In this document: positions 1 to 64,000 of the stretch, one piece after another
Numbering within the stretch: the first letter of the stretch is position 1
Layout: each line of letters begins with the position of its first letter
DNA from: an uncultured Thermoleophilia bacterium
GTDB taxonomy: Bacteria; Actinomycetota; Thermoleophilia; UBA2241
Length of the DNA: 64,000 nucleotides
Reading direction: 5' to 3'
Assembly (NCBI GenBank): GCA_963699725.1
Contig: CAVOVA010000001.1
Coordinates: 75,937 to 139,936 of the forward strand
Notes under the pieces: model-generated
Told to the model about the DNA's origin: nothing
Database searches by the model: none
What the model saw: the letters and a program-made list of their open reading frames with translations, nothing else
Translations under genes and position numbers: made by a program

Positions 1-1232
1 ATGGCTTCGACGACCTCCTTCGTGTTGGCCATGTGCACGATCTGCTGACCACCGACGCTGAACCACACCTTGATCGGTGCGTCGCCGGAGTTGATCGCCT
101 TGACCATGGTGTCCGGATTGCACGTCCGCGCGGCGCCCATCTTGAAGCGGTCGATGCCGATGATCTTGCTCTTCATCTCGTCGGTGAGCGGCAGCTCGAG
201 AAAGACGTCCTCGATGAGGCCGGTCTCGGGCAGCACCCAGCTGACCATGCTGCCCGGGGCCTCGATGTTGCCGGCCAGGCCCATGAGGCAGGTGATGGCG
301 CGCAGCGTGTGACCGCAGTTGGCCTGCCGCTCCAGGGAGCTCCCGACCTGGATGCACCCCGGCGTGTCGACGGCCCACATGCGCGCCGCCTCGGTCACGT
401 GCTCCCGGGGGATCCAGCAGATGTCGGAGACCTTCTCCGGCGTGAAGTCGCTGACGCGCTCACGGAGCTCGTCGAACCCGAAGGTCCAGTCGTTCACGAA
501 CTCCTTGTCCCAGAGCTCCTCCTCGATGATCACGTTCATCATGCCCATCGCGAGGGCGCAGTCGGTGCCGGGACGAGGCTGGATCCAGAGCGACGCGCGC
601 GAGGCGAAGGCGCTGGCGCGCGGGTCGATGATGATGAGGTTCTTGCAGTACTCCAGTGAGTTGAGGTACCAGACGGCCATCTCCGAGTCGGCGCTGCTGA
701 TCTCCAGCTGCTTGGCCCACATGATCTGCGTCTTGGGGAACTCGCCGCCCCAGCCGTGGTAGTCGCAGTAGAGGCGGCCGTAGCCCGTGACCAGTCCATA
801 GAGGCCCAGGCGCGGGCTGTGGCACACGTAGCCGGGGGTGATCACGTTCCCGGTGCCGATCGAGCGGGACAGGCGGTGGGTGTAGCGGTTGTAGCCGCGG
901 CCGGTGCCCTGCGAGATGGCGATGGTCTCCGGTCCGTAGTCCCGGATCGCGTCCTTCATCTTGGCTTCGATGGTGTCGAGCGCCTCGTCCCAGGAGATGC
1001 GCTTCCAGTTGCCCTCGCCTTTGGCGCCGACGCGCTTCATCGGGTACTTGACCCGGTACGGGTTGTCGATGTGCTGGATGCTCGAGAGGCCCTTGGAGCA
1101 CATCGTGCCGTTGGTCAGCGAGTCGGGGTTTCCCTGGATGTGGACGATCACCCCGTCCTCGACCGTCACGATCACACCGCAGCCGCCGTGACAGCTCTTG
1201 CACGTGGTGAGGATCTGCTTGCGGTCAGCCAT
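1..1232 (-). CDS. Molybdopterin oxidoreductase catalytic subunit (DMSO-reductase family; TtrA/PsrA-like). Partial: C-terminus runs off the window start.
   Basis: Reverse-strand translation from the ATG at 1232 gives MADRKQILTTCKSCHGGCGVIVTVEDGVIVHIQGNP...ISWDEALDTIEAK. This carries the CxxCxxxC 4Fe-4S motif and conserved Mo-bisPGD N-terminal blocks. No twin-arginine signal is present. The ORF is absent from the track because it has no stop inside the window. The Shine-Dalgarno sequence GAAAGGGAAG lies upstream. Confidence 0.85.
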   Translation of the reverse strand, partial: MADRKQILTTCKSCHGGCGVIVTVEDGVIVHIQGNPDSLTNGTMCSKGLSSIQHIDNPYRVKYPMKRVGAKGEGNWKRISWDEALDTIEAKMKDAIRDYGPETIAISQGTGRGYNRYTHRLSRSIGTGNVITPGYVCHSPRLGLYGLVTGYGRLYCDYHGWGGEFPKTQIMWAKQLEISSADSEMAVWYLNSLEYCKNLIIIDPRASAFASRASLWIQPRPGTDCALAMGMMNVIIEEELWDKEFVNDWTFGFDELRERVSDFTPEKVSDICWIPREHVTEAARMWAVDTPGCIQVGSSLERQANCGHTLRAITCLMGLAGNIEAPGSMVSWVLPETGLIEDVFLELPLTDEMKSKIIGIDRFKMGAARTCNPDTMVKAINSGDAPIKVWFSVGGQQIVHMANTKEVVEA

Positions 1233-1266
1233 TGCTTCCCTTTCGTGACGGGCCCGGTGGCCGCCC

Positions 1267-2238
1267 TCAGTTCACGTTGGGCAGGACCGATCGGTAGATG
1301 CCGACCTTGAGGACCGAGTACTTCAGCGAGAACGCGCCGATGGTGTGGCAGACGATGGCCGCGATGAGCAGCGGCCCGGCCTGCGCCTCCTCCAGAAACA
1401 TGGTCGCGAACGAGATCGTCAGGGGGGTGATGATGCCGAGGACCACGATGCCGACCCAGAACACCCAAGCCGTGCTGCCGCTGATCAGGTCGCGGGCGGC
1501 CAGCTCGGCGGCCGAGTGCTTGCGGTACGCCTGCACGAGGTAGCCGAGGATGAGCAGGGCGTTGACGACGAGCAGGACGCGGCTCCATGACTCCAGCGTG
1601 GAGATGGCGAGGTCGTCCGTCGTCAGGCTGATGCCCATCGTGAGCGCCAGGCCGTCGGCGACGCCCATGAGCACGAACACGATGGGCAGCAGGCCCGTGT
1701 TCCAGAACGGCACGCTCTTGCAGTAGCTCATCGCGAAGCCGCAGTACACGCCGGTGAGCAGGATGAAGACGCCGGCGACGATGCTGGCGGCCCAGCTGAT
1801 CACGGTGACGACGTCGGTGGCGGAGCCGGTCACGACGTCGTTGTAGAGCAGGTACCACGCGACCATCTGCACGAGGCCGGCCGTCACGAAGACGATGGAG
1901 AAGAACATGCCGCGCGCCAGCCACGAGGTCTTCCAGGCCTTGGTGAACGGTGGGATGGCGCGCCAGAAGCGCAGCGGTCTGCCGAGGTACACCAGGTGCA
2001 GCGGCAGCTTGAAGAGCACGATGAGCGCCCAGCCGACGACGGTGGCCCACCACGCGCCCTCGGTGAGCCCGCCCAGCCCCGCGAGCAGGCCGACGAGGTA
2101 AAGGCCCATGCCGAGCGCGGAGAAGACCTCGGCGAGCCACACGAGGACGCCCTTGCCGGAGATCCACTCCTTCTGGCGCATGGGCTTGACCATCCACTCG
2201 TGCGTGACGAGCCACTGACGGCGGGTCTGCGCCTTCAT
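1267..2238 (-). CDS. NrfD/PsrC-family polytopic membrane anchor subunit of a Mo-oxidoreductase.
   Basis: MKAQTRRQWLVTHEWMVKPMRQKEWISGKG... followed by eight or more hydrophobic helices. Start ATG at 2238 overlaps the upstream stop (ATGA). It is sandwiched between the FeS and catalytic subunits. Confidence 0.8.
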   Translation of the reverse strand: MKAQTRRQWLVTHEWMVKPMRQKEWISGKGVLVWLAEVFSALGMGLYLVGLLAGLGGLTEGAWWATVVGWALIVLFKLPLHLVYLGRPLRFWRAIPPFTKAWKTSWLARGMFFSIVFVTAGLVQMVAWYLLYNDVVTGSATDVVTVISWAASIVAGVFILLTGVYCGFAMSYCKSVPFWNTGLLPIVFVLMGVADGLALTMGISLTTDDLAISTLESWSRVLLVVNALLILGYLVQAYRKHSAAELAARDLISGSTAWVFWVGIVVLGIITPLTISFATMFLEEAQAGPLLIAAIVCHTIGAFSLKYSVLKVGIYRSVLPNVN

Positions 2239-3041
2239 GGCTCGACCTCCCCGGCCGGCGCGGGCTGAGCGCACTTGGGCTCGACGTGCAGGCGCTTCGC
2301 CGCGTCGCGGTCGATGGAGCTCAGATGCTGGATGTGGCTCCCGGTCTGCGCACGCCTCGGCGCGACGTTGGACGGTACGCCTCCCAGCCTGTAGTCGACG
2401 TAGTAGACCGAAGGATCGGTGCCGTACTCGGTGCGCAACTGAAAGCCACCGTGCTTGCGGATCAGCATCGAGACGTTGCTGTCCGGATCGTCGAGATCGC
2501 CGAAGGTGAGGGCGCGGGCCTGGCAGACGTTGACGCAAGCCGGAGAGGCGTCACGGTCGACGCCGGGCTGCAGGCCTCTGCTCATCCCGGCGTCGATGCG
2601 CTCGACGCAGAAGTTGCACTTCTCGGTCGTTCCCACCTGGTGCGGGAAGATCTTCTGGCCCTTGTTCTCGAAGCCGGTCTTCTCGTAGCCGGGGAAGTAG
2701 CCGGGGTTCTTGTCCTTCGAGAGGAAGGTGCGGTTCTGGTAGGGGCAGGCGATGACACAGTAGCGGCAGCCGATGCACTTGTCGGAGTCGATGACGACGA
2801 TGCCGTCCTCACGCTGGTGCGAAGCCTCGGTCGGGCAGACGTGCGTGCACGGCGCGTCGGCGCACTGGTTGCAGCGCACCGGGTAGGTGGACACGTCCAC
2901 CGCACCGCCCTCGTCCACCTCATAGGCGATGAGCTTGACCCAGGTGATGTGCAGGGGCAGGAAGTGCTCGACCCTGCAGGCGGCGACGCAGGCGTGACAG
3001 CGCATGCACTTCGCCAGATTGATGACCATTCCCCATCTCAT
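2235..3041 (-). CDS. 4Fe-4S ferredoxin-type electron-transfer subunit (DmsB/PsrB/TtrB-like).
   Basis: MRWGMVINLAKCMRCHACVAACRVEH...CNQCADAPC...CIGCRYCVIACPY...CNFCVERID. Four Cys clusters are present. No Tat signal. The start could instead be upstream at 3092. Confidence 0.85.
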   Translation of the reverse strand: MRWGMVINLAKCMRCHACVAACRVEHFLPLHITWVKLIAYEVDEGGAVDVSTYPVRCNQCADAPCTHVCPTEASHQREDGIVVIDSDKCIGCRYCVIACPYQNRTFLSKDKNPGYFPGYEKTGFENKGQKIFPHQVGTTEKCNFCVERIDAGMSRGLQPGVDRDASPACVNVCQARALTFGDLDDPDSNVSMLIRKHGGFQLRTEYGTDPSVYYVDYRLGGVPSNVAPRRAQTGSHIQHLSSIDRDAAKRLHVEPKCAQPAPAGEVEP

Positions 3042-3167
3042 GGGCGGACTCCTGTCGTAGGGACTGGGCCTCGTCTCATGACTCTCCAACACTGACGCGT
3101 GTCAGAGTCAAAGACAGGCCTTCCGGTCCGTGGAGTGCCGGGCCGGAGCCGGTTCCGGAGAGCCCCG

Positions 3168-3195
3168 GTGGGCCGGCCGCACAAGACCGGCCCAC
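3168..3195 (-). terminator. GC hairpin (GTGGGCCGG-N10-CCGGCCCAC) about 25 nt downstream, in the minus sense, of the beta1 stop.
   Basis: Perfect 9-bp inverted repeat seen in the sequence. No clear U-tract, which is common at high GC. Confidence 0.3.
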
Positions 3196-3219
3196 CGGAT
3201 CCGCTCCGCGAGCTGTCTG

Positions 3220-4038
3220 CTACTTCGCCAGGGCGATGTCGCCCAGGTTCACGTCCTTCGTCGTGTCGATGGAGTCGTAGGTCTTGTCGGCGAACCCGTC
3301 GGCAACGATCGAGAGGACGTACTCGCCCTCTTCCAGCCCGTGCAGCCAGAAGTCGCCGAAGGCGTCGGTGGTCGCCGAGACGGCGTCGCCGCCGCCGGCC
3401 GGGGTCGCCGTGCAGGCGGCGCCGATCACGACCTCCTTCTCAATGGGGTCGTAGACCGTACCGGCGATGAACTTCTTCGGGATGTTGAGGTAGTACACAC
3501 GAGGCTTGGTGCCGAGCTCCGGCTTCATGACCTCGGCCTGGGCGATGAGGTCGGCGAACTCGCTCTCCTCGCCGAACCGGATCGCCTCTGTGGGGCACGA
3601 GTCGACGCAGCGCGGGACGTCCCACTCACCGCTGTCGAGCAGGTGCGCGCAGCCGGTGCACTTCTGCGCCAGGTTGAGGTCGTCGTTGAAGTAGATCGAA
3701 CTGTACGGGCACGAGTCGACGCACGCCTTGCACCCCGTGCACGCGTCCGTGTCGATGATGACCAGGCCGTCGTCGCGTTTGTAGATGGCGCCCTCGATGG
3801 GGCACGACTCCATGCACGGGGCCTCGTCGCAGTGGTTGCAGAGATTGGGCACGTAGTGCATGCGCACGTGCGGCACCGAGCCGCGGATGTGCTCGTCCAG
3901 ACGCATCCAGAACTGGCCGCTGTCCGGCTGGGGCTTGGCGATCGGCGCCCAGTCGTTGCCGACGTGTTCGTCCTTGCAGGCGAACTGGCAGCCGAAGCAG
4001 CCGTTGCAGACGCCGACATCGATGATGAATGCCTTCAT
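3220..4038 (-). CDS. Pyrogallol-hydroxytransferase small-subunit-like FeS protein (BthL-like): 3x[4Fe-4S] domain plus C-terminal carboxypeptidase-regulatory-like beta-sandwich.
   Basis: MKAFIIDVGVCNGCFGCQFACKDEH...CNHCDEAPC...CTGCKACVDSCPY...CTGCAHLLD...YYLNIPKKFIAGTVYD...DAFGDFWLHGLEEGEYVLSIVADGF. This matches the Pelobacter BthL architecture. Shine-Dalgarno GAGGGAGGGAAC. ATG at 4038. Confidence 0.85.
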   Translation of the reverse strand: MKAFIIDVGVCNGCFGCQFACKDEHVGNDWAPIAKPQPDSGQFWMRLDEHIRGSVPHVRMHYVPNLCNHCDEAPCMESCPIEGAIYKRDDGLVIIDTDACTGCKACVDSCPYSSIYFNDDLNLAQKCTGCAHLLDSGEWDVPRCVDSCPTEAIRFGEESEFADLIAQAEVMKPELGTKPRVYYLNIPKKFIAGTVYDPIEKEVVIGAACTATPAGGGDAVSATTDAFGDFWLHGLEEGEYVLSIVADGFADKTYDSIDTTKDVNLGDIALAK

Positions 4039-4040
4039 GA

Positions 4041-6668
4041 TCAGTCGTTCCCTCCCTCGACCCAGCCGTTGAAGCGAAGGCCGGCCGCCTGGTCGTACTC
4101 TCTCTCGAACGCGTCGGGATAGTCCCGGCGCCAGGTCTCCCACTCCTCGGGCCTGATCTTCTGCACGTCCACGAGGAAGCCGCTCGTGGCCTGGCCACAG
4201 GCGTTCTTGGAGGTGAGGCCGTTGGGGGCGATGGTGTTGATGGCGCCGCCGCGGTCGACCTTGCCGGGGATGATCGGGTCGTGGCGCGCGCCGTGGTCGA
4301 TGTAGGCCACGCCCGGCATCAGACGCTCCCACACACAGGCGCCGCCGAGCACGATCCCGCGCTCGTTGAAGATCTTGACGATCTCGCCGTGCTCGATGCC
4401 GCGCTCGGCCGCGTCCTTCGGGTTGAGCCAGAGCGGCTCGTACCGGTAGTTGTCCGGCCCGAGCACCTTGCCGGTCGGGGTCTCGCGTGCCCAGGTGCAG
4501 TCGTCGCCCTGGGCGTGGGTGCGCCAGCGCGGGTGGTTGCTCATCAGCATCAGCGGGAACATGTCGGCGCGCTCGCTGGAGAGGCGCTCGTCGTGGGTGA
4601 TGCCGCGCTCGATCCACTTCGGGATCGGCGGCCGCTCCTGGTCGAGCGGGAAGTGCGTGGCGAGACGCTCGGAGTAGAACTCGAGCAGGCCCGACGGGGT
4701 CTTGAGCGGATGGTTCTCGGGATCCTCGTAGAACTGGCGCAGGCCCGGAGGATCCTGCTCCCAGTCTTCGGCGGTCGGGAAGACGCAGTACTTGTTCTCC
4801 TCGAACTCTTCCCAGGTCATGTAGCGCGAGATCTGCATGTTGTCGTAGATCTCGCGCTCGAGGTCCTTGACGGTCTTGCCCTTGGTGACCTGCTCGGTCA
4901 TGCCCAGCTTCTCGGCCACGGCAAGGACGATCTCGTAGTCGCTCTTGGACTCGCCGATCGGCTCGATGGCCTTTTCCTGCAGGGTGACGCTCTGGAACGG
5001 CGGCCCCTGCCGCACGTTCGTGACGACGTCCTCGACCTCCATCGTGGTGTTCGCCGGCAGGATGATGTCGGCGTAGAGGCAGTCGTTCTCGAGCCACGGG
5101 TGCTGGGCCACCATGAACTCGATGCTCGGGTCGCGATGGGCCTCGATGGTCCAGTTGCCGTGGTTCCAGCAGGTGATGCGGCAGGGCGTGTCGGTCCAGA
5201 TCATGTGGAGCCGGGTGCCGCCTTCGTCCGGCGGGTTCGGGAACTGATAGTCGATGAACTGGTCCTCCGTCTCGGCGTTCTGCGCGCCGGTGCCGGAGAA
5301 GTGGATCGTCTCGCTGTTGAGGATCGCCTCCTGGATGAGGGTCTTGGGGATGTTCTGCGTGCCCCAGGCGTCGACGCTGCTGCGCACGGGGGTACGCAGG
5401 CCTTCGCTGAGGGTCGGGTTGAAGTAGCGGAAGTGTTCGAGAGCCTCCGCCCGAGGCATGCCGAAGTACGACATCTGCCACTGGTGCACACCCGGGCCGC
5501 CGAGCCCCTGCATCCCGAGCAGGATGCACTCGAGGCGGCCGGGCTCGTGCGAGTACGGGCCGCGGATCATCGACCCGCCGAAGTAGTGCAGGATCGAGGT
5601 CGTCTGCCGCGCGAACTCGCGCGCGAGCGCCTTGATCGTCCACTCGGGGATGGTGGTCTTCTTCGAGGCCCACTCCGGGGTCTTGGGGACACCGTCGTCT
5701 TCACCGAGGACGTAGGCGGCGACCTCGTCCATGCCGACGGCATGGCTGGCGACGTACTCCTTGTCCCACGTGTCTTCCTTCAGCCACACGTAGATGATGG
5801 CCAGCTGCAGAGCGGCGTCGGTGTTGGGGAGGATCGGGATCCACTTGTCGGCGTGGACCGCGGCGCCGAAGTTGAGCTCGGGGCAGATGTAGACCTGCTT
5901 GATCCCCACCTCGGTGAAGAAGTAGGAGACGTTGGTCGCGTTCTGCCCTGTGAACCCCCACGGGGTGGTCTCGTCATCGCAGCCCCACTTGAGGACCATG
6001 CCGCAGTGCTCGACGACGTCCTTCAAGATGTTCAACTGGGGCGCCATCATGCCCTGGAAACCCTGTCCCCACACGTGCTTGGAGCCCCAGTACCAGCCCT
6101 CCCAGCTGTCCGGCTGGCGGACCTGCAGGGTGAAGCCGCCCATCTCGTCGAGGAGACGGGCGCTGTGGCCGTGCGGCGTGTGGATCGTCTTGCTCTCGCC
6201 GTGGCCGTCGCCCTGTACGAGGATGGCCGCCGGCCCGTATGCCTTGTGGATGCGCGCGATCTCGCCGGCGATGATGTCGGTGGCCTCGTCCCAGGTGATG
6301 CGGACGTACTTGCTCTTGCCGCGGTTCTGCGGATTGCGCTCCCCGTTGGGGTCCCAGTCCACACGCTTGAGCGGGTACTTGACGCGGTTCGGGGAGTAGG
6401 TGCGCTTCTTGTAGGCGGTCATGTAGGGAGCCGGGCGCGACCGCATGCCGGGCTCCAGGGTCGCGCCGTTGCGCTCGATCTTCCACGGGCGGAAGCTCTC
6501 ACCGTCGTACTTCCAGTCGAACTGGAACGGCCGGATCCGCAGGATCTTGCCGTCCTTCACGTCGACCATGACCTCACCGGTGCCGCCGAGGAGGCCGCCC
6601 TGCGACAAGGCCCTGATCACCGTCTTGTCCGGGGTCACGTCGACCTTCCTGCGTTCCTTGTCCGTCAT
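4041..6668 (-). CDS. Pyrogallol-phloroglucinol transhydroxylase large-subunit-like molybdoenzyme (AthL family, DMSO-reductase superfamily), paralog 1.
   Basis: 875 aa. ...VKDGKILRIRPFQFD...RVKYPLKRVDWDPNGERNPQNRGKSKYVRITWDEATD...NPDSWEGWYWG... No N-terminal Cys cluster, as in the transhydroxylase alpha subunit. Stop at 4041 lies 2 bp before the beta1 start. Confidence 0.85.
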   Translation of the reverse strand: MTDKERRKVDVTPDKTVIRALSQGGLLGGTGEVMVDVKDGKILRIRPFQFDWKYDGESFRPWKIERNGATLEPGMRSRPAPYMTAYKKRTYSPNRVKYPLKRVDWDPNGERNPQNRGKSKYVRITWDEATDIIAGEIARIHKAYGPAAILVQGDGHGESKTIHTPHGHSARLLDEMGGFTLQVRQPDSWEGWYWGSKHVWGQGFQGMMAPQLNILKDVVEHCGMVLKWGCDDETTPWGFTGQNATNVSYFFTEVGIKQVYICPELNFGAAVHADKWIPILPNTDAALQLAIIYVWLKEDTWDKEYVASHAVGMDEVAAYVLGEDDGVPKTPEWASKKTTIPEWTIKALAREFARQTTSILHYFGGSMIRGPYSHEPGRLECILLGMQGLGGPGVHQWQMSYFGMPRAEALEHFRYFNPTLSEGLRTPVRSSVDAWGTQNIPKTLIQEAILNSETIHFSGTGAQNAETEDQFIDYQFPNPPDEGGTRLHMIWTDTPCRITCWNHGNWTIEAHRDPSIEFMVAQHPWLENDCLYADIILPANTTMEVEDVVTNVRQGPPFQSVTLQEKAIEPIGESKSDYEIVLAVAEKLGMTEQVTKGKTVKDLEREIYDNMQISRYMTWEEFEENKYCVFPTAEDWEQDPPGLRQFYEDPENHPLKTPSGLLEFYSERLATHFPLDQERPPIPKWIERGITHDERLSSERADMFPLMLMSNHPRWRTHAQGDDCTWARETPTGKVLGPDNYRYEPLWLNPKDAAERGIEHGEIVKIFNERGIVLGGACVWERLMPGVAYIDHGARHDPIIPGKVDRGGAINTIAPNGLTSKNACGQATSGFLVDVQKIRPEEWETWRRDYPDAFEREYDQAAGLRFNGWVEGGND

Positions 6669-6738
6669 CTCGATCGCTGTCCTTTCGCCGTCGCTGGGGC
6701 CGGGATGGAGTCGTGGTGGGGCCTGCAGAGCTGAGGGG

Positions 6739-7575
6739 CTACCCGGCGTTCCAGCCGAGGTAGGTCGAGAGCAGGGTCGCGGTGTGCTTCACCGCTTCGG
6801 CGCAGCGCGTGCGCTCCTCGGGGCCGAAGCGGCCGATGGGGGTGACCACGGAGATCGCCGCGACCACGTCGCCCACCTGGTCGCGGACCGGCGCGCCGAC
6901 GGCGCAGAGACTCGCGTACAGCCCTGCGTCGTCGTAGGCGACGTCGTCGCGGGCGACGCGGTCGAGCTCTTCCGCGAGCGCCTGCGGATCGGTCACCGTG
7001 TTCGGCGTGAGCTTCGGCAGGGGTCGCGCCAGCAGCTCGGCGCGTTCCTCCCCGGGCTTGAAGGCCGCGAAGATCTTGCCGTGGACGGAGGCAAGGTTGC
7101 CGATGATCCGCCCGGGCGCCGTGCGGCGCTGGAAGGGTCTGGTGGTGTCGATGCAATCCACGCAGACCGGCCGGTCGTCGACCTCGAGCGCCAGGGTGAC
7201 GGACTCGCCGGTCTCTTCGGCCAGGGCCTCGAGGAAGGGCCTGGCGGTCTCGACGAAGTCGGAGAACCCGTCCGACACGTACGCCAGCGCGAGCGCGGCC
7301 GGACCGACGTGGTACTTGTTGGTGACGCGGTCGCGGATGAGGAAGCTGGAGCCCTCGAGCGTGCGCACCATCCGGTAGGCCGTCATGCGCAGCAGGCCCG
7401 TCTGCTCGGCGATCTCGTCGATGGTCCATTCGCGGTGGTCGACGTCGAACAGGGAGAGCACTGAGAGGCCGCGCGCGAGCGCACGCACGGAGAGCGCATC
7501 GGAGCCGGCGGCCGGACCGGACGTCCTGAGCGGGGGTTTGGCGCGCTTCCCCCGTGTCGTGCCCGAAGCTCCCAT
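6739..7575 (-). CDS. IclR-family transcriptional regulator (IclR-1).
   Basis: MGASGTTRGKRAKPPL...ALSVRALARGLSVLSLF...IAEQTGLLRMTAYRMVRTLE... HTH plus effector domain. It lies 70 bp upstream of alpha1 on the same strand. The reading frame is embedded in a spurious 1140-aa antisense ORF in the track. Confidence 0.8.
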   Translation of the reverse strand: MGASGTTRGKRAKPPLRTSGPAAGSDALSVRALARGLSVLSLFDVDHREWTIDEIAEQTGLLRMTAYRMVRTLEGSSFLIRDRVTNKYHVGPAALALAYVSDGFSDFVETARPFLEALAEETGESVTLALEVDDRPVCVDCIDTTRPFQRRTAPGRIIGNLASVHGKIFAAFKPGEERAELLARPLPKLTPNTVTDPQALAEELDRVARDDVAYDDAGLYASLCAVGAPVRDQVGDVVAAISVVTPIGRFGPEERTRCAEAVKHTATLLSTYLGWNAG

Positions 7576-7628
7576 AAGACCCTTCCCGTCCGCGAGTCCT
7601 GCGTGCAACGCAGCATATCCTTGCATAG

Positions 7629-7681
7629 CGCTGATATGACGATGTACGATATCAGCGTTGCTACCAGACGATATCAGCGTT
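7629..7681. promoter_or_regulatory. Candidate operator in the IclR-1/alpha2 divergent intergenic region: inverted repeat CGCTGATAT-N11-ATATCAGCG plus a direct repeat of ACGATATCAGCGTT (7646-7659 and 7668-7681).
   Basis: Read directly from the sequence. The region is locally AT-richer (about 50% GC) than its surroundings. Confidence 0.45.
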
Positions 7682-7800
7682 TTGAGTGTTTGCAAGCGGA
7701 AAATGGGTCGATGATCGGCCATCGTCGCGGCCAGGTGGTGTGCGAACGGGGAGAAGCCGGGCGTCTCAGGGGATGGAGAGGACTCGTCGGAGGTAGAGGC

Positions 7801-10329
7801 ATGACTGAAGAGGTCTACACGAACTGCACGAACTGCGGCCCCGTGTCCGTGTACGTGAAGGACGGTGCGGTCGTACGCATTCGGCCTCTCGTCGCCGACG
7901 AGACCGACTTCCGGCCCTGGGTGATCGAGGCGGACGGCGAGCAGTACTCCCCGCCGAAGAAGTTCAATCTTGCGCCGATGGTGCACGCCGAGCGCCGCCG
8001 CCTCTACTCGCCGGAGCGCATCAAGTATCCGATGAAGCGCGTCGACTTCGACCCGAATGGCGAGCGCAATCCGCAGAACCGCGGCAAATCGGCCTACGAG
8101 CGCATCTCCTGGGACGAGGCGCTCGACATCGTGTCGGGCGAGATCAAGCGCGTCAAGGACACCTACGGCGGTTCGGCGATCAGCGGGCTGACCTCCTCGC
8201 ACCACAACTGGGGCATCGTCGGCTACAAGATGGGCCCGTTCCCGCGCTTCATGAACCTCCTCGAGTTCACTCCCGTCCTGGACAACCCGGACAGTTGGGA
8301 AGGCTGGCACTGGGGCGCGACGCACTCGTACGGCTTCTACTGGCGCCTCGGCATGCCTGAGCCCTTCGATCAACTGGCGGACGCGCTCCAGAACGCCGAG
8401 ATGATCGTCCTCTGGTCCAACGACCCCGACTCCACCCGAGGCACCTACGCGGGCCAGGAGTCGGCGCTGTGGCGTACGTGGCTCAAGGAGAAGGGCGTCC
8501 AGACGGTCTTCATCGATCCTTTCCACAACTACACGAACGCGTTGTTCGACAAGGCCAAGTGGATCGCCCCGCGGATGGGGACGGACACGGCGATGGCGAT
8601 GGCGATCGCCTACGTGTGGATCACCGAGGACACGTACGACAAGGAGTACGTCGCCGACCGGACCATCGGCTTCGAGGAGTTCAAGCCCTACGTGCTCGGC
8701 GAGACAGACGGCGTGCCCAAGACGCCGGAGTGGGCGGCCGTGGAGTGCGATGTGGACGCGCGCGTCATCCGCACCCTCGCGCGCGAGTGGGCGAGCAAGC
8801 GCACCATCCTCTCGGGCGGCGCGCGCGGCGGCGAAGGCGGCGCCTGCCGTACGGCTTACGGCACCGAGTGGGCGCGCATGATGGTCCTGCTGCAGGCCAT
8901 GCAGGGGCTGGGCAAGCCCGGCCGCAGCATCTGGGGCGTCGCCATGGGTGCGCCGGCCGACTTCGAGACCTGGTTCCCGGCCTACGCCGACCCCACCGGC
9001 CGTATCTCGCTCTCCAAGCTGGTCGCCGACTTCATTCCGGCCAATCCGACCAAGCAGCGCCTCTGGCGGCTCACGGTGCCGGACGCCATCCTCGACCCGC
9101 CGGTGGACTGGTACGGCGCCGGCTTCTGCGGCCAGTCGCTCGAGCAGCAGTTCGAGCACTTCGAGTACCCCGCCGAGGGCTGCTCGGAGATCAAGCTCTT
9201 CTACCGCTACGGCGGGTCCTTCATGGGCACCATGTCGGACACCACGAAGTGGGTGCGCATGTACCAGAGCCCCAAGCTCGAGTTCGTCGTCAACCAGGAC
9301 ATCTGGTACAACGGCGAGACCCGGATGGCCGATGTGATCCTCCCGGCCTGCACCAACTTCGAGCGCGACGACATCGGCGAGTTCGCCGCCTGCGGCGGGT
9401 ACACGACGAACTCGCACACGGGCAACAACTACCGCGTCATCGTGCGCGAGAAGAAGTGCATCGAGCCGCTCTGGGAGTCCAAGTCGGACTACCAGATCTT
9501 CGCCGACCTCTCCGAACGTTTGGGCATGTACGACGAGTTCACCGACGGCGGCAAGACCGAGCTCGACTGGGTCAGACTCTTTTTCGATGCCTCCGACCTG
9601 CCCAAGCTCGTCGACTGGGAGACCTTCGACCGGAAGGGCTACCACATCATCAACGCGCCCGAGGACTACAAGCCGACGCCGATGATGCGCTGGTTCGCCG
9701 AAGGCCGCGCCTGCGACACGCCCGACCTCATGAACCCCAAGCGCGGCACCGACAAGGCGCACGAGCTCGGCACCTACAGCGGCAAGATCGAGTTCTCTTC
9801 CGAGAGCCTCAAGGCGCACTTCCCCGACGACCCCGAGCGGCCGGTATACCCGCAGTACCTCGAGAGCTGGGAGGGTCACCACACCACCGAGCTCTTCGAG
9901 AAGTACCCGCTCCAGCTGCTCTCGCCCCACCCGCGCTTCTCGTTCCACTGCCACTACGACAAGCACACCGACTGGCTGGACGACATCCCCGTCCATCGCA
10001 TCAAGAAGGACGGCTACGCCTGGTGGCCGGCCAGGCTCAACCCCGGGGACGCGGAGGCGCGCGGCGTGCGCAACGGCGACATCGTCCGGCTCTACAACGA
10101 CCGCGGATCGGTGCTCTGCTGCGCCGTGGTGACCGGGCGCGTGCGGCCCGGCGTCGTGCACAGCTACGCCTCCTCGGCGAAGTACGATCCGCTGAGCCCA
10201 GGCAAGGCCGACGCGATCGACAAGGGCGGGTGCGTGAACATGCTCACGCCCTCACGCATGCTCAGCAGGAACGTCCCCGGCATGACGCCCAACTCGTGCC
10301 TCATCGACGTCGAGAAGTGGGAGGGCTGA
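7801..10329 (+). CDS. Pyrogallol-phloroglucinol transhydroxylase large-subunit-like molybdoenzyme (AthL family), paralog 2.
   Basis: MTEEVYTNCTNCGPVSVYVKDGAVVRIRPL...RIKYPMKRVDFDPNGERNPQNRGKSAYERISWDEALDIV...NPDSWEGWHWGATHSYGFYWRLGMPEPFDQLADALQNAEMIV...ILPACTNFERDDIGEFA... Block-by-block similarity to P. acidigallici AthL recalled from memory. Shine-Dalgarno GGAGGTAGAGG. Confidence 0.9.
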   Translation: MTEEVYTNCTNCGPVSVYVKDGAVVRIRPLVADETDFRPWVIEADGEQYSPPKKFNLAPMVHAERRRLYSPERIKYPMKRVDFDPNGERNPQNRGKSAYERISWDEALDIVSGEIKRVKDTYGGSAISGLTSSHHNWGIVGYKMGPFPRFMNLLEFTPVLDNPDSWEGWHWGATHSYGFYWRLGMPEPFDQLADALQNAEMIVLWSNDPDSTRGTYAGQESALWRTWLKEKGVQTVFIDPFHNYTNALFDKAKWIAPRMGTDTAMAMAIAYVWITEDTYDKEYVADRTIGFEEFKPYVLGETDGVPKTPEWAAVECDVDARVIRTLAREWASKRTILSGGARGGEGGACRTAYGTEWARMMVLLQAMQGLGKPGRSIWGVAMGAPADFETWFPAYADPTGRISLSKLVADFIPANPTKQRLWRLTVPDAILDPPVDWYGAGFCGQSLEQQFEHFEYPAEGCSEIKLFYRYGGSFMGTMSDTTKWVRMYQSPKLEFVVNQDIWYNGETRMADVILPACTNFERDDIGEFAACGGYTTNSHTGNNYRVIVREKKCIEPLWESKSDYQIFADLSERLGMYDEFTDGGKTELDWVRLFFDASDLPKLVDWETFDRKGYHIINAPEDYKPTPMMRWFAEGRACDTPDLMNPKRGTDKAHELGTYSGKIEFSSESLKAHFPDDPERPVYPQYLESWEGHHTTELFEKYPLQLLSPHPRFSFHCHYDKHTDWLDDIPVHRIKKDGYAWWPARLNPGDAEARGVRNGDIVRLYNDRGSVLCCAVVTGRVRPGVVHSYASSAKYDPLSPGKADAIDKGGCVNMLTPSRMLSRNVPGMTPNSCLIDVEKWEG

Positions 10330-10333
10330 TCAA

Positions 10334-11167
10334 ATGGCGCGACTGAGCCTTCTGATCGATGTGACCAGGTGCACCGGCTGCTACAACTGCTTGCTGGCGT
10401 GCCGTGACGAGCACTACGGCAACGACTACCCGGGCTACTCGGCCGCACAACCCCTGAACGACCAGTTCTGGATGCAGGTCAAGGAGATCGAGCGCGGCTC
10501 CTACCCGCGTCCCAAGCTCGACTACGTCGCCGTCCCGTGCCAGCACTGCGCGGACGCGCCGTGCATCGACGCCGCCACAGGCGAAGCCGTCTACCGGCGC
10601 GACGACGGCGTCGTGATCATCGACCCGGTGAAGGCCAAGGGCCAGCCGCAGATCGCGCAGGCCTGCCCGTACCGGGTCGTCTTCTGGAACGCGGACCTCG
10701 AGATCCCGCAGAAGTGCGGTATGTGCGCCCACCGGCTCGACGCCGGCGAGAAGCAGCCGCGCTGCTCCGAGTCGTGTCCCACCGGCGCCATGGTGTTCGG
10801 CGACCTCGACGACCCGCAGTCGGAGATCGCGCAGCGTGTCGCGGCCCTCGAGACCGAGGTGCTGCATCCCGAGTACGGTTGCTCGCCGCTGGTGCGCTAC
10901 CACGGTATCCCCAGGCGCTTCGTTGCCGGCGAGGTCGTCCTCGACGACGTCGCCGATGTCTGCGCCCGGGGGGTCAAGGTCGTGCTCGAGGGCGAGGGCG
11001 TGCGCGACGAGACCACCTCGGACGTCTTCGGCCAGTTCGAGTTCGAGGGCCTCGTCCATCGCGGCTCCTACACGATCTCGGTCGAGCACCCGGGCTACGT
11101 GGCGCGGCAGCTGGACGTGCGCACCGACACCGACGTGTACGTGGGCGAGGTGCGCCTCACGCGCTGA
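10334..11167 (+). CDS. Transhydroxylase small-subunit-like FeS protein (BthL-like) with C-terminal CarbopepD-regulatory-like domain, paralog 2.
   Basis: MARLSLLIDVTRCTGCYNCLLACRDEHYGNDYPGY...CQHCADAPC...CPYRVVFWN...CGMCAHRLD...VFGQFEFEGLVHRGSYTISVEHPGY. Starts 5 bp after the alpha2 stop. Confidence 0.9.
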   Translation: MARLSLLIDVTRCTGCYNCLLACRDEHYGNDYPGYSAAQPLNDQFWMQVKEIERGSYPRPKLDYVAVPCQHCADAPCIDAATGEAVYRRDDGVVIIDPVKAKGQPQIAQACPYRVVFWNADLEIPQKCGMCAHRLDAGEKQPRCSESCPTGAMVFGDLDDPQSEIAQRVAALETEVLHPEYGCSPLVRYHGIPRRFVAGEVVLDDVADVCARGVKVVLEGEGVRDETTSDVFGQFEFEGLVHRGSYTISVEHPGYVARQLDVRTDTDVYVGEVRLTR

Positions 11168-11457
11168 AGCAGCGTCGAAGGAGCCGGGCCCCGGCACCCT
11201 CCGCAGCGTGTGGGGCCGAGGGCGACGTGCCGGACTCGCGGAGCGTTCATCTGGACAAGAGCACGAACCTCGGCCAGGTCCTGCAGCCCGCGCCTGACGC
11301 AGCCGCGTCGAGAAGGCTCCTCGCAAGCGCTTCCCTCGCGAGCCGTTCGGGCGCCCGCCTTCTCCCGAGGGCGGGCGCCCATTCCCGCTTGCGCGTCCCG
11401 ATGGCCCGGCGCTTCCGCCGGCTCCCGCCGGGCCGATTGACCTGCCGCCGCACCCGA

Positions 11458-11498
11458 GATACGGTACCATTGTACGGATACAGCATGCCGTATGATGG
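11458..11498. promoter_or_regulatory. Candidate operator: GATACGG, TACGGATAC and CCGTATGATGG elements (11-mer at 11488-11498) upstream of IclR-2.
   Basis: Sequence motif shared with sites at 13396, 16138-16155 and 18805-18836. Confidence 0.4.
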
Positions 11499-11670
11499 AA
11501 CGCCAGCGAGTGATGGTGCAGCGTCCCGCGTGGTCGCCGAAGGTCACGGGGAAGCAGGAGACAGGCGCGCTACGGCGGCGCGCGATGGAGCGCACCAAGA
11601 CCACCCCGGCGGCTGGCTACCGTCTCGTGCAGGCGAAGCCCGCGCGGAGGGCGACGCACACCGAACGGCC

Positions 11671-12471
11671 ATGGCCGAGAAGGACCCGGAGATGCCACAA
11701 CGCCCTGACGACAACACTGATGCGCAGAAGGGCGGCATGCAGGTCATCACGAGGGCCGCGGCCATCCTCGAAGGGCTCGCGGAGTCACGCGGCGGCCAGA
11801 CGTTGGCGCAGCTCGCGTCCCGGACGGGTCTGCCCAAGACGACCGTGCACCGCATCTGCACCGCCCTGGAACAGGTCGGCTACGTGCGCGTCGACGAAGC
11901 GACCGGCCTGCGCGAGCTCGGCCGCGGGCTCCAGCGCCTGGCCGTCCTCGGCCGCCGCGATCTGCTCACCGTGCTGGAGCCGTATCTCGAGCGCCTGTCC
12001 CGGGACCTCAACGAGACGGTGGACCTGGCCGTGCTGGATGGCTCGCGCGTGCTGTTCCTGGCACAGCATCCGGCGCCGCACCGCGAGCTCATGGCGATCG
12101 CCAGGGTGGGTGCTCACTTTCCGGCCTACAGGCTGGCCAGTGGCAAAGTCCTCCTTGCCCAACTCTCGCCGGACGAGCTCCGCCGCCGTCTGCCGCGGAC
12201 GCTGGAGCCGACGGCCGAAGGCTCGCCCAGGAGTCGCGAGGAGCTGCTGCGCGAGCTCGAGGAGGTGCGCTTCACCGGCCTCGGCTACGAGCGTGAGGAG
12301 CTCCGGCACGGTATCTGCGCCATCGCCGTGGTTGTGACCGACGTCGACGGGCGCAGCGCGTCGATCGCGACGCCAATGCCGGCATCGCGCTTCTATCAGG
12401 ATCAGGATTCGGTGACGGCGAAGCTGCTGTCCCTGCGCGATGCGATCCAGCGGGATCTGGACGGCGTCTGA
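11671..12471 (+). CDS. IclR-family transcriptional regulator (IclR-2).
   Basis: MAEKDPEMPQ...MQVITRAAAILEGL...LASRTGLPKTTVHRICTALEQVGYV...NETVDLAVLDG...ARVGAHFPAY... ATG at 11671. An alternative ATG lies at 11737. Confidence 0.8.
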   Translation: MAEKDPEMPQRPDDNTDAQKGGMQVITRAAAILEGLAESRGGQTLAQLASRTGLPKTTVHRICTALEQVGYVRVDEATGLRELGRGLQRLAVLGRRDLLTVLEPYLERLSRDLNETVDLAVLDGSRVLFLAQHPAPHRELMAIARVGAHFPAYRLASGKVLLAQLSPDELRRRLPRTLEPTAEGSPRSREELLRELEEVRFTGLGYEREELRHGICAIAVVVTDVDGRSASIATPMPASRFYQDQDSVTAKLLSLRDAIQRDLDGV

Positions 12472-12543
12472 GCCGCCTTGCCTCGGACCCGGTCCGGCGC
12501 ATCTGATGCCGTGCGGGAGCGGGGCCAGAGACGAGGAGGGCAC

Positions 12544-13305
12544 ATGAACGTGTTCGACATCGCCGGACGGTGCGCCGTGGTCGTCGGCGGCGGCGGGCTC
12601 GGCGGGGAGATCGCCCGGGGGCTGGCCGACCACGGCGCTCACGTCGCCGTCGCCGACGTCGATGAGGAGCGTGCCGCCGCATCCGTCGCCGCTATCGCAG
12701 GTCAAGGGGTCGACACGCTCGGCCTCGCCATCGACGTGACCGACGAGCGTTCGGTGCGCCGCGCCGTCACCGACGTGCTCGCGACCTTCCCCAGGATCGA
12801 CATCCTGGTCAACGCTGCCGGGGTGACTGTGCGCAAGCGGGCGGAGGATCTCCCGGTGGACGACTGGCGGCGCGTCCTGGAGATCAACGCCACCGGCACC
12901 TTCGTCTGCTGCCAGGCCTTCGGCGCGGAGATGGCGCGTGGCGGTGGGGGCGCGATCGTCAATCTGTCCTCCGTGCGAGGGCGGTTCGGTGCGACCTTCG
13001 GGCAAGCGGAGTACTCGGCGAGCAAGGGCGCGGTCGACTCCCTGACACGCTCGCTCGCCGTGCAGTGGGCCGAGTTCGGTATCCGTGTGAACGCGGTCGC
13101 GCCGACCTTCGTCGAGACCGACCTCACGCGGGCCGTGCTCGCCGACGACGCCTTCGCCGCCGGCCTGCGCGCAAGCATTCCCATGGGGCGCTGGGCCGAG
13201 GCTGCCGACGTGGTCGGTCCCGTGCTCTTCCTCGTCTCGCCGGCGGCGGCGTTCGTCACCGGCCAGATCCTCTACGTGGACGGCGGTCTCACGGCGCGCG
13301 TCTGA
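12544..13305 (+). CDS. Short-chain dehydrogenase/reductase (SDR). Candidate phloroglucinol reductase or 3-hydroxy-5-oxohexanoate dehydrogenase.
   Basis: MNVFDIAGRCAVVVGGGGLGGEIARGLA... (TGxxxGxG Rossmann motif) ...NAAG...SSVRG...YSASKGAV (YxxxK)...VNAVAPTFVET. Pathway role is inferred from context only. Confidence 0.85.
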   Translation: MNVFDIAGRCAVVVGGGGLGGEIARGLADHGAHVAVADVDEERAAASVAAIAGQGVDTLGLAIDVTDERSVRRAVTDVLATFPRIDILVNAAGVTVRKRAEDLPVDDWRRVLEINATGTFVCCQAFGAEMARGGGGAIVNLSSVRGRFGATFGQAEYSASKGAVDSLTRSLAVQWAEFGIRVNAVAPTFVETDLTRAVLADDAFAAGLRASIPMGRWAEAADVVGPVLFLVSPAAAFVTGQILYVDGGLTARV

Positions 13306-13395
13306 GCGTTCGCGGACCTGGCGGCAGGGCGCTCGGGGGATGCTTGACCTGCTCCCGGCCATCTGCAAGAGTGTTCGCATCATGGACTAGCAGTT

Positions 13396-13406
13396 CCGTA
13401 TCGTGG
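13396..13406 (+). promoter_or_regulatory. CCGTATCGTGG motif upstream of SDR-2.
   Basis: Exact 11-mer. Also present at 18805 (+) and 16145-16155 (-). Confidence 0.4.
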
Positions 13407-13556
13407 GCATTCCGCCCTTGAGCGGACGGCCGGATGGGACCCTGGTGACCGGGTCGCCGGGCTGTGGGTGAGCACGCTCGTCACAGCCGCATCGCGCGAA
13501 AGCCGCTCCCCGGTCCGTCGCCCGTGAACCGGACACGACGCGAGAGGAGACGTGCG

Positions 13557-14357
13557 ATGGCTGAGCGTGAGATCTGGAGCGTCGACAAGATCCGCGGCCT
13601 GTTCGATCTGACCGGCAAGGTCGCGATCGTGACCGGCGGGTCAGGGGCCTTCGGCCACGATGCCGCCAAGGCGATGGCCGCCTTCGGCGCGAGTGTGGTC
13701 GTCACGAGCCGGCGCGTCGAGAACGTCGAGTCGGCCGCGGCCGACATCGCCGGGGCGACCGGCGCGCGGGTGCTGCCCGTCCCGTGCGATGCGGTCGACC
13801 CGGAGAGCGTCGAGGCCATGGTGCAGAAGACCGTCGACGAGTTCGGCAAGGTCGACATCCTCGTCACTGCCGCCGGCCAGGCCAACCGCTTCGCCGCCGA
13901 GGAGTTTCCGCTCGACGAGTGGCAGAAGGTCATGGACTCGCTCGTCAAGGGTACCTATGTCGTCTGCCAGGCTGCCGGCAAACGCATGATCGCCCAGGGC
14001 GGCGGCAAGATCATCACCGTCGGGTCCGTGCGCGGCGAGCTCGGGCATCCCGGAGGGTATTCCGCGTACGGCACCGCCAAGGGCGCGGTACACCTGCTCA
14101 CCAAGCAGCTCGCCGCTGAGTGGGCCAAGTACCATATCAACGTGAACTCCATCGCCCCCTGCATCTTCTGGACCCCGCTCACACAGCAGGTCCTCGACGA
14201 CCCCGAGCTCTACAAGATCTTCATGCAGCGCATCCCGTGGGGCCGCGCCGCGGATCCTCAGGACTTCATGGGCGCGACGGTGTACCTCGCCTCGGCGGCG
14301 TCCGACTTCGTCACCGGGGACATCCTGATGGTCGACGGCGGCAGCACCGCCGCCTGA
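13557..14357 (+). CDS. Short-chain dehydrogenase/reductase (SDR) no. 2. Candidate for the second reductive/oxidative step of the phloroglucinol pathway.
   Basis: MAEREIWSVDKIRGLFDLTGKVAIVTGGSGAFGHDAAKA...YSAYGTAKGAV...VNSIAPCIFWTP. Shine-Dalgarno GAGAGGAGA. Confidence 0.85.
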   Translation: MAEREIWSVDKIRGLFDLTGKVAIVTGGSGAFGHDAAKAMAAFGASVVVTSRRVENVESAAADIAGATGARVLPVPCDAVDPESVEAMVQKTVDEFGKVDILVTAAGQANRFAAEEFPLDEWQKVMDSLVKGTYVVCQAAGKRMIAQGGGKIITVGSVRGELGHPGGYSAYGTAKGAVHLLTKQLAAEWAKYHINVNSIAPCIFWTPLTQQVLDDPELYKIFMQRIPWGRAADPQDFMGATVYLASAASDFVTGDILMVDGGSTAA

Positions 14358-14380
14358 CTCTCCGGCTGAAGGGGGCCGCA

Positions 14381-15331
14381 GTGAGCACCACGGGCGCTGA
14401 GTGCGTCGCCGTCGTCGGGGGCGGCATGATGGGCGTCGGCGTGGCCCAGGTCTTCGCCGCCGCCGGACATGAGGTCGCGCTCCAGGATGTGTCTCAGGAG
14501 GCCCTCGAGCGCGCCCCGGGCACCATCTCGGCGAACCTGGCCTTCCTCGCAGAGCACGGTCTCTTCGCGGCCGACGGCGTCGACGACGCCGTCGGCCGCG
14601 TGCGCACCACCGCGGAACTCACGGAGGCGGCCGCCGGCGCCGACGTCGTCGTCGAGTGCGTGTTCGAGGATCTCGCCCTCAAGCAGGAGGTCTTCGAGCG
14701 TCTCGACGCCGTGTGCCCGGTCGAGACGATCCTGTGCACCAATACATCGGTGATGAGCATCACCGAGATCGGCGCCCGCGCCGTGAACAGGCAGCGGGTC
14801 GTCGGCACGCACTTCTGGAACCCGCCGTACCTGATCCCGCTGGTCGAAGTCGTGCGCACCGAGCACGTCGATCCAGCGGTGGTCGAACGCACCATGGACC
14901 TCCTGCGACGCGTGGGCAAACACCCGATCGACTGCAAGAAGGACGTTCCCGGCTTCGTCGCCAATCGCCTGCAGCATGCCCTCTGGCGGGAGGCCATCTC
15001 GATCGTCGAGCGAGGCATCGCCGACGCCGAGACGGTGGACGAGAGCATTCGCTACGGTCCCGGTCTGCGCCTGCCGATCCTGGCGCCGATGGAGAACGCG
15101 GACATGGTGGGTCTCGACCTCACGCTGGCGATCCACGACTACATCCTGCCCCACCTCGAGGCTTCGGGCGAGCCGTCGCCGCTCTTGCGCGCGAAGGTCG
15201 AGGCCGGGGATCTCGGATTCAAGAGCGGCAAGGGGTTCGCCGAGTGGACGCCCGAGTCGGCTGAGGCGTCGCGGAGGCGTTTGGCGGCCTACCTGGTGCA
15301 CGTGCTGGGCGATCCCGAGCGGGGGTTCTGA
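14381..15331 (+). CDS. 3-hydroxyacyl-CoA (3-hydroxybutyryl-CoA) dehydrogenase, NAD-binding.
   Basis: VSTTGAECVAVVGGGMMGVGVAQVFAAAGHEVALQD...NTSVMSITEI...GTHFWNPPYLIPLVEVV...GFVANRL. GTG start with Shine-Dalgarno GAAGGGGG. Confidence 0.8.
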   Translation: MSTTGAECVAVVGGGMMGVGVAQVFAAAGHEVALQDVSQEALERAPGTISANLAFLAEHGLFAADGVDDAVGRVRTTAELTEAAAGADVVVECVFEDLALKQEVFERLDAVCPVETILCTNTSVMSITEIGARAVNRQRVVGTHFWNPPYLIPLVEVVRTEHVDPAVVERTMDLLRRVGKHPIDCKKDVPGFVANRLQHALWREAISIVERGIADAETVDESIRYGPGLRLPILAPMENADMVGLDLTLAIHDYILPHLEASGEPSPLLRAKVEAGDLGFKSGKGFAEWTPESAEASRRRLAAYLVHVLGDPERGF

Positions 15332-15353
15332 GACGGCCGAGCGGCGCGACGGA

Positions 15354-16082
15354 GTGCAGGTCCTCTCGCGCGCGGCGCTGCTGCTGCGGGCGCTCTCCGT
15401 CACGCCTGAGGGCCTGACTCCAATCGCGCTCGCCGACCAGGTCGGCCTGCCGCGCTCCACCTGCTACCGCATCGTCGGCGCGCTCTGCCAGGAGGGGCTC
15501 ATGCGCCTCTCGCCCTCGGGCAAGCTGCACATCGGCGCCGGTCTCATCAGCCTCGCCGCCGCCGGCCGGCGCGATCTGCGGCACGAGTCGGCTCCGCTCC
15601 TCGAGCGCCTTTCACTCGAGTTGCACGAGACCGTGGAGCTCGTCGTGCTCGACGGCGACGAGGCGCTGTTCACCGACCAGTACGTCCCGCAACGCTCGCT
15701 GCGCGTGGTGGCGGAGGTGGGCGACCGCTTTCCGCTCTACTGCACCGCGTGCGGCAAAGCGCTGCTGGCCGAGCTGCCGGCCCCGGAGGCGGCGCGTCTG
15801 GTACCGCCGCGTCTCGAGCCGCTCACCCGCCACACCATCGTCGACCGGGACGCGCTCTTCCGGGAGGTCGAGGAGGCGCGGACCACCGGCGTGGCCTACG
15901 ACCACCAGGAACACACGCTCGGCGTGTCCGCGGTGGGCGCCGCCCTCAAGGATGCCGGCGGCGCCATGGCCGCCATCACCGTGGCCATGCCGGCCGCTCG
16001 CCTCGACGGCCACGAGGAGCGCATCTCCGCCGCGCTCCTCCGTACTCGCGACGACATCCAGCAGGCCATCAACGCGAGCTGA
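15354..16082 (+). CDS. IclR-family transcriptional regulator (IclR-3).
   Basis: VQVLSRAALLLRALSVTPEGLTPIALADQVGLPRSTCYRIVGALCQEGLM...HETVELVVLDG...VGDRFPLY... Paralog of IclR-2 and IclR-4. The start codon (GTG at 15354) is uncertain. Confidence 0.7.
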   Translation: MQVLSRAALLLRALSVTPEGLTPIALADQVGLPRSTCYRIVGALCQEGLMRLSPSGKLHIGAGLISLAAAGRRDLRHESAPLLERLSLELHETVELVVLDGDEALFTDQYVPQRSLRVVAEVGDRFPLYCTACGKALLAELPAPEAARLVPPRLEPLTRHTIVDRDALFREVEEARTTGVAYDHQEHTLGVSAVGAALKDAGGAMAAITVAMPAARLDGHEERISAALLRTRDDIQQAINAS

Positions 16083-16137
16083 CCGGCGGCCGCCTCCAAC
16101 GCCGCATCCGTATTGACAGCGGATTCGGGACGTCTTA

Positions 16138-16155
16138 GCGTATCCACGATACGGC
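16138..16155. promoter_or_regulatory. Palindromic operator candidate CGTATC-CAC-GATACG; its minus strand reads CCGTATCGTGGATACG. Upstream of the cyclase gene.
   Basis: Perfect inverted repeat that contains the shared 11-mer. Flanking CCGTAT (16108) and ATGCGGATAG (16170) half-sites. Confidence 0.45.
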
Positions 16156-16281
16156 ACTTTGTGTCCGAGATGCGGATAGTCGAGCATCGGGAGCACGGCC
16201 GCCACATCATCGTCGGCGGGCAGTCCGGGTGCGCGAGAGCCCGTCTGCCGTGACTGTAACGAGACCGAGGAGAGTAGGCCC

Positions 16282-17241
16282 ATGGGCAAGAAGGTATTCG
16301 TTGACCTCACACACCCGTTCAGCGCGGAGATCCCCCGGTGGCCGTACTTCGTGAAGCCGGTCATCGACTCCATGCACACCCTGGCGAAGGGCGGTGTCCT
16401 CACGCAACGCATCGACTGCGTGCAGCACACCGGCACCCACGCCGACGCTCCTCGTCACGTCATGGAGCGCGAGTTCAACGGCAAACGTGCCCGCTACACG
16501 CACGAGATGCCGGTGGACGCCTACACCGGCGACGCCGTCTGCCTCGACATCCAGATCGAGAAGTGGGGCCTCATCCTGCCCGCGCATATCGAGGACGCCT
16601 GCGCGCGCGCCGGCATCAAGCCTGAGGAGCTCAAGGGCATGGTCGTGTGCCTCAACACCGGCATGCACCGCAAGTTCGACGACTCCATGGACTACTACCA
16701 GTACTCGTGCGGCACCGGCGTCGAGGCCGGCAGGTGGTTCGTCGAAAAGCAGGTCAAGGTCGTGGCCATGGACATGCAGGCCCTCGACCATCCGCTCCAC
16801 ACCGCGATGGGCAAGAACGGCCCGCCGCAGATGAACCTCCCGGGCGCCTCCGGCCGTCCGATCACCGAGGAGTACATCGAGAAGTACGGCATCGAGGCCT
16901 ACGCCGAGTTCGAGAAGGCCGTCTACATCGAGGTGCACGGCCAGGACGCCTACGACGCCAAGTTCGGCGACCTCGAGGCGATCGGCTGCGAGGGGACCTG
17001 GGAGCCCTGCCACAAGCAGATGCTCGGCCACGGCATCGTCGGCGTCGAGAACCTCGGCGGCGACCTGGACAAGGTCAGGGGCAAGCGGTTCCGCTTCTTC
17101 TGCTTCCCGATCCGCTGGTACATGGGCGACGGCTCCATGGTGCGCTGCGCCGCCGAGATCGACGAGGACGACCTGAACGACGTGCCGGATCGCACGTACA
17201 CTTACGCCGGTACCGGCTACGGTCCCGGAGCCGGCTACTGA
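16282..17241 (+). CDS. Cyclase-family (kynurenine-formamidase-like, PF04199) metal-dependent hydrolase. Candidate dihydrophloroglucinol cyclohydrolase.
   Basis: MGKKVFVDLTHPFSAEIPRWPY...IDCVQHTGTHADAPRH (HxGTHxDxPxH metal motif)... The function is assigned by family plus context. Confidence 0.75.
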   Translation: MGKKVFVDLTHPFSAEIPRWPYFVKPVIDSMHTLAKGGVLTQRIDCVQHTGTHADAPRHVMEREFNGKRARYTHEMPVDAYTGDAVCLDIQIEKWGLILPAHIEDACARAGIKPEELKGMVVCLNTGMHRKFDDSMDYYQYSCGTGVEAGRWFVEKQVKVVAMDMQALDHPLHTAMGKNGPPQMNLPGASGRPITEEYIEKYGIEAYAEFEKAVYIEVHGQDAYDAKFGDLEAIGCEGTWEPCHKQMLGHGIVGVENLGGDLDKVRGKRFRFFCFPIRWYMGDGSMVRCAAEIDEDDLNDVPDRTYTYAGTGYGPGAGY

Positions 17242-17371
17242 TCCGCCTGTCGCCCCCGGGGGCCGACGGCGTGGCGCCCGCCGGCGTTCGCCACGGGACG
17301 GCACGGTGTGGCGCTTGACGGCGTTCGTAGTCATTCGGAGAAGCCGAACACGGCTCGAGAAGGAGTGAGGC

Positions 17372-17722
17372 ATGGAGGTCACGAGGTACGACGAGGCCCC
17401 GAGCTACGAGGCCCCCGGACATTTCGACGTGTACGGCCTGCGCCTGCAGGGGTTCGAGGTCAGCAAAACCCGCAACTTCTGGATGAGCATCTCCCACTTC
17501 CTGCCCGGGGGCGGCTGCGAGTACGTCGCCACCCCGATCGAGAAGGTCTACTTCGTGCTCGAGGGTGAAGTCACCGTCAAGACGGAGGAGGGCGAGGTCA
17601 TCCTCAAGAAGTGGGACTCCATCTACCTGGCGCCGGACGAGGCCCGCTCGATCCTGAACCACACCAACTCGCCGGCGACGATGCTCGTCGCAATCCCCTA
17701 TCCGGAGCCCCGCGAGTTCTGA
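17372..17722 (+). CDS. Cupin-domain protein.
   Basis: 116 aa: ...NFWMSISHFLPGGGCEYVATPIEKVYFVLEGEVTV... Two-motif cupin pattern. Confidence 0.6.
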   Translation: MEVTRYDEAPSYEAPGHFDVYGLRLQGFEVSKTRNFWMSISHFLPGGGCEYVATPIEKVYFVLEGEVTVKTEEGEVILKKWDSIYLAPDEARSILNHTNSPATMLVAIPYPEPREF

Positions 17723-17902
17723 GCCGGGACTGCGGGAGCGTGTCCCGGGTTCTCCGGCGGGGACGACGCGCGCACGCGGACGGTACGGGGGCGGCGACTG
17801 AGCAGCCGACCGTCCCCGCCCGTCCGGGCACGGACCTCCGCCCTCGCCTGTGCACCCGCGCGCCAGACGATTCCCGACCCCACGACCTCCGAGGAGGCCA
17901 TC

Positions 17903-18733
17903 ATGCCCAGACCCATCATCACCGCGGCGCTCACGGGTCCCGTGGCGACCAAGGCCGACAATGCCGGCATCCCCGGGAACGTGGCGGAGATAGCCGCCGA
18001 CGCCAGGGCCTGTCACGAGGCCGGAGCTGCAGTCATCCACATCCACCTCCGCGACGATCAGGGCAACATGACGGCCGATCTCGACGTCGCACGACGTACG
18101 GTCGAGGCCGTCCGCGAGGTCTGTCCGGGCATCACGCAGCTCTCCACCGGGGGGCTGCAGTTCACCTACGAAGAGCGTATGCGCCTGGTCGAGGCGAAGC
18201 CCGCGATGGCCACACTCAACCCTTGCACGATGACCTTCGCCACCGCGGAGTTCCGCAACCCGCCCAAGCAGATGATGGAGCTGGCGGCCCGGATGATGGA
18301 GCTCGGCGTCAAGCCCGAGGTCGAGATCTACGACACCGGCCACCTCGAGATGATGCTCTACCTGCTACACAAGGAACTCCTCGTCCGGCCGCTGCAGGTC
18401 TCGTTCGTCATGGGCGTCCGGGGGGGCATGAAGGGCGACCCGGGACTGCTCGCGTATCTCGTGCGCGAGTTGCCCGAGGGAACCAGCTGGCAGGTCATCG
18501 GCGTGGCCAAGGCCAACCTCCCGATGACGGCGGTCGGTCTGGCCATGGGAGGGAACGCGCGCACGGGCATGGAGGACACCATCACGCTCGACAAGGGTGT
18601 GCCCGCGGACTCGAACCGGCAGCTCGTCGAGCGCCTCGTCGGCATCGCCCAGTCGATGCAACTGCAGCCCGCGTCCGTCGCCGACGTCGTGGAGCGGCTC
18701 CAGCTCCATCCGGAGCTCGTCAACGGAGCCTGA
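17903..18733 (+). CDS. Beta-keto-acid cleavage enzyme (BKACE / 3-keto-5-aminohexanoate cleavage family, DUF849). Candidate triacetate acetoacetate-lyase.
   Basis: MPRPIITAALTGPVATKADNAGIPGNVAEIAADARACHEAGAAVIHIHLRDDQGNMT...QLSTGG...EERM. Canonical BKACE N-terminal blocks. Confidence 0.8.
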   Translation: MPRPIITAALTGPVATKADNAGIPGNVAEIAADARACHEAGAAVIHIHLRDDQGNMTADLDVARRTVEAVREVCPGITQLSTGGLQFTYEERMRLVEAKPAMATLNPCTMTFATAEFRNPPKQMMELAARMMELGVKPEVEIYDTGHLEMMLYLLHKELLVRPLQVSFVMGVRGGMKGDPGLLAYLVRELPEGTSWQVIGVAKANLPMTAVGLAMGGNARTGMEDTITLDKGVPADSNRQLVERLVGIAQSMQLQPASVADVVERLQLHPELVNGA

Positions 18734-18804
18734 GGGGCGCGCGACTCGACTGTACCGCGAGGCGGAACCGTTGCTTGACAGTCTGGAGCCCGGCTATATG
18801 ATGC

Positions 18805-18836
18805 CCGTATCGTGGGAGGGAACGTCCGTATGGTGG
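18805..18836 (+). promoter_or_regulatory. Two tandem copies of the shared motif (CCGTATCGTGG at 18805-18815 and CCGTATGGTGG at 18826-18836) upstream of the ABC substrate-binding protein gene.
   Basis: Read directly from the sequence. About 190-220 bp upstream of the ATG at 19024. Confidence 0.45.
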
Positions 18837-19023
18837 ATGGCCATGGAGGTGGTATCGCACCGTTGACTAGGCTCTGAGAGGTGCGCGCGTGGTGTTCTGA
18901 GGCAGTCGGTACGGGAGCCCGTTCGCAGCACCGGTATTCGAGAAGGCCATCGGGGGGGTCCCGGCCCGCCGCGTCGCCCGGCTCGGGCGACGGACGGGGG
19001 CGGGACCACGTTAAGGAGGCGGT

Positions 19024-20394
19024 ATGAGTTCAGAGGACACAACCCGCAAGACGACCGAGAAGGGCATCAAGACGCCGATCTCTCGTCGTGACTTCCTCAA
19101 GACGGCCGGCGCCACCGGCCTCGCTCTGGGCGCCACCGGTGGGCTCGGGGGCGTGCTCGCCGCGTGCGGGGGCGAGAGCAGCGACACTGCCAGTGAGGGC
19201 GAAGGCCGCGAGATCAAGATCGGCTTCGTATCGCCGCTCACCGGTCCGTTGGCGGCCTTCGGCGAGGCGGACCAGTTCTGCGTCGACCAGTGGAGCGAAG
19301 CCGTCGCCGACGGCCTCGCCACTGCCGACGGCGCGGTACACCCGATCAACTTCATCATCAAGGACTCGCAGTCAGACTCGAACCGCGCCGCGACTGTGGC
19401 CGGCGACCTCATCAACAACGACGGCGTGGACATCATGATGGTCGCCTCCACGCCGGACACGGTGCCGCCGGTGGCGGACCAGTGCGAGGCGTTCGGCGTC
19501 CCGTGCGTGTCCAACGACTGCCCGTGGCAGGCCTACTTCTTCGGCCGCGGTGGCGATCCTGAGAACCCCTTCAAGTGGACCTACCACTCCTTCTGGGGTT
19601 CCGAGTCGGCGGCCGCCGTCTTCATGTCCATGTGGGACAGCTTCCCGACCAACAAGAAGATCGGCGTGATGTGGCCGAACGACGCCGACGGCAACGCGTG
19701 GGCCGACACCGAGACGGGCATGCCCACCTTCTGGGGCCCCGCCGGCTACAAGTTCACCGACCCCGGCCGGTATCAGAACGGCACCGAGGACTTCACCTCG
19801 CAGATCTCCAAGTTCAAGGCCGCAGGCGTTGACATCCTCAACGGCGTCATGATCCCGCCCGACTTCACGAACTTCTGGAAGCAGGCCTATCAGCAGGGCC
19901 TCAAGCCCCCGTTGGTCACCATCGCGAAGGCCCTCCTCTTCCCGTCGGCTCTCGAGGCTGTCGGCGACATCGGCTATGGCCTCACCACCGAGGTGTGGTG
20001 GACGCCGCAGCATCCGTTCACCTCGTCACTCACCGGCCAGACCAGCCAGGAGATCGGCGACGCCTACGAGTCGACGACCGGAAAGCAGTGGACGCAGCCG
20101 ATCATGCACTACGCCGTGTTCGAGGTCGTGGCCGACGCCATCAAGCGCACCGAGAACATCGACGACAAAGAGCAGATCATCGCCGCCGTCCAGGCCACCG
20201 ACATCGAGACCATCAGCGGCCCGATCCATTGGAACGGAAGCGACCTGAACCCGGTCCCGAACGTCTGCATCACGCCGCTCGTGGGCGGCCAGTGGGTCCA
20301 GGGAGAGAACTACCCCTTCGACCTCAAGATCGTCGAGAACTCGATCGCCCCGGAGGTGCCCACCAACGCCGAGATCGCGCAGATGGAGTACTGA
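19024..20394 (+). CDS. ABC transporter substrate-binding lipoprotein, LivK/branched-chain-amino-acid-binding family (Peripla_BP_6).
   Basis: RRDFLKTAGATGLALGATGGLGGVLAACGG (Tat-like RR signal plus lipobox LAAC), then a type-I periplasmic binding-protein fold. Shine-Dalgarno AAGGAGG. Confidence 0.8.
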   Translation: MSSEDTTRKTTEKGIKTPISRRDFLKTAGATGLALGATGGLGGVLAACGGESSDTASEGEGREIKIGFVSPLTGPLAAFGEADQFCVDQWSEAVADGLATADGAVHPINFIIKDSQSDSNRAATVAGDLINNDGVDIMMVASTPDTVPPVADQCEAFGVPCVSNDCPWQAYFFGRGGDPENPFKWTYHSFWGSESAAAVFMSMWDSFPTNKKIGVMWPNDADGNAWADTETGMPTFWGPAGYKFTDPGRYQNGTEDFTSQISKFKAAGVDILNGVMIPPDFTNFWKQAYQQGLKPPLVTIAKALLFPSALEAVGDIGYGLTTEVWWTPQHPFTSSLTGQTSQEIGDAYESTTGKQWTQPIMHYAVFEVVADAIKRTENIDDKEQIIAAVQATDIETISGPIHWNGSDLNPVPNVCITPLVGGQWVQGENYPFDLKIVENSIAPEVPTNAEIAQMEY

Positions 20395-20470
20395 GTGTGG
20401 CCGACCCGACCCCGCTGCCCCGTCCTGCTCCGCCGCGTCACCACGAGGTAGAAGCGATGCAGGATGGTAG

Positions 20471-21202
20471 ATGCTCATGACCGTGGTGCTCCAGACCACC
20501 GGTCTCAACAAGTCCTTCGGTGGCGTGAAGGTCATCGACGACTTGAGCGTGCAACTCCGCGAAGGCGAAGCACTGGGCATCGTCGGGCCGAACGGCGCCG
20601 GGAAGACGACGTTCTTCAACCTCGTCACCGGCGTGTATCGGCCCGACTCGGGTCGGGTCGAGTTCAAGGGCAAGGACGTGACGCACGTGTCGCGGCAAGA
20701 CATCTGCCGGCTCGGTCTGGGTCGTACCTACCAGATCCCGAAGCCGTTCTCGGACATGAGCGTGTTCGAGAACGTGCTGGTGTGCGCCGCGTATGCCCGC
20801 GGCGCCGGCGAGCGCGCCAGCTACCGGCGCTGCGTCGAGGTGCTCGAGCAGACGCGGCTCGCCCACAAGGCCAATCATCAGGCGGGCGCCCTGCCCCTGC
20901 TCGACCGCAAGCGGCTCGAGCTGGCCAGGGCGCTCGCCGGCGATCCCACCGTCTTGCTACTGGACGAGATCGCCGGCGGCCTCACCGAGACCGAGGTCGA
21001 GGTCCTCATCGGCACCATCAAGGAGCTGCGCCAGGGCGGCATCTCGATCGTCTGGATCGAGCACATCGTCCACGCGCTGCTCGCGGTCGTCGACCGCATC
21101 TGCGCCATCAGCTTCGGCGCCCTGCTCATCGAGGGCGACCCCAACGAGGTCATGTGCAGCGACGAAGTGCAGGCCTGCTACATGGGGGGGACGCCGATAT
21201 GA
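20471..21202 (+). CDS. ABC transporter ATP-binding protein (LivG-like).
   Basis: GPNGAGKTT Walker A, LSGGQ-like signature and Walker B LLLDE. Confidence 0.85.
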   Translation: MLMTVVLQTTGLNKSFGGVKVIDDLSVQLREGEALGIVGPNGAGKTTFFNLVTGVYRPDSGRVEFKGKDVTHVSRQDICRLGLGRTYQIPKPFSDMSVFENVLVCAAYARGAGERASYRRCVEVLEQTRLAHKANHQAGALPLLDRKRLELARALAGDPTVLLLDEIAGGLTETEVEVLIGTIKELRQGGISIVWIEHIVHALLAVVDRICAISFGALLIEGDPNEVMCSDEVQACYMGGTPI

Positions 21203-21897
21203 GCATCCTGGAAGTCAAGGACGTCGACGTCTTCTACGGCGACTTCCAGGCCCTGTTCTCGGTCGGCTTCTCCGTCGAGGAAGGACAGACGTTCGCGTTC
21301 ATCGGCGCCAACGGCGGCGGCAAGTCCACGCTGCTCAAGACGCTCGCCGGCCTGCTCAGGCCGACGTCGGGCGAGGTGCTGTTCCAGGGCGAGGCCATCA
21401 ACAACGTTCCGGCCCACACGCGTGTGGGCATGGGCATCGCCCTCGTGCCCGAGGGACGTCGCGTGTTCCCGAGCCTCACGGTCCACGAGAACCTGCTCAT
21501 CGGCGCCTACGGGGGCCGCAAGGGCGAGTGGAACGTCGAGTCGGTGCTGGAGCTCTTCCCGTTGCTCGAGCCTCTCATGAAGCGTCAGGCCTCCAGTCTG
21601 TCGGGCGGCGAGCAGCAAGCCCTGGCCATCGGGCGGGCGCTCATGTCCAACCCGCACCTCATCCTCCTGGACGAGGTCTCGCTCGGTCTCGCGCCAGTCG
21701 TCATCAAGCGCATCTACGAGGCGATGGGCCACCTGGTGCAGAAGGGCACGACCATCCTCGTGGTCGAGCAGGACGTGCAGCACGTGCTCACGGTGGCCGA
21801 CTACGTCGCCTGCTTCCTCGAGGGCAGGATCTCGCTGGAGGGCCAGCCCGGCGACCTGAGTTCCGAGCAAATCACCGCGGCCTACTTCGGGATGTGA
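21199..21897 (+). CDS. ABC transporter ATP-binding protein (LivF-like).
   Basis: MSILEVKDVDVFYG...GANGGGKSTLL...LSGGEQQALAIGRAL...ILLDEVSLGL. ATGA overlap with the upstream gene. Hidden inside a longer spurious ORF in the track. Confidence 0.85.
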   Translation: MSILEVKDVDVFYGDFQALFSVGFSVEEGQTFAFIGANGGGKSTLLKTLAGLLRPTSGEVLFQGEAINNVPAHTRVGMGIALVPEGRRVFPSLTVHENLLIGAYGGRKGEWNVESVLELFPLLEPLMKRQASSLSGGEQQALAIGRALMSNPHLILLDEVSLGLAPVVIKRIYEAMGHLVQKGTTILVVEQDVQHVLTVADYVACFLEGRISLEGQPGDLSSEQITAAYFGM

Positions 21898-21901
21898 TCG
21901 C

Positions 21902-22774
21902 ATGGATTGGGTGAATGTCGCCGTACAGGGGGTCCTCCTGGGCGGGCTGTTCGCACTGTTCGCGACCGGGCTCGCCCTCGTCTTCGGCGTGATGCGACTG
22001 GTCAACCTCGCGCACGGCGACCTCGGCATCCTCGCCGCGTTCGTCGCCCTCTTCCTGCTGGACAGCTTCAACCTGGGCGTGTTCTGGGCGTCCCTCGCGT
22101 CAATCGCCATCATGTTCTGCGTGGGCTACGTGCTGCAGCGCGGGCTGCTCAACTACACCATCGGCACCGACGACACGCGGCCGATCCTGGTCACGTTCGG
22201 TCTGTCGATCATCATCCAGAACGCGCTCATCATGCAGTTCTCGGCCGACTCACAGGGCCTTGACGCGGGAGCCATCGAGAACGCCAGCGTCCGCATCACG
22301 GACCAGCTCGCGGTCGGCTGGTATCCGCTGATCGTGTTCGTCATCGCCATCGCGGTCATCGCGGCGCTCCAGCTGTTCCTCAACAGGACGACCCTCGGCC
22401 GTGCCTTCCGGGCCACCTCCGACGATCAGGAAGCGGCCGAGCTGATGGGCATCAACAACCGCCACATCTACAGCCTGGCCATGGCCATCGCCCTGGCCAT
22501 CGTCGCCCTCGCCGGGATCCTGCTCGCGGTCCGCACGACGTTCGACCCGAGTCAGGGCCCGTTCCGCCTCATCTTCGCCTTCGAGGCGGTCATCATGGGC
22601 GGCATGGGCTCCATCTGGGGCACGCTCATCGGCGGCATCATCCTCGGCGTCTCGCAGACCCTGGGCGCCCAGGCCTTCGGCGCCGGCTGGGGCATCTTCG
22701 TGGGGCACATCGTGTTCCTGGCGGTCCTGGCCTTCAAGCCGAGCGGCTTCTTCGCCAAGACGGTGACGGCATGA
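21902..22774 (+). CDS. Branched-chain-amino-acid-type ABC permease (LivH-like).
   Basis: Polytopic. ...NLAHGDLGILAAFVAL... Typical LivH blocks. Confidence 0.8.
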   Translation: MDWVNVAVQGVLLGGLFALFATGLALVFGVMRLVNLAHGDLGILAAFVALFLLDSFNLGVFWASLASIAIMFCVGYVLQRGLLNYTIGTDDTRPILVTFGLSIIIQNALIMQFSADSQGLDAGAIENASVRITDQLAVGWYPLIVFVIAIAVIAALQLFLNRTTLGRAFRATSDDQEAAELMGINNRHIYSLAMAIALAIVALAGILLAVRTTFDPSQGPFRLIFAFEAVIMGGMGSIWGTLIGGIILGVSQTLGAQAFGAGWGIFVGHIVFLAVLAFKPSGFFAKTVTA

Positions 22775-23862
22775 GCACGCCCGTGGAGTCCATCCCCCCC
22801 AAGGGCATCCCGGCGTTCCGCATCGCGCGGTCGGCGCCGATGCACCGCTACGTGCTCATCGTGTTCCTGGCGGTCGTCGCCGTGCTCGCCAGTGTGCCCT
22901 TCTGGGCGCAGACCGGCACGACCCGGACCTTGGTGACCTTCTTCACCCTGCTGGCCCTCGCCCAGATGTGGAACCTGCTCGGCGGCTACGCCGGCCTCAT
23001 CTCCGTCGGCCAGCAGGCCTACGTCGGCCTCGGCGCCTACGGCGTGTGGCTGATCGCCGACATCCTGGGGCTCCACCCCTTCATCGCGGTACCACTCGCC
23101 GGCGTTGTGGCGGCGGTCGTCGCGCTGCCGGTCGGCCCGCTGCTGTTCCGCCTCAAGGGCGGCTACTTCGCCATCGGCACGTGGGTCGTGGCTGAGGTCG
23201 TGCGGCTGATCGTCGCCAACATCCAGGCGACGGGTGGTGGCTCCGGCAAGACCATCCTGTCGGCCGCCCGCCTGCCCATCGACACGCGCATCCAGGGCAC
23301 GTACTACATGGGGCTGGCCGTCGCCGTCGGCTCCATCCTCCTGGTGTACTTCCTCCTGCGCTCGCGCGTAGGCCTGGCCCTCACGGCCATCCGGGACAAC
23401 GACCTGGCCGCGCAGAGCTCCGGCGTGAACGTGTTTCGATCCAAGCTGCTCGTCTACGTGATCGCGGCCTTCGGCTGCGGCGCCATGGGCGCCGTCGTCG
23501 CCCTGAACCTGCTCCGCATCCAGCCGACGGCCGCGTTCAGCATCAACTGGACGGCGTACGCGCTGTTCATCGTCGTCATCGGCGGTTTCGGCACGATCGA
23601 GGGTCCGATCATCGGCTCCGTCATCTACTTCGCGCTCCTGCAGAACCTGAGTCAGTACGGCACGTCGTACCTGCTGCTGCTGGGTGTGATCGCCGTGATC
23701 ATGGCGGCGAAAGCGCCGCGCGGCATCTGGGGCTTCGTCGCCAAGCGCTGGAACATCCACCTGTTCCCGGTCAGGCGCCGGCTCGAGCTGGAGGCGCCAC
23801 CCCCGGGTGACGACCAGGGGCCGGCGGACGCGCCGGATCCCCCTCTCGCGGAGCCCGCCTGA
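22771..23862 (+). CDS. Branched-chain-amino-acid-type ABC permease (LivM-like).
   Basis: Polytopic. ...LLGGYAGLISVGQQAYVGLGAY... 4-bp overlap with livH-like. Confidence 0.8.
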   Translation: MSTPVESIPPKGIPAFRIARSAPMHRYVLIVFLAVVAVLASVPFWAQTGTTRTLVTFFTLLALAQMWNLLGGYAGLISVGQQAYVGLGAYGVWLIADILGLHPFIAVPLAGVVAAVVALPVGPLLFRLKGGYFAIGTWVVAEVVRLIVANIQATGGGSGKTILSAARLPIDTRIQGTYYMGLAVAVGSILLVYFLLRSRVGLALTAIRDNDLAAQSSGVNVFRSKLLVYVIAAFGCGAMGAVVALNLLRIQPTAAFSINWTAYALFIVVIGGFGTIEGPIIGSVIYFALLQNLSQYGTSYLLLLGVIAVIMAAKAPRGIWGFVAKRWNIHLFPVRRRLELEAPPPGDDQGPADAPDPPLAEPA

Positions 23863-24035
23863 CGACGGCGGGCGTGAGATCCTGTGGCTCGGCCGCCCGT
23901 GGGGCGTCCCGGGCGCGGGGATGACGCGCCGGCTGGCCGGCGCCATATGATGCGGCTCTTCCGAGCCGCCCGCTGCGAGACCGCGGACCCTCGCCTCGGG
24001 GCCGGGGTCACGAAGCACGACGATGGAGGGGACTC

Positions 24036-24815
24036 GTGATCGAGACCGATCGCGACGTGGAGAAGGAATCTCGCAACGGCGTCCAGGTGCTCGCCCGGGC
24101 CGCCACGATCCTGCGGCTGCTGGCGGCCGACTCGTCGGGAGGATTGACCTTCAGCGAGCTGGTCGCACGGTCCGGTCTGCCGCGGACCACGGTCCACCGC
24201 ATCCGCGGCGCCCTCGAGCACGAGGACTTCATCTACACCGACGCCGCCACCGGGCGTCTTCACCTGGGGCCCGGCATCATGCGCCTCGCCATGGCCAAGC
24301 GCGATCTGCCGACGGTCGTGCGGCCGTACCTCGAGCAGTTGGCGCGCGAGCTCAACGAGACCGTCGATCTCGGAGTGCTGGACGGCATGCACGTGCTCTT
24401 CATCGCCCAGCATCCGGCGCCCCAGCGCTCGCTCATGGTGGTCTCGCGCGTCGGCGCCCGCTTCCCGGCGTACTGCACCGCCAACGGCAAGGCGCTGCTC
24501 GCCCAGCTCCCCCAGGACGAGATCAAGCGCCGGCTTCCCCAGCGGCTGGAGACGCCGGCGCAGCACACGCCCATCAGCCGCAAGGGGCTCCTGGCCGAGA
24601 TGGAGGAGGTGCGCGACAGCGGGCTCGCCTACGACTGCGAGGAGCATCGCACCGGCATCTGCAGCGTCGGCGTGGCCATCACCGACATCGATGGCAGCTC
24701 CGCATCCATCTCCGTACCGATGCCGGCGGCCCGCTTCTACGAGGACCCGGATACCGTCGCCGCGGCGCTGCTGCGCGTCCGCGACGAGGTCCAGATCGCC
24801 CTCCACAACGGCTGA
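24036..24815 (+). CDS. IclR-family transcriptional regulator (IclR-4).
   Basis: GTG start. ...VARSGLPRTTVHRIRGALEHEDFIY...NETVDLGVLDGMHVLFIAQHPAPQRSL...VGARFPAY. Close paralog of IclR-2. Confidence 0.8.
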   Translation: MIETDRDVEKESRNGVQVLARAATILRLLAADSSGGLTFSELVARSGLPRTTVHRIRGALEHEDFIYTDAATGRLHLGPGIMRLAMAKRDLPTVVRPYLEQLARELNETVDLGVLDGMHVLFIAQHPAPQRSLMVVSRVGARFPAYCTANGKALLAQLPQDEIKRRLPQRLETPAQHTPISRKGLLAEMEEVRDSGLAYDCEEHRTGICSVGVAITDIDGSSASISVPMPAARFYEDPDTVAAALLRVRDEVQIALHNG

Positions 24816-24871
24816 TCTGCGGGCGACGCACGGGGCTGCCGGGTACGTCGTGGACGCCGCGACCCTGGCTC

Positions 24872-25483
24872 TCAGCCGGGCCTGATCACCCGCTTCTCGG
24901 TGACGATCGCCGTCACCGGCAGGTCATGTGTCTCGCACACGATCCGGGGCACCAGCTGGGTCTCGAACGCGAGGGCGACCCAGGGCGTGCCCGGGCGGGT
25001 GAGCGGAAGGTAGGTGTCGTAGAAGCCGCCGCCGTAGCCGCAGCGGCCTCCCTCCTCGTCGAACGCCGAGCCCGGCACGAAGACGATGTCAATCTCCTCC
25101 GGAGGGATCTCGGGCAGCCCCTCTCGCGGCTCGGGGATGCCCCAGGTCCCGGCGACGAGGTCCGCGGCCGGATCGGCGACGCGGAACGCCTCCATCGTCC
25201 GGGCGCTGCGGATGCGCGGCAGGCAGAGCGTCTTGCCGGCCGCGAGCACCCGCTCCGCGAGCGGCGCGGTATCGAGCTCGGTGCGGAACGTAGCGAACGA
25301 CATGACGGTACCGGCTGCGGCCAGCTCGGGGAGGCCGGCGGCGCGGGCGCACACGGCCGCGCTGAGGCGTTCGCGCTCTGCCGCGGGCAGGGCGGCGCGA
25401 GCTTCGAGGGCGCAGCGGCGTGCCTCCGTCTTGGGGAGACCTTCGCCGTCTTCGTCGAGTCGTTCTTCTCGTCCAGGCGTCAT
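24872..25483 (-). CDS. 5-formyltetrahydrofolate cyclo-ligase.
   Basis: MTPGREERLDEDGEGLPKTEARRCALEARAALPAAER...VFVPGSAFDEEGGRCGYGGGFYD. MTHFS signature GxGxGYYD. Shine-Dalgarno GGAAAGG. Confidence 0.8.
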   Translation of the reverse strand: MTPGREERLDEDGEGLPKTEARRCALEARAALPAAERERLSAAVCARAAGLPELAAAGTVMSFATFRTELDTAPLAERVLAAGKTLCLPRIRSARTMEAFRVADPAADLVAGTWGIPEPREGLPEIPPEEIDIVFVPGSAFDEEGGRCGYGGGFYDTYLPLTRPGTPWVALAFETQLVPRIVCETHDLPVTAIVTEKRVIRPG

Positions 25484-25670
25484 GCTGGCCTTTCCGGCGT
25501 ACACTGGGCTGGTTACGCTTCACGGGGCGCCGGGGCGCGATGGTATGTCTGGGTGCCGCCTCCGTGGCCTATAGTATAGGCAGAGTCGCCCTGCGGGCAT
25601 GCGGGCTGCTCGACGAGACATCGTGGCCGCTGCGGACCCTGACGTCTTCGCGACCACCGAGAGGATGAGC

Positions 25671-26840
25671 ATGGCGCTTCGCTCACAGGAAGAAGTGTCG
25701 CTGGCTACCGTCTTCGCGCGTACGCTGCGGAGCGTCATCGCGTTGACCACGTCCGAGGAGAAGCGAGTCTGGCCGGCGGCCGGCGAGGTGCTGGCGACGA
25801 CGCCGGCCGACGCCGTGGCGCCGGCGTCGCTCGTCCGCCTGCTGCAGTTCTCGATCCTCCCCGAGATCCTCGGCGAGAGCGCCGGGCCCGCCATCTACCT
25901 CGCCAGCAAGCGCTGCAGCCGCGACCTCGGCATCAGCTCCATCCAAGGGCTCAAGGACTGGTTCGCGGACATGAAGCTGGGCGAGCTCGAGGTCGAGGTC
26001 GACGAGGAGCGCGTCCTGGTCAAGCTCAGTCACTGCCTCAGCTGCGAACGGCTGCCGGCCACGGGCACCGCGGTGTGCGACGTCGAGCGCGGCATCATCG
26101 ACGGCGTGCTCCAAGGGATCACCGGCACGGAGGTCCTCACCAAGGAGACCATGTGCTGGGGGCTGGGCGACACCGTGTGCCAGTTCGAGGGCTACGCCGG
26201 TCAGCAGGCCGGCTACCTCTATCAGGAGAACGGTTTCAACCCGGATGCGCAGCGCCGGCTGCTCGCGCACATCGCCGACCAGGCGGACGTCGCGCTCGAC
26301 AACCTGCGCCTGCTCCACGAGCGTCGCGAGCACGAGACGCACGACCCGCTGACCGGCCTCATGAACTTCCGGCAGCTGCGCGAGCGGGCTGCGTTCGAGC
26401 TGGCGAGGGCCAAGCGCTACGGGCGCAACGTCGCGTTCGTGATGATCGATCTCGACGACTTCACCATGGTCAACGAGAGCGCCGGGCGCGAAGCCGGCGA
26501 CGAGGTGCTGCGGCACTGGGCGGCAGCCATCACCGCGCAGCTGCGCAGCTGCGATCTGGTCTGCCGCTACGGCGCCGACGAGTTCCTCCTGGTTCTTCCG
26601 GAGACCGCCGACCAGGAGGCTGACGCCATTCTCGGGCGCGTGCTCGGGACCATGCAGGAGCTGGCCGTCGAGACCGATGGCCGCGCCATCGCGCTCACCG
26701 CCTCCGCCGGCGTCGCGAGCTTCCCGGACGATGGGCTCACGGCCGAGGAGATCGTCGCCAAGGCCGCGACGACGATGTACACGGCCCGGAGCGGGGGGCC
26801 GGGCCGTGTCGCCTTCTACTCCGGTCCGCCCAGCTCCTGA
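25671..26840 (+). CDS. V4R-domain (ligand-binding) plus GGDEF-domain protein. The A-site is degenerate (GADEF) and the RxxD I-site is intact.
   Basis: N-terminal ...LSHCLSCERLPATGTAVCDVERGIIDGVLQGITG...CWGLGDTVCQFE (V4R-like Cys pattern). C-terminal ...DPLTGLMNFRQL...MIDLDDF...LRSCDLVCRYGADEFLLVLPE. Confidence 0.75.
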   Translation: MALRSQEEVSLATVFARTLRSVIALTTSEEKRVWPAAGEVLATTPADAVAPASLVRLLQFSILPEILGESAGPAIYLASKRCSRDLGISSIQGLKDWFADMKLGELEVEVDEERVLVKLSHCLSCERLPATGTAVCDVERGIIDGVLQGITGTEVLTKETMCWGLGDTVCQFEGYAGQQAGYLYQENGFNPDAQRRLLAHIADQADVALDNLRLLHERREHETHDPLTGLMNFRQLRERAAFELARAKRYGRNVAFVMIDLDDFTMVNESAGREAGDEVLRHWAAAITAQLRSCDLVCRYGADEFLLVLPETADQEADAILGRVLGTMQELAVETDGRAIALTASAGVASFPDDGLTAEEIVAKAATTMYTARSGGPGRVAFYSGPPSS

Positions 26841-26844
26841 GCGG

Positions 26845-27315
26845 GTGCACGTGGCGGCGCGCGTCGAGCTCCTCGTCGTAGGGTCGTTGCACCGCGACCT
26901 CGCCCCCGCCGCACGCCACTACATCGAACTCCTGAGGCCGCACATGGCGATCACCGTGCGCGAGGTCAAGGAGGTGGCCCTTCGCGGACGCAGCGAGGCC
27001 GAGGTACTGCGCGAGGAGGGGAGGCGCCTGCTCGCAGCGTGGCCGCAGGCGCCCGTGGTGTCCGCGCTCCTCGTGGAGGGCGCCGCGCTGGACACCGAGA
27101 CCTTCGCCGCCAGGCTTCAGCGTTCGTTCGAGCGGGGCGGCGCCGCCTTCGTGATCGGCGGTTCGCTCGGCCTGGCATCCGAGGTCCGCGTGCGAGCCAC
27201 GGACGCCCTTTCTCTCTCGGCCATGACTCTGCCGCATCAGCTTGCCCGCGTCGTGCTGCTCGAGCAGCTCTTCCGCGCCGGCAAGATCTTGCGCGGCGAG
27301 CCGTATCACCACTGA
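26845..27315 (+). CDS. rlmH: 23S rRNA (pseudouridine1915-N3)-methyltransferase RlmH (SPOUT).
   Basis: VHVAARVELLVVGSLHRDLAPAARHYIELL...AFVIGGSLGL...LSLSAMTLPHQLARVVLLEQLFRA. GTG start 5 bp after the upstream stop. Confidence 0.8.
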   Translation: MHVAARVELLVVGSLHRDLAPAARHYIELLRPHMAITVREVKEVALRGRSEAEVLREEGRRLLAAWPQAPVVSALLVEGAALDTETFAARLQRSFERGGAAFVIGGSLGLASEVRVRATDALSLSAMTLPHQLARVVLLEQLFRAGKILRGEPYHH

Positions 27316-27422
27316 GTTTGCGCCTCCGGCCCTCGACCGGCGCCGTCGCATGGCGTCGCCGGGGCGGATAGAATCAGCCGGCGCCGGCCGCCCGGCCGGC
27401 GCCGGCGACCCGATGGTGGACG

Positions 27423-29165
27423 ATGAGCTACGATCTCTACGACCTGAACGGACTGGCGGCCTCGCTCCAGGGTGCGCTCGACGAGGAGCTCGCAGCCGCT
27501 GGAGCAACCGTGGGAGCGGCGCCGGCCGTCGAGCTCGCCTTGCCGGCGCGCCCCGAGCACGGCGACGTCACGACCAACGCGGCGCTCGTGAGCGCCAAGA
27601 AGGCCGGCCGCGCGCCGCGGGAGCTGGCCGAGGCGGTCGGCGCACGATGGCTCGCGGGCCCCGGGGCCGGCGTCTGCGACCGCTTCGAGGTCGCCGGGCC
27701 CGGCTTCCTGAATCTGTTCTTGACAGACTCCTGGTACCGCGGCGCCCTGGAGCGGCTGCTCGCCGAGGGCGGCGACTACGGTCGCGGCTCCCTGCCGGCC
27801 GGCGCTCGGCAGAGGATGAACGTGGAATTCGTCAGCGTCAATCCCACCGGCCCCCTTCACGTCGGACACGCCCGCTATGCCTCCTACGGCGACGCGCTGT
27901 GCCGCATCCTCGCCTTCGTCGGCCACGACGTCACCCGCGAGTTCTACGTCAACGACTACGGCACGCAGATGACCCGCTTCGGCCAGTCGCTCGCCGCCCG
28001 CTATGGCGAACGGCTCGGCCTCGACGTGCCCGTCCCCGAGGAGGGGTATCAGGGTGACTACCTGCTCGACCTCGCCGACGAGCTCATCGCCGCGGTCGGC
28101 GACCGCTACCGCGAGGCGGTCGCCGCGGTGGCGCCGGACGTGTCGGCGCTGCCGGACGACCTCATCGGAGAGATCAAGCTCTGGGGACGGGACGCGATCC
28201 TCGCCCAGTTCCGTGTGACCCTCGAGCGCCTGCGCGTGCCGTTCGACGTCTGGACGTCGGAGAGCAGTCTCTACGAGGGCGACGGCGAGCACCGCGGGTT
28301 CGGTGGGGAGGTCGGCAAGTCCCTCACAGATCTGGACGGTGAGCAACTCCTCTACGACGAGGGAGGCGCCGCTTGGCTCGCGACGACCCGGTACGGCGAC
28401 GACAAGGACCGGGTCCTCATCCGCCAGACCGGCGACCCCACCTACTTCCTCAGCGACATCGCGTATCACCGCGACAAGATGGACCGCGGCTTCGAACACA
28501 TGATCGACGTCTGGGGGGCGGACCACCACGGGTATGTGCCGCGCATGAAGGCCGCCTTCACGGCGCTGCCGCCGCACGACCCGGACAAGCTCGAGCTCAT
28601 CATCGGCCAGCTCGTGAGCCTGCTCGAGAGCGGAGAGGCGCGGCGGATGAGCAAGCGTCGCGGCGACATCGTGACCGTGGACGACCTCATCGACGCGATC
28701 GGCGTCGACGCGGCTCGCTTCCTGCTGGTCGGCCGCTCACACGACACCACCCTGGAGCTGGACATCGACCTCGCGGTGCAGCAGAACAACCAGAACCCCG
28801 TGTACTACGTGCAGTACGCGCACGCGCGCATCTGCAGCATCCTGCGCAACCTTCCGGGTGAGGGCCGGCCGGCCGGCGCAGCCGTCCCGACCGTGACGCT
28901 GGACCCGCACGAGCGTGCCCTGCTGCGCGCCCTGGCGCGCTTCCCCGACATCCTGGTCAACGCGGCCGAGCAGCGCGCACCGCACCGGCTGCACGGCTAT
29001 CTGGGGGAGCTGGCCGCGGAGTTCCACGTCTTCTACCGCCACTGCCGCGTGCTCAGCGACGACGCGGACGTGACCGCGTTCCGGTCGGCTCTGTGCGCGG
29101 CGGTGCGGTCCACTCTCGCCGCCGGGCTCGGCTTGCTCGGCGTGGGCGCGCCGGAATCGATGTGA
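27423..29165 (+). CDS. argS: Arginine--tRNA ligase.
   Basis: ...VEFVSVNPTGPLHVGHARYA (HIGH)...DDGVDIMM-type core...RMSKRRGD (KMSKS-like)...DALR anticodon-binding C-terminus. Confidence 0.9.
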   Translation: MSYDLYDLNGLAASLQGALDEELAAAGATVGAAPAVELALPARPEHGDVTTNAALVSAKKAGRAPRELAEAVGARWLAGPGAGVCDRFEVAGPGFLNLFLTDSWYRGALERLLAEGGDYGRGSLPAGARQRMNVEFVSVNPTGPLHVGHARYASYGDALCRILAFVGHDVTREFYVNDYGTQMTRFGQSLAARYGERLGLDVPVPEEGYQGDYLLDLADELIAAVGDRYREAVAAVAPDVSALPDDLIGEIKLWGRDAILAQFRVTLERLRVPFDVWTSESSLYEGDGEHRGFGGEVGKSLTDLDGEQLLYDEGGAAWLATTRYGDDKDRVLIRQTGDPTYFLSDIAYHRDKMDRGFEHMIDVWGADHHGYVPRMKAAFTALPPHDPDKLELIIGQLVSLLESGEARRMSKRRGDIVTVDDLIDAIGVDAARFLLVGRSHDTTLELDIDLAVQQNNQNPVYYVQYAHARICSILRNLPGEGRPAGAAVPTVTLDPHERALLRALARFPDILVNAAEQRAPHRLHGYLGELAAEFHVFYRHCRVLSDDADVTAFRSALCAAVRSTLAAGLGLLGVGAPESM

Positions 29166-29205
29166 CAAGGGCCGGCGCGGGTCCGTGCCCGCCGGCCCGC
29201 CACCT

Positions 29206-29629
29206 TCAGCCGCCGTACTTCACGCGTGCCCAGTCGCGGAGTTCGTCGGTCTGCTCGGGCGTCAGGTCCTTCTCGAGCCCGAGCAGCATGGCGACGGCGA
29301 CGCCGGTCTGATCGTTGATGAGCTTGTGCACCACGCTCTCGAGGACCGTCTGTCCGACTTCACGCCCCGGAATGGCGGGCGTGTACACGTAGGCGATCCC
29401 GCTCTTGTCCTGGTCGAGCAGGTGCTTCTTGACCAGGTTGTTCATCACGGTCATCACGGTGGTGTACGCGATCGTGCGCCGCTCGCGCAAGGTCTCGTAC
29501 ACCGCCCGGACCGTGGTCCGGTCCTTCTCCCAGACGACGGCCAGGATGTCCGCCTCGAGAGATCCGATGCCGGTGAAGGGCGCGCCCTTCGTACTGCGCA
29601 GCCACTTCGGTCTTGCCTCCTCCATCATG
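29206..29629 (-). CDS. BlaI/MecI/CopY-family winged-helix transcriptional repressor (orphan).
   Basis: MMEEARPKWLRSTKGAPFTGIGSLEADILAVVWEKDRTTVRAVYETL...TVMNNLVKKHLL... Confidence 0.75.
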
Positions 29630-29786
29630 ACTCCCTCACACGTGCGGCTTTGACGTACCCCCTCACGAAAGCGCAGTACGTATGACATGCTACGTATTCC
29701 CCATCACTGCAAACTCACGCCCGCTTCGCCGTACAGTAGACTAGCGGCCCAAGGTCGACGGACGGCGCGGACGGAGGAGGAGGCGG

Positions 29787-30854
29787 ATGAGTGCAGAGAG
29801 ACCAGGCTCGAGCGCCGACCTGGAGTTGCTCCGCGAGCTCTGCCTCACGCCCGGACCGACCGGGTTCGAGGCGGCCGTGCAGGAGGTCGTCCGCCACCGG
29901 CTCGCGCCTCTCGGTGACGCCGAGGGTGATCCGCTCGGCAACCTGTGGCTCCAGATCGGGCCCGCGGAAGGACCGCTGGTCGCGATCGCCGCTCACGCCG
30001 ACCAGATCGGCCTCATCGTCACGCACGTGGACGAGCGCGGCTACGTGTCCGTCGAGCGGATCGGCGGCGTGGCTCCGCTCCTCGTGCCGGGGCGCCATTT
30101 CGTGATCCACGGGCGCGACGGCGACGTGCACGCGGTGGGCGGGCGCAAGCCTACGCATGTCATCCCCGAGGAGGACCGCGACAAGGCGCCCGAGCTCCAC
30201 CAGCAGTTTCTCGACATCGGCGCCGGCGATCGCCCAGGCGCGCTCGCGAGGGTGGCCGTCGGCGATCCCGTCACCTTCACGCCCGACTTCATCGAGCTGT
30301 CGGCGGACGTGGTCGCCACACAGGCGCTCGACGACCGCGGCGGCGTGTACGCCATGGTTCGCGCGCTCGAGCAGTACGCGGACGATCCGGGCGCGGCGCG
30401 GCTCATCGGCTTGGCGACCGTGCACGAGGAGACGACGTTCATGGGCGCCAAGGCTCTTGCCCTGCGGCTGCAGCCCGATGTGCTCATCGTGCTCGACGGC
30501 GACTTCTGCAGCGACACACCGGCCGCGGACGCCAAGGAGCTGGCCGGCGAGGTCAAGCTCGGCGCGGGCCCCGTCCTCAGCCGCGGCGCCGCCAGCAGCG
30601 AGCACCTTGTCGCGCTCGCCCGCGAGGTGGCCGCGGCTGAAGGACTCAGCGTGCAGATCAAGGCCTATCCGGGCGAGACCCAGACCGACGCCGACGAGCT
30701 CATGGCCGCCGGTACGGCGGCCACGCTCACGGTCGGCCTGCCGATGCGGTACATGCACTCGCCGTTCGAGGTCGCGCACACCGGCGACCTGGAGGCGGCG
30801 GCGCGCCTGGCCGCTGCCCTGGCGCGCCGCATCGGTGAGGAGCCGCTGCGATGA
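29787..30854 (+). CDS. M42-family (glutamyl aminopeptidase / FrvX-like) metallopeptidase.
   Basis: ...AIAAHADQIGLIVTHVDERGYVSVERIGGV...DDRGGVYAMV...EETTFMGA... Confidence 0.8.
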   Translation: MSAERPGSSADLELLRELCLTPGPTGFEAAVQEVVRHRLAPLGDAEGDPLGNLWLQIGPAEGPLVAIAAHADQIGLIVTHVDERGYVSVERIGGVAPLLVPGRHFVIHGRDGDVHAVGGRKPTHVIPEEDRDKAPELHQQFLDIGAGDRPGALARVAVGDPVTFTPDFIELSADVVATQALDDRGGVYAMVRALEQYADDPGAARLIGLATVHEETTFMGAKALALRLQPDVLIVLDGDFCSDTPAADAKELAGEVKLGAGPVLSRGAASSEHLVALAREVAAAEGLSVQIKAYPGETQTDADELMAAGTAATLTVGLPMRYMHSPFEVAHTGDLEAAARLAAALARRIGEEPLR

Positions 30855-31666
30855 AGCTCTTCATCGCCATCGATCTCGAAGGCATCTCGGGCGTCGTCTC
30901 CGAGGCGGACGCGGATCGAGAGGGCGCGCCCGCGCAGCGCGCCCGCGCCCACATGCGCGCCGACCTCGACGCCGTCCTCGAGGGCTGCGCCGCGGCCGGC
31001 GCCGACGAGGTGGTCGTCTGCGATGCCCACGACGAAGGACGCAATCTCGATCCCACCGGTCTGGACGCGACCGTGACGCTGATGAGTGGTCCCTCCTCTC
31101 CGCTGAGCATGGTCGAGGGACTCGCGCCGGACTGCGACGGCGCGCTCTTCGTCGGCTATCACGCGCGCGCCGGCACCGCTGCGGCCGTGCTCGAGCACAC
31201 GTGGAACTACAAGGTGTACACGGTCGCCGTCGGCGATCTGGAGATCGGCGAGTTCGGCGTCGCCGCCCTCCTCGCCGGGGAGTTCGGCGTGCCCGCCGTG
31301 TACGTGTCGGGCGACGACAAGACGGCGGCCGAGGCGCGTGCGCTCGTCCCCGGCATCGCTGCCACGGTGGTCAAGGCCGGGGTGCGCCGTGAGGCCGCCG
31401 CGCTGTGCCCGCCCGCTGTGGCGCGGGCGCGGATGCGCGCCGACGTGGAAGCGGCGCTGCGGGCCGACCCGTGGCCGGCGCCACTCGTCTGGAACGGCCA
31501 GCCGCTTCGGCTGACGTTCACCCGCGTGCCGTTCTGCGACCTCGCCGAGGCCTGCCCCGGAACGACCAGGCTCGACGGGCGCACACTGGAGATCGCCGGG
31601 ACCTCGTTCGCCGAGGTGTACGCGGGATTCCTCGCCTGCCTGCGGCTCTCGGAGCTGGAGGGCTGA
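30851..31666 (+). CDS. D-aminopeptidase DppA-like (peptidase M55).
   Basis: MKLFIAIDLEGISGVVSE...VCDAHDEGRNLDP...GYHARAGT... 4-bp overlap with the M42 gene. Confidence 0.75.
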   Translation: MKLFIAIDLEGISGVVSEADADREGAPAQRARAHMRADLDAVLEGCAAAGADEVVVCDAHDEGRNLDPTGLDATVTLMSGPSSPLSMVEGLAPDCDGALFVGYHARAGTAAAVLEHTWNYKVYTVAVGDLEIGEFGVAALLAGEFGVPAVYVSGDDKTAAEARALVPGIAATVVKAGVRREAAALCPPAVARARMRADVEAALRADPWPAPLVWNGQPLRLTFTRVPFCDLAEACPGTTRLDGRTLEIAGTSFAEVYAGFLACLRLSELEG

Positions 31667-31785
31667 CGCGGGCACTGGCGGCCCTGAGTGCAGTTGCGAG
31701 GCCGCCCGTGCTGTGGTGAACTAGCCAACGCAGCACGAACTGGCGAGAGGGGCGCCGCAGGGGCACCGCTCGCCGGCCCACGCGG

Positions 31786-31861
31786 GCGGATGTAGTGTAG
31801 TTGGTAACACGTCAGCTTCCCAAGCTGAAGATCGCGGGTTCGAGTCCCGTCATCCGCTCCA
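31786..31861 (+). tRNA. tRNA-Gly (anticodon CCC).
   Basis: Cloverleaf with acceptor stem GCGGATG/CATCCGC, anticodon arm TCAGC-TTCCCAA-GCTGA, T-arm GGTTCGAGTCC and a genomically encoded CCA. Confidence 0.85.
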
Positions 31862-32024
31862 ATCCTCTCCGCCGGCCTCACGTTCATGACCGCGTCTGTC
31901 GGCCGTCCTCCTGACCGACGTCAGGATTCCCTCAAGGCGATGGATAGGGTATCCTAATAAGCGGTAGAGGCGGGCCTTCGCGCGAGGCGACCGCCACTCA
32001 TCATCCGCCGATCGGAGACGAGCC

Positions 32025-32684
32025 GTGAGCACACGCACGCAGAGCGTCGAGGAGTATCTCGAAGCCATCTTCAAGCTGCAGCGAGGCCAGGATCCCGTCA
32101 CCGTGACGCGTATCGCGGCCGAGTTGGGCGTGGCTCCGCCGTCGGTCTCCGAGATGCTCAGGCGCCTGCGCGCGGACGGTCTCGTCGCGGAGCCGGCCGA
32201 GGGAATCGGCATCACCCTCACCGCGGTCGGCGAGATGGAGGGCGCGACCCTCGTGCGCCGCCACCGGCTGAGCGAGCGCTTCCTCGTCGACTACCTCGAC
32301 ATGCCCTGGGACACCGTGCACGAGGAGGCCTGCAAGCTCGAGCACGTTCTCAGCTCCGAGGTCGAGGCGCGGCTCGCCGAGCAGCTCGGCAACCCGCGCA
32401 CCTGCCCGCACGGCCACACCATCCCCGGCGAAGACGGCACGCTCACCGACGACGACATGCGACCGCTCTCCGGCCTCGAGCCGGGCGACACAGCCGTCAT
32501 CGCCTGCATCGCGGAGGAGAAGAGCGACCTGCTGCGCTACCTCGCCTCGCTCGGCCTGCTCCCGGATACGACCGTCGCCGTCGAGAGCGTGGCGCCCTTC
32601 AACGGACCGCTGCTGGTGCGCGTCGGTGGTTCGCAGTACGCCCTCGGTCGCGAGGTGACCGACAAGATCATGGTCCGCGGCTGA
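32025..32684 (+). CDS. DtxR/IdeR-family metal-dependent repressor with a C-terminal FeoA/SH3-like domain.
   Basis: GTG start. ...EEYLEAIFKLQRGQDPVTVTRIAAELGVAPPSVSEMLRRL...RRHRLSERFLVD...CPHGH... C-terminal ...LEPGDTAVIACI.... Confidence 0.8.
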   Translation: MSTRTQSVEEYLEAIFKLQRGQDPVTVTRIAAELGVAPPSVSEMLRRLRADGLVAEPAEGIGITLTAVGEMEGATLVRRHRLSERFLVDYLDMPWDTVHEEACKLEHVLSSEVEARLAEQLGNPRTCPHGHTIPGEDGTLTDDDMRPLSGLEPGDTAVIACIAEEKSDLLRYLASLGLLPDTTVAVESVAPFNGPLLVRVGGSQYALGREVTDKIMVRG

Positions 32685-32689
32685 CGCCG

Positions 32690-34684
32690 ATGGCCACGTC
32701 GCTCCACCCGAGCGGCCACGAGGTCGTCCACGCGAGTCCGGCCGACCGGCCGCTCGTCGTCTGCCTGGCCGGCAACCCCAACGTCGGCAAGTCCTCGCTG
32801 TTCAACGCGCTCGCGGGGGAAGCGCAGGAGACGGCCCACTGCGCCGGAGTGACCGTCGAGGCCTGCGCCGCCTTCACACGCTGGCAGGAACGGCGTATCG
32901 AACTGGTCGACCTGCCTGGCAGCTACGCGCTCGACGGGTTCAGCGAGGATCAGCTGGCGGCGCGGCGGGCGGTGCTCGACTGGCGGCCCGACGTCGTCAT
33001 CGCCGTGGCCGACGCGACCAACCTCGCCCGGAGCCTGTTCCTTCCCATGCAGCTGCTCGATCTGGGGTACCGGGTCGTGGTCGCCCTCAATCTCTCCGAC
33101 GAGGCGCGACGGACCGGGCGCACGCCGGACGCCGAGCGGCTCTCGCGGGACCTCGGCGTCCCCGTCGTCCCGACGGTGGCGCCGCGCGGCGAAGGCCTCG
33201 CGAAACTCGAGGCCGCTGTGCTGCGCGTCAGCGCCGGTGGCGGCCTGGGCGAGACCGCCGGCACGCCGCTGCCGTCCGAGGTGGAGCAGCGCGTCGCGGA
33301 GGTGGCCCTCTACATCGCCGCGAGCGCCGACGAGGGCCGCCTCGCGCCGGGAGGTCTCAGCCCGCGCGCGGCGGCGCTGGCCGTCCTCGAGGGCGACGCC
33401 GACGTCGCCCGTGCCGTCGGCCTTGACGTCGCCGACTTCCTCACCGGCGCCGACGAGGGTCTCGCGCTCGAGATCTCCAAGGCGCGGCACGCCGAGGCGC
33501 GGGCGCTGGCGGCGGCCGCGCAGGACACGCGCGCCGCCGCCGACCGCTGGTGGCGACTCACCACCGCGCCGCGCACGGGCGTCCCCATCCTGCTCGGCGT
33601 CATCACCGTCGTGTTCGCCACGCTCTTCGTCGTCGGCGATCTGCTCGCGCGGGTGCTTACGGCGGCCTGGACGGCGTGGATCTCCCCTGCGGTCGTCAGC
33701 GTGGTCACCGCCATCTTCGGCGACGGCACCCTCGGCAGGGTCGTCCTGTGGGGCGTCGACGGCGGCATCCTTGCGACGCTGGCCGTCGGCATCCCCTACA
33801 TCCTCACCTTCTACTTCATCCTCGCGCTGGTGGAAGACACCGGCTACATGAACGCCGCCGCGTTCCTGAGCGACCGCATCATGCACCGCATCGGGCTCCA
33901 CGGCCGGGCCATCATCCCCTTGATCGCCGCCGGCGGCTGCAACGTACCGGCGATCATCGCCACGCGCTCGCTGGGCAACAAGCGCGAGCGCACCATCGCC
34001 GCCGTGCTCGCCACGCTCACGCCGTGCAGCGCGCGCACCGCCGTCATCATCGGGGCCGTCGCCGGTGTCGCCGGCTGGCAGTACGCGCTCCTCACCTACG
34101 CCGTCCTCACCGTCGTCATCATCCTCGCCGGGCTCGGCATGAACCGGCTCATGCCCGGCGACAAGGGCGTGCTGGTCATGGAGATGTTCCCCTTCCGCCG
34201 CCCGGTGCTCCGTCAGGTGGCGCGCAAGACGTGGCGGCGCTTTCGCGAGTTCGTCTGGGACGCCGCCCCGATCATCGTGCTGGGCAGCATGGCGCTCGGG
34301 CTGTTGTACGAGACCGGCTGGGTGTGGGAGCTCGGGACCGTGCTCGAGCCCATCGTCGAGGGGTGGCTCCTGTTGCCGATGGTCGCCGGGCTCACGCTCG
34401 TGTTCGCGGTGCTCCGCAAGGAGCTCGCCCTGCAGCTGCTGCTGGTGTTCGCCGCCGTACAGGCCGGCGGGGTGGCGGTCAGCATCTCCTCGTTCATGTC
34501 CACGTCGCAGATCGTCACCTACGCGATCGTGAACGCGCTCTACGTGCCCTGCGTGGCCACCATCGCGGTGCTGAGGCGGGAGCTGGGGTGGCGGCGCACG
34601 GCCGTCATCTGTACCGGCACCATCGTGCTCGCGCTTCTTGTGGGCGGCATCGTCGCCCGCGTGCTCCCGCTGTTCGCCGCCTGA
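32690..34684 (+). CDS. feoB: Ferrous iron transporter FeoB.
   Basis: N-terminal G-protein domain GNPNVGKSSLFNALAG...VDLPG..., followed by a polytopic permease domain. Confidence 0.85.
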   Translation: MATSLHPSGHEVVHASPADRPLVVCLAGNPNVGKSSLFNALAGEAQETAHCAGVTVEACAAFTRWQERRIELVDLPGSYALDGFSEDQLAARRAVLDWRPDVVIAVADATNLARSLFLPMQLLDLGYRVVVALNLSDEARRTGRTPDAERLSRDLGVPVVPTVAPRGEGLAKLEAAVLRVSAGGGLGETAGTPLPSEVEQRVAEVALYIAASADEGRLAPGGLSPRAAALAVLEGDADVARAVGLDVADFLTGADEGLALEISKARHAEARALAAAAQDTRAAADRWWRLTTAPRTGVPILLGVITVVFATLFVVGDLLARVLTAAWTAWISPAVVSVVTAIFGDGTLGRVVLWGVDGGILATLAVGIPYILTFYFILALVEDTGYMNAAAFLSDRIMHRIGLHGRAIIPLIAAGGCNVPAIIATRSLGNKRERTIAAVLATLTPCSARTAVIIGAVAGVAGWQYALLTYAVLTVVIILAGLGMNRLMPGDKGVLVMEMFPFRRPVLRQVARKTWRRFREFVWDAAPIIVLGSMALGLLYETGWVWELGTVLEPIVEGWLLLPMVAGLTLVFAVLRKELALQLLLVFAAVQAGGVAVSISSFMSTSQIVTYAIVNALYVPCVATIAVLRRELGWRRTAVICTGTIVLALLVGGIVARVLPLFAA

Positions 34685-34735
34685 GTGTCGGCCGCGGGTG
34701 CGCCTCCCGCTCCGGCGGCGCACTGCGCCAGGGAG

Positions 34736-35506
34736 TCACCGCCTCCGTGCAGGCGCCTCCGTGGGAGCGCCGTTCGCGAGCGCCCAGTCGATCGTGGCAC
34801 GCGCCACGAGCGCCGAGCGCCCGGGACCGTGATGGCCGCCCTCACCGAGCGCGATGAGCGCGGAAGGCGCGGCCAGCACGGCAGCGAGGCGTTCGCTGTG
34901 TGCGTACGGCACCTCGTCGTCGTCGCGCGCGTGCGCCAGCAGCACGCGCGGCAGGCCGGCGGCCGCCTCCACGAGGTCGAGGCCGCCGAGGAACGGCCGC
35001 AGCGCGGCGCCGTCGAAGCGGCCGGAGTACTCGCGGCCCGGCGGCCCGCCGGGGGCGCCCGCCGGGTCGTTCTCGAGCTCGTCGAGCCCGGCGAGCAGGG
35101 ACTCGCCGTCCGCCGGGCACAGCAGCACCAGCGAGCGGAAGAGCCTGGGCCGGGCGCGCGTCGCCAGCAGGAGCATGCATCCGCCCATGCTGGCCCCGCG
35201 CGCCGCCAGCCAGGGGGCGCCGGACTCCGCGAGCAGCCGTTCGCCTGCGGCCACGGCGTCCCGCCAGCCGTCCGGATCCATCTTGCCGCCGCTCTCGCCG
35301 TGACCGCGGAAATCGAAGGTGAGCGCGGCGAGCCCGGCTGCGGCGGCCTGCTCGCCCATCAGCTCGTGGTTCTCCTTGCGGCTGCCGGCGCCGTGGCAGA
35401 CGAGGAGCGCGCCGGCGGGCGAGCTCGCCGGCCGGAAGAACCGGCCGGCGAGCACGACGCCGTCCGACGCGATCGTAAGGGGCCGTGGCGGAGGTGTCGT
35501 ATCCAC
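34736..35506 (-). CDS. Alpha/beta-hydrolase-fold protein.
   Basis: ...LVCHGAGSRKENHELM...GASMGG (nucleophile elbow GxSxG)... Start is uncertain: GTG at 35506 or an upstream ATG at 35554. Confidence 0.6.
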   Translation of the reverse strand: MDTTPPPRPLTIASDGVVLAGRFFRPASSPAGALLVCHGAGSRKENHELMGEQAAAAGLAALTFDFRGHGESGGKMDPDGWRDAVAAGERLLAESGAPWLAARGASMGGCMLLLATRARPRLFRSLVLLCPADGESLLAGLDELENDPAGAPGGPPGREYSGRFDGAALRPFLGGLDLVEAAAGLPRVLLAHARDDDEVPYAHSERLAAVLAAPSALIALGEGGHHGPGRSALVARATIDWALANGAPTEAPARRR

Positions 35507-35576
35507 GACCCTTAAGTTTAGCGAACAGGCAGGGTGTGATGTACTACCGTGCACCCCGCAGCACCACGGAGGTCAC

Positions 35577-36830
35577 ATGCACCAAGTCAACGTCGGCCGC
35601 AAGTCGCTGGCCGACTACCGCAGCATCGTCCCCCGGGACTTGATGGCCGAGATCGACGAGCTCGGCGAGCGGCTCAAGGGCCGGCAGGTCCTGCACGTGA
35701 ACGCCACCGCCTTCGGCGGCGGCGTCGCCGAGATCCTGTACACGCTCGTCCCTCTGGTGACCGACGTCGGCCTCGAGGCGCACTGGCAGATCCTCACGGC
35801 GCCGCCCGAGTTCTTCAACGTCACCAAGACCTTCCATAACGGCCTCCAGGGGCACGCGGTGGAGTTCCCCGCCGAGGCGCGGGCGCTCTACGAGGAGGTC
35901 TGCCGCGCCAACGCTGCCGAGCTCACGCGGCCCTACGACTTCGTCGTCGTCCACGACCCGCAGCCGCTGGCCATCCGCGACTTCGTCACCCGCGGCCAGG
36001 ACCGCTCGACGTGGTGGATCTGGCGCTGCCACATCGACACCTCCACGCCGGATCGGGGACTCTACGACTACCTGCTGCCCTCCATCAACCGCTACGACGC
36101 CGCCGTCTATACGCTCGCCGACTACGTGCCCGACGGCCTCACGGTGCCGGTGCGCCAGATCGCCCCGACCATCGATCCTCTGGCGCCCAAGAACATGCAG
36201 CTCTCGGCGGAGGACGCCACGTACATCGTGCGCCAGTTCGGCATCGACGTGGAGCGGCCACTGCTCCTGCAGGTCTCGCGCTTCGACCTCTGGAAGGACC
36301 CGCTCGGCGTGGTCGATGTCTATCGTACCGTCAAGGCGAAGCACCCGGACGTCCAGCTCGCGCTCGTGGGCTCCATGGCCAGCGACGACCCGGAGGGCTG
36401 GGACTACCTCGAGCGCGTCATCGCCTACGTGGGCGGCGACCCCGACGTCTTCATCCTCTCCAACCTCGACAACGTGGGCTCGGTCGAGATCAACGCCTTC
36501 CAGAGTCACGCCGACGTGATCATGCAGAAGTCGACGCGCGAGGGGTTCGGGTTGACCGTGGCCGAGGGTCTGTGGAAGGGGCGGCCCACCATCGGCGGCG
36601 ACGTCGGCGGCATCCCGCTGCAGATCGAGGACGGCGTCACCGGCTATCTCGTGCAGTCCGCCGCGGAGTGCGCGGAGCGCTGCCTCCAGGTGCTCGCCGA
36701 CCCGGCGAGGCATCGCGCCATGGCGCTGCTCGGCAAGGAGACGGTGCGCCGCGAGTTTCTGACGCCGCGTCTGATCCGCGACGACCTGCGGCTCTTCGCC
36801 GACCTCGAGGCGGGTAAGATAGGAGCCTGA
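35577..36830 (+). CDS. treT: Trehalose glycosyltransferring synthase TreT (GT4).
   Basis: MHQVNVGRKSLADYRSIVP...LKGRQVLHVNATAFGGGVAEILYTLVPL...EFFNVTKTFHNGLQG...REGFGLTVAEGLWKGRP... Strong block similarity to archaeal and bacterial TreT. Sits next to otsA. Confidence 0.85.
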   Translation: MHQVNVGRKSLADYRSIVPRDLMAEIDELGERLKGRQVLHVNATAFGGGVAEILYTLVPLVTDVGLEAHWQILTAPPEFFNVTKTFHNGLQGHAVEFPAEARALYEEVCRANAAELTRPYDFVVVHDPQPLAIRDFVTRGQDRSTWWIWRCHIDTSTPDRGLYDYLLPSINRYDAAVYTLADYVPDGLTVPVRQIAPTIDPLAPKNMQLSAEDATYIVRQFGIDVERPLLLQVSRFDLWKDPLGVVDVYRTVKAKHPDVQLALVGSMASDDPEGWDYLERVIAYVGGDPDVFILSNLDNVGSVEINAFQSHADVIMQKSTREGFGLTVAEGLWKGRPTIGGDVGGIPLQIEDGVTGYLVQSAAECAERCLQVLADPARHRAMALLGKETVRREFLTPRLIRDDLRLFADLEAGKIGA

Positions 36831-36853
36831 TCAGCCAACGGGAGGAGGGCGGC

Positions 36854-38368
36854 GTGGAGAGTCTCGATCTCGCACAGCGCCGCCTTGTGGTGGCCGCCAA
36901 CCGCGGGCCTGTGTCGTTCCACGACGACCCATCGGGAGAGCCGGTCGTCACGCGCGGCCCCGGCGGCCTCGTCACCGTCCTTACCGAGGTCTTGCGGCAG
37001 CACCCCGGCACGTGGGTGGCGGCGGCGCTCGGCGACGAGGAGCGCCGCCTGGCGGCCGAGCAACGGGCGGTCGACGTGGATCTTGACGGCGACCGCTACC
37101 GGCTGCGATACGTCGACGCGGACCCGGCTGCGTACGACAAGTACTACAACGTCGTCGCCAACCCCATGCTGTGGTTCATCCAGCACTACCTGTGGGATCT
37201 CGGCAGGCACCCCGATATCGGCGCTGAAGAGCTGGATGCCTGGCATAACGGCTACCTGGTCGTCAACGACCTGTTCGCGCGCGCGGTCATCGACGAGGTG
37301 CGGCGCGGGCAGGACGGGCGTCGCCGGCGCGGCCATGCCGGCGACGGCGGCGACGCTCTCGTCTTTCTTCACGATTACCAGCTGTACTGCGTGGCTCCTC
37401 AGGTCCGCGCGGCGTGCCCGGACGCTTTTCTCCACCAGTTCATCCACATCCCCTGGCCGCAGAGCGACTACTGGCGCGTACTGCCCGAGCACATCCGTGA
37501 GGCGGTGTTCCGGGGCCTGCTCGGCAACGACGTCGTCGCGCTCCACACGCTCGGCTACGCGCGCAACTTCCTGCGCTGCTGCCAGGATCTGCTCGAGCTG
37601 GAGGTGGACGCGGCCGCCGGTGTCGTGCGGTACGAAGACCGCGACGTGTGGGTGCGCGCCTACCCGGTGAGCATCGATCCGGCGTCGCTGCGCGCCGCGG
37701 CGAAGTCGCGCCGCGCCTACAGCGCGGAGCGCGGGCTACTCAGCAAGCGGCGCGAGTTCCTGCTGCTGCGTGTGGACCGTCTCGACCTCAGCAAGAACAT
37801 CATCCGGGGGTTCGTGGCGCTGGACCGCTTCCTCGACCTGCATCCGGAGTTCAAGGAGCGCCTGACCTTTCTCGCCCTGCTGCAGCCGTCCCGGCAGGAC
37901 GTCGAGGAGTACGTGACGTATCGGGAGAGAGTAGAGCGTGTGGTGGCCGACGTGAACACGCGCCACGGGACACCCGACTGGATGCCCATCGACCTGCGCA
38001 TCCAGGACGACTTCCCGGTCACCCTGGCGGCCTACGCCCAGTACGACGTCCTGTACGTGAACGCGATCACCGACGGCATGAATCTTGTCGCGAAGGAGGG
38101 CCCCATCCTCAACCGCCGCGACGGCGTGCTCGTGCTCAGTGAGTACGCGGGCGCCTACGAGGAGCTGGGCGCCTTCGCGCTCGGTGTCAACCCGTTCAAC
38201 ATCGAGCAGCAGGCGGACGCCATCTATCGCGCGCTCACCATGGATCCCGGCGAGCGCGAGGACAGGGCGCGGATGCTCCGCACGGTGGTCGAGGGCAACA
38301 GCATCGAGAAATGGGTGGCCGCGCAGTTCACCGATATCGTGGCCAAACTGGACGCCAGGGGCGCCTGA
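36854..38368 (+). CDS. otsA: Alpha,alpha-trehalose-phosphate synthase OtsA (GT20).
   Basis: GTG start. RLVVAANRGPVSFHDD...VFLHDYQLYCVAPQVR...IHIPWP...GYARNFL...LRVDRLDLSKNI...VNAITDGMNLVAKEG. Confidence 0.85.
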   Translation: MESLDLAQRRLVVAANRGPVSFHDDPSGEPVVTRGPGGLVTVLTEVLRQHPGTWVAAALGDEERRLAAEQRAVDVDLDGDRYRLRYVDADPAAYDKYYNVVANPMLWFIQHYLWDLGRHPDIGAEELDAWHNGYLVVNDLFARAVIDEVRRGQDGRRRRGHAGDGGDALVFLHDYQLYCVAPQVRAACPDAFLHQFIHIPWPQSDYWRVLPEHIREAVFRGLLGNDVVALHTLGYARNFLRCCQDLLELEVDAAAGVVRYEDRDVWVRAYPVSIDPASLRAAAKSRRAYSAERGLLSKRREFLLLRVDRLDLSKNIIRGFVALDRFLDLHPEFKERLTFLALLQPSRQDVEEYVTYRERVERVVADVNTRHGTPDWMPIDLRIQDDFPVTLAAYAQYDVLYVNAITDGMNLVAKEGPILNRRDGVLVLSEYAGAYEELGAFALGVNPFNIEQQADAIYRALTMDPGEREDRARMLRTVVEGNSIEKWVAAQFTDIVAKLDARGA

Positions 38369-38444
38369 CCGCGGGAGCGTCGCGGCAGGCTGTGCGCCCG
38401 CGGGCCGGGCGCCTGGTGATCGGCGTTCCTGGTCCGCCCGTCCG

Positions 38445-39140
38445 TCAAGCGTGCGGGTAGGCGATGATCAGGTACGCGCAGTACACCAGGAACATCCCGG
38501 CGACGACGTTCACCGCGTAGCGCACGCCCCGGACCTTGAACCGCTGCCCGAGGGCGATGAGGAAGAGCACCGCCGCCAGGAAGACGGTGACACGGACGTA
38601 GTGCTCCGCCGTGTCACGCGCCGTGGCTCCTTCCTCGAAGGCGGCCGCCGCCTCTTCGCCCAGCGTCGCCGCTTCCTCCGCAAAGGAGTCCTCGAACTCC
38701 GGCATCTGGCCGGGGCCGGCGGGCGCGTCGGGGTTCGTCAGGGGGTCGGTCGTCAGCCAGGCGTCGAACGCGATCCTGTACTCCGGCGTGAAGCGGTCTG
38801 TCAGGATGGCGGCCAGCTCGTCGTTGCCGGAGGTCTTTGCCTGCAGCCAAGCGTTGACGTTGCCGGCGTTGTACGCGAGGTACTGGTTGCTGGTGAGGAA
38901 CGCCTGCTCGGACTGTACGCGCAGGCGGGAGGACGTCGCGTACCCCTTGGCGCTCTCTCCGTCCCAGCGCGCCGCCTGATAGCCGCTGACTGCCGTCACC
39001 ACCGCCACGATCGCCAGCAGGATCGCCTCCGCGATCTCGACGAACTCGACCCGCCGTCGGCTGGGCTCCTCGGGGTCGCTGTGCCCGCCGTGCTCGCGCA
39101 GGTGTTCCGCGACCTCGGCGTTGATGTTCCCCTCCGGCAT
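38445..39140 (-). CDS. DUF4337-like membrane protein.
   Basis: N-terminal charged region, a transmembrane helix (ILLAIVAVVTAVSGY), a coiled/hydrophilic middle, and a C-terminal transmembrane helix. Confidence 0.5.
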   Translation of the reverse strand: MPEGNINAEVAEHLREHGGHSDPEEPSRRRVEFVEIAEAILLAIVAVVTAVSGYQAARWDGESAKGYATSSRLRVQSEQAFLTSNQYLAYNAGNVNAWLQAKTSGNDELAAILTDRFTPEYRIAFDAWLTTDPLTNPDAPAGPGQMPEFEDSFAEEAATLGEEAAAAFEEGATARDTAEHYVRVTVFLAAVLFLIALGQRFKVRGVRYAVNVVAGMFLVYCAYLIIAYPHA

Positions 39141-39349
39141 GACCGCTCCCCTGTCGTCGCGACGATGTCCGTTCCACGCGCCGCAGATGCTACTACAGGT
39201 GTCGAGGAGTCCGTACCACGCGGCGCCGACCTCGGACGGCTGACTTGACCAAAGTCCAGCGTCTCCGGCGGCCTGGCGGGTATCCTGAGGTCGGACCAGC
39301 GACCGGAGCTGCCGCGCGTGGTGCCGCGGCGAGCTGCGACGAGGTGACC

Positions 39350-39598
39350 ATGATCCTCGAGATCTTTGCGTGCGACGATGGACTCTGCGTGGACCTCCAG
39401 TCCGCCGTGGACGCCGCCTTGTGTGAGCTCGGGCTCGCCGGGGAGGCGACCGTCTACCGGATCACGGATCCGGCCATCATGGTCGGCCGCGGCGTCTGGC
39501 GGGCGCCGGGGCTGGCCGTCAACGGCAGGATCGTGTCCCGGGGCAAGCCGCTCTCGGTCGAGCGGGTGGTGGAGCTGATCCGCGCCGCCGCCCGCTGA
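39350..39598 (+). CDS. Small thioredoxin-fold protein (Thioredoxin_3-like) with a CX4C motif.
   Basis: MILEIFACDDGLCVDLQSAVDAALCELGLAGEATVYRITD...AVNGRIVSRGKP. Shine-Dalgarno GAGGTGA. Confidence 0.5.
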   Translation: MILEIFACDDGLCVDLQSAVDAALCELGLAGEATVYRITDPAIMVGRGVWRAPGLAVNGRIVSRGKPLSVERVVELIRAAAR

Positions 39599-39660
39599 GA
39601 GACCACGTTGGCCGGCGGTCGGCCGAAGCTCTCCGGCGCCGGCGGGACGGCGTCCGGCGC

Positions 39661-40740
39661 TCAGCGTGCAGTGGTGCGTGCGCGCGCGACTGCGAGGTAC
39701 TCCTCGGCGAGGTCGACGCCCACCGACCGGCGGCCGAGCTCCGACGCCACCAGCATAGCCGTCCCCGTCCCGCAGAAGGGATCCAGCACGACGCCGGCCG
39801 GCGGGCAGGTGGCGAGGATGGGGATGCGGCACAGGTCGGCCGGAAACGGGGCGAAGTGAGGGCCACGGCCCTGGGTGTCCTCCGGCAGGATGTCCCAGAC
39901 GTCGCCGGGCTTGCTGCCGCCGGGGTGGTAGCGAAGGAAGTAGAAGCCACGTTCCTCCAGCTCGCGGGCGCGGCCGGACACGGCGCCGACGTCGGAGTGC
40001 GTCGCCCGCTGCCGCCCGCGGACGATCATGCGGAAGTCGGCGAGGCGGCCGTCGCGGACTTCGCCGAGCGTCTCCTCGAGCGCCCCTAGCGCCGCCGCCT
40101 TCTCGATGTCGTCGAGCGCCGTCGAGAGCTCGATCTGGCGGCGGTAGCGCACGCCGCTGACGCCGGTGGCCGAGACGACGGCGCCGTCCTCGACGCGCGC
40201 GGCGCGCGGTGCGTGCCTCACCGCGTCGGCGTCGTAGTAGTAGCCGCGTGGCCGCAGCACGAAGTGGAAGAGCAGCTCGTGCACGTTGCGCAGCTTGTCC
40301 CGGCTCGTGTCCGGCCCGCCCTTCACCTTGTGCCACACCACGCTGTTGCGGAGCGTCCAGCCCTGCTCGTCGGCGAGGTGGAAGGCGACGCGCCACGGGA
40401 TCCCGAGCTGGCGCTTGCCGCGGTAGGTGTCGCCGAGGTTGAGCCAGAGCGAGCCGGTGGGTCTGAGCACACGAAGGAGCCCGGAGGTCACGGCGCCCAG
40501 GGCGGCCACATACGCCTGCCAGTTCCCCTCGGCGCCGATGCCGCCGCCGGCGTACCGCCGATGACCGAAGTACGGCGGACTGGTGACGACGCAGTCGACC
40601 GACTCGTCGGGGAAGAGGCGGAGGACCTCGGCGGCGTCACCGAGCAGGAAGAGAGGTCGAGGGCGTGCTTCTCCGCCCGCCCCCGACAGATACGCGGCGA
40701 GTCCCGACACGCCGTCCGGGGCGCCGCCGGAGGCGCTCAC
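39661..40740 (-). CDS. DNA methyltransferase, beta-class N4-cytosine/N6-adenine (PF01555). Orphan.
   Basis: Motif IV DCVVTSPPYF near the N-terminus and motif I VLDPFCGTGTA near the C-terminus. Its GTG start overlaps the upstream GT4 stop (GTGA). Confidence 0.8.
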   Translation of the reverse strand: MSASGGAPDGVSGLAAYLSGAGGEARPRPLFLLGDAAEVLRLFPDESVDCVVTSPPYFGHRRYAGGGIGAEGNWQAYVAALGAVTSGLLRVLRPTGSLWLNLGDTYRGKRQLGIPWRVAFHLADEQGWTLRNSVVWHKVKGGPDTSRDKLRNVHELLFHFVLRPRGYYYDADAVRHAPRAARVEDGAVVSATGVSGVRYRRQIELSTALDDIEKAAALGALEETLGEVRDGRLADFRMIVRGRQRATHSDVGAVSGRARELEERGFYFLRYHPGGSKPGDVWDILPEDTQGRGPHFAPFPADLCRIPILATCPPAGVVLDPFCGTGTAMLVASELGRRSVGVDLAEEYLAVARARTTAR

Positions 40741-41762
40741 CCGCCGAGGACGCGCCGGTAGATCGCCTCGTAGTCGGCGACCATGCGCCCGACCGTGAAC
40801 CGTTCTTCGACCGTGCGGCGACAGACGGCCGGGTCGATCTCACCGACCCGGCCCACGGCCGCGATGAACTCCTCGAGGTCGTCACGTACGAAGCCGGTGA
40901 CGCCGTCGTCCACGACCTCCGGCACCGAGCCCTGGCGCAGCGCCACGACGGGCGTGCCGCAGGCCATCGCCTCGATCATCACCAGGCCGAACGGCTCCGG
41001 CCAGGTGATGGGGAAGAGGAAGGCGTGCGCGTGGGCGAACAACTCGCGCTTGCGGGCGTCGCTCACCTCGCCTTCGTAGACGATCTGGTCGCCGTCGATG
41101 TGCGGGGCGACCGATGTCTCGAAGTACTCGCGGTACGTCTCCTGCAGCACGCCGGCCATGATGAGCCGCCGGCCGGTGCGTTTGGCCGCCTCGATGCTGA
41201 GATGGAAGCCCTTGGCTCCGCAGACTCGCCCGAAGGCGAGCAGGTAGTCGTCCTTCTCAGGGGTGTAGGGCCATTGCTCGACGGCGATGGCGTTGTAGGC
41301 GAAGCCGGCCCAATTCATCGCCGGCGGACCCATCGACTGCTGGTACGCGCTGATGCCGACGTACGGCACCTCGCCGGCGAACTGCTCGTAGAAGCCGTAG
41401 GCGGCGGCGTCGAAGGCGCAGTGCACGGTGTGCACCATCGGAGTCGCCAGATAGCGGCTGAAGGCGATGCCGATGAAGCCGGAGTGGTCGTGGACGAGGT
41501 CGAACCCGTCCTCGTCGATGTCGGCGAAGGCGAACGAGACCTGCCGCGCGTCGTAACTGGTCTGGCCGAGGACCTCGGGCATCTGCCTGGGGAAGAGGGC
41601 GCAGAGCTCGGCGGCCGTGTGCGAGTCGCCGGTGGCGTAGAGGCGGACCTCGTGCCCGCGCTCCACGAGCCCGTCGCACAACTGCTGGACGACCCATTCG
41701 GTGCCGCCGTAGCCGGCGGGTGGGACGGTGATCCAGGGGGGTGCGAGCTGTGCGATGCGCAT
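40737..41762 (-). CDS. GT4-family glycosyltransferase.
   Basis: MRIAQLAPPWITVPPAGYGGTEWVVQQLCDGLVERGHEV...EPFGLVMIEAMACGTPVVA (EX7E motif). Confidence 0.8.
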   Translation of the reverse strand: MRIAQLAPPWITVPPAGYGGTEWVVQQLCDGLVERGHEVRLYATGDSHTAAELCALFPRQMPEVLGQTSYDARQVSFAFADIDEDGFDLVHDHSGFIGIAFSRYLATPMVHTVHCAFDAAAYGFYEQFAGEVPYVGISAYQQSMGPPAMNWAGFAYNAIAVEQWPYTPEKDDYLLAFGRVCGAKGFHLSIEAAKRTGRRLIMAGVLQETYREYFETSVAPHIDGDQIVYEGEVSDARKRELFAHAHAFLFPITWPEPFGLVMIEAMACGTPVVALRQGSVPEVVDDGVTGFVRDDLEEFIAAVGRVGEIDPAVCRRTVEERFTVGRMVADYEAIYRRVLGG

Positions 41763-41908
41763 GGCGGCATTCTATAGGAGGAACGGGTGTGCGCGAGGCG
41801 CTTATGGACGCCGGGCGTCCTGCCGATGGGAGGCACACGCCCGGCATCCCGGCCGAACGATGGCGGGTATGGTCACCGTGCGAGGCGACGGCGAGGTAGA
41901 GTACGGCG

Positions 41909-43204
41909 ATGATCCTGTACCTGGACTGCTCGAGCGGCATCAGCGGCGACATGCTGGTCGCCGCGCTGCTCTCACTGGAAGGGGCGCGCGAGTCCGACCC
42001 CGGCCCCTTCGAAGATCTGCTTCGTCCCGCGCTGGCCGCGGCCGGCATCGATCCGCGGCTCGTTCAGATCGAGGACGTGCGCCGCGGCGGCATGGCGGCG
42101 CTGGCCTTCAGGGTCGCCGACCAGCCGGGCTTCGCTACCTTCGATGAACTCATCGTGTCCCTGTACGCGTCGGACCTCGAGCAGCCGGTCGCCGACGCGG
42201 TCGCCTCCATCGCTGAGCGCATGGCCGCCGCGGAGGCGGAGGTGCACGGCCGCGACGAGAAGCACCTGCACGAGCTGAGCGACGTCGACACGGCCGTCGA
42301 CCTCATCTGCGCCGCGACTCTGCTGGACAGGCTCGCGCCGGAGCAGGTCGTCGCGTCGCCGCCGGCGCTCGGCGACGGGGAGATTGAGACCGCGCACGGC
42401 CGGCTGAGCGTCCCGGCGCCGGCCGTGCTGTCCCTGGTCGCCGGATTGCCGACGGCCGGGGGAGCCCCCGCCGTCCCGGCGGGGGGGACGCCGGCCGCCC
42501 CGCTCGGAGAGCTCACGACGCCGACCGGCGCCGCCCTGCTCGCGCACTACGCGGCGGCCTTCGGCGGCCTGCCCTCCGGCTGCATCGAGCGCGTCGGCTA
42601 CGGCGCCGGCCGCCGTGAGGTGCCGGGCCGGCCCAACGTGTTGCGCGCCGTCCTCGTGGACCCGGCGGCCATGCCGGAGGAGGCCGGCGAGCCGCTCGAC
42701 GCCGCGCTCGCATCCGCGGCGCCGGCCGGCGTCGCGCTTGCGAGCGGGCACCGCGCCGGCGACCACGTCGTCATCGAGGCCAACATCGACGACATGACAC
42801 CGGAGTTGCTCGCGCACGCCGCCGAAGCGCTGCGCGAGACCGGGGCGCTCGACGTGTGGATGAGCGACGCGCTCATGAAGAAGGGTCGCCCCGGCGTGGT
42901 GCTGCACGTGCTCGCCGCGACGGCCGACCGCGAGCGCATCATCGCCGCGATCTTCGCCGAGACCACGACCTTCGGCGTCCGCGTCGTGCCCTGCGGCCGC
43001 GAGTATGCGGAAGAACGCCGCGAGACGGTCCAGATCGGCAAGCTCAAGGTCGACGTCCGTCTCAGCTTCGTCGGCGGCAAGCTCGCCACCGTCTCGCCCG
43101 AGTACGAGGACGTGCGCCGCGTGGCGGCGACGGTGGGGCGGCCCGCAAGGGTCGTCTACGAGGCCGCGCAGTCGGCTGCCCGCAGCCGCTTCAGCGGCTC
43201 CTGA
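41909..43204 (+). CDS. larC: Nickel-pincer cofactor biosynthesis nickel-insertion protein LarC (DUF111).
   Basis: MILYLDCSSGISGDMLVAALLSLEG...LTTPTGAALLAH... Confidence 0.75.
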   Translation: MILYLDCSSGISGDMLVAALLSLEGARESDPGPFEDLLRPALAAAGIDPRLVQIEDVRRGGMAALAFRVADQPGFATFDELIVSLYASDLEQPVADAVASIAERMAAAEAEVHGRDEKHLHELSDVDTAVDLICAATLLDRLAPEQVVASPPALGDGEIETAHGRLSVPAPAVLSLVAGLPTAGGAPAVPAGGTPAAPLGELTTPTGAALLAHYAAAFGGLPSGCIERVGYGAGRREVPGRPNVLRAVLVDPAAMPEEAGEPLDAALASAAPAGVALASGHRAGDHVVIEANIDDMTPELLAHAAEALRETGALDVWMSDALMKKGRPGVVLHVLAATADRERIIAAIFAETTTFGVRVVPCGREYAEERRETVQIGKLKVDVRLSFVGGKLATVSPEYEDVRRVAATVGRPARVVYEAAQSAARSRFSGS

Positions 43205-43246
43205 CGGCGCCGTCTGACAGTTCTCCCGGCACGTACCGCTCCGCAA

Positions 43247-43276
43247 TTGACCCGTTTCTGCGCGGGCTAGTACAAT
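43247..43276 (+). promoter_or_regulatory. Sigma70-like promoter upstream of fhs (TTGACC-N18-TACAAT).
   Basis: Hexamers read from the sequence. Followed by a roughly 90-nt structured leader. Confidence 0.45.
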
Positions 43277-43367
43277 CGGTCACAAGGTGCCGGCGCGCTG
43301 CCCTCTCGGGGTGCGCCGGCTCTCATCAGCGAAACGCGCGGGATAGTGGAGACAGAAGGAGGACGCG

Positions 43368-45077
43368 TTGAGTTCGATCATTCGCAAGTCCCCGGTGCCG
43401 AGCGACATCGAGATCGCCCAGGCCGCCACCATGCAGCCCATCCAGGCGATCGCCGAGAAGGCCGGCATCCTCGAGGACGAGCTGGAGCTCTACGGTCGCT
43501 ACAAGGCCAAGATCGACTACATGGCCCTGCTCGACCGTCTCAAGGACAAGCCCGACGGCAAGATCATCGACGTCACCGCGATCACCCCGACGCCGCTCGG
43601 CGAGGGCAAGACCGTCACCGCGGTCGGCCTCTCGGAGAGCATGAACGCCGTCGGCATCGACACCATGCTCGCCCTGCGTGAGCCGTCCCTCGGCCCGGTC
43701 TTCGGCATCAAGGGCGGCGCGGCCGGCGGCGGCTACTCGCAGCTCATTCCGATGGAGGATCTCAACCTCCACTTCACCGGTGACATCCACGCCGTCGGCG
43801 CGGCCAACAACCTGCTCGCGGCGATGGTCGACAGTCACCTCATGCACGGCAACGAGCTCGATATCGATCCGCTGTCGATCTCGTGGCGCCGCGTCGTGGA
43901 CCTCAACGACCGCGCCATGCGCGAGATCGTCAACGGTCTCGGCGGCAAGCTGAACGGCATCCCGCGCCAGACCGGCTATGACATCACCGTCGCCAGCGAG
44001 GTCATGGCCATTCTCGGCCTCGCCACCTCGCTCAAGGACCTGCGCGAGCGCCTCGGCCGCATCACCTTCGCCTACGACACGTCGGGCAAACCGCTCACCG
44101 CCGACGATATCGGCGCCGGCGGCGCCATGACCGTGCTCCTCAAGGACGCCATCAAGCCGAACCTCATGCAGACGCTGGAGGGCAACGCGGCGCTCATCCA
44201 CGCCGGCCCGTTCGCCAACATCGCCCAGGGCAACAACTCCATCATCGCCGACAAGGTCGGCATGAAGCTCAGCGACTACGTCGTCACCGAGAGCGGCTTC
44301 GCCGCCGACCTGGGCGCCGAGAAGTTCATGGACATCATCTGCCGCTACGGCGGCTTCGCGCCGAGCGCCGTGGTCATCACGTGCACCATGCGCGCCCTCA
44401 AGATGCACGGCGGCTTGCCGGTCAACCCCGAGCTGCTCAAGGAAGAGAACAACGAGGCCCTCTCAAAGGGCTGCGAGAACCTCGCCAAGCAGATCGAGAA
44501 CATGAAGTACTTCGGCGTGCCGGTCGTGGTGACGATCAACCGGTTCGCGTTCGACCGCGACGCCGAGATCGAGATCGTGCGCAAGGCTGCGATCGAGGCC
44601 GGCGCCGAGGACGCAGTGCCGATCAACGTCCACGCGATGGGTGGCGACGGCGGTCAGGAGGCGGCCGAGGTCGTCAAGGCGGCCGCCGACAAGGGCGGCG
44701 ACTTCCAGTTCCTGTATCCGCTCGAGGCCTCCATCAAGGAGAAGATCGAGACCATCGCCACCAAGATCTACGGCGCCGACGGCGTGGACTACCTGCCGGC
44801 GGCCGAGGCCAAGATCCAGCAGTTCACCGAGCAGGGTCTCGACAAACTGCCGCTCTGCATGGCCAAGACGCACCTGTCGCTGAGTCACGACCCGGCGCTC
44901 AAGGGCCGTCCGCGCGGCTTCCGCGTGCCGATCCGCGACATCCGTCCCGCCACCGGCGCCGGGTACCTGTACCCGCTGCTCGGCGAGATGCGCACCATGC
45001 CCGGCCTGGCCAAGCGGCCGGCCGCAGTCGACGTCGACATCGACGTCGAGACCGGCCGGATCATCGGCCTGTTCTGA
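43368..45077 (+). CDS. fhs: Formate--tetrahydrofolate ligase.
   Basis: TTG start with Shine-Dalgarno AGGAGGA. ...SDIEIAQ...ITPTPLGEGKTVT...EDLNLHFTGDIHA...AHGGF... Confidence 0.9.
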   Translation: MSSIIRKSPVPSDIEIAQAATMQPIQAIAEKAGILEDELELYGRYKAKIDYMALLDRLKDKPDGKIIDVTAITPTPLGEGKTVTAVGLSESMNAVGIDTMLALREPSLGPVFGIKGGAAGGGYSQLIPMEDLNLHFTGDIHAVGAANNLLAAMVDSHLMHGNELDIDPLSISWRRVVDLNDRAMREIVNGLGGKLNGIPRQTGYDITVASEVMAILGLATSLKDLRERLGRITFAYDTSGKPLTADDIGAGGAMTVLLKDAIKPNLMQTLEGNAALIHAGPFANIAQGNNSIIADKVGMKLSDYVVTESGFAADLGAEKFMDIICRYGGFAPSAVVITCTMRALKMHGGLPVNPELLKEENNEALSKGCENLAKQIENMKYFGVPVVVTINRFAFDRDAEIEIVRKAAIEAGAEDAVPINVHAMGGDGGQEAAEVVKAAADKGGDFQFLYPLEASIKEKIETIATKIYGADGVDYLPAAEAKIQQFTEQGLDKLPLCMAKTHLSLSHDPALKGRPRGFRVPIRDIRPATGAGYLYPLLGEMRTMPGLAKRPAAVDVDIDVETGRIIGLF

Positions 45078-45227
45078 GAACCTGAAGGAGCGACCCCGGG
45101 GCGCCGGCCGCCATGCGGCGCCGGCGCCCCGCGGAGCCCTTCTGGGCTCCGCTTCGACCGGCGACTCGTCCGGCCTGCCGGTCGCTCCCCGTCCGCGGCG
45201 CCCCGCGCGCCGCGCTGGAGGTACACG

Positions 45228-45869
45228 GTGAGCGACGGTCCCACCATCTACGCATCCGAGCCCCTGCAGGTCTACCTCGACGACGCCGCCAGCAAGAAGC
45301 CGGCGCCGGGCGGCGGCAGCGTGTCGGCCTGTGTCGGCGCCCTCGGCGCCGCGCTCGTCGCCATGGTCTGCAATCTCACCCGGGGGCGTGAGAAGTTCGC
45401 CGACGTCGAGACCGAGATCGTCGCCCTGGTCGGCCAGGCCGACGACGCCCGCGCGCGCCTTGAGCAGCTCCTGCAGGACGACACCACGGCGTACAACGGC
45501 GTCATCACCGCCTTCAAGATGCCCAAGGACACCGACGAGGAGAAGGCCGCCCGCAAGGCCGCGGTGCAGGCCGGCCTCGTCGTTGCCGCAGACGTCCCGC
45601 TCGAGATCTGCCGCGTGGCCGTGGACGTGTGTCGCGTGGCGAAGGTCGCCGCCGAGCTCGGCAACCCGCAGGCGGTCACCGACGCCGGTATCGGCGCCAT
45701 CCTCGGCGAGGCGGCCGTGGTCGGCGCCGCGCTCAACGTGCGCATCAACCTTGGCTCCATCGAGGACTGCGACTACACTCTGGCCGCTGCGGCGGAGATC
45801 GACAAGATCGAGGCCGAGGCCGCGGCGCTCCGCTCCGAGGTCCTCGCCATCACGCTCTCCAAGCTCTGA
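45228..45869 (+). CDS. fchA: Methenyltetrahydrofolate cyclohydrolase (FchA / cyclodeaminase-cyclohydrolase family).
   Basis: GTG start. ...AASKKPAPGGGSVSACVGALGAALVAMVCNLT... Confidence 0.75.
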   Translation: MSDGPTIYASEPLQVYLDDAASKKPAPGGGSVSACVGALGAALVAMVCNLTRGREKFADVETEIVALVGQADDARARLEQLLQDDTTAYNGVITAFKMPKDTDEEKAARKAAVQAGLVVAADVPLEICRVAVDVCRVAKVAAELGNPQAVTDAGIGAILGEAAVVGAALNVRINLGSIEDCDYTLAAAAEIDKIEAEAAALRSEVLAITLSKL

Positions 45870-45902
45870 TCACACCTGACGACCGTAAACGAGAGGGAAG
45901 CC

Positions 45903-46766
45903 ATGGCAGCTCAGATCATCGACGGCAAGGCGATCGCCGAGCAGGTCCGCGAGGAGATCAAGTCCGAGGTCGCGCAGCTCGCGACCTCCGGCGTCACGCC
46001 CGGCGTCGCGACGATCCTCGTCGGCGAGGACGGCGGCGCGCAGTTCTATCGCGGCCAGATCGAGAAGAACACCGGTACGGTGGGCTTCAACTACTTCAGC
46101 CACGTGCTCCCGGCCGGCGCGAGCGAGGCTGAGATCCTCGATCTCATCGCCAAGCTCAACGCCGACCCGAGCGTACACGGCATTCTCGCGCTGATGCCGA
46201 TGGACGCCGACATCGACCAGAACACCGTGTTCAACGCGATCGCTCCCGAGAAGGACCTCGACTGCGTGAACCCGGCCAACATCGGCCACGTGCTGCTCGG
46301 CGACCAGTTGTTCGCCCCGGCCACGCCGAGCGCCTGCATCGAGATCCTCGACCGCGAGGGCATCGAGCTGTGTCCCGGGGGCAAGGGTCTCAACGTGACT
46401 ATCGTGAATCACTCCAACATCGTCGGGAAGCCGGTGGCGCTGCTCTGCCTCAACCGCAACGCCTCGGTCCATGTGGTCCACGTGTTCAGCAAGGACGTGC
46501 CCGCCGCCTGCCGTGAGGCCGACGTGCTCATCTGCGCCGCTCCGGTGCAGAACCTCATCAAGGCCGACATGGTCAAGCCGGGCGCCGTGGTCATCGACGT
46601 CACCACCATCCGCGTCGACGGCAAGCAGGTCGGCTCCCTCGAGTTCGAGGCTGTCTGCGAGGTCGCCGCCCGCGTCACACCGGTCCCCGGAGGCGTCGGC
46701 CCCGTCACCAACGTCATCCTGCTCAAGAACGCCCTCGCCGCCTGCAAGGCGCAGACGGCCGGCTGA
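45903..46766 (+). CDS. folD: Bifunctional methylene-THF dehydrogenase / methenyl-THF cyclohydrolase.
   Basis: MAAQIIDGKAIAEQVREEIK...ATILVGEDGGAQFY...NHSNIVGKPVALL...TPVPGGVGPVT. Confidence 0.9.
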   Translation: MAAQIIDGKAIAEQVREEIKSEVAQLATSGVTPGVATILVGEDGGAQFYRGQIEKNTGTVGFNYFSHVLPAGASEAEILDLIAKLNADPSVHGILALMPMDADIDQNTVFNAIAPEKDLDCVNPANIGHVLLGDQLFAPATPSACIEILDREGIELCPGGKGLNVTIVNHSNIVGKPVALLCLNRNASVHVVHVFSKDVPAACREADVLICAAPVQNLIKADMVKPGAVVIDVTTIRVDGKQVGSLEFEAVCEVAARVTPVPGGVGPVTNVILLKNALAACKAQTAG

Positions 46767-46934
46767 TCGCGACGCCGGCGGCGGGCGCGGCGGCCCTCCG
46801 GGCCGCGGTACCCGCCGCCGGCCAAGTATGCTTCACTGAATCCAGACTGAAGACGGAGACGGGAAGGACGGCGGCCGGACTGGTGTGCCATGGCCGCCCG
46901 ACGAACGCGGAAGTGCGAAGGTGGAGTTGATGTG

Positions 46935-47486
46935 ATGCCCAGCCCAGCAGTGCCCTCCAAGCCTGCCGCGACCGGGGGAGGAGCCCCCGGGGCGGACGTC
47001 GACCTCGAGCAGGTCCAGGCGCTCGTCGCGGAGATCGACCCCCACGGCAACCTGATCGCGCTGCTGCAGCGCGCCCAGAGTGTCTTCGGCTATCTGCCGG
47101 AGCCTGTCGTCGACGAGATCGCCCGGCTGAGCGGCGTCCCGGCCTCGCGCATCTACGGCATCATCACCTTCTACGCCCAGTTCACCACGGTCCCCAGCGG
47201 GCGGCACAAGATCTTCGTCTGTCACGGCACTGCCTGTCACGTGGCCGGTGCGACGCGCATCACCGAGGCGCTCGAGCAGGAGCTCGAGGTCGGCGACGGC
47301 GAGACCACGGACGACATGGAGTTCACGCTCGGCTCGGTCGCCTGCATGGGCGCCTGCTCGCAGGCGCCCGTCATGCGCGTCGAAGAAGAGACCTACGGCA
47401 ACCTCAGCGCCGACGAGACGCGGAAGATCGCGCGCAAGCTCCTGGCCGAGGTGGTCGAGGAGCGCGGGGGCGATGGCGATGCCTGA
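46935..47486 (+). CDS. NuoE/HoxE/FdsG-like [2Fe-2S] thioredoxin-fold subunit.
   Basis: ...IFVCHGTACHVAGA...LGSVACMGACSQAPVMRV. Four-Cys 2Fe-2S pattern of the NuoE family. Confidence 0.8.
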   Translation: MPSPAVPSKPAATGGGAPGADVDLEQVQALVAEIDPHGNLIALLQRAQSVFGYLPEPVVDEIARLSGVPASRIYGIITFYAQFTTVPSGRHKIFVCHGTACHVAGATRITEALEQELEVGDGETTDDMEFTLGSVACMGACSQAPVMRVEEETYGNLSADETRKIARKLLAEVVEERGGDGDA

Positions 47487-49371
47487 GGTCACCCCAACGC
47501 CTGCCGAGGGCGTCAAGGTCGGCGTCTCCACCGGCGCGGACGGCCGGCGGCGTGTCTCCGTGTGCGCCGGCACCGCCTGCGTCTTCGCCGGCTCCATGAA
47601 GATCCACGACGCCTTCGTCGCCGAGATCGCCGAGGCCGGGCTCCAGGACGAGGTCGAGGTCGGCATCATCGGCTGTCACGGCCTGTGCTCCCAGGGTCCG
47701 CTGGCGGTGGTCTCGGACGGAGGCACGTACTACCCGCGCCTCAAGCTCAAGAACGTGAAGACGATCGTCGAGGAGCACCTCGTCGGCGGCGCGGTCGTGG
47801 AGAAGTTCCTGTACACCGACCCCGCGACCGGGGAGCGTATCGCCTGCGCCCACGATATCCCCTTCTACAAGTCGCAGACGCGTGTCGCGCTGCGCAACGT
47901 CGGCGTCATCGACCCGGAGAGCCTGGACGAGTACCTGGCGCGAGGTGGCTACGAGGCCGCGCGCAAGGCGCTCACGACGATGAAGCCGGAGGAGATCGTC
48001 CAGATGGTGCTGGACTCCGGGCTGCGCGGCCGGGGAGGCGCCGGGTTCCCGACGGGCATGAAGTGGAAGTTCGCGGCCGCCTCGCCGGGCGAGGTCAAGT
48101 ACATCATCTGCAACGGGGACGAGGGCGACCCCGGCGCGTTCATGGACGCCTCCATCATGGACGGCGATCCGCACGCTGTGCTGGAGGGCATGCTGATCGG
48201 CAGCTACGCCATCGGCGCCCACGAGGGCTACATCTACGTGCGCGCCGAGTATCCGCTCGCCGTCAAGCGCCTGCGCCTCGCCATCGCCGCAGCTGAGGAG
48301 CGCGGACTGTTGGGCGACGACGCGCTCGGCAGCGGCTGGGATTTCAAGCTCAGGATCAAGGAGGGCGCCGGAGCCTTCGTCTGCGGTGAGGAGACGGCGC
48401 TGATCGCCTCCATCGAGGGCAAGCGCGGCATGCCGCGCACTCGTCCCCCCTTCCCGGCCGTCTCGGGTCTCTGGGGCAAGCCGACGAACATCAACAACGT
48501 CGAGACGTGGGCCAACGTGTCCTGGATCGTCGCCAGCGGGCCGACCGCCTACGCCTGCCACGGGAGCGACGCGTGCAAGGGCACCAAGGCCTTCAGCCTC
48601 GCCGGCAAGATCGTCAACGGCGGCCTCGCCGAGGTGCCGATGGGCTCCACGCTGCGGCACGTCATCTTCGACGTCGGCGGCGGCATCAAGGACGGCAAAG
48701 AGTTCAAGGCCGTGCAGCTCGGCGGCCCGTCCGGCGGGTGCGTGCCGGCGAGCCTCCTCGATACCCCGGTCGACTACGAGAGCCTGGCCGCGACCGGCGC
48801 CATCATGGGCTCCGGCGGCATGGTGGTCGCCGACGACACCACGTGCATGGTCGATCTCGCGAGGTACTTCCTGCAGTTCACGCAGAACGAGAGCTGCGGC
48901 AAGTGCGTCCCCTGCCGTCTCGGCACCAAACGCATGCTCGAGATCCTCGAGCGCATCTGCGCCGGTGAGGGGGAGGAGGGCGACGTCGAGCGCCTCGAGA
49001 AGCTGGCCGTCACCATCAAGCAGACCAGTCTCTGCGGCCTCGGCCAGACCGCGCCCAACCCGGTGCTCACGACGATCCGCTACTTCCGCGACGAGTATCG
49101 GGCCCACATCGATGGCCGCCGCTGCCCTGCGCTCTCGTGCGAAGCGCTCATCGCCTACTCCATCGATCCGGAGACCTGCACCGGCTGCACGTTGTGCGCC
49201 AAGAAGTGCCCGGTCGAGGCGGCGACCGGCGAGAAGAAGCAGGTCCACACCATCGACCAGGCGCTCTGCATCCGCTGCGACGCCTGCCGCGTCGCCTGCA
49301 AGTTCGACGCGGTCAAGGTCGTGAGCGGGCCGGAAGAGATCGCCGCGGCGGTGCGGGCGCAGAACGCGTGA
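47473..49371 (+). CDS. NuoF/HoxF/HydB-like NAD(P)H-binding flavoprotein. N-terminal thioredoxin-like 2Fe-2S domain, FMN/NADH core, C-terminal 2x[4Fe-4S] ferredoxin domains.
   Basis: MAMPEV...VSVCAGTACVFAGS...GCHGLCSQGP; GLRGRGGAGFPTG; ESCGKCVPCR; CTGCTLCAKKCP...CIRCDACRVACK. Overlaps the nuoE-like gene by 14 bp. Confidence 0.85.
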   Translation: MAMPEVTPTPAEGVKVGVSTGADGRRRVSVCAGTACVFAGSMKIHDAFVAEIAEAGLQDEVEVGIIGCHGLCSQGPLAVVSDGGTYYPRLKLKNVKTIVEEHLVGGAVVEKFLYTDPATGERIACAHDIPFYKSQTRVALRNVGVIDPESLDEYLARGGYEAARKALTTMKPEEIVQMVLDSGLRGRGGAGFPTGMKWKFAAASPGEVKYIICNGDEGDPGAFMDASIMDGDPHAVLEGMLIGSYAIGAHEGYIYVRAEYPLAVKRLRLAIAAAEERGLLGDDALGSGWDFKLRIKEGAGAFVCGEETALIASIEGKRGMPRTRPPFPAVSGLWGKPTNINNVETWANVSWIVASGPTAYACHGSDACKGTKAFSLAGKIVNGGLAEVPMGSTLRHVIFDVGGGIKDGKEFKAVQLGGPSGGCVPASLLDTPVDYESLAATGAIMGSGGMVVADDTTCMVDLARYFLQFTQNESCGKCVPCRLGTKRMLEILERICAGEGEEGDVERLEKLAVTIKQTSLCGLGQTAPNPVLTTIRYFRDEYRAHIDGRRCPALSCEALIAYSIDPETCTGCTLCAKKCPVEAATGEKKQVHTIDQALCIRCDACRVACKFDAVKVVSGPEEIAAAVRAQNA

Positions 49372-49391
49372 CGCCTCGAGACTCGCGCCTT

Positions 49392-49436
49392 CGGGCCCGG
49401 CGATGCAATCACGGTGTCGCCGGGCCCTGTGCATCT
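49392..49436 (+). terminator. Intrinsic-terminator-like hairpin (GGGCCCGGCGA-N13-TCGCCGGGCCC) followed by TGTGCATCTTT.
   Basis: Perfect 11-bp stem immediately after the nuoF-like stop. Confidence 0.5.
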
Positions 49437-49619
49437 TTGCCTGCGCGGACGCCTTGCCTTCCGGCATGGCTTGCGCATATCTTTCGCTCGGCGAGCGAAC
49501 TGCGTCACGATCGATACGGCGGATCGAGGGGGTGGACCACACAGCGACAGTCGTGAGAACCAGTAGTACGCGGATTGTCGCCGGGGGACGGCCGGGAGTC
49601 CGCCAACAAGGGGGGTAGT

Positions 49620-51245
49620 GTGGCAGAAGAACTCGCGTTCGCAAGAAAAGCCAGCGGCCTGGTCCGTGGCCTCTCCATGACCGACGCCATCGCCGTCGGC
49701 ATGATGAACCAGGGCATCACGCCCAGCATCTGGACGATGATCACCTGGGGCCTCGGCACCTACCTGACCGGTAACCTGCTCTGGGCCAGCATCATCTCGC
49801 TCGTGCTCGTCGGCTTCGGCTTCCCGCTCGTCTGGGGCGTGCTCTCCGGGAGCATGCCGCGCTCGGGCGGCGAGTACATCTACAACACGCGCATCATCCA
49901 CCCGATCGTCGGCATCGCCGAGAGCTTCGGCAACGCCTTCGTGATGATCTTCTGGGTCTACATCCTGGCGCCGTGGATCGCCGATCCCGGGCTCGTGATC
50001 TTCGCCGAGTACCAGGGCTGGACCTGGCTCTACGACTCGGCCACCGAAGCCTTCTTCGGCGGCCTCTCCTACGACTGGGGCGTGTTCGTCGTCGCCACGG
50101 TCGCCAACATCATCGCCTTCTTCACGGTCGTCTTCGGCATGAAGATCTTCGCCACCGTGCAGAAGACGATCATGGCCTTCGCCCTGGGCGGCGCCGCCGT
50201 GGTCACCGGGGCGATCATGTTCAGCAGCAAGGACGGCTTCGCCGAGAAGTGGGACGTGATCGCCGCCAAGTACGACTCGCTCGCCTACTCCGAGGTCGTG
50301 CCCGCGGTGTCGGCCGCCATCGGGGAGGCGGTGCCGACGAGCTCGACCTTCTACGGCACACTCGGCGTCATGGTCGCCGGGTCGTGGCTGTTCGCCTACG
50401 CCTACTTCTGCGTCTTCGTCGCCGGCGAGGTCAAGCGCCCCGACAAGACGCTGATCACGGCCAACTTCATCGCCATCCTGATCCCCGCCTGTTTCATGAT
50501 CTGGACGGCGCTCGCGATGTACGCGACGATGCCGTTCGACTTCATCTCGGCGACCGCCTGGATCGACAACAACGGCGGCATCGAGGGCTACAACCTGCCC
50601 TACCTGCCGAGCTACATGAGCCTCGCCTACATCGCCCACTCGAACTGGTTCATCGCCCTGGCGGCGAGCGGTTCCTACATCCTCTTCACCTTCTGGTACC
50701 TCTCGCTCAGCTACCTCGCCTTCCCGCGCATCATCTTCGCCTGGGGCATGGACCGCATGGGTCCCAAGTGGTTCACCTCGATCAACCCACGCTGGGCGAG
50801 CCCGGTGAAGAACTACATCCTCTGCTTCGTCCTCTGCCAGGGCGCGATCGCGCTCTACACCTTCTGGCTGGGCAGCTACATGCAGGGGCTCACCGTGACC
50901 GGCATGGAGATCGTCTCGGTCTGGGGCGTGACCACCATCGCCGCGCTCGTCTTCCCCTACGTGAAGCGCGCCAAGGGCATCTGGGAGTCCTCGCCCTACC
51001 GCACCTGGAAGTTCCTCGGCGTCCCGCTCGTCTCCTGGGGCGCCCTGGTCTCGCTGGTCTACCTCGGAATCCTCTTCTACTTCCTCATCTTCACCGAGGA
51101 GATGAAGGACTCCAACGGCCAGTCGTGGATCCTCTACGGCATCGTCTGGATCATCGGTATCCTCTGGTACTTCTTCTGGGCGGCGCGCAGCAAGAGCGTC
51201 GGCGTCGACGTCGGCATGACCTACGGGGAGCTACCGCCGGAGTGA
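49620..51245 (+). CDS. APC-superfamily amino-acid/polyamine permease (paralog 1).
   Basis: GTG start. VAEELAFARKASGLVRGLSMTDAIAVGMMNQG... Twelve or more transmembrane segments. N-terminus parallels paralog 2. Confidence 0.8.
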   Translation: MAEELAFARKASGLVRGLSMTDAIAVGMMNQGITPSIWTMITWGLGTYLTGNLLWASIISLVLVGFGFPLVWGVLSGSMPRSGGEYIYNTRIIHPIVGIAESFGNAFVMIFWVYILAPWIADPGLVIFAEYQGWTWLYDSATEAFFGGLSYDWGVFVVATVANIIAFFTVVFGMKIFATVQKTIMAFALGGAAVVTGAIMFSSKDGFAEKWDVIAAKYDSLAYSEVVPAVSAAIGEAVPTSSTFYGTLGVMVAGSWLFAYAYFCVFVAGEVKRPDKTLITANFIAILIPACFMIWTALAMYATMPFDFISATAWIDNNGGIEGYNLPYLPSYMSLAYIAHSNWFIALAASGSYILFTFWYLSLSYLAFPRIIFAWGMDRMGPKWFTSINPRWASPVKNYILCFVLCQGAIALYTFWLGSYMQGLTVTGMEIVSVWGVTTIAALVFPYVKRAKGIWESSPYRTWKFLGVPLVSWGALVSLVYLGILFYFLIFTEEMKDSNGQSWILYGIVWIIGILWYFFWAARSKSVGVDVGMTYGELPPE

Positions 51246-51293
51246 TGCTCCCGCACCACCACCCCGTCGCCGACGCGGCGACGTGAGACCGCT

Positions 51294-51328
51294 CCGGGGC
51301 GGCGCGCCAAGAGGCGCGCCGCCCCGGA
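51294..51328 (+). terminator. Strong GC palindrome (CCGGGGCGGCGCGCC-AAGAG-GGCGCGCCGCCCCGG) downstream of permease 1.
   Basis: Perfect 15-bp inverted repeat seen in the sequence. Confidence 0.45.
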
Positions 51329-51584
51329 GCTCTTCGCGGGACCCTGCCGGCCGCGTCACGCGGATCCGGCGCGTGCAGCCCCCGGCTATCGGCCGAAGCG
51401 CCGAACCGTCCCGCGTGGGGAGACCCTGCTCGGTGCAGGGCCGAGTCTACGCTGTATGTGGGATTCGGCAGGTCACAAACTTCATCGCTTGCCGAATCCG
51501 ACACACCCTTCGCAAGCCTTGACATTTTCCGACTCCAGGTATCGAAATATACTCACGAATGGGCCTGACCAAGGGGGGGTCGCG

Positions 51585-52076
51585 TTGCCATTCTCCCTCG
51601 ATACGATCGACAGGCAGATTGTGTCGCTTCTCATAGAAGACGGCCGCGTCTCGTCAGCCGAGATCACCCGGCGCATCGGGCACGTCTCCGAGCGCGCCGT
51701 GCGCTACCGGATCGAGCGCCTGATTCGCACGGGGGTGATCCGCGTGAGCGCCATCGTCATGCCCCAGGCCGTCGGCTTCGAGGTCACGGGCGACGTGCTC
51801 GTCGATGTCGCCCCCGGCAAGCTGCAGGACGTCGCCGCGCAGCTGGTCGAGTTCCCCACGGTGAGCTACGTTGCCGGATCGGTCGGCGAAGGCGACCTCA
51901 GTGTGCAGATCTACGCCCGGGACACCGAGGAGCTCCTGCGCTTCGTCAACGAGGTCATCGGCAAGGTCCCTGGAGTCACGCGCACCAAGCTCGCCATGGT
52001 GCCGTGGAAGCTCAAAGACGTGTATCAGTGGCACGTGCCCCCTGAGGCCGCTGAGGAAGGGAGGGCGATCGGCTGA
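51585..52076 (+). CDS. Lrp/AsnC-family transcriptional regulator.
   Basis: TTG start with Shine-Dalgarno AAGGGGGGG. ...LDTIDRQIVSLLIEDGRVSSAEITRRIGHVSERAVRYRIERLIRTGVI... plus a C-terminal RAM domain. An AT-rich leader with a TTGACA hexamer lies at 51519. Confidence 0.75.
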   Translation: MPFSLDTIDRQIVSLLIEDGRVSSAEITRRIGHVSERAVRYRIERLIRTGVIRVSAIVMPQAVGFEVTGDVLVDVAPGKLQDVAAQLVEFPTVSYVAGSVGEGDLSVQIYARDTEELLRFVNEVIGKVPGVTRTKLAMVPWKLKDVYQWHVPPEAAEEGRAIG

Positions 52077-52171
52077 GGCGTTCTCATTCTTGCTTTGACG
52101 TACCATCGCTCGATCACTGCAGCGCCGGCCGGGGGGGCCTCGTCGGCGAGACATCGAACAAGGGGGGAAAC

Positions 52172-53827
52172 ATGGCGGAAGAACTAGCCTTTGCCCGCAA
52201 AGCCAGCGGCCTGGTCCGGGGCCTCTCCATGTGGGACGCCTTCGGCGTGGGATTCATGAACCAGGGGCTCACGCCCTCGATCTGGGTCATGACCAGCCTC
52301 GGCGTGGGCGTCTACCTGGGCGGTAACCTCATCTGGGCGACGATCATCTCGATGATCCTCGCCGGCATCGGCTTCCCGATCGTATGGGGCGTGCTCGGCG
52401 GCTCTATGCCTCGTTCGGGCGGCGAGTACATCTACAACTCGCGCATCCTGCACCCCATCGTGGGCATCGGCGAGTCGTTCGGCAACGCCTTCGTGTGGAT
52501 CCTCTGGATCTACGTGCTGGCGCCCTGGCTGGCCGACCCCGGCATGATCATGATGTCGCAGTTCATGGACTGGCCGTGGCTCTACGACTCCGCCAACGAG
52601 ACGTTCTTCGGCGGCCTCAGCTACGCCTGGGGCAGCTTCGTCATCGCCACGATCGCCAACATCGTCGCCTTCCTGTTCGTGGTGTGGGGCATCAAGTGGT
52701 TCGCGCGCATCCAGAAGATCGTCATGATCTTCGGCATCGGCGGCTGCGTCGTCCTGCTCGGCGCCATCAGCTACTACGCCATGAAGCTCGGCCAGACCGG
52801 GTTCGTCGACAGCTGGAACGCTACTGCCGCGACGTACGGCTCGATCGACTACGCCGGCTTCCTCGCGGGGGCCAGCGAAGAGGCCGGCCAGATGATGCCG
52901 ACCTCCTGGAACTGGTTCGACACGTTCGGCGTCATGGTCGCCGGCTCGTGGCTCTTCGCCTACAGCTACTGCATCACGTTCATCGCCGGCGAAGTGAAGC
53001 GCCCGGACAAGACCATCATCCTGTCGAATCTCTTCGCGATCCTCGTCCCCGGCGCCTTCATGCTGTGGGCGGCTGTCGCGCTGTACGGCCTGGTCGAGTT
53101 CGACTTCTTCTCGGCGACGCAGTTCATCGACAACGCCGGCAGCGACCTCGGCGGCGCCTACACCGTGCCGTGGAGCACGAACTTCCTCGGCATCCTCGCC
53201 ATGGTCACCGCCAACAAGGTCGTCCTGTTCATCTCGGTGCTGTCGTTCCTGGCCTTCGACCTGTGGTGGGTCGCGCTCAGCTATCTGGCGTTCCCGCGCA
53301 TCCTCTTCGCGTGGGGCATGGACCGCATGGGTCCCAAGTGGTTCACGGACATCAACCCGCGGTTCGCCAGCCCCGTCAAGAACCACGTTCTCTGCTTCAT
53401 CCTCGGCCAGATCATGATCGCCGTGTACGTCTTCTGGCAGAACGAAGCGATGCAGGGCCTGGCGATTACCGCTCTGGAGATCTTCTCGGTGTTCGGCGTC
53501 ACGGCTGTCGCGGCGCTGGTCTTCCCGTATGTCAAGCGCGCCAGGGGCATCTGGGACGCGTCTCCGTACAAGACCTGGAGGATTGCCGGAATCCCGGTGG
53601 TCACGATCGGCGCCATCGTCGACCTCATCTACCTGGGCATCCTGGCCTACTTCTTCTTCTTCCTGCCCGACCCCGCCAAGCGCCTCGAGGGCTTCACCAC
53701 CTCGACGGGCCTGGTGATCGCCATCACGTGGGCCGTGGGCATCATCTGGTATTTCTTCTGGAAGCAGCGCAGCAAGAGCGTAGGCGTCGACGTCTCGATG
53801 ACCTACGGCGAGTTGCCGCCTGAGTGA
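52172..53827 (+). CDS. APC-superfamily amino-acid/polyamine permease (paralog 2).
   Basis: MAEELAFARKASGLVRGLSMWDAFGVGFMNQG... Collinear with paralog 1 along its whole length. Confidence 0.8.
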   Translation: MAEELAFARKASGLVRGLSMWDAFGVGFMNQGLTPSIWVMTSLGVGVYLGGNLIWATIISMILAGIGFPIVWGVLGGSMPRSGGEYIYNSRILHPIVGIGESFGNAFVWILWIYVLAPWLADPGMIMMSQFMDWPWLYDSANETFFGGLSYAWGSFVIATIANIVAFLFVVWGIKWFARIQKIVMIFGIGGCVVLLGAISYYAMKLGQTGFVDSWNATAATYGSIDYAGFLAGASEEAGQMMPTSWNWFDTFGVMVAGSWLFAYSYCITFIAGEVKRPDKTIILSNLFAILVPGAFMLWAAVALYGLVEFDFFSATQFIDNAGSDLGGAYTVPWSTNFLGILAMVTANKVVLFISVLSFLAFDLWWVALSYLAFPRILFAWGMDRMGPKWFTDINPRFASPVKNHVLCFILGQIMIAVYVFWQNEAMQGLAITALEIFSVFGVTAVAALVFPYVKRARGIWDASPYKTWRIAGIPVVTIGAIVDLIYLGILAYFFFFLPDPAKRLEGFTTSTGLVIAITWAVGIIWYFFWKQRSKSVGVDVSMTYGELPPE

Positions 53828-53894
53828 TCTTTGAGTACCGTGAGGGGGTGTGAGCATCCGCTCCCGCCCCCTCACTGGCCTTTGGAGTGTGTAG

Positions 53895-54827
53895 ATGATC
53901 AAGCTGTTTTTCGTCACCGACATCCACGGCTCGAACGTGTGCTACCGGAAGTTCCTGAACGCCCTTCCGATCTACGGAGCCGACGTCGCCGTCCTTCTGG
54001 GCGACCTGACCGGCAAGGTCCTCGTCCCGCTCGTGGACAAGGGTGGGGACCAGTGGGAATGCACCCTGATGGGGCAGTACCGCGAGATCAACGGGCAAGA
54101 GGAACTCGCGGAGATCAAGAAGATCGTCGAGAACGCCGGATACTACTGGGTCCACCAGACGCGCGAGGAGTTCGACGACACGCGCGCCGACCCGGCCAAG
54201 ATCGACGCGCTGTTCAAGAGCCTCGTCTTTGAGCGCGTGCAGGAGTGGCTCGATCTCGCCGATGAGCGGCTCGAGGGCAAGCCCTACCAGATGTACATGG
54301 CGCCGGGCAACGACGACTGGTTCGTGATCGACGACATGATCGACAACGCCAAGCTCGTGCACCCTTGCGACAAGCGCGTCGTCGAGATCGACCATCACGA
54401 GATGATCACCTCGTCGGCGTCCAACCCGACGCCGTGGGACACGCCGCGCGAGATGAGCGAGGAAGACCTCGAGGTGCACCTGCGCGAGCTGTGCGCCAAG
54501 GTCCAGAACCAGGGCACGGCGATCTACAACTTCCACGTGCCGCCGTACGGTTACTCGCTCGACCTGTGCCCCAAGCTCGACGAGAACCTGACCATGGCCG
54601 CCGACGAGAAGATCCACGCCGGCAGCATGGGCGCCAAACGGGTCATCGAGGAGTTCCAGCCGCTGCTCGGCCTGCACGGCCACATCCACGAGTCACGCGG
54701 TGCGCAGAAGGCCGGGCGCACGCTGCTCATCAACCCGGGCAGCGAGTACTCGGAGGGCATCCTCAAGGGCGTCATCATCATGCTCGACAAGAAGAAGATC
54801 AAGGACTACGTCTTCACCTCCGGGTGA
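53895..54827 (+). CDS. Calcineurin-like metallophosphoesterase.
   Basis: FVTDIHGS (DxH), LLGDL (GD), APGNDDW (GNH/D), ...FHVPPYG..., GHIHE. Confidence 0.75.
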   Translation: MIKLFFVTDIHGSNVCYRKFLNALPIYGADVAVLLGDLTGKVLVPLVDKGGDQWECTLMGQYREINGQEELAEIKKIVENAGYYWVHQTREEFDDTRADPAKIDALFKSLVFERVQEWLDLADERLEGKPYQMYMAPGNDDWFVIDDMIDNAKLVHPCDKRVVEIDHHEMITSSASNPTPWDTPREMSEEDLEVHLRELCAKVQNQGTAIYNFHVPPYGYSLDLCPKLDENLTMAADEKIHAGSMGAKRVIEEFQPLLGLHGHIHESRGAQKAGRTLLINPGSEYSEGILKGVIIMLDKKKIKDYVFTSG

Positions 54828-54888
54828 GCGGCGCGTAGACTCAATCTTTCGAGACGACGCCGAACCCGGAAGGGGGCGATAGGTAGAT

Positions 54889-55695
54889 ATGGGACAGTTC
54901 ATCCTGCCGAAGGACATTCCACTCGACCGCTATCCCAAGCCCGAGGTCTTCCTCGAGGAGGGCAAGCGGATCACGGAAGCAGCGCAGAAGCAGGGCATCA
55001 TCATGCGCGTCATGGGCCCGCTTGCGCTGCACTACTACTTCCCGGATCAGGTCGACCTGTACGCCAAGCTCGAGCGGCTGGGCGACCGGTACTTCACCGA
55101 CATCGACTACGCCGTCTACGGCAAGGGCCGCAAGGGCATGGCGAAGCTGATGGAGTCGCTCGGCTACGAGAACGACCTCCAGACCATGGCGATGACGGGT
55201 CAGACCCGCCAGATCTACTTCGGCGGCAAGGTCCCCATGATCGACATCTTCTTCGACAAGCTCGACTACTGCCATGAGATCGACTACGCGGGGCGCCTCG
55301 AACTCGACCCCTGGAGCGTCTCTCTCGCCGATATCCTGCTGCAAAAGTTGCAGATCTGGGAGATCAACGACAAGGACCTCAAGGACATCGAGTACCTGTT
55401 CACCGTCGCCGACTTCGGCGAGGACGACACCAAGAAGGTCAACGTCGGCTACATCTCCAGGCGTCTCGCCGACGACTGGGGCTTCTGGTACACGGCGACC
55501 ACCAACCTCGACCGCGTCAAGGACCACGTCGACGGCGTGGACGCCCTGAGCCCCGACCAGAAGGCCAAGATCAAGCAGGTGGCCGACGACGTCAGGGCGC
55601 GGATCGACCAGGAGCCCAAGACGCGCAAGTGGGAGAAGCGCGCCAAGAAGGGCACCAAGAAGATCTGGTACAACACCGGGTTCTCCGACTGGTGA
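54889..55695 (+). CDS. Hypothetical protein, possibly an uncharacterised nucleotidyltransferase (NTP_transf_5-like).
   Basis: ...MRVMGPLALHYYFPDQ...RYFTDIDYAVY... resembles the KGxAL...YP...R..DIDLLV signature. Lys-rich, unlike the Arg-rich neighbouring proteins. Confidence 0.4.
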   Translation: MGQFILPKDIPLDRYPKPEVFLEEGKRITEAAQKQGIIMRVMGPLALHYYFPDQVDLYAKLERLGDRYFTDIDYAVYGKGRKGMAKLMESLGYENDLQTMAMTGQTRQIYFGGKVPMIDIFFDKLDYCHEIDYAGRLELDPWSVSLADILLQKLQIWEINDKDLKDIEYLFTVADFGEDDTKKVNVGYISRRLADDWGFWYTATTNLDRVKDHVDGVDALSPDQKAKIKQVADDVRARIDQEPKTRKWEKRAKKGTKKIWYNTGFSDW

Positions 55696-55822
55696 TCCCG
55701 GGCCGGCCCGCCTTCGGGGGCGGCAGCCGGACGGTGTGCAGACAAGAGGGCCGGGGCGCCAAAGGCGCCCCGGCCCTCTTCGCGCGGTCGGCAGGCGCCC
55801 CCCTGCCGCGGCCGGCGCGCCG

Positions 55823-57214
55823 TCAGTGTGCGATGAGCTCGCCCTTCTCGATCAGTACGCGCACGTCGGCGAGCGTGGCCTCGAGGCGCTCCAGCACCTG
55901 GTCCATCTGTTCGTACGTGATGATCGCCGGCGGCTGCATGCGCAGGGTCAGGGAGTTGAAGAGCGTGCCGCCGATCAGCACGGCGCGGCTGAAGAGCCCC
56001 TGGCTCACGGCGTAGCCGATGTCGGAGTCCCGGAACTGCATGCCGATGATCACGCCGACGCCACGGACCTCCTCGAAGAGGTCCGGGTAGCGGCCGGCGA
56101 GCCCGGTGAGCTTGCCCTTGAGGTAGGCGCCCTTCTCCGCCGCCTGACCCGGGATGTCCTCCTCCAGCGTGGCGTGCAGGGCGCCGATCGCCGCAGCCGT
56201 GGCCATCGGGTTGCCGCCGAACGTCGTCGTGTGGATGTACGGGTTGTCGTACATGGTGGAGAAGACGTCCTCGGTGGCGATGAAGTTGCCGATCGGGATG
56301 ACCGCGCCGCCGAGGGCCTTGCCCATGGTCATGATGTCCGGGGCCACTCCCGAGTGCTCCATCCCCCAGAGCTTGCCCGTGCGGCCCATCCCGGTCTGCA
56401 CCTCGTCGGCGATGAGCAGGATGCCCCACTTGTCGCAGATCTCGCGAACCTTGGGGAAGTAGTCGGCCGGTGGGATGATCGCGCCGGCCTCGCCCTGAAC
56501 GGGCTCCGCGATGAATGCGGCGACGTCAAGGCCTACCGCGTCGCAGATGCCGAGCTGTTTGTCGAGGGCGTCGGCGTCGCCGTAGGGCACGAAGCGCACG
56601 CCCGTCATGAGCGGATTGAAGGGCTCGCGGAACTCGCCCTTGCCGCTGACGCTGAGGGAGCCGAACGATTTGCCGTGAAAGCCGCGCGTCGTGGAGATGA
56701 TTCCGAGGGTGTGGTTTGGCTTCTTGCGCCGCGCCCACAGCTTGGCGATCTTCATGGCGCCCTCGTTGGCCTCGGTGCCGGAGTTGCAGAAGAAGGAGTA
56801 GCGCAGGTCGCCGGGCGTGACCATGGCGAGCAGGTGGCTGAGATAGCCGCGCATCGGGTCCAGGAGCTCCTGCGAGTGCAGCGCCTGATGCTCGAGCTGG
56901 TCGCGGACGGCCTTGACCACAGTGGGGTGCCGGTGCCCGAGCATGTAGATGCCGAAGCCGCCGAGGCAGTCGATGTACTCCTTGCCGTGGATGTCGTAGA
57001 AGACCGAGCCCTCGTCGCGCCACTCGACCGACGTGTAGTCCGTCGAGACGGACTTGCGATACTCGAGGATGCCGGGGTTGACGTAGCGGTCGAAGTTCGT
57101 CACGCAATCGGTCACGACCTCCTGCTGTTCGTCGGCGCTGAGCACGGATTTCGACATCAGGTCCAGCGCCTTGCGCGATTCTCGCAATACCTCTTGTCTC
57201 GCTGCGTCCTGCAT
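55823..57214 (-). CDS. patA: Class-III PLP aminotransferase, putrescine aminotransferase-like (YgjG/PatA).
   Basis: MQDAARQEVLRE...VNPGILEYRKSV...FYDIHGKEYIDCLGGFGIYMLGHRHP...LHSQELLDP...FFCNSGTEANEGAMK...ADEVQTGMGRTGK...TMGKALGG...HTTTFGGNP. Near-collinear with E. coli PatA as recalled from memory. Shine-Dalgarno GGGGGAACGA. Confidence 0.8.
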   Translation of the reverse strand: MQDAARQEVLRESRKALDLMSKSVLSADEQQEVVTDCVTNFDRYVNPGILEYRKSVSTDYTSVEWRDEGSVFYDIHGKEYIDCLGGFGIYMLGHRHPTVVKAVRDQLEHQALHSQELLDPMRGYLSHLLAMVTPGDLRYSFFCNSGTEANEGAMKIAKLWARRKKPNHTLGIISTTRGFHGKSFGSLSVSGKGEFREPFNPLMTGVRFVPYGDADALDKQLGICDAVGLDVAAFIAEPVQGEAGAIIPPADYFPKVREICDKWGILLIADEVQTGMGRTGKLWGMEHSGVAPDIMTMGKALGGAVIPIGNFIATEDVFSTMYDNPYIHTTTFGGNPMATAAAIGALHATLEEDIPGQAAEKGAYLKGKLTGLAGRYPDLFEEVRGVGVIIGMQFRDSDIGYAVSQGLFSRAVLIGGTLFNSLTLRMQPPAIITYEQMDQVLERLEATLADVRVLIEKGELIAH

Positions 57215-57503
57215 TCGTTCCCCCTGAATCAGAAGCGATGACCGCATAATCCCTTGATTTGCAGTATAGTTCGGACAACCGACCGAACCACGACTCCAAT
57301 CTATCCCGATGGGCTCGGCGGCGCAACGGTCATCCGTCCGCCGGCCGCCGCGATCGACTTCCCTCGTAGTCGGGGGCGAAGCGCGGTACGCTGGACCAGC
57401 TTTGGACCGCATGTACGAAGTCACGCAGGCCGAGGCGCGTCATCCGGCTGCTGCAGGGCGGGGAGCTCGCGTGGGACGTGCTCGACGGGAAGGAAAGGGT
57501 CAT

Positions 57504-57803
57504 ATGACAGATGGAGTGAGAGGCGACACCGCGTATACGCCGTCGGAGGCGGTCGTGGCCCGCGAGATCGAGGGCGAGATCGTCATCGTGCCGCTGACCG
57601 CGGGGATCGGCGATCTCGAGGACGAGTTGTACTCCTTGAACGAGACCGGCAAGGACGTATGGCGGCTGCTCGATGGGCGCACGGTGGATGAGGTCGTCGA
57701 AGCTCTGACGGCAGAGTACGACGCCTCACGCGAAGAGATCGACCGCGACGTCTGTGGGCTGCTCGAGGAGTTGCTGCGCCGTGACATCGTGCGCGCGGCC
57801 TGA
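57504..57803 (+). CDS. PqqD-family protein (RiPP recognition element-like).
   Basis: MTDGVRGDTAYTPSEAVVAREIEGEIVIVPLTAG...LYSLNETGKDVWRLLDGRTVDEVVEALTAEYDASREEIDRDVCGLLEELLRRDIV. Shine-Dalgarno GGAAGGAAAGGG. An in-frame upstream extension from 57309 is possible but there is no Shine-Dalgarno for it. Confidence 0.7.
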   Translation: MTDGVRGDTAYTPSEAVVAREIEGEIVIVPLTAGIGDLEDELYSLNETGKDVWRLLDGRTVDEVVEALTAEYDASREEIDRDVCGLLEELLRRDIVRAA

Positions 57804-57856
57804 CGACCTCGGGCGAAGGGCGGTCGGGACTGGCTGAAGAGGCCCCCAGGATCGGC

Positions 57857-59653
57857 GTGCACAGCGTCCTGCATCTGGGGCGCACCCTGCGCCTCGTGTG
57901 GCGCATCGCGCCGGGGTGGACCGTCGCGACGGTCGCGCTCGCAGTCGTCCAGGGTGTCCTGCCGCTCGCCGGCCTTTACATGATCCAGCTCATCGTGAAC
58001 GCGGTGAGCGATGGCCTCAATGCGGTCGACAAGAGCGCCGCCTTCGGGGAGGTCGCGTGGCTGATCGCGATCGCCGGGGCGATCGGTCTGGCGTCGGCGC
58101 TCGCGCGTTCCATCTCGACGCTGGTCGGCGAGGCGCAGGGCCAGGTCGTCACCGACCACATGTCGGACCTCATCCACTCGCAGTCGATGGCCGTCGACCT
58201 CGAGTACTACGAGAACTCGAAGTACTACGACGTCCTGCATCGGGCACAGCAGGAGGCGCCCTACCGGCCGACCAAGATCGTCAACGATCTCGTCATGGTG
58301 GGCCAGAGCAGCATCACGCTTGTCGGCGTGATCGGCATCCTGTTCTCGATCCACTGGAGCGTCGGGTTGATCATCGTGGCCGCCGCCCTGCCCAGCGCCT
58401 ACGTGCGGCTGCGCTACTCGCAGCGCCTGTATCGTTGGGAGACCGAACGCACGGACTCCGATCGCCGCTCGTGGTACCTGCACTGGTTGCTCACGGACGG
58501 CAGCTACGCCAAGGAGATCCGCCTCTTCGACCTGGGCGAGACCTTTCGTGGCTGGTTCAAGGAGTTGCGCGGCGTGCTCCGCGGTGAGCGCCTGCGCATC
58601 ACGGCGCGGCGCTCACTCGCGGATCTCGCCAGCCAGACCGTGGCCACCCTGGCCGTGTTCGGCACCTTCGCCTATATCGCCTGGCGCACCCTGCAGGGCA
58701 GCATCACCCTCGGCGCCATGATGATGTACTACACGGCCTTCAACACCGGCCTGAGTGCATTGCAGAGCGTGCTCGGTGGGGTGGCGGGGTTGTACGAGGA
58801 CAACCTCTTCCTGACCTACTACCACGAGTTCATGGCCCTGGGACCCAAGGTCGTGGACCCGGCGGCGCCGCGCCCGGTGCCGCGGCCCATGCGGGAGGGG
58901 GTCGTCTTCGAGGGTGTGAACTTCAACTACCCGGACACCGAGCGGACGGCTCTCGCCGACGTCGACCTGCACATCAGGCCCGGCGAGGTGACCGCGCTCG
59001 TGGGCGCCAACGGCTCGGGCAAGACGACCATCGTCAAGCTCCTCTGCCGCCTCTACGATCCCCAAGGCGGCCGCGTGACTCTCGACGGTGTGGACCTGCG
59101 CGACCTGCCCGTGGCCGACCTCCGACGCGGCATCAGCGTGATCTTCCAGGATTTCGCCCAGTATCAGCTCACGGCGCGCCAGAACATCTGGATCGGCAAC
59201 GTCGCGCGGCCGCAGGACGATCCGGCGATCGAGGAGGCCGCCCGCGCCGCGGGCGCCGACGCCGTGATCGCGGAGCTCGGCCACGGCTACGACTCGATGC
59301 TGGGCAAGTGGTTCGAGGACGGTGAAGAGCTGAGCATCGGCGAGTGGCAGAGGGTGGCACTGGCGCGCGCCTTCGTGCGCGACGCGGAGATCCTCGTCTT
59401 CGACGAGCCGACGAGCGCTCTCGACCCGGTGAGCGAGTGGCAGGCCTTCGAGCATATCCGCGCCCTCTCGAAGGGCCGTGCCGTCGTGCTCATCAGTCAT
59501 CGCTTCTCGACGGTGCGCAACGCCGACCGCATCCACATCCTCGAGCAAGGGCGCATCGTCGAGAGCGGCGCGCACGCGGAGCTGATGCGGCTCGACGGGC
59601 GCTACGCGCGCATGTACGAAGTGCAGGCGCGCGCCTACCAGAACGAGGACTGA
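57857..59653 (+). CDS. ABC exporter, fused transmembrane and ATPase domains (type I exporter, MsbA/lasso-D-like).
   Basis: GTG start. Six transmembrane helices, then GANGSGKTT (Walker A), LSIGEWQRVALARA (signature) and ILVFDEPTSALD (Walker B). Confidence 0.85.
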   Translation: MHSVLHLGRTLRLVWRIAPGWTVATVALAVVQGVLPLAGLYMIQLIVNAVSDGLNAVDKSAAFGEVAWLIAIAGAIGLASALARSISTLVGEAQGQVVTDHMSDLIHSQSMAVDLEYYENSKYYDVLHRAQQEAPYRPTKIVNDLVMVGQSSITLVGVIGILFSIHWSVGLIIVAAALPSAYVRLRYSQRLYRWETERTDSDRRSWYLHWLLTDGSYAKEIRLFDLGETFRGWFKELRGVLRGERLRITARRSLADLASQTVATLAVFGTFAYIAWRTLQGSITLGAMMMYYTAFNTGLSALQSVLGGVAGLYEDNLFLTYYHEFMALGPKVVDPAAPRPVPRPMREGVVFEGVNFNYPDTERTALADVDLHIRPGEVTALVGANGSGKTTIVKLLCRLYDPQGGRVTLDGVDLRDLPVADLRRGISVIFQDFAQYQLTARQNIWIGNVARPQDDPAIEEAARAAGADAVIAELGHGYDSMLGKWFEDGEELSIGEWQRVALARAFVRDAEILVFDEPTSALDPVSEWQAFEHIRALSKGRAVVLISHRFSTVRNADRIHILEQGRIVESGAHAELMRLDGRYARMYEVQARAYQNED

Positions 59654-59735
59654 GCGCCTCGCGATGTCGCGCGAGCGCGCGCCGCTACGTGCCCGCGCGC
59701 GGTTCTCGGTCCGCCGGCCGGGCGCCATCGCGGGG

Positions 59736-60377
59736 ATGGTAGGGTGTGGCGCACGAGGGGGCATCATCGGCACCGACAGACTGACAGAGGACCCGACCGC
59801 CCAGCTGTCGCCGACGGCGCAGAGGCTGGTGGCCGCCGCACGCCGTCTGCTCGCGCGCGGCGGGTACGAGGCGCTCACCGTCGAGGCCGTCGCGGCGGAG
59901 GCCGGGGCGTACCGGGATTCGGTCAGGTACTACTTCGGCAGCAAGGCGGCCTTCATCGCCGCCGTGGTCGATTCCCTGAGTCACGACCAGAGCCTGAGCG
60001 CGGTGATGGAGACGCAGGCGGCGAGGGGCGGCGACGAACGCGTCCACGGGCTCGTCGCCGGCGACCGCCGCCTCGTGGACGATCGCGCCGCCTTCCGCGA
60101 CTTCTTCGCCATCCTCCCGCACGTCGTCCTCGACGACGAGTTGCGCGAACGAGTCGCGGCTCTCTACGAGTGGTACCGCGACCTCTACGTGGAGGGCCTC
60201 GGCGATGCGACCACGGCCGGGGAAGAGCGGCTGCGCCGCTTCGCCTCGCTCATGGTCGCGATGACGGACGGCCTCGCGGTCCAGAAGCTGCTCGACCCCG
60301 CGGGGGTCGACCTCGGACCGCTCTTCGAACTATGGGAGGGCATGCTCCGCAAGGCGCTGCTCTCCACCGCCGACTGA
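59736..60377 (+). CDS. TetR/AcrR-family transcriptional regulator.
   Basis: ...AAARRLLARGGYEALTVEAVAAEAGAYRDSVRYYFGSKAAFIAAV... An alternative upstream start lies at 59664. Confidence 0.75.
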   Translation: MVGCGARGGIIGTDRLTEDPTAQLSPTAQRLVAAARRLLARGGYEALTVEAVAAEAGAYRDSVRYYFGSKAAFIAAVVDSLSHDQSLSAVMETQAARGGDERVHGLVAGDRRLVDDRAAFRDFFAILPHVVLDDELRERVAALYEWYRDLYVEGLGDATTAGEERLRRFASLMVAMTDGLAVQKLLDPAGVDLGPLFELWEGMLRKALLSTAD

Positions 60378-60559
60378 GGCGGCTGCGCGGGGCGTCCGTC
60401 CCGGATCGCGAAGGGATCGTGGTCGTCTCCCCGCGGCCATCTCCGGCTCATTTACAGGCCCCAGACCGTGTTGTAGGCTCGCGACGTGCTTGCGGTGCCG
60501 CATGGGGGGTGCCGCGGCCGCGAGGCCAGCACACGTCTTCTTCGTAGGAGGGAAGGGTC

Positions 60560-60763
60560 TTGGCGCAGGGGAGCGTGAAGTGGTTCAGCAACGAGAAGGG
60601 GTATGGCTTCATCGAGCGGGAAGACGGTGACGACCTGTTCGTGCACTACTCCGAGATCACCATGGACGGCTACAAGACGCTCGTCCAGGGCCAGCACGTC
60701 GAGTTCGAGGTCACCGAGGGCGACAAGGGCCTGCAGGCCTCCACGGTGAGGCCGGTCGCCTAG
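60560..60763 (+). CDS. Cold-shock protein (CspA family).
   Basis: TTG start with Shine-Dalgarno [43 protein letters not shown]... RNP1 and RNP2 motifs. Confidence 0.85.
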
Positions 60764-60890
60764 TCCAGGAGAGCGTGCAGGGGGCCCCGCCGGAGGCTTC
60801 GCCGGCGGGGCCCCCCTTTCTTGTAGGGCTTCTGAGGCTGGAGTAGGATAGCCGTCCCGCTTCGGCGGCCCGCAGCAGGAGGAACGCGAC

Positions 60891-61172
60891 ATGATCTCCG
60901 AAGACGACGTCCGCTACGTCGCGAAACTCGCCCGTCTCCGCATCGAACCGGATGAGGCGGCGCGCATGACCGGCGAGCTGGCCAGGATCCTCGCTCATAT
61001 CGACAAGATGAGCGAGCTCGAGCTGGCCGACGTGCCGCCTACCGCGCACGTCCTCGACGTCGTCAACGTCACGCGCGCCGACCGCGAGCGTCCGAGCCTT
61101 CCGCGCGACGAGGCGCTTCGCAATGCTCCCTCCGTCGCCGACGAGTGCTTCCGCGTGCCGAGGATGGGCTGA
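60891..61172 (+). CDS. gatC: Asp/Glu-tRNA amidotransferase subunit C.
   Basis: MISEDDVRYVAKLARLRIEPDEAARMTGELARILAHIDKMSELELADVPPTAHV. Shine-Dalgarno AGGAGGA. Confidence 0.85.
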   Translation: MISEDDVRYVAKLARLRIEPDEAARMTGELARILAHIDKMSELELADVPPTAHVLDVVNVTRADRERPSLPRDEALRNAPSVADECFRVPRMG

Positions 61173-61173
61173 C

Positions 61174-62676
61174 GTGACGGCGCTGGATCCGCTGCGTCTC
61201 ACGGCGCGCAACGCCAAGCGGCTGCTCGTGGACGGCGAGATCTCCTCCGCCGAGCTCACCAAGGTGTATCTCGATCAGATCGGCGCGCTCGAGTCCAAGG
61301 TGCGTGCGTACATCCTCGTGACCGCGGACAACGCCGCCAAGTACTCGACGAAGGTCGACCGGGAGATGCAGGCGATGCGCGGACCGCTCGCGGGACTTCC
61401 CATCGCCGTCAAGGACAACATGGTCACCGAGGGCGTCACCACCACGTGCGCCTCGAAGATCCTGCGCAACTACCAGCCGGTCTACACGGCCACGGCCGTG
61501 CGCCAGGTGTGGGAGGACCACGTGGTCATGCTGGGCAAGACCAACCTCGACGAGTTCGCCATGGGCTCGAGCACGGAGAACTCGTCGTACCAGGTCACGG
61601 CCAATCCGTGGGATCTCTCCACCGTACCGGGCGGCAGCAGCGGCGGCTCAGCCGCCGCCGTGGCCGCCGGCGAGGCTCTGTGGGCGCTGGGCAGCGATAC
61701 CGGCGGCTCCATCCGCCAGCCGGCCGCCCTGTGCGGCATCGTCGGCATGAAACCCACCTACGGCGCCGTGAGCCGCTACGGGCTCATCGCCTTCGCCAGC
61801 TCGCTCGACCAGATCGGGCCGCTCACTCGCTCCGTCTATGACTGCGCGCTGCTGCTTCAGCACATCTCCGGGCGCGACCCGCGGGACTCGACCAGTGTCG
61901 AGCTCCCCGAGCCGGTCGCGCTGCCGACGGCGGAGCGGCTCGACGGGCTGCGTGTCGGCGTGCCGTCCGAGTACCTGGCCGCCGGCATCGAGCCCGGAGT
62001 GCGGGCACGCTTTGACGAGACGCTCGCGCGCATCGAGGAGCTGGGCGGCGCGTGCGTCGAGATCAGCCTGCCGCACACGGAGTACGCCCTGCCGGCGTAC
62101 TACATCATCGCTCCGGCCGAGGCGAGCGCGAACCTCGCCCGCTTCGACGGCGTCCGCTACGGCTACCGCTGCGCCGATCCCGTCGACTTGCGCGATCTCT
62201 ACGAGCGCACGCGCGGGGAAGGGTTCGGTGCGGAGGTCAAGCGCCGCATCATGATCGGCACGTACGCGCTGTCGGCCGGCTACTACGACGCCTACTACGG
62301 GCGCGCCCAGAAGGTGCGCACCATGGTGCGCCGCGACTTCGACCGCGCCTTCGGCGACGTCGACCTGATCGCCTCGCCGACGTCGCCCACCGTAGCCTTC
62401 AAGGCCGGCTCGCGCACAGCCGACCCGCTCGCCATGTACGTCAGTGACATCTGCACGATCCCGGCGAACCTCGCCGGCCTGCCGGCGATCAGCATCCCCT
62501 GTGGTCTCAGCGACGGTCTGCCGGCAGGCTTCCAGCTCATCGGGCCGGCCTTCAGCGAGAACCGCATCCTCTCGGCTGCGCATGCGCTCGAGGGCACGAT
62601 CGGCTTCGACACGGCGCCGACCTTCCGCGACTCCGGCGCCGGTGATCCGGGCGTCGGCGAGGAGGCACCGCAGTGA
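61174..62676 (+). CDS. gatA: Asp/Glu-tRNA amidotransferase subunit A (amidase).
   Basis: ...GPLAGLPIAVKDNM...GGSSGGSAAAVAAG...GSDTGGSIRQPAA... Amidase signature. GTG start at 61174. An alternative ATG at 61123 would overlap gatC. Confidence 0.85.
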   Translation: MTALDPLRLTARNAKRLLVDGEISSAELTKVYLDQIGALESKVRAYILVTADNAAKYSTKVDREMQAMRGPLAGLPIAVKDNMVTEGVTTTCASKILRNYQPVYTATAVRQVWEDHVVMLGKTNLDEFAMGSSTENSSYQVTANPWDLSTVPGGSSGGSAAAVAAGEALWALGSDTGGSIRQPAALCGIVGMKPTYGAVSRYGLIAFASSLDQIGPLTRSVYDCALLLQHISGRDPRDSTSVELPEPVALPTAERLDGLRVGVPSEYLAAGIEPGVRARFDETLARIEELGGACVEISLPHTEYALPAYYIIAPAEASANLARFDGVRYGYRCADPVDLRDLYERTRGEGFGAEVKRRIMIGTYALSAGYYDAYYGRAQKVRTMVRRDFDRAFGDVDLIASPTSPTVAFKAGSRTADPLAMYVSDICTIPANLAGLPAISIPCGLSDGLPAGFQLIGPAFSENRILSAAHALEGTIGFDTAPTFRDSGAGDPGVGEEAPQ

Positions 62677-64000
62677 ACAGCCACCGCAGAGGAGCCGCCG
62701 AGGGGGGTGCCGGAGGCGCACCGCTCCGTGGCTGGGAGCCGGTGATCGGGCTCGAGATGCACGTCGAGCTCGACACGCAGACCAAGATGTTCTGCGGTTG
62801 TGCCGTCTCCAGAGGCGATGACCCCAACATCCACACCTGTCCGGTCTGCCTGGCTCACCCCGGCGCTCTGCCGGTGGTGAACCGGCGCGCCGTCGAGTAC
62901 GCGGCGCGCATCGCGCTGGCGCTGCACTGCGCCGTGCAGCCGCGCAACATCTTCCATCGCAAGAACTACTTCTATCCGGACCTGCCCAAGGCGTATCAGA
63001 TCAGCCAATACGACGAGCCGCTCGCGACCGCGGGGTGGTTCGAGTACTGGGTGGCCGGCGAGAAGCTCCGTTGCCGCATCAACCGCGTGCACATGGAGGA
63101 GGACGCCGCCAAGCTCGTCCACGCCGGCGGCGACACCGGGCGCATCGCCGGCTCGGACTACTCGATGGTCGACTTCAATCGCGGCGGCACGCCGCTCATC
63201 GAGATCGTCACCGAGCCGGACATCCCGTCGCCGGAGGCGGCCCGCGAGTTCCTCCAGCAGCTGCGCAACCTCGTCGTCGAGCTGGGCGTCAGCGAGTGCA
63301 ACATGGAGGAGGGGCAGATCCGCTGGGACGCCAACATCAGCGTTCGGCCGGAGGGTAGCGAGGATCTCGGGACGCGCACCGAGCTCAAGAACATGAACAG
63401 CTTCCGCTACCTGCAGCAGGCCCTGGACGCGGAGATCCCCCGCCAGATCGAGATCCTCGAGGCCGGGGGGACGATCGATCTCGAGACCCTGCACTTCGAC
63501 CCCGACACCGGCACCACGACGCCGCTGCGCAGTAAGGAGGAGGCGCACGACTACCGGTACTTCCCGGAGCCCGACCTGGTGCCTCTGGAGAACGATCCGG
63601 CCTGGGTGGAGGAGCTGCGCGCGACGCAGCCGGAGTTGCCGGCGGCGCGCGTGGAGCGCTTCACGACCGTCTACGGCCTCTCGCGTGCCGATGCCACCGT
63701 GCTCGGCTCGTCGGGCGCCCTCGCCGGGTTCTACGAGGAGGTCGTCGCGGCCGGGGTCGGCGCCAAGCCGGCGGCCAACTGGACGATGGGCGAGTACCTC
63801 GCCCATCTCAACGCCGCCGGCCTCGAGGCCGGCCACGGCCACGTCACTGCGGAGCGGCTCGCCAGGCTCGTGAAGCTCGTCGAGGAGGGGACTGTCTCGA
63901 CGAGCGCCGGCAAAGAGGTCTTCGCGCTCATGATCGAGGAGCGCGACGAGCCAGAAGCCATGATCGAGAAGCACGGCCTCGGCCAGATCAGCGACACGGC
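62673..64000 (+). CDS. gatB: Asp/Glu-tRNA amidotransferase subunit B. Partial: runs off the window end.
   Basis: GTG start overlapping the gatA stop. ...WEPVIGLEMHVELDTQTKMFCGC...NRGGTPLIEIVTEPD... Confidence 0.85.
   Translation, partial: MNSHRRGAAEGGAGGAPLRGWEPVIGLEMHVELDTQTKMFCGCAVSRGDDPNIHTCPVCLAHPGALPVVNRRAVEYAARIALALHCAVQPRNIFHRKNYFYPDLPKAYQISQYDEPLATAGWFEYWVAGEKLRCRINRVHMEEDAAKLVHAGGDTGRIAGSDYSMVDFNRGGTPLIEIVTEPDIPSPEAAREFLQQLRNLVVELGVSECNMEEGQIRWDANISVRPEGSEDLGTRTELKNMNSFRYLQQALDAEIPRQIEILEAGGTIDLETLHFDPDTGTTTPLRSKEEAHDYRYFPEPDLVPLENDPAWVEELRATQPELPAARVERFTTVYGLSRADATVLGSSGALAGFYEEVVAAGVGAKPAANWTMGEYLAHLNAAGLEAGHGHVTAERLARLVKLVEEGTVSTSAGKEVFALMIEERDEPEAMIEKHGLGQISDT

Follow-up and report, generated by a model that had tools for sequence, protein, structure and literature searches.

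The first 24.8 kb or so of the window, the whole 64,000-nucleotide stretch of DNA analyzed here from an uncultured soil bacterium of the Thermoleophilia (Actinomycetota), probably form a catabolic island for plant-derived polyhydroxybenzenes, with predicted functions in import, conversion to phloroglucinol and reductive ring breakdown. Genes were called from GC3 frame bias and assigned to families by a Pfam scan of the called genes, and conservation was counted over 50 related loci whose 10-kb flanks were complete. In the proposed route, an ABC importer (a binding protein, two ATPases and two permeases) would bring in the substrate; two cytoplasmic transhydroxylase-family Mo enzymes, encoded as a divergent, IclR-controlled module of two pairs (alpha1-beta1 and alpha2-beta2), would rearrange or add ring hydroxyls to give phloroglucinol; a short-chain dehydrogenase (SDR2) would reduce phloroglucinol with NADPH; a cyclohydrolase (DPGC) would open dihydrophloroglucinol to 3-hydroxy-5-oxohexanoate; a dehydrogenase (TfD) would oxidize this product to triacetate; and BKACE, with acetyl-CoA, would cleave triacetate to acetoacetate and acetoacetyl-CoA. 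Transhydroxylase-family Mo enzymes and the reductive phloroglucinol pathway are thus both encoded in one island, as the first-pass annotation had proposed. Its broader claim, a complete route from pyrogallol or gallate through phloroglucinol to acetoacetate and acetyl-CoA, is not supported, as the Pfam scan of called genes found no gallate decarboxylase, thiolase or CoA-transferase in the window. Because a decarboxylase is lacking, gallate is without support as a starting compound, and because thiolase and CoA-transferase are lacking, the route to acetyl-CoA is incomplete within the window.

The reductive, oxygen-independent phloroglucinol pathway has been described by Zhou et al. 2023 (PMC10470551), and the Pfam scan recovered all of the families expected from the first-pass annotation: two SDRs, a 3-hydroxyacyl-CoA dehydrogenase-family (3HCDH) protein, a PF04199 cyclase, a cupin and a BKACE protein. 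An SDR, the 3HCDH gene and BKACE adjoin the cyclase in 36 of the 50 full-flank loci, the cupin is present in 33 of the 50, drawn from several phyla, and a transhydroxylase-like alpha gene lies beside the phloroglucinol genes in 28; by these counts, clustering by chance is ruled out. The cyclase (16282–17241, plus strand; Pfam Cyclase) is a clear orthologue of the characterized dihydrophloroglucinol cyclohydrolase. It carries the HxGTHxDxPxH metal motif and has, as in CsDPGC, Trp20 and Tyr22, the substitutions that set CsDPGC apart from isatin hydrolase. It is 83–87% identical to proteins of C. intestinale, Alkalibaculum sporogenes, Tissierella pigra and Proteocatella sphenisci, four Firmicutes species listed with CsDPGC in UniRef50_E3PU66 or in the cblaster output of Zhou et al., and it matches tryptic peptides of CsDPGC at 13/15, 17/20 and 16/18 residues.

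The next step, oxidation of 3-hydroxy-5-oxohexanoate, had been assigned to the second SDR, but the characterized TfD (triacetate-forming dehydrogenase) belongs to the 3-hydroxyacyl-CoA dehydrogenase family and is not an SDR. For this reason we place the gene at 14381–15331 (plus strand; Pfam 3HCDH_N and 3HCDH) in the TfD role; its product is a clear candidate (S)-3-hydroxy-5-oxohexanoate dehydrogenase with strong orthology, sharing 54–68% identity with DPGC-linked homologues of Firmicutes, Desulfobacterota and Bacteroidales and matching two CsTfD peptides at 18/20 and 10/12 residues.

SDR2 (13557–14357, plus strand) is a candidate NADPH-dependent phloroglucinol reductase (PGR), mainly on the basis of conserved neighbourhood and compatible active-site features: its slot next to TfD and DPGC is kept in all phyla compared, and it has an NADP-type 'VTSRR' motif. 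It matches the solved chain 5g4k, which we take to be phloroglucinol reductase, with 155 bits and 37% identity, and in the SDR tree it falls outside the Firmicutes sequences that group with 5g4k. SDR1 (12544–13305, plus strand; assigned by Pfam) has a beta2 strand ending in Asp ('VAVADVDEE'), as in NAD-type enzymes, is 30% identical to 5g4k and forms its own clade in the tree. It is confined to the Thermoleophilia version of the cluster (loci L001–L013, L040 and L045 only) and is an additional SDR beyond the four pathway steps.

BKACE (17903–18733, plus strand; Pfam BKACE, 288 bits) is likewise a candidate, for triacetate acetoacetate-lyase, with conserved neighbourhood and compatible active-site features as the main grounds. 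It keeps the Zn ligands, and has Val14 at the position of Glu14 in Kce, where the Glu binds the 5-amino group, and of Trp16 in CsTAL, which marks it as a different subtype from the latter. Four BKACE subtypes occupy the DPGC-adjacent slot, all non-acidic at the Glu14 position (W, M, I or V), and the window protein is 29–41% identical to DPGC-adjacent BKACEs of other clades. No NCBIfam BKACE model reached its cut-off with the window protein; the best, Kce, gave 260 bits against a cut-off of 382 bits, and the best solved match was Kce 2y7d (187 bits). These Kce matches, together with the 'kynurenine formamidase' label that homologues of the cyclase carry in source databases, could be read as placing BKACE and the cyclase in unrelated metabolism, lysine fermentation and kynurenine formamidase activity, with their co-location a coincidence. 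We give this reading almost no credence, and the sequence already contradicts it: the Kce score lies below the cut-off and Glu14 is replaced by Val, the cyclase reaches 37.6 bits with the NCBIfam arylformamidase model against a cut-off of 223 bits and carries Trp20/Tyr22, the gene set recurs together in the 36 loci, and the Pfam scan found no further lysine-fermentation or tryptophan-degradation genes nearby. The two alternative functions named in the first-pass annotation as potential refutations are therefore absent.

The small cupin (17372–17722, plus strand; Pfam Cupin_2) is a conserved member of phloroglucinol clusters. It lacks the canonical His metal ligands and shares invariant residues with its homologues; its AF2 model has a pLDDT of 86, with TM1459 as the closest solved fold. 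The C. scatologenes homologue, CSCA_1081, adjoins CsPGR and has been seen by mass spectrometry. In loci L044 and L047 the window-type BKACE and the cupin occur as a pair (cupin 95%, BKACE 85–86% and SDR2 57–58% identical). Such pairing, the presence of the extra NAD-type SDR1, and the fact that SDR2 and BKACE are not orthologues of CsPGR and CsTAL would also fit a variant pathway, comprising SDR2, the window-type BKACE, SDR1 and the cupin, in which the downstream genes act on another cyclic 1,3-dione or beta-keto acid, for example dihydroresorcinol/5-oxohexanoate or an acyl-phloroglucinol derivative. We regard this as quite improbable in view of the cyclase, which is so close to the named Firmicutes proteins, with four species in the CsDPGC UniRef50 cluster, and keeps the substrate-pocket residues, and of TfD, which is similarly conserved. 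Strong conservation of DPGC and TfD thus fixes the intermediates before and after these two middle steps.

Upstream of this core lie two transhydroxylase-like alpha and beta pairs, as the first-pass annotation had recognized; both alphas contain AhtL-like_1st, Molybdopterin and Molydop_binding domains, and both betas Fer4_11 and CarboxypepD_reg. Full-length family matches to Pelobacter AthL/BthL bear out the kinship it had suggested, but neither alpha is an AthL orthologue, both falling outside the Pelobacter AthL clade. Alpha2 (7801–10329, plus strand) matches AthL over its full length with 883 bits and 50% identity in a multiple alignment. It keeps His144, Asp174, Ser175, Trp176, Tyr404 and Tyr560, and differs from AthL at 153 (Lys) and 354 (Glu), the other checked residues conserved in the AthL clade being retained. 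Its partner beta2 (10334–11167, plus strand) matches BthL (4v4c_B) with 202 bits over residues 4–274, including the C-terminal domain. Relatives of alpha2 occur in more than 120 clusters across phyla at 70–94% identity, none of them named. Alpha1 (4041–6668, minus strand), from a divergent clade, matches AthL (4v4c_A) with 442 bits and 37% identity. A residue table and a local alignment show that His144 and the Asp-Ser-Trp Mo-ligand motif are retained in alpha1, that Tyr404 and the Tyr560 loop are missing, and that the His-His motif is remodelled. Beta1 (3220–4038, minus strand) has Fe-S clusters and a C-terminal beta-barrel domain, and its homologues (53–60% identity) follow alpha1-type genes at other loci.

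True AthL-clade proteins (57–83% identity) occur in other Actinomycetota MAGs, and an AthL-type and an alpha2-type enzyme can be found together in one MAG (L073 and L085), which argues against pyrogallol as the alpha2 substrate. Given this coexistence and the position of both alphas outside the AthL clade, pyrogallol is not established as the substrate. The divergent alpha1/alpha2 module recurs across phyla, in a Desulfobacter sp. and three MAG contigs. In L081, L082 and L084 the alpha2 module has CoA-dependent genes and short cyclases, encoded in pairs, as its neighbours in place of the canonical core, a context suggesting that its product need not be phloroglucinol. Alpha2-beta2, in which the Pelobacter catalytic residues are retained, most likely performs transhydroxylation; alpha1-beta1, with its remodelled pocket, probably uses another hydroxybenzene, or else provides or regenerates the tetrahydroxybenzene co-substrate.

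The membrane-bound Mo-oxidoreductase of the first-pass annotation proved to be a three-gene Mo/NrfD/4Fe-4S unit at 3–3041 (minus strand). The Mo/W-bisMGD catalytic subunit (3–1271; Pfam Molybdop_Fe4S4 and Molybdopterin) is cut by the window edge. Its N-terminal 423 residues contain a CxxCxxxC [4Fe-4S] motif and no twin-arginine signal, and it can be likened to acetylene hydratase and the catechol dehydroxylases, its best solved relative being acetylene hydratase (2e7z, 159 bits; PsrA, 129 bits). A second MAG contig (L083), collinear with positions 1–11167 at 85–90% nucleotide identity, encodes an orthologue of 731 residues that is 88% identical; this collinearity indicates that the gene arrangement is not an assembly artefact. 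The NrfD/PsrC-type, quinone-interacting membrane anchor (1267–2238; Pfam NrfD, 60 bits), also kept in L083, is encoded by a gene whose start and the stop of the preceding gene overlap, and the four-cluster-type [4Fe-4S] ferredoxin subunit of the complex (2235–3041; Pfam Fer4_11 and related families) has DsrO/ArrB/QrcC-like proteins as its nearest NCBIfam models, all below cut-off. The complex might conceivably remove or adjust a hydroxyl on a related phenol via the quinone pool.

Its location directly 3' of beta1, in the window and in L083, also bears on whether the Mo pairs could instead be water-dependent hydroxylases of the resorcinol or 3,5-dihydroxybenzoate hydroxylase type (RhLS, DbhLS). 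Such enzymes would not feed phloroglucinol but form hydroxyhydroquinone-type products, with electrons leaving via the Fe-S subunits for an acceptor that could be the neighbouring NrfD-anchored complex, and proximity to the phloroglucinol genes would reflect a general 'phenolics island'. Resorcinol hydroxylase has been grouped in the same Ser-ligated RhL/PgtL group (PMC10100899), the likeness to RhL/DbhL drawn here being by description and not by sequence; the losses and remodelling in alpha1, which may be resorcinol-hydroxylase-like, and the placement of both alphas outside the AthL clade point the same way. We nevertheless consider hydroxylation unlikely: alpha2 departs from the checked AthL-clade residues only at 153 and 354, its relatives in four other genomes are co-operonic with cupin, SDR and cyclase genes, as well as with 3HCDH/BKACE or CoA-dependent ones, and the Pfam scan of the window gave neither a hydroxyhydroquinone dehydrogenase nor genes of a downstream oxidative pathway. 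Moreover, a hairpin with a perfect 12-bp stem (3165–3198, minus strand; found by repeat search and reading of the sequence) lies just 3' of the beta1 stop codon; it is a likely terminator, has no U-tract and would set alpha1-beta1 apart from the FeS-NrfD-Mo unit.

Conversion by the transhydroxylase-family pairs would be under its own regulator. IclR-1 (6739–7575, minus strand; Pfam HTH_IclR and IclR_C), which has an equally placed orthologue in L082, L083 and L085, is predicted to be transcribed with or ahead of alpha1-beta1, divergently from alpha2. In the divergent promoter region (7624–7681), a repeat search found ACGATATCAGCGTT twice, 22 bp apart, and one inverted copy; in the orthologous intergenic region of L082 a related repeat, ACGATATC, is likewise spaced by 22 bp, and the ACGATATCAGCGTT repeats, kept in this way, are putatively operator-like. 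IclR-2 (11671–12471, plus strand; Pfam and start choice) stands at the border of the conserved core common to close relatives, which starts just upstream of it: positions 11651–24815 are collinear with L003 and L004 at 92–96%, and synteny with L003 breaks at about 11651. IclR-3 (15354–16082, plus strand) was assigned by Pfam and is kept in relatives. Four IclR genes had been placed within 1–18800; three do lie there, and the fourth, IclR-4 (23925–24815, plus strand; Pfam; 72–94% in relatives), is the last gene of the island. Four such regulators suggest that the modules are separately induced.

The end of the unit, previously set at about 18.8 kb, also shifts, since the ABC importer (19024–23862) and IclR-4 are kept 3' of BKACE in all close relatives; the island therefore extends to about 24.8 kb. 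The importer, on the plus strand, consists of a solute-binding protein with a twin-arginine signal (19024–20394; Peripla_BP_6), two ATPases (20471–21202 and about 21199–21897; ABC_tran) and two permeases (21902–22774 and 22771–23862; BPD_transp_2). A consensus scan placed a sigma-70-like match, TTGACA-16-TATGAT (18775–18802, plus strand; 11/12 positions), between BKACE and the binding-protein gene; it was the sole hit in 20 kb and is suggestive only, because 1.3 hits are expected there by chance. Housekeeping genes (5-FTHF cyclo-ligase, a GGDEF protein and ArgRS) follow IclR-4.

GC content across the island is 0.655–0.70, not the flat 70% given before, and the host is not the unusual one it had seemed: among the 80 best loci retrieved with the cyclase are dozens from MAGs of Thermoleophilia/Actinomycetota. 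The phloroglucinol pathway was reported earlier in Mycobacterium and actinobacterial MAGs, and in peat 57 MAGs, which span 13 phyla, are reported to express PGR and pgthAB. The pathway itself is thus ordinary and widespread, and the island holds a known pathway in variant form, in which the two Mo enzymes, the conserved small cupin and the final cleavage enzyme are the putative variants.

The first 24.8 kb of the window carry a gene island that is real and conserved and that, judged from its sequence, is almost certainly a polyhydroxybenzene-to-acetoacetate catabolic unit with the known phloroglucinol pathway as its base. To this base are added variants that lack characterization: two clades of transhydroxylase-like molybdenum (Mo) enzymes with a conserved pairing, a swappable Mo cassette, a non-orthologous lyase and an overlooked cupin. 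The G+C content of the window (63-72%) makes mechanical lists of open reading frames rich in artefacts; genes were called from third-position GC bias and frame plots, starts were placed by ribosome-binding sites, and products were compared with Pfam. The minus strand encodes IclR-1 (6739-7575), the first transhydroxylase-like pair alpha1 (4041-6668) and beta1 (3220-4038), a perfect 12-bp hairpin after beta1 (3165-3198), a 4Fe-4S protein (2235-3041), an NrfD-type membrane protein (1267-2238) and a Mo subunit that is cut by the window edge after 423 residues and carries an N-terminal Fe-S motif (3-1271). On the plus strand follow the second pair, alpha2 (7801-10329) and beta2 (10334-11167), then IclR-2 (11671-12471), the short-chain dehydrogenases SDR1 (12544-13305) and SDR2 (13557-14357), a gene of the 3-hydroxyacyl-CoA-dehydrogenase (3HCDH) family (14381-15331), IclR-3 (15354-16082), a PF04199 cyclase (16282-17241), a 116-aa cupin (17372-17722), a BKACE-family gene (17903-18733), a five-gene ABC importer (19024-23862) and IclR-4 (23925-24815). 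The inventory of the first-pass annotation is essentially borne out with Pfam support, except that only three of its four IclR genes lie within 1-18800 and the island extends about 6 kb further. No gallate decarboxylase, tannase, thiolase, acetoacetate CoA-transferase or kinase gene was found within the window, and because these are missing, neither the gallate entry nor the acetyl-CoA exit of the route proposed in that annotation is encoded there. A scan of the remaining 25-64 kb found no further aromatic-degradation genes.

The reductive pathway was assigned to four enzyme families by Zhou et al. (mBio 2023, PMC10470551): phloroglucinol reductase (PGR) is an SDR; dihydrophloroglucinol cyclohydrolase (DPGC) is a cyclase-family enzyme in which the place of isatin hydrolase's substrate residues is taken by Trp20 and Tyr22; the triacetate-forming dehydrogenase (TfD) belongs to the 3HCDH family, not to the SDRs, and in Clostridium scatologenes (CsTfD) is without the CoA-contacting Lys56 and Asn221 of 3-hydroxybutyryl-CoA dehydrogenase; and triacetate acetoacetate-lyase (TAL) is a BKACE with Trp16 in place of Glu14 of Kce, the lysine-fermentation BKACE enzyme. 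The window cyclase (Pfam Cyclase, 113 bits) reads EIPRW20PY22F and QHTGTHADAPRH, with the HxGTHxDxPxH metal motif present. It is 83-87% identical to homologues from Clostridium intestinale, Alkalibaculum sporogenes, Tissierella pigra and Proteocatella sphenisci, and species of these four names occur either in UniRef50_E3PU66 together with the C. scatologenes DPGC or in the cblaster output of the authors of PMC10470551. A comparison confined to three tryptic peptides of the C. scatologenes DPGC, taken from the authors' proteomics file, gave 13/15, 17/20 and 16/18 matching positions. The window cyclase is thus predicted to be DPGC as firmly as sequence allows. The arylformamidase (kynurenine formamidase) KynB, named in the first-pass annotation as an identity that would speak against its proposal, is contradicted, the cyclase scoring 37.6 bits against a TIGR03035 cut-off of 223.

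The 3HCDH-family protein has 3HCDH_N and 3HCDH domains and the motifs NTS, GTHFWNP and GFVANR with the catalytic Ser, His and Asn; it matches the CsTfD peptides IVGTHFWNPPYLIPLVEVVK and VNKDVPGFVANR at 18/20 and 10/12 positions, is 54-68% identical to DPGC-linked homologues of other phyla, and finds its best solved match in 4om8, a free-acid dehydrogenase. We identify the gene at 14381-15331 as the predicted TfD. The role of 3-hydroxy-5-oxohexanoate dehydrogenase had been given to the second SDR, which is wrong: the TfD family is 3HCDH, and it is the gene at 14381-15331 that fits. SDR2, the candidate PGR, occupies a conserved slot beside TfD and DPGC in every clade compared and carries an NADP-type TSRR motif. 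It shares 37% identity with 5g4k, an entry named only 'oxidoreductase, SDR family' that we take to be a Clostridium phloroglucinol reductase, and lies outside the Firmicutes clade, whose DPGC-linked SDRs are 54-62% identical to 5g4k. SDR1 is of the NAD type (ADVD), forms a clade of its own and, among the loci examined, occurs only in the Thermoleophilia version of the cluster.

In the lyase slot next to DPGC, four BKACE subtypes were distinguished by lineage: TGAW in Firmicutes (the type of the C. scatologenes TAL, CsTAL, as its peptide TIITVAPTGAWPK confirms), TGAM in other Actinomycetota, TGAIH in Desulfobacterota (307 aa) and TGPV in the window. Window-type BKACEs are 29-41% identical to those in the same slot elsewhere. 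The window protein keeps the Zn ligands (equivalents of His46, His48 and Glu230) and has Val14 at the position of Kce Glu14 and CsTAL Trp16, so that the acidic residue is gone as in CsTAL and the Trp is absent. Loss of Glu14 fits a substrate without an amino group, and from the gene context we infer a triacetate lyase function. Kce itself, the other identity held to count against the pathway, is contradicted by Val14 for Glu14 and by 259.8 bits against an NCBIfam cut-off of 382. The window BKACE passes none of the curated NCBIfam BKACE models, and no NCBIfam model is passed by any pathway protein of the island. NF053538 ('3,5-dioxohexanoate:acetyl-CoA acetone transferase') has its closest fit in the 307-aa Desulfobacterota BKACE, at 391 bits against a cut-off of 430, and fits neither the clostridial nor the window type.

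The small cupin recurs beside the reductase or the cyclase in Thermoleophilia, other Actinomycetota, Firmicutes, Desulfobacterota and one Treponema MAG, with 39-53% identity outside close relatives. An alignment of 46 sequences has 19 invariant columns (Y12, H17, G27, F36, S41, F43, L44, P45, G47, G48, E57, K58, Y60, G65, L78, S83, E90, R92 and N96); residues 43 to 96 include no His, so that the canonical metal-cupin His ligands are absent. In C. scatologenes a homologue, CSCA_1081 (Cupin_2, 113 aa), directly precedes the genes for PGR (CSCA_1082) and DPGC (CSCA_1083). The authors' mass-spectrometry table of bands that stand out in cells grown on phloroglucinol lists it, and a cupin is nowhere mentioned in the main text of that paper (PMC10470551). 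The AlphaFold model of the window cupin (pLDDT 86) retrieved generic small cupins alone (TM1459, DddK) in a fold search, which gave no functional lead, and our literature search found nothing on a cupin role in phloroglucinol metabolism. A His-less cupin encoded adjacent to the reductase gene in most phloroglucinol clusters, that of C. scatologenes included, could be a fifth, overlooked component of the pathway. In NCBIfam the cupin matches NF050094 alone, a 113-aa Mycobacterium tuberculosis model (111 bits, cut-off 175) that bears the name 'beta-D-galactosidase', an odd one for so small a cupin. M. tuberculosis is among the listed carriers of a phloroglucinol-type cluster, and its NF050094 protein may be the same cupin cluster member.

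Upstream of this core, both alphas have an AhtL-type first domain (Pfam AhtL-like_1st) and lack an N-terminal Fe-S motif and any twin-arginine or export signal in their N-termini. Their DSW motif aligns with Ser175 of AthL, the large subunit of Pelobacter acidigallici pyrogallol-phloroglucinol transhydroxylase (PDB 4v4c), placing them in the Ser-ligated DMSO-reductase group. Beta1 and beta2 combine Fer4_11 and CarboxypepD_reg domains, that is, Fe-S clusters and a C-terminal beta-barrel domain, and beta2 aligns with residues 4-274 of the small subunit BthL. We aligned the two window alphas with 44 alphas of related loci and AthL (from the 4v4c alignment), and four clades were resolved, coded by their residues at AthL positions 144/153/174/175/176/354/404/560. 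Clade A (HRDSWWYY, 57-83% identity to AthL) is common in Actinomycetota MAGs; clade B (HWDSWFYY, 54-56%) holds most of the window's close relatives and Alkalibaculum; clade C (HKDSWEYY, 50%) holds alpha2; and clade D (H, P or C, DSWG and then a variable residue, with a nine-residue deletion removing Tyr560; 34-38%) holds alpha1. His144, Asp174 and Tyr404 of AthL are reportedly catalytic, as described by Messerschmidt and colleagues in 2004. All three are present in alpha2; in alpha1, His144 and Asp174 are kept, position 404 is Leu and the FPGYAEGG motif around it is absent. Neither alpha shows the combination of Arg153, Trp354, Tyr560 and 57-83% identity that marks the AthL clade, alpha1 having Pro153, Gly354 and a deleted Tyr560 loop, and with 37% (alpha1) and 50% (alpha2) identity to AthL they do not hold up as its orthologues.

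Relatives of alpha2 form more than 120 protein clusters at 70-94% identity in Desulfobacter, Desulfococcaceae, Acidobacteria, Actinobacteria and others, and none of these clusters bears a functional name. When six genomic contexts of alpha2-type genes were sampled, the divergent arrangement of alpha1-beta1 and alpha2-beta2 recurred in four, with carriers comprising Desulfobacter sp. CP054837 (alpha1 66%, alpha2 79%), two MAG contigs in which the same IclR separates the pairs, and L083, a close relative of the window. The module is thus conserved from Thermoleophilia to Desulfobacter. At two loci (L081, L084) alpha2-beta2 is co-operonic with a cupin, an SDR and short cyclases, followed by genes for an ADP-forming acyl-CoA synthetase, a hydratase and a thiolase, and at a third (L086) it is co-operonic with a cyclase, a cupin, a 3HCDH and a BKACE. 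The MAG JAAYJE01 has a clade-A alpha (79% identical to AthL) by its phloroglucinol core (L073) and the alpha1/alpha2 module on another contig (L085). Taken together, these contexts tie alpha2-type enzymes to ring-reduction and ring-hydrolysis genes, and their substrate probably differs from that of the pyrogallol enzyme.

A tentative joint reading, to which we give distinctly less than even weight, is that the module is a two-enzyme hydroxyl-shuffling relay with new specificities and that the cupin is a fifth component of the phloroglucinol pathway. Such a relay might convert hydroxyhydroquinone or another polyhydroxybenzene into phloroglucinol; alternatively, one enzyme might make the tetrahydroxybenzene co-substrate needed by the other, a compound whose in-vivo source has, to our knowledge, never been explained. 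Sequential transhydroxylations from hydroxyhydroquinone to phloroglucinol were reportedly described in Pelobacter massiliensis by Brune, Schnell and Schink in 1992, and we know of no enzymes or genes that have been identified for them.

Adjacent pairs of short PF04199 cyclases, 260-267 aa long and with about 29-36% identity to DPGC, were observed in L081 (3169-4810), L082 (1241-2855) and L084 (14728-16344), where they accompany the alpha2-type module and genes for ADP-forming acyl-CoA synthetase, enoyl-CoA hydratase and thiolase. At the positions of Trp20 and Tyr22, one has Trp but Ser, and the other has Tyr for Trp. Such a set suggests a CoA-dependent form of ring hydrolysis and breakdown that has yet to be described. 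Separately, five Actinomycetota MAG loci (L016, L054, L055, L056 and L061) carry three transhydroxylase-family alphas within 10 kb of the cyclase, those of L016 being one AthL-clade and two alpha1-clade genes.

The third Mo enzyme is of another kind. Compared over its N-terminal 423 residues, the Mo subunit has acetylene hydratase (2e7z, 159 bits) as its best solved relative, followed by the polysulfide/thiosulfate reductase PsrA (129 bits). Closer kinship to acetylene hydratase than to any other characterized enzyme was the criterion by which Maini Rekdal et al. (eLife 2020, PMC7028382) delimited catechol dehydroxylases, and the Eggerthella lenta enzymes are likewise accompanied by genes for a 4Fe-4S protein and a membrane anchor. 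The Fer4 and NrfD genes of the window are co-encoded with the Mo subunit, with overlapping stops and starts; its N-terminus (MEGGHRARHEREAMADRKQILTTCKSC) has no RRxFLK-type motif and so lacks the twin-arginine signal of the E. lenta type. A search for the FeS-NrfD-Mo unit in 80 cyclase-anchored loci gave cross-hits to transhydroxylase subunits only, and among the loci examined it is common only to the window and L083. A Fe4S4-type Mo gene of 34% identity lies near the alpha2 module of L086. It is plausible, if weakly so, that the third Mo enzyme adjusts the hydroxylation of a related phenol.

A cyclase scan of species-representative genomes identified 541 relatives, led at 97-99% identity by soil MAGs that carry the label Thermoleophilia or Actinomycetota. 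Of the 50 loci whose 10-kb flanks are complete, an SDR, a 3HCDH and a BKACE lie by the cyclase in 36, a cupin in 33, at least one transhydroxylase-like alpha in 28 and two or three alphas in 13. Published carriers of the pathway include Firmicutes, Proteobacteria, sulfate reducers, Archaeoglobus and Mycobacterium, the data sets of the same study include actinobacterial MAGs (PMC10470551), and a peat study recorded expression of PGR and pgthAB in 57 MAGs of 13 phyla. The host, earlier called unusual for such a pathway, is therefore not so.

Comparison with the nearest relatives separates the core (11651-24815) from the Mo cassette. The locus L003 runs collinear with the window from 11651 to past 24815, with a nucleotide identity of 92.5%, and identity drops to 67-68% upstream of 11651 because L003 has a clade-A pair there; L004 is 96% identical across the core. 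L083 is collinear with window positions 1-11167 at 85-90%, FeS-NrfD-Mo unit included, and its core is only 79% identical; between beta2 and IclR-2 it also holds an MFS/BON insertion and a third alpha. This pattern indicates that the Mo cassette upstream of IclR-2 has been swapped independently of the core. The 500 bp that separate beta2 from IclR-2 (11168-11670) were considered as a relic of the third alpha of L083, and no similarity was found; a long open frame upstream of IclR-2 looks non-coding. In six Actinomycetota MAG loci (L039, L041, L046, L059, L067 and L073), alphas are 79-83% identical to the enzyme of P. acidigallici, a member of the Desulfobacterota, and DPGC keeps 83-90% identity among Actinomycetota, Desulfobacterota, Firmicutes, Bacteroidales and one Methanomicrobiaceae-labelled contig. 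These high cross-phylum identities indicate extensive recent horizontal transfer of these genes.

The intergenic region between IclR-1 and alpha2 contains ACGATATCAGCGTT twice, 22 bp apart, plus an inverted copy, and in L082 the orthologous region carries ACGATATC repeats with the same 22-bp spacing; the repeats are likely an operator. A near-consensus sigma-70-type promoter lies upstream of the binding-protein gene, about one such match per 20 kb being expected by chance, and a palindrome search of the other intergenic regions found nothing common between promoters. The cyclase-cupin gap (17266-17327) holds a 25-nt direct repeat, ACGGCGTGGCGCCCGCCGGCGTTCG, whose second copy is 84% identical and whose first overlaps a 13-nt inverted repeat. 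A GC-rich inverted repeat at 18957-19007, whose 24-nt arms are 79% complementary around a 3-nt loop, stops 17 nt short of the start codon of the solute-binding protein and could be a terminator of the BKACE transcript or a translational control element. On the minus strand, a nested palindrome, GACTCTGACACGCGTCAGTGTTGGAGAGTC, at 3060-3110 lies just upstream of the Fe-S gene start and could be an operator of the FeS-NrfD-Mo unit.

From 24.9 kb on, the window encodes housekeeping functions (5-FTHF cyclo-ligase, a GGDEF protein, ArgRS, peptidases, FeoB, trehalose synthesis, formate-THF ligase/FolD and GatAB). The GGDEF protein, a diguanylate cyclase (25575-26840, plus strand) encoded after the minus-strand 5-FTHF cyclo-ligase gene, has a V4R domain (PF02830) and a DUF2507-like region before GGDEF. 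Small hydrophobic or aromatic molecules are the presumed ligands of V4R domains, and the protein could give a phenolic-responsive cyclic-di-GMP signal or be unrelated to the island. At 43347-49371 (plus strand), genes for formate-THF ligase, an FTCD_C cyclodeaminase-like protein and FolD are followed after a short gap by a fused NuoF-like flavoprotein (2Fe-2S thioredoxin-like, Nuo51 FMN and 4Fe-4S). The row looks like a Wood-Ljungdahl methyl branch combined with a diaphorase of the hydrogenase or formate-dehydrogenase type, and hints that this Thermoleophilia lineage is anaerobic or facultative. An N6/N4 DNA methylase gene (39661-40839, minus strand) lies amid glycosyltransferase genes, with no restriction partner identified nearby.

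Phloroglucinol is the funnel for the oxygen-free mineralization of flavonoids and tannins, and through this role genes of the island type have a bearing on the carbon stored in peat and waterlogged soils. The pathway is present in abundant, uncultured Thermoleophilia of soil, and the step that feeds the funnel is modular, near-identical cores (92-96% DNA identity) being joined to different transhydroxylase-family cassettes. Since at least three transhydroxylase-family clades besides the Pelobacter type are without an assigned substrate, pipelines that name every such gene 'pgthAB' probably over-assign pyrogallol conversion. A pathway regarded as solved thus has three testable gaps: the role of the cupin, the BKACE subtypes that cleave triacetate, and the action of alpha1 and alpha2.

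Set beside known systems, the island shares with the C. scatologenes cluster (PMC10470551) the same four enzyme families in one cluster, with DPGC and TfD as clear orthologues and a small cupin adjoining the reductase region as CSCA_1081 adjoins the PGR gene. In contrast to that cluster, the window is without thiolase, CoA-transferase or kinase genes, has IclR proteins for its regulation and an ABC importer for uptake instead of a major facilitator, and has Mo enzymes attached upstream and an extra NAD-type SDR; its putative lyase is of another BKACE subtype, with Val14 for Trp16. Its candidate reductase SDR2 is a distant SDR, 37% identical to the presumed PGR 5g4k. With Kce the window BKACE shares the TIM-barrel fold and the Zn ligands (187 bits), but has Val14 where Kce Glu14 binds the substrate amino group. 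The Mo pairs resemble AthL/BthL in their two-subunit architecture, an alpha without Fe-S or export signal, the Asp-Ser-Trp Mo-ligand motif and a beta with Fe-S and beta-barrel domains; alpha2 retains His144, Tyr404 and Tyr560, but differs from AthL (50% identity) in Lys153, Glu354 and a large clade of its own, whereas alpha1 (37%) is without Tyr404 and the Tyr560 loop, and AthL-clade proteins (57-83%) are present in other MAGs and not here. The third Mo enzyme is like acetylene hydratase and the Eggerthella/Gordonibacter catechol dehydroxylases in having acetylene hydratase as its best relative and an E. lenta-like 4Fe-4S protein and anchor; it differs from the catechol dehydroxylases, of which Dadh, Cadh and Hcdh were set beside it by description, in lacking a twin-arginine signal and in its order FeS-anchor-Mo. 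Finally, the hydroxyhydroquinone system of P. massiliensis, compared in its logic and not in its sequences, offers a precedent for several transhydroxylase regiospecificities feeding one phloroglucinol pathway.

Follow-up and report, generated by a model that had tools for sequence, protein, structure and literature searches.

The three genes at the start of the window (the whole 64,000-nucleotide stretch of DNA from an uncultured Thermoleophilia bacterium that was analysed here) encode an iron-sulfur (FeS) subunit, an NrfD-type membrane subunit and a bis-MGD catalytic subunit, and this trio represents a very conserved, uncharacterised family that is located beside plant polyphenol breakdown genes in many uncultured soil and sediment anaerobes. 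The reading that we prefer, with moderate confidence, is that the trio forms a cytoplasm-facing, quinone-coupled complex iron-sulfur Mo/W enzyme that adds or removes ring hydroxyls of polyphenols, with a slight preference for reductive dehydroxylation.

Organization of the trio and its neighbouring genes

The trio and the genes upstream of it are arranged as follows:

1..1232, minus strand: catalytic bis-MGD (Mo or W) subunit, N-terminal 410 codons, starting at ATG 1232
1267..2238, minus strand: NrfD/PsrC-type membrane subunit gene, ATG 2238, stop 1267, 323 aa
2235..3041, minus strand: FeS subunit gene of the NrfC/PsrB/ArrB type, ATG 3041, stop 2235, 268 aa
3165..3198, minus strand: GC-rich 14-bp hairpin within the 178-nt beta1-FeS spacer, from folding of the spacer
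4038-3220, minus strand: beta1, 272 aa, Fer4_11 and CarboxypepD_reg domains
6668-4041, minus strand: alpha1, 875 aa, AhtL-like_1st domain, 442 bits to the PgtL structure 4v4c_A
6739..7575, minus strand: IclR-family regulator, directly upstream of alpha1 and co-oriented with it, divergent from alpha2
7801-10329, plus strand: alpha2, AhtL-like_1st, Molybdopterin and Molydop_binding domains
10334-11167, plus strand: beta2, forming with alpha2 a second, divergently transcribed PgtL-like pair
12478..18733, plus strand: anaerobic phloroglucinol pathway genes, from Pfam domains

All three trio genes are encoded by the minus strand, with the FeS gene first, then NrfD and then the catalytic gene (B-C-A), which is the order described in the initial annotation, and the N-terminus given there for the catalytic subunit, MADRKQILTTCKSCHGGCG, is likewise correct. 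The catalytic gene is cut by the window edge at base 1, such that 410 aa are visible, and the C-terminal remainder is displayed by the related locus L089 (93.6% identical DNA). The FeS stop and the NrfD start overlap (ATGA), and the NrfD stop is separated from the catalytic ATG by 34 nt that contain the ribosome-binding site GAAAGGGAAG; the three proteins presumably assemble into one complex. The start of the FeS gene is ATG 3041 rather than GTG 3092, as indicated by an AGGAG located 8 nt upstream, by independent gene calls that yield the 268-aa product and by the sequence MRWGMV, which is the conserved FeS N-terminus in 77 loci. Thus, the gap between beta1 (stop 3220) and the FeS gene measures 178 nt and not the ~130 bp estimated originally.

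Directly upstream of the trio, and in the same orientation, resides the alpha1-beta1 pair, which resembles pyrogallol-phloroglucinol transhydroxylase and resorcinol hydroxylase. Homologs of the adjacent IclR regulator flank the trio in many actinomycetotal loci, and the alpha2/beta2 region is syntenic with loci L001, L045 and L047. The phloroglucinol genes comprise two SDRs (PGR candidates), a 3-hydroxyacyl-CoA dehydrogenase-like gene (TfD candidate), an IclR gene, a cyclase family gene (DPGC candidate), a cupin and a BKACE gene (TAL candidate), and the enzyme families match those of the characterised Clostridium scatologenes pathway (PMC10470551). With a PgtL-like alpha1 and a full phloroglucinol pathway at 12.4-18.7 kb, the aromatic-catabolism context proposed initially is well founded.

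The beta1-FeS spacer folds at -98 kcal/mol (z = -4.0), and an equivalent hairpin with a different stem sequence is observed just past the beta1 stop in loci L001, L045, L047, L049, L052 and L067. A simple terminator scan misses the hairpin because it has no T-run; we regard it as a candidate U-tract-less terminator, attenuator or mRNA-stabilising element between alpha1-beta1 and the trio, and co-transcription of the two therefore cannot be assumed. The trio is a self-contained module rather than an appendage of alpha1-beta1, since most Dehalococcoidales loci and many of those in Actinomycetota have it without an alpha/beta pair, and here the hairpin separates it from beta1.

Absence of Tat signals and predicted orientation of the complex

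The claim that the catalytic and FeS subunits are Tat-less holds both for this locus and across ~79 related loci, where no Tat signal is possible. An alternative upstream start does not supply one: an in-frame TGA 13 codons ahead of the catalytic ATG closes the frame and no ATG, GTG or TTG intervenes, and the longest possible extension of the FeS subunit, from GTG 3092, adds 17 residues that lack an RR motif. A search of all three trio proteins for a Tat-like motif found none. In addition, the PhsA, DsrO, TtrB and NrfC profiles align only from approximately profile position 40, so that the signal region is missing from the trio proteins. In 70 of the 79 catalytic genes from related loci, no more than 19 residues can precede the first CxxC, and the FeS homologs (~79 loci) contain no RR motif.

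The NrfD subunit matches PF03916 with 60 bits (cut-off 25.8), and its AF2 model (pLDDT 73) comprises eight long, transmembrane helices, with ActC (8k9e_C) and PsrC (2vpw_C) as the top Foldseek matches, both with probability 1.00. The N-terminal 27 residues, which bear an invariant HEW motif, are modelled with low confidence. Names given to the NrfD homologs vary, with some sources using 'polysulfide reductase chain C' and JGI labelling a few close ones 'SoeC'. The K+R value is 17.1 for loops on the N-terminal side versus 0.3 for the opposite side, with the bias present in 79/79 NrfD homologs. By the positive-inside rule, both NrfD termini are predicted to be cytoplasmic, which is inverted relative to PsrC, where the termini are on the P-side (PMC8076601); the only other NrfD anchor proposed as inverted is SoeC (PMC8076601). 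The complex, including its active site, should consequently face the cytoplasm, a placement based on this charge bias together with the missing signal peptides. The inward-facing active site put forward in the initial annotation is thereby reinforced by a topology test that is independent of the Tat analysis.

Domain content of the three subunits

Domain searches substantiate a three-subunit membrane-bound molybdoenzyme, with bis-MGD catalytic, four-cluster FeS and eight-helix NrfD subunits. The FeS subunit contains Fer4_11 and related Pfam domains, and its 16 Cys in four CxxCxxCxxxC-type groups are sufficient for four [4Fe-4S] clusters. It scores 177 bits with the DsrO, 145 with the ArrB and 134 with the TtrB profile, all aligned after the signal region of the profile, and 131 and 106 bits with the PDB entries for ArrB and PsrB, respectively.

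The window fragment of the catalytic subunit comprises Molybdop_Fe4S4 (PF04879) and Molybdopterin (PF00384), and PF01568 is present in the full-length relatives, which span 707-716 aa (~710 aa). The FS0 motif reads C11-x2-C14-x3-C18...C45 and is followed by K47. The best solved relative of the window fragment is acetylene hydratase (2e7z; 159 bits), and the scores against solved structures are 312 bits for acetylene hydratase versus 198 for PsrA and 167 for FdhF. Cys137 aligns with the Cys that ligates W in acetylene hydratase, such that the ligand is kept, whereas His15 aligns with the acetylene hydratase Asp, which neighbours the second FS0 Cys and serves in that enzyme to activate water, and is His in all family members inspected. 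On the basis of these alignments, we tentatively assign the catalytic subunit to the acetylene-hydratase/catechol-dehydroxylase clade, of which the characterised redox enzymes are catechol dehydroxylases that act reductively (PMC7028382). Within the sequence neighbourhood of the trio's catalytic family, more than 150 uncharacterised clusters at 50% identity outscore acetylene hydratase and the nearest clusters are unnamed; thus, homology cannot transfer a function.

Like the catalytic subunit of the trio, acetylene hydratase of Pelobacter acetylenicus is cytoplasmic, with an N-terminal [4Fe-4S] cluster and a Cys metal ligand, but it is a non-redox monomer without FeS or membrane partners and employs a catalytic Asp. 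Its rank as closest solved relative and the retained Cys would suit a non-redox hydratase whose co-encoded FeS and NrfD proteins either work with a different partner or do no more than anchor it. We consider this highly improbable, given that the catalytic Asp is replaced throughout the family and that a four-cluster FeS protein and NrfD are always co-encoded, with overlapping genes, in ~78 loci, an arrangement absent from acetylene hydratase. The conserved FeS partner and the Asp-to-His exchange argue for redox chemistry rather than hydration.

Relationship to characterised NrfD-anchored enzymes

The gene order B-C-A is also that of ttrBCA and srdBCA. Tat export and a periplasmic orientation are usual, although not universal, for a CISM with an NrfD-type anchor. 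The PsrABC, PhsABC, TtrBCA and SrdBCA enzymes share with the trio the three-subunit CISM composition, the PsrB/NrfC-type FeS protein and the NrfD/PsrC anchor, but are exported by Tat and face the periplasm, whereas in the trio, which displays the bis-MGD and FS0 features, the four-cluster FeS protein and the NrfD fold, the anchor polarity is reversed. The resemblance to Ttr and Srd noted originally is confined to gene order. PhsA (NF012032) is among the best NCBIfam matches of the catalytic subunit, yet it reaches 281 bits against a cut-off of 694 and aligns only from profile position 40 onwards; TtrA (NF011567) reaches 74 bits against 1750 (full-length member P0012) and ArrA 117 against 1600. 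None of the curated models tried, those of the Psr/Phs/Ttr/Srd type included, is satisfied, and orthology to thiosulfate or tetrathionate reductases is contradicted by these PhsA and TtrA scores. An ordinary polysulfide, thiosulfate, tetrathionate or selenate reductase, as the gene order, automatic annotation, the PhsA match and the polysulfide reductase name of some NrfD homologs might suggest, is thus highly improbable: PsrA is outscored by acetylene hydratase, no subunit has a Tat signal in ~79 loci, the anchor is inverted and the surrounding genes point to polyphenol catabolism instead of sulfur metabolism. We consider this identity largely refuted by the combination of profile scores, Tat absence, anchor polarity and context.

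The soeABC genes are ordered A-B-C, and SoeA is larger than the catalytic subunit of the trio. A cytoplasmic sulfite:quinone oxidoreductase of the SoeABC type would account for the cytoplasm-facing, NrfD-anchored layout (PMC8076601) and for the few close NrfD homologs that JGI names 'SoeC', but the likeness is architectural only. The ~710-aa catalytic subunit is acetylene-hydratase-like, probably falls into a different clade and matches no curated model, the gene order differs, and the genomic context is another one, with no sulfur-oxidation genes found nearby; we therefore judge such an activity very unlikely.

PadBCD, the phenylacetyl-CoA:acceptor oxidoreductase, is a membrane-bound molybdoenzyme with a cytoplasmic aromatic substrate and a quinone partner. 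Its genes are ordered padBCD and its catalytic subunit is larger than that of the trio, and the likeness is a functional analogy only. The analogy drawn initially with hydroxyhydroquinone dehydrogenase fails at the membrane subunit, which in BtdLS is BtdS, a member of the DoxX/D family (PMC10084136), whereas that of the trio is NrfD.

Parallels are also provided by the catechol dehydroxylases of gut actinobacteria (E. lenta Dadh, Hcdh and Cadh; Gordonibacter Dodh, Cldh and Gp Hcdh), which are likewise bis-MGD enzymes in polyphenol contexts and, as for the catalytic subunit of the trio, have acetylene hydratase as closest characterised relative (PMC7028382). The E. lenta type shares with the trio a four-cluster FeS subunit and a membrane anchor, and the Gordonibacter type the lack of Tat and a similar size of ~770 aa (PMC7028382, PMC11585353). 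Compared by description, the trio joins features that are separate in these two types, namely a Tat-less ~710-aa catalytic subunit, a four-cluster FeS protein and an NrfD anchor with predicted inversion.

Distribution and the link to polyphenols and quinones

The FeS-NrfD-catalytic order is kept in ~78 of 81 loci, and the hosts span at least six phyla (Chloroflexota, Actinomycetota, Desulfobacterota, Acidobacteriota, Pseudomonadota and SAR324), with 68-89% identity across phyla. A PgtL-like alpha subunit or phloroglucinol-pathway homologs are located within 10 kb in 42 of the 49 non-Chloroflexota loci, which is consistent with a polyphenol as the substrate class. Two observations speak against the polyphenol assignment. 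Most Dehalococcoidales loci have no polyphenol genes nearby, and the substrate there, perhaps everywhere, may not be a polyphenol; furthermore, so high a cross-phylum identity is uncommon in families whose paralogs differ in substrate. Genes for a cytochrome b561-type protein, a UbiA prenyltransferase and a UbiE-like methyltransferase lie directly downstream of the trio in 12-14 loci of the Dehalococcoidales type. These genes support the quinone link suggested initially, which we find plausible, and a quinone is the probable redox partner of the trio.

Proposed electron path and direction of the reaction

In the proposed mechanism, electrons would enter through the inverted NrfD, at a quinone/quinol site that borders the FeS subunit on the cytoplasmic face of the membrane, pass through the four [4Fe-4S] clusters of the FeS subunit and reach the Cys-ligated Mo/W-bis-MGD centre via the FS0 cluster and the conserved Lys of the catalytic subunit. 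There, a polyhydroxylated benzene ring of tannin or flavonoid origin would lose or, less likely, gain a hydroxyl; the candidate substrates are a pyrogallol- or catechol-type compound, 1,2,3,5-tetrahydroxybenzene and a hydroxyhydroquinone derivative. The ring reaction would thereby be coupled to the quinone pool, and the neighbouring PgtL/RhL-type enzymes and phloroglucinol pathway may be supplied with its products or kept in redox balance by the reaction.

As to direction, we lean slightly towards quinol-driven reductive dehydroxylation. In the opposite direction, as the initial annotation proposed, an aromatic intermediate would be hydroxylated or dehydrogenated and its electrons passed to the quinone pool, for example in forming the 1,2,3,5-tetrahydroxybenzene cosubstrate from pyrogallol or phloroglucinol or in oxidising hydroxyhydroquinone; in a variant, the trio would be a membrane outlet for electrons from PgtL/RhL-type hydroxylases. 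The architecture supports both directions equally. A point against the reductive direction is that oxidation of quinol by a cytoplasmic reductase yields no energy conservation of its own when both sites are on the N-side. SoeABC, the one other NrfD complex for which inversion has been proposed, is a substrate:quinone oxidoreductase that works oxidatively (PMC8076601), and RhL-type enzymes like those adjacent to the trio are oxidative hydroxylases in nitrate reducers (PMC10084136). Moreover, many hosts respire (Desulfobacterota, Acidobacteriota, Betaproteobacteria) and would gain from electrons delivered to quinone, and the cytochrome b beside the Dehalococcoidales trio could complete a redox loop. 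However, the characterised redox members of the acetylene-hydratase-related clade in the literature consulted are all reductive (PMC7028382), and ring hydroxylation in this pathway family falls to the PgtL/RhL clade of Ser-ligated enzymes, members of which the trio already has as neighbours. An oxidative role is thus a possibility that we hold only tentatively.

Implications

The trio might found a class of cytoplasm-facing, quinone-coupled aromatic dehydroxylases (or hydroxylases) that operates with PgtL/RhL-type hydroxylases in a 'split transhydroxylation', although we regard this as speculative and rather unlikely. One ring position would be hydroxylated oxidatively and another dehydroxylated at the expense of quinol, with electrons cycled via the quinone pool. 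If true, such a scheme would funnel diverse polyhydroxybenzenes from tannins and flavonoids into phloroglucinol, and the Dehalococcoidales trio, which brings along a cytochrome b gene and genes for finishing quinones, could be a self-contained respiratory module. The trio could then represent a major unrecognised route of anoxic polyphenol turnover, given that it is spread over at least six phyla of anaerobes in peat, soil and sediment.

Organization of the trio genes

The GC content of the window ranges from 0.63 to 0.73, and the trio, which consists of an FeS subunit, an NrfD-type anchor and a catalytic bis-MGD (Mo or W) subunit, is encoded on the minus strand beside alpha1-beta1, one of two subunit pairs related to pyrogallol-phloroglucinol transhydroxylase (PgtL-like):

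7575-6739 (-), IclR-family regulator
6668-4041 (-), alpha1, 875 aa
4038-3220 (-), beta1, 272 aa
3042-3219, spacer between beta1 and the FeS gene, 178 nt
3041-2235 (-), FeS protein, 268 aa; domain type confirmed by Pfam and NCBIfam
2238-1267 (-), NrfD-type membrane protein, 323 aa; domain type confirmed by Pfam and NCBIfam
start 1232 (-), catalytic molybdopterin subunit, 410 codons before the window edge; type from Pfam and NCBIfam

The FeS stop overlaps the NrfD start, and NrfD is separated from the catalytic gene by 34 nt that include a good ribosome-binding site, such that the trio looks like one translationally coupled unit. The GTG at position 3092, initially annotated as the FeS start, was replaced by the ATG at 3041 (MRWGMV) on the basis of homologs, the Shine-Dalgarno sequence and independent gene calls. 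The FeS protein contains 16 cysteines in four groups, while the FS0 [4Fe-4S] motif of the catalytic subunit comprises C11/C14/C18/C45, followed by Lys47. The C-terminal part of the catalytic gene beyond the window was read from a relative (L089) with 93.6% identical DNA, yielding a total length of ~710 aa when two long-read frameshifts in L089 are allowed for. Beyond the left edge of the window, the catalytic gene of L089 (13256-16472), L045 (12361-14925) and L047 (12301-14919) is succeeded by a gene with a GYD domain and by another PgtL-like alpha, the third, with MttB-family methyltransferase genes coming next in L089. The third alpha is 52% identical to alpha2 and apparently has no beta subunit of its own.

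Absence of export signals

The proposal in the initial annotation that the enzyme is Tat-less is borne out, since no Tat signal is possible on either the catalytic or the FeS subunit, including all possible N-terminal extensions from alternative upstream starts. In the catalytic frame, a TGA stands 13 codons before the ATG and the interval offers no other start codon, and the longest possible FeS extension, from GTG 3092, adds 17 residues and no twin arginine. Alignments with the PhsA, DsrO, TtrB and NrfC profiles begin only at about position 40, so that the signal-peptide part has no counterpart. Among 79 related loci, no RR motif was found in the FeS homologs and at most 19 residues can precede the first CxxC in 70 catalytic genes; the few frames that stay open for longer do so by reading through the NrfD overlap, where the DNA is GC-rich.

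A Tat-dependent NrfD system was sought in the related loci as a polarity control, yet the other complex iron-sulfur molybdoenzyme (CISM) operons in L061 (16289-20528) and L002 (13168-17360 and 1-3158) also lack a Tat signal. These operons, which share their Dehalococcoidales loci with the trio, have the order A-B-C and encode a catalytic subunit of ~877 aa, an FeS protein starting M(A/P)RWGMVID and an NrfD protein of ~293 aa. Cytoplasm-facing, NrfD-anchored molybdoenzymes may form a broader, unrecognised class in Dehalococcoidales.

Fold and orientation of the membrane anchor

Sequence and profile searches of the NrfD protein against the PDB matched neither PsrC nor ActC, and an AlphaFold (AF2) model with Foldseek was used instead. 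The model (pLDDT 73, pTM 0.77) contains the same eight hydrophobic helices as are seen in the sequence, and the two solved structures closest to it are ActC (alternative complex III) and PsrC (polysulfide reductase), each with a probability of 1.00. In NrfD, residues H13-E14-W15, K77 and H81 are invariant. Across 79 aligned NrfD homologs, both termini and the three alternate loops lying on their side together carry a mean of 17.1 Lys and Arg residues, compared with 0.3 on the four opposite loops, and the smallest difference between the sides in any one homolog is 11. By the positive-inside rule, both termini are predicted to be cytoplasmic. This contrasts with the crystal structure of PsrC, where both termini reside on the periplasmic side, the side on which PsrB docks (PMC8076601); the only NrfD-type anchor so far proposed to be inverted is SoeC (PMC8076601).

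Two independent observations, the lack of export signals and the reversed polarity of the anchor, both put the FeS and catalytic subunits on the cytoplasmic side, in agreement with the cytoplasm-facing, membrane-bound enzyme envisaged at the outset. We consider this architecture of the trio highly probable.

Assignment of the catalytic subunit

The gene order had initially suggested a resemblance to tetrathionate (Ttr) and selenate (Srd) reductases, but the catalytic subunit falls far short of the curated models. The full-length family member P0012 scored below the cut-off of every curated NCBIfam model against which it was run, including Fdh-alpha (300 bits, cut-off 666), PhsA (281, cut-off 694), ArrA (117, cut-off 1600) and TtrA (74, cut-off 1750); a Psr/Phs/Ttr identity was rejected on these scores, on the missing Tat signals and inverted anchor, and on the polyphenol rather than sulfur context. 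An identity with SoeABC was also considered and rejected, given a catalytic subunit of ~710 aa that is AH-like, the B-C-A gene order and the lack of sulfur-oxidation genes nearby.

Among solved structures, the homolog P0008 matches acetylene hydratase (AH, PDB 2e7z) best with 312 bits, followed by PsrA (198) and FdhF (167), and the window fragment alone scores 159 bits against AH and 129 each against PsrA and FdhH. In the alignment with the window fragment, the tungsten-ligand cysteine of AH is kept as Cys137, whereas the water-activating Asp beside the second FS0 cysteine is replaced by His15, as in every family member inspected. This substitution, together with the invariably co-encoded four-cluster FeS protein, led us to reject a true acetylene hydratase and favours redox chemistry over hydration. 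For the catalytic subunit, a nine-sequence alignment gave a poor AF2 model (pLDDT 43), which was left out of fold searching.

When 1.8 billion cluster representatives were searched exhaustively, the catalytic family proved tight, with its own outlier at 54% identity and the next relatives at no more than 44%. The surrounding superfamily is very large and uncharacterised (1567 representatives at E <= 1e-30); the best 150 of these all score above the 312 bits of AH, and the nearest 50%-identity clusters bear generic names in every case. Some superfamily members carry Tat signals, most do not. Fusion proteins occur among them: in P0282 (983 aa), the AH-like catalytic domain is preceded by a fused four-cluster FeS domain, and P0249 (1158 aa) has a long Cys-rich C-terminal extension that, by eye, looks Fe-hydrogenase-type.

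Distribution and polyphenol gene neighbourhood

A scan of one genome per species yielded 80 loci, all in metagenome-assembled genomes (MAGs), with the FeS-NrfD-catalytic order held in essentially all of them and catalytic identities to the window of 68-89%. The hosts include Dehalococcoidales and other Chloroflexota; Thermoleophilia, Gaiellales and other Actinomycetota; Desulfatiglans and other Desulfobacterota; Acidobacteriota, Pseudomonadota and SAR324. The trio family is very conserved and horizontally spread. The closest loci, in the Thermoleophilia MAGs L045, L047 and L067 (alpha1 91%, catalytic subunit 82-89% identical), share the arrangement of the window, namely alpha2-beta2, IclR, alpha1-beta1 and the trio, followed by the third PgtL-like alpha.

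Alpha1 aligns over nearly its full length with the PgtL structure 4v4c_A (442 bits) and, as judged from its sequence, is a genuine relative of pyrogallol transhydroxylase and resorcinol hydroxylase. The opposite (+) strand of the window encodes alpha2-beta2 and then phloroglucinol-pathway candidates:

12478-18733 (+), two SDRs, a 3-hydroxyacyl-CoA dehydrogenase-like protein (3HCDH), IclR, cyclase-family, cupin and BKACE

These enzyme families are those of the characterised anaerobic phloroglucinol pathway of PGR, TfD, DPGC and TAL (PMC10470551), making the segment a complete candidate for such a pathway. PgtL-like alpha or phloroglucinol-pathway homologs lie within 10 kb of the trio in 42 of 49 non-Chloroflexota loci, by way of alpha in Desulfobacterota (12/12), Acidobacteriota (3/4) and Thermoleophilia (7/10), and by way of 3HCDH, SDR and BKACE homologs in other Actinomycetota (13/18). 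The aromatic context claimed in the initial annotation is correct. In Chloroflexota, the trio usually lies away from polyphenol genes, and several MAGs contain two copies (some Dehalococcoidales being multi-copy). Thirteen Actinomycetota loci that lack an alpha/beta pair have an AOR-family tungsten enzyme and IclR directly upstream of the trio, exemplified by L010 (5194-8082; AFOR_N and AFOR_C, ~620 aa), with SDR, 3HCDH, BKACE and ABC-transporter genes nearby; the others are L006, L013, L018-L020, L023-L025, L029, L037, L042 and L054.

Beyond the pathway segment, the window also contains:

19024-20394 (+), solute-binding protein with a Tat signal (RRDFLKTAGA), next after the pathway segment
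20471-23862, branched-chain-type ABC transporter genes
24036-24815, third IclR gene of the window, adjoining the V4R/GGDEF gene
25599-26837 (+), V4R-domain and GGDEF diguanylate cyclase
41909-43201, LarC nickel-insertion protein
43368-49368 (+), formate-tetrahydrofolate ligase, FolD and a NuoE/NuoF-like fusion protein (2Fe-2S thioredoxin-like, Nuo51 and NADH_4Fe-4S domains)
49575-53824 (+), two paralogous amino-acid-permease genes with near-identical N-termini (…AEELAFARKASGLV…), the lowest-GC part of the window (0.63-0.65 versus ~0.70 elsewhere)

V4R domains are associated with the sensing of small hydrophobic or aromatic ligands. The genes at 43368-49368 point to an anaerobic, possibly acetogen-like host.

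Relationship between the trio and alpha1-beta1

The trio is co-oriented with alpha1-beta1, as initially described, but the spacing is 178 nt from ATG 3041 rather than ~130 bp. The spacer as a whole folds at z = -4.0 and contains a GC-rich 14-bp hairpin (3165-3198, minus strand) ~20 nt after the beta1 stop; an equivalent hairpin with a different stem sequence follows beta1 in L001, L045, L047, L049, L052 and L067. This element could be a terminator without a U-tract, an attenuator or an mRNA-stabilising structure, and co-transcription of the trio with alpha1-beta1 should consequently not be assumed. The leader just upstream of the FeS ATG is conserved (CCAGTCCC..ACAGGAGTCCGCCC). Since in many lineages the trio is found with no alpha/beta pair, we regard it as a self-contained module recruited to polyphenol clusters, rather than as transhydroxylase subunits.

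Probable quinone link and proposed reaction

Immediately after the trio and in the same orientation, 12-14 Chloroflexota loci from Dehalococcoidales-type MAGs carry genes for a cytochrome b561-type membrane protein (dihaem, PF01292), a prenyltransferase of the UbiA type and a UbiE/COQ5-like methyltransferase (for example L058, 11995-14900; also L055, L057, L059-L061, L063, L064, L066, L068, L071 and L074). A second Dehalococcoidales subtype with a shorter NrfD (L069-L081) is without these genes. The UbiA and UbiE/COQ5-like genes resemble the final steps of menaquinone synthesis and lend independent genomic support to the quinone partner predicted in the initial annotation; with the cytochrome b they look like a private quinone-finishing and quinone-reactive module.

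The three proteins are predicted, from their sequences and by analogy, to form one complex. From the motifs and established CISM structures (PsrABC; PMC8076601), electrons would pass between a quinone site in NrfD, clusters FS4 to FS1 in the FeS protein, FS0 with Lys47, and Mo or W on Cys137. Clade membership and gene neighbourhood suggest the substrate class, with the chances of a polyhydroxybenzene evenly balanced. For such a substrate we lean slightly towards the reductive direction, because the redox enzymes characterised so far in the clade are all reductive, although oxidation, as originally put forward, has a precedent in SoeABC and would benefit respiring hosts. Reductive dehydroxylation could remove the middle hydroxyl from a pyrogallol-type ring, for example converting 1,2,3,5-tetrahydroxybenzene to phloroglucinol, and would thereby complement the adjoining hydroxylating or transhydroxylating enzymes.

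Comparison with known enzymes and implications

The characterised redox relatives of AH are the catechol dehydroxylases of Eggerthella and Gordonibacter, of which one form is exported by Tat and has both an FeS subunit and a membrane anchor, and the other lacks Tat, is smaller and soluble, and is paired with a small FeS protein (PMC7028382, PMC11585353). Compared with these enzymes by description only, the trio mixes the two forms, being small and Tat-less, yet having a four-cluster FeS protein and NrfD. PadBCD may be a functional analogue. Hydroxyhydroquinone dehydrogenase, to which the enzyme had also been likened, is a poor analogue because its membrane subunit BtdS belongs to the DoxX family (PMC10084136), whereas the trio anchor is NrfD-type. 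No description of this arrangement turned up in the searchable literature, whether under AH-like enzymes that are cytoplasmic or tied to NrfD, or under NrfD combined with pyrogallol. An AH-like gene is reportedly present in the 3,5-dihydroxybenzoate cluster of Thauera aromatica AR-1, where its loss is said to impair growth; it may be the nearest genetically studied relative of the catalytic subunit. We view the trio as a variant of CISM enzymes and catechol dehydroxylase-like enzymes, in which an AH-clade subunit is carried on a predicted inverted NrfD anchor.

It would be the second upside-down NrfD-type anchor after the hypothesised SoeC, and the trio family, being large and sequence-rich, can be used to test the idea of an inverted NrfD. 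The family is widely distributed and commonly mis-annotated, with automatic names such as polysulfide/nitrite/sulfite reductase component or 'selenocysteine-containing dehydrogenase', which would mislead metagenome-based metabolic reconstruction. In the 'enzyme latch' debate, the anoxic degradation of tannins and flavonoids is discussed as a process that limits or permits the loss of carbon from peat and sediments (PMC10470551). Only a few cultured bacteria have so far revealed the steps by which differently hydroxylated benzenes become phloroglucinol, and the trio sits beside polyphenol pathways in uncultured Thermoleophilia, other Actinomycetota, Desulfobacterota and Acidobacteriota.

Follow-up and report, generated by a model that had tools for sequence, protein, structure and literature searches.

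Two diverged transhydroxylase-family molybdenum enzyme pairs, an IclR regulator and a candidate polyphenol catabolic locus in a Thermoleophilia contig

Gene content and regulatory region

The window analysed here, a 64-kb stretch of DNA, carries two gene pairs on opposite strands, each encoding the large and the small subunit of a molybdenum enzyme, with an IclR-type regulator gene in between. On the minus strand are beta1 (3220-4038), a small subunit, and alpha1 (4041-6668), an 875-aa Mo-bisPGD large subunit; on the plus strand are alpha2 (7801-10329), an 842-aa Mo-bisPGD large subunit, and beta2 (10334-11167), its small partner. The open reading frame of alpha2 runs from 7603 to 10329 (plus strand), with its true start at the ATG at 7801, which follows a GGAGG, and homologues are 838-843 aa long. 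Open reading frames and Pfam matches thus place both divergent pairs and the intervening IclR gene where a preliminary description of this DNA had put them, and the two peptides quoted there occur in the translations. The pairs are also as strongly diverged as that description had claimed, at 36% identity between the alphas and 40% between the betas; these values, together with the separate clades described below, rule out recent duplication or redundancy. Pseudogenisation is likewise ruled out (intact reading frames, GC3 of 0.90-0.93, catalytic Ser present).

IclR-1 (6739-7575, minus strand; 278 aa from a likely start ATG at 7575) lies 70 nt upstream of alpha1 and has an HTH_IclR domain (PF09339) and an effector domain (PF01614); the NCBIfam models closest to it, BhcR and PcaR/PcaU, score under cut-off. 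It runs in the same direction as alpha1/beta1 and is divergent only to alpha2. In the divergent region between IclR-1 and alpha2 is a cluster of operator-like repeats (7624-7684, unstranded): a 14-nt exact direct repeat, ACGATATCAGCGTT, whose two copies (7646-7659 and 7668-7681) are spaced 22 nt, plus an arm in inverted orientation at 7624-7637. Allowing up to two mismatches, the 64 kb holds no further copy, and a promoter and terminator scan of 2000-12600 gave nothing above chance. The earlier picture of an IclR gene between the pairs with a structured operator region therefore stands as regards gene position and repeats; the gene is not free-standing, being co-directional with alpha1. The order IclR, alpha1, beta1 is kept in other loci (our L001-L003, L007, L008, L041, L075, L085 and L090). 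IclR-1 would be co-transcribed with alpha1/beta1, and it probably governs both divergent promoters via the repeat cluster, to which we infer that it binds.

Beyond beta2, on the plus strand, IclR-2 (11671-12471) heads an operon that opens a phloroglucinol-pathway gene set (12478-18733): two SDR genes (12478-13305 and 13464-14357), a 3-hydroxyacyl-CoA-dehydrogenase family gene (3HCDH, about 14378-15331), a fourth IclR gene inside the set (15333-16082), a 'cyclase' family gene (PF04199, 16180-17241), a small cupin gene (17369-17722) and a BKACE gene (17723-18733). The genes of a Liv-type ABC transporter, for its binding protein, its ATPases and two permeases (within 19015-24815), and, after them, IclR-3 (23925-24815) follow on the same strand. 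The link to phloroglucinol drawn in the preliminary description is upheld by these SDR, cyclase, 3HCDH and BKACE genes, all four families being co-located there, as judged at family level. The anaerobic phloroglucinol cluster of Clostridium scatologenes comprises PGR, DPGC, TfD and TAL (PMC10470551), and the same four families, again matched at family level, lie directly downstream of alpha2/beta2. Compared with that cluster, the present locus has in addition two AthL-family Mo enzymes (three in a sister contig, L090), the small cupin, four IclR regulators and the Liv-type transporter. Among the PDB matches of both SDRs no PGR-named structure was recognisable, the names being generic SDR names only.

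Downstream of beta1, on the minus strand, lies a third Mo enzyme module made up of a four-cluster FeS protein (2235-3092), a membrane subunit of the NrfD type (1267 to about 2238) and an FS0-containing Mo subunit (3-1271), for which acetylene hydratase is the best PDB match. Acetylene hydratase and the catechol dehydroxylases are the known systems that bear on this neighbour, whose Mo-subunit gene is cut by the window edge.

Family membership and subfamilies

Both alphas match PF21423 (AhtL-like_1st), PF00384 and PF01568 in Pfam, and both betas match Fer4_11 and CarboxypepD_reg. Among solved structures, all four proteins best match the pyrogallol hydroxytransferase of Pelobacter acidigallici, AthL/BthL or PgtL/PgtS (PDB 4V4C/4V4D/4V4E), with scores against 4v4c of 442 bits for alpha1, 883 for alpha2, 188 for beta1 and 202 for beta2. 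In a Foldseek search with an AlphaFold model of alpha1 (mean pLDDT 66, low around the cofactor site, and so used for fold assignment only), the structural neighbours next after 4v4c were TorA and DorA. Pfam, PDB and Foldseek agree that both pairs belong to the transhydroxylase (AthL/BthL) family. Common to AthL and both alphas are the AthL-like N-terminal domain, the lack of FS0, the Asp-Ser-Trp Mo-ligand motif and His144 (residues are numbered as in AthL unless stated); common to BthL and both betas is the CarboxypepD_reg-like C-terminal beta-sandwich.

The large subunits had been described as cluster-less and the small ones as ending in a beta-sandwich, and both statements are borne out: neither alpha has the FS0 Cys motif, and CarboxypepD_reg is present in both betas. 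The first 90 residues of alpha1 contain no Cys. An FS0 cluster in alpha2 was considered and rejected, its two N-terminal Cys not being kept across its clade, as was Tat export of alpha1, which has no twin-arginine signal and a clade consensus of KK, not RR. The assignment to the type II enzymes, on the other hand, has to be given up: there is no FS0, both alphas have Ser and not Asp as the ligand, and the family is nearest to BisC/TorA/DorA (type III). The best partial NCBIfam models are bisC_fam, DmsA and TorA (306-373 bits, far under the family cut-offs), with TIGR03479 (type II) at 144-145 bits. After the transhydroxylase, DorA, TorA and BisC come closest among solved folds and sequence models. 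Like the alphas, they have a Ser ligand and no FS0; unlike both pairs, they consist of one subunit, have no FeS partner and lack the AthL-like first domain.

In neighbour-joining trees (100 bootstraps), both alphas fall outside the AthL-proper clade (clade A, supported by 100 of 100 bootstraps): alpha2 is in a sister clade, B (99 of 100), and alpha1 in a distant clade, C (100 of 100). Clade A, the carriers of R153 and W354, comprises at least 120 members at 61% identity or more to AthL, one Thermoleophilia MAG among them, and includes the Eubacterium oxidoreducens protein, in which the 'GYR' signature of the clade is visible (eLife alignment). Members of clade B are 71-94% identical to alpha2. 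Those of clade C are 55-90% identical to alpha1 and spread across phyla, in MAGs only, with at least 593 genome matches. In a tblastn search with alpha1 no clade-C member was found on plasmids, the plasmid matches being relatives at 31-34% identity that make up another subfamily with an N-terminal extension; an exact look-up found no identical alpha1 sequence in the collection. Inteins as a source of the long tblastn matches in four loci (L028, L037, L048 and L062) were ruled out, since each of them runs across neighbouring beta and alpha genes.

The preliminary description had named two outcomes that would speak against it. What we found is that the alphas lie in separate clades and do not cluster tightly with AthL as recent duplicates, and that both keep the Mo-ligand Ser, with no inactivating lesion of the Mo ligands; neither outcome is therefore seen. 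Its view of the pairs as functionally distinct paralogues agrees with the separate clades (bootstrap 99-100 of 100), the differing pocket residues and the strong conservation within each clade. The family holds at least three deep, well-conserved subfamilies, probably four, which differ at pocket positions 153 and 354 and in FeS cluster number. We know of no characterised enzyme in clade B or clade C.

Active-site residues and iron-sulphur clusters

Alignment columns were counted over 123 sequences of clade A, 130 of clade B and 206 of clade C. H144, D174, S175, W176 and R359 are invariant across all three, and the Asp-Ser-Trp motif and His are found in alpha1 as D187-S188-W189 and H156, and in alpha2 as D165-S166-W167 and H135 (own numbering). 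Ser188 of alpha1 (AthL Ser175) is the predicted Mo ligand.

Tyr404, Tyr152, Tyr560, Arg153 and Trp354 reportedly line the substrate/co-substrate site of AthL (Messerschmidt et al. 2004). The pocket of clade A has Y152, R153 (119/123), W354 (109/123), Y404 and Y560. Clade B keeps the three tyrosines and has K153 and E354 (129/130 each). Accordingly, alpha2, which is 48-50% identical to AthL and has a deletion after Tyr404, keeps His144, Asp174, Ser175, Tyr152, Tyr404 and Tyr560 and carries R153K and W354E, the two replacements suggesting a substrate or co-substrate preference that differs from that of AthL proper. Clade C has T152, P153, G354 and G145, with Y404 and Y560 missing by alignment, and gains D142 and H154 as new invariant residues. 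At 34-36% identity to AthL, alpha1 is without Tyr152, Arg153, Trp354, Tyr404 and Tyr560: by multiple alignment it has T152, P153 and G354 and no equivalent of Tyr404 or Tyr560, and in a separate pairwise alignment position 354 is taken by Phe and position 404 by Leu, still no Trp or Tyr. The absence of Tyr404 is read from sequence alignment in an indel-rich region.

The small subunits differ in parallel. In beta1, 16 Cys are arranged as four full CxxCxxCxxxC-type groups (C11-21, C67-79, C100-110 and C127-148); all 16 are retained in 58 of 63 beta1-type homologues, and beta1 is predicted from these motifs to bind four [4Fe-4S] clusters, against three in BthL. Beta2, the other clade-B partners and BthL have 12 Cys, the pattern predicting three [4Fe-4S] clusters in beta2, with the distal FS4 missing. 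Thus alpha2/beta2 shares with AthL/BthL both the tyrosines at 152, 404 and 560 and the three-cluster pattern, and the earlier description of the small subunits as carrying three [4Fe-4S] clusters fits beta2 (12 Cys, like BthL) and fails for beta1 (16 Cys, four motifs). Nor does alpha1/beta1 have the full transhydroxylase architecture once ascribed to it, given its four-cluster beta and the loss of the Tyr404/Tyr560/Tyr152/Arg153/Trp354 site. A distal FeS cluster normally passes electrons to a partner; as the three clusters of AthL have no known role, cluster number is only indirect evidence for redox chemistry.

Genomic associations and possible roles

Clade-B genes lie within phloroglucinol-pathway genes in all six contexts examined (the window, L084, L085, L087, L088 and L089), being followed by cupin, SDR and cyclase genes, sometimes joined by 3HCDH, BKACE and thiolase genes. 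B and C genes stand head to head in L002, L003, L007, L008, L041, L075, L085 and L090, Actinomycetota MAGs among them, and in Desulfobacter (L084), and in 12 of the 80 loci centred on clade C a clade-B gene lies within 10 kb of the clade-C gene. Clade C adjoins B-type or SDR/cyclase genes in Actinomycetota, Desulfobacter, Desulfobulbales and two Proteobacteria loci (L040 and L049), and the acetylene-hydratase-like trio in three different gene orders, those of the window, of L001 and of L082, the trio also standing beside alpha1-type genes in L090. No one redox partner accompanies clade C across all lineages. AthL-proper genes, as in the context L091, adjoin UbiD-type (UbiD/LpdD) gallate decarboxylase genes; the 64-kb window has none.

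In light of the observed gene content, clades, residue and Cys patterns and synteny, what might the two enzymes do? Our best explanation, to which we give about an even chance, is that the locus forms a catabolic island for polyphenols (hydroxybenzenes), probably belonging to a Thermoleophilia-like anaerobe of the Actinomycetota, and that it combines a clade-B transhydroxylase with an electron-coupled clade-C enzyme, the substrates and the direction of electron flow being parts of the reading that we infer. Alpha2/beta2 would be a cytoplasmic transhydroxylase-type enzyme with a Ser-ligated Mo-bisPGD and a truncated three-cluster beta, converting a trihydroxybenzene-type substrate to phloroglucinol by hydroxyl transfer, and the phloroglucinol would then enter the adjacent pathway of PGR, DPG cyclohydrolase, dehydrogenase and BKACE-lyase. 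For alpha1/beta1, the retention of the Mo site, the loss of the tyrosine-lined co-substrate pocket and the four-cluster beta make electron-coupled hydroxylation or dehydroxylation most likely. It may hydroxylate or dehydroxylate a phenolic ring, probably that of plant phenols, with water as oxygen source or sink, acting upstream of the clade-B enzyme by preparing its substrate or its tetrahydroxybenzene co-substrate, and may trade electrons with either a ferredoxin or the adjacent FeS-NrfD-acetylene-hydratase-like module.

A minority possibility, to be taken seriously though unlikely, is that both pairs are hydroxyl-transfer enzymes of different regiospecificity in a multi-step isomerisation of hydroxyhydroquinone (HHQ) to phloroglucinol as in Pelobacter massiliensis, with alpha1/beta1 carrying out HHQ disproportionation or the step from 1,2,4,5- to 1,2,3,5-tetrahydroxybenzene. 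The biochemistry of that organism reportedly needs at least three distinct transhydroxylations without assigned proteins, of which clade C could supply one. An intact Mo site in both enzymes, the recurrence of B and C as neighbours with a common divergent promoter region, and the arrays of two to four family members in single operons (three tandem pairs in L050, four alphas in L048 and L062, three alphas in L090) are all consistent with such a division of labour. It is harder to reconcile with clade C having lost pocket residues that are near-universal in A and B, with its partners keeping the distal fourth cluster that is lost from transhydroxylase-type betas, and with the frequent occurrence of clade C away from any A- or B-type gene. 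Hence the second hydroxyl-transfer reaction that the preliminary description had entertained is, for alpha1/beta1, made less likely by the four-cluster beta and the lost pocket site.

More doubtful is that alpha1/beta1 is orthologous or closely related to the anaerobic resorcinol hydroxylase RhLS/RehLS (Aromatoleum anaerobium) or the 3,5-dihydroxybenzoate hydroxylase DbhLS (Thauera aromatica AR-1) and makes HHQ, which alpha2/beta2 then isomerises to phloroglucinol. Both of these are Mo enzymes of the RhL/PgtL family with a Ser ligand; they use water to hydroxylate a phenolic ring and have to hand the electrons on, chemistry of the kind that we propose for alpha1/beta1, and a four-cluster beta would suit an enzyme that exports two electrons. 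The 3,5-dihydroxybenzoate (3,5-DHB) operon of T. aromatica AR-1 includes, as does the present locus, a catechol-dehydroxylase-like Mo enzyme, here next to clade C, and presumably also encodes the AthL-family hydroxylase DbhLS; TRAP carboxylate transporters occur near C-type genes in Desulfobacterota, which would also fit. However, the route here is the reductive phloroglucinol one, theirs being oxidative (HHQ dehydrogenase and hydroxybenzoquinone cleavage), and families corresponding to btdLS and bqdLMS of the oxidative HHQ pathway are absent from the annotated genes of the 64 kb. The regulators differ too, IclR-type here and sigma54 enhancer-binding proteins or LysR there. RhL is about 50% identical to AthL, which would place it nearer to clades A and B than to C. 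No named RhL or DbhL member appeared among the homology matches to alpha1, alpha2 and AthL. This reading is a specific sub-case of our best explanation.

Finally, we regard it as very improbable that alpha1/beta1 has nothing to do with phenols, being for example a cytoplasmic BisC/DorA-type S- or N-oxide reductase with an FeS subunit that lies beside alpha2 by chance, because the NCBIfam and structural matches to bisC_fam, DmsA, TorA and DorA and the placing of the pair among housekeeping genes in Dehalococcoidia are outweighed by sub-cut-off model scores, by the AthL-specific N-terminal domain of alpha1 and BthL-specific beta-sandwich of beta1, by the recurring adjacency to B-type or SDR/cyclase genes across unrelated lineages, and by the conserved upstream regulator, IclR-type regulators being typical of aromatic catabolism.

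Going beyond the electron-coupled role preferred here for alpha1/beta1, we would entertain, as a speculation with a low probability of being right, that clade C is an unrecognised class of anaerobic, water-dependent phenol-ring hydroxylase or dehydroxylase that forms or uses up tetrahydroxybenzene or HHQ and whose four FeS clusters wire it to the adjoining FeS-NrfD-acetylene-hydratase-like dehydroxylase. It might, for example, turn pyrogallol or HHQ plus water into tetrahydroxybenzene and two electrons. Between the two enzymes, transhydroxylation would then be 'split' via the electron-transport chain, and classical transhydroxylases would in this way also obtain the co-substrate on which they depend. 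To our knowledge, the biological origin of that tetrahydroxybenzene has never been tied to a protein.

Multiple AthLS operons per genome have already been noted in Chloroflexi (in 2013 and 2016), and metagenomic work on anoxic soil, peat, sediment and seawater at present labels every homologue a pyrogallol transhydroxylase (pgthAB/AthLS), a label used to infer polyphenol turnover and to debate the 'enzyme latch' on peat carbon. Clade C is very abundant and lacks the hallmarks of hydroxyl transfer. Should it indeed hydroxylate or dehydroxylate in an electron-coupled manner, many of the 'pgthAB' calls would be wrong, and the clade would be a testable candidate for anaerobic HHQ, resorcinol and tetrahydroxybenzene steps that lack an assigned enzyme. 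The conserved B/C module, which includes an IclR regulator and a set of operator-like repeats, forms a compact unit for heterologous expression.

Two paralogous molybdenum-enzyme pairs in one island

Judged by sequence, alpha1/beta1 and alpha2/beta2 are deep paralogues, and neither large subunit is AthL-proper, that is, a member of the clade (A) of the pyrogallol-phloroglucinol transhydroxylase AthL/BthL of Pelobacter acidigallici. The two alphas share 36% identity and the two betas 40%, with alpha2 being 48% and alpha1 34% identical to AthL. A neighbour-joining analysis (72 non-redundant sequences, 100 bootstraps; the known hydroxylases RhL of Aromatoleum anaerobium and DbhL of Thauera aromatica AR-1 not among them) gives support of 100 for clade C (alpha1), 99 for clade B (alpha2), and 100 for the AthL group. 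These identities and the separate supported clades bear out the preliminary description in treating the pairs as distinct, diverged paralogues; its coordinates for both pairs and its quoted peptides also proved correct when checked against the translations.

Homology searches with each alpha recovered large, strongly conserved families without a named or characterised member. The best 120 protein matches to alpha1, which are 66-91% identical, come from Thermoleophilia, Dehalococcoidia, and other Chloroflexota MAGs. Matches in genomes (at least 593, the best 80 all being MAGs) carry clade C down to ~55% identity and into Desulfobacterota, Acidobacteriota, and Clostridia. Clade B members found by homology search are 71-94% identical to alpha2, and AthL is not among the best 120 matches to this protein. 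At 61% identity or more to AthL, clade A counts at least 120 members, among them one from a Thermoleophilia MAG and one from Parasporobacterium paucivorans. A further subfamily with an N-terminal extension of ~150 aa is encoded on Ensifer, Burkholderia, and Rhizobium megaplasmids and includes the third alpha of L090, a sister contig with 86-90% nucleotide identity to the window. Megaplasmid matches place this subfamily in cultured aerobic soil bacteria (Ensifer, Rhizobium, Sinorhizobium, Burkholderia, Paraburkholderia, and Cupriavidus); its member on Ensifer canadensis plasmid pT173c (L092, 8566-12431) adjoins genes for VOC and fumarylacetoacetate-hydrolase proteins, and just 9 Cys are present in the cluster region of its beta subunit.

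The top solved relative of all four window proteins in a PDB sequence search is pyrogallol hydroxytransferase (4V4C), at 442 bits for alpha1, 883 for alpha2, 188 for beta1, and 202 for beta2. Both alphas have the Pfam domains PF21423 (AhtL-like first domain), PF00384, and PF01568, and both betas have Fer4_11 and CarboxypepD_reg. The predicted fold of alpha1, from an AlphaFold model of only moderate confidence (pLDDT 66), was matched by Foldseek first to 4v4c_A (TM 0.73) and then to TorA and DorA (0.64-0.66). With NCBIfam, the alphas gave partial matches to bisC_fam, DmsA, and TorA, all far under cut-off, and a far lower score to the type II model; hence the transhydroxylase family is nearest to type III, not within the type II DMSO-reductase family to which the alphas had initially been assigned. 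Neither an N-terminal FeS cluster (FS0) motif nor a Tat signal was found in alpha1 or alpha2.

Reading frames in the window (G+C ~68%) were chosen by third-position G+C and Pfam. On the minus strand, IclR-1 (6739-7575) comes first, followed by alpha1 (4041-6668, 875 aa), beta1 (3220-4038, 272 aa), a four-cluster FeS protein directly downstream of it (2235-3092), an NrfD membrane protein (1267 to ~2238), and, truncated at the window edge, a Mo subunit with FS0 (3-1271). On the plus strand, alpha2 (7801-10329, 842 aa, its ATG at 7801 preceded by GGAGG) and beta2 (10334-11167, 277 aa) are followed by IclR-2 (11671-12471), two SDRs, a 3-hydroxyacyl-CoA-dehydrogenase-type (3HCDH) gene, a further IclR (15333-16082), a PF04199 "cyclase", a small cupin (17369-17722), a beta-keto-acid cleavage enzyme (BKACE), a Liv-type ABC transporter, and, at the end, IclR-3. 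The IclR at 15333-16082 thus brings the number of IclR genes in the 25-kb island to four; IclR-2 and IclR-3 are 57% identical. From ~25 kb on, the window holds housekeeping and C1-metabolism genes unrelated to the island. At 39661-40839 (minus) and 41900-49371 (plus), these encode an N6/N4 DNA methylase, a LarC-type nickel-insertion protein, formate-THF ligase, an FTCD_C-domain protein, FolD, and a NuoF-like FeS flavoprotein, a set consistent with C1/THF metabolism in an anaerobe and without connection to the Mo pairs.

Substrate pockets and iron-sulfur clusters

Pocket columns (AthL numbering) were counted in 123 clade A, 130 clade B, and 206 clade C sequences. By alignment, none of the three clades shows any variation at His144, Asp174, Ser175 (the Mo ligand), Trp176, or Arg359. 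Around this common site, clade A has Tyr152, Arg153 (119/123), Trp354 (109/123), Tyr404, and Tyr560, and clade B has Tyr152, Lys153 (129/130), Glu354 (129/130), Tyr404, and Tyr560, with 407-411 deleted. Clade C has Thr152, Pro153, Gly354, and Gly145, along with invariant Asp142 and His154, and its alignment lacks the segments bearing Tyr404 and Tyr560. The functional roles given to the AthL pocket residues reportedly come from Messerschmidt et al. 2004. Within clade C, the AthL Trp147 column is Cys in 174 of the 206 sequences, Asn or Thr in some others, and Ser in alpha1 (residue 159) and its nearest relatives; this variability suggests sub-specificities inside the clade, and the column may be a specificity or redox-relevant position. 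The protein of Eubacterium oxidoreducens, an organism with demonstrated pyrogallol-phloroglucinol isomerase activity, has the clade A "GYR" signature in a published alignment.

The small subunits differ as well. BthL and beta2 have a common 12-Cys pattern, in which groups I and IV are complete, the fourth Cys is missing from group II, and group III is reduced to its last Cys. In the NarH/DmsB ligand scheme, the distal cluster FS4 normally contacts the next redox partner; read by this scheme, the 12-Cys pattern presumably reflects the removal of FS4. All 16 Cys are present in beta1, with canonical spacing. The split between the beta types is systematic in their sequences, with 16 Cys in 58 of 63 beta1-type homologues and 12 in all true beta2-type homologues. 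Hence the earlier assignment of 3x[4Fe-4S] to both small subunits holds for beta2, which resembles BthL, but is wrong for beta1, for which four clusters are predicted.

Genomic settings and regulation

In the window and in five other sampled contexts (L084, L085, L087, L088, and L089), cupin, SDR, and cyclase genes follow or flank the B-type gene, sometimes accompanied by 3HCDH, BKACE, and thiolase. The SDR, cyclase, 3HCDH, and BKACE neighbours match, at the family level, the characterised anaerobic phloroglucinol pathway (PMC10470551). The small cupin (109-117 aa) is constant beside B-type pairs, the copies at L084 13366-13698, L087 13421-13750, L088 14206-14535, and L089 13587-13919 being 34-40% identical to that of the window. 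A similar one lies ahead of an AthL-proper gene (L091, 9098-9442). This gene, 96% identical to AthL, adjoins UbiD/LpdD gallate-decarboxylase genes, of which there are none in the 64-kb window; the UbiD, LpdD-chaperone, and flavoprotein genes (L091, 20131-22628), less than 10 kb away, have as a group the look of a gallate decarboxylase. Also near this gene are a LigAB-type dioxygenase and a CoA-transferase. The whole setting contrasts with that of clades B and C.

The head-to-head arrangement of B and C pairs recurs in Actinomycetota/Thermoleophilia MAGs (L002, L003, L007, L008, L041, L075, L085, and L090) and in a Desulfobacter genome (L084), whose C-type alpha shares 66% identity with alpha1 and whose beta has 16/16 motif Cys. 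Overall, the distance between B and C is 10 kb or less in 12 of 80 C-centred loci, from at least six lineages. Other settings of C-type genes include an SDR with two cyclases (Desulfobulbales and Proteobacteria MAGs), tandem arrays holding two to four paralogues, neighbouring TRAP transporters, and, in Dehalococcoidia, a lone pair among housekeeping genes. In Dehalococcoidales (L081 13842-16347; L004-L015, L061), the C pair is followed by a rhodanese-domain pyridine-nucleotide-disulfide oxidoreductase, which could be its redox partner, and a class II aldolase, with MoaE, FtsH, and MetRS adjoining in conserved synteny. Single operons of three or four mixed-clade alpha/beta pairs are found in Desulfospira MAGs (L048, L062) and a Steroidobacteraceae MAG (L050, 9241-21000; in the order IclR, C-type, unclassified 49% type, B-type), and look like a multi-step hydroxybenzene isomerisation cassette. 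In the sister contig, an inserted pair of genes, for an MFS transporter and a BON-domain protein (7784-9936), separates IclR-1 from alpha2, and beta2 is followed by a third AthL-family alpha (13693-16728; 1011 aa, Trp153, Phe354) without its own beta; both insertions are absent from the window, without remnant.

The FeS-NrfD-Mo(FS0) trio (3-3092, minus) may be a catechol-dehydroxylase-like complex, since the top PDB match of its truncated Mo subunit is acetylene hydratase. The trio adjoins C-type genes in three different orders: in the window and L090, convergently in L001, and upstream in L082 (81% identical). A catechol-dehydroxylase-like enzyme is likewise present in the 3,5-dihydroxybenzoate operon of Thauera aromatica.

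IclR-1 is read in the same direction as alpha1, 70 nt away, and this gene order is conserved. The divergent region before alpha2 (~225 bp) contains ACGATATCAGCGTT twice, 22 nt apart, and an inverted arm; no further match at up to 2 mismatches occurs elsewhere in the 64 kb. In relatives the repeat clusters are different but comparably AT-rich, and a TTTGCAAG element is shared. It is plausible that IclR-1 binds the repeat cluster. Sharing of the promoter region is not universal, as the two extra genes in the sister contig part IclR-1 from alpha2.

Predicted roles of the two pairs

Chloroflexi genomes with two or three "AthLS" operons each were described in 2013 and 2016, current surveys lump every homologue as pgthAB, and a MopB review handles RhL/PgtL as a single family. 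In a limited literature search, we did not find the clade structure, the 153/354 signatures, or the contrast between three- and four-cluster betas described. The observation of two paralogous pairs is real, and the paralogues are distinct.

What might each pair do? Alpha2/beta2 has every predicted hallmark of a hydroxyl-transfer enzyme, is embedded among phloroglucinol-pathway genes, and would most likely form phloroglucinol. Its Lys153/Glu354 signature, along with its clade separation, argues that the enzyme differs from AthL in its preferred substrate or co-substrate. For alpha1/beta1, the main rival reading, less likely but still plausible, is a second transhydroxylase, acting in a hydroxyhydroquinone route. 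The proposal of two transhydroxylases is supported for alpha2/beta2 by its hallmarks and phloroglucinol context, but not for alpha1/beta1, in which the tyrosine-rich pocket is lost and the predicted four-cluster wire is complete. The Mo site is kept, and from these features together we infer that alpha1/beta1 would instead act ahead of the B enzyme in an electron-coupled reaction, either a hydroxylation or a dehydroxylation.
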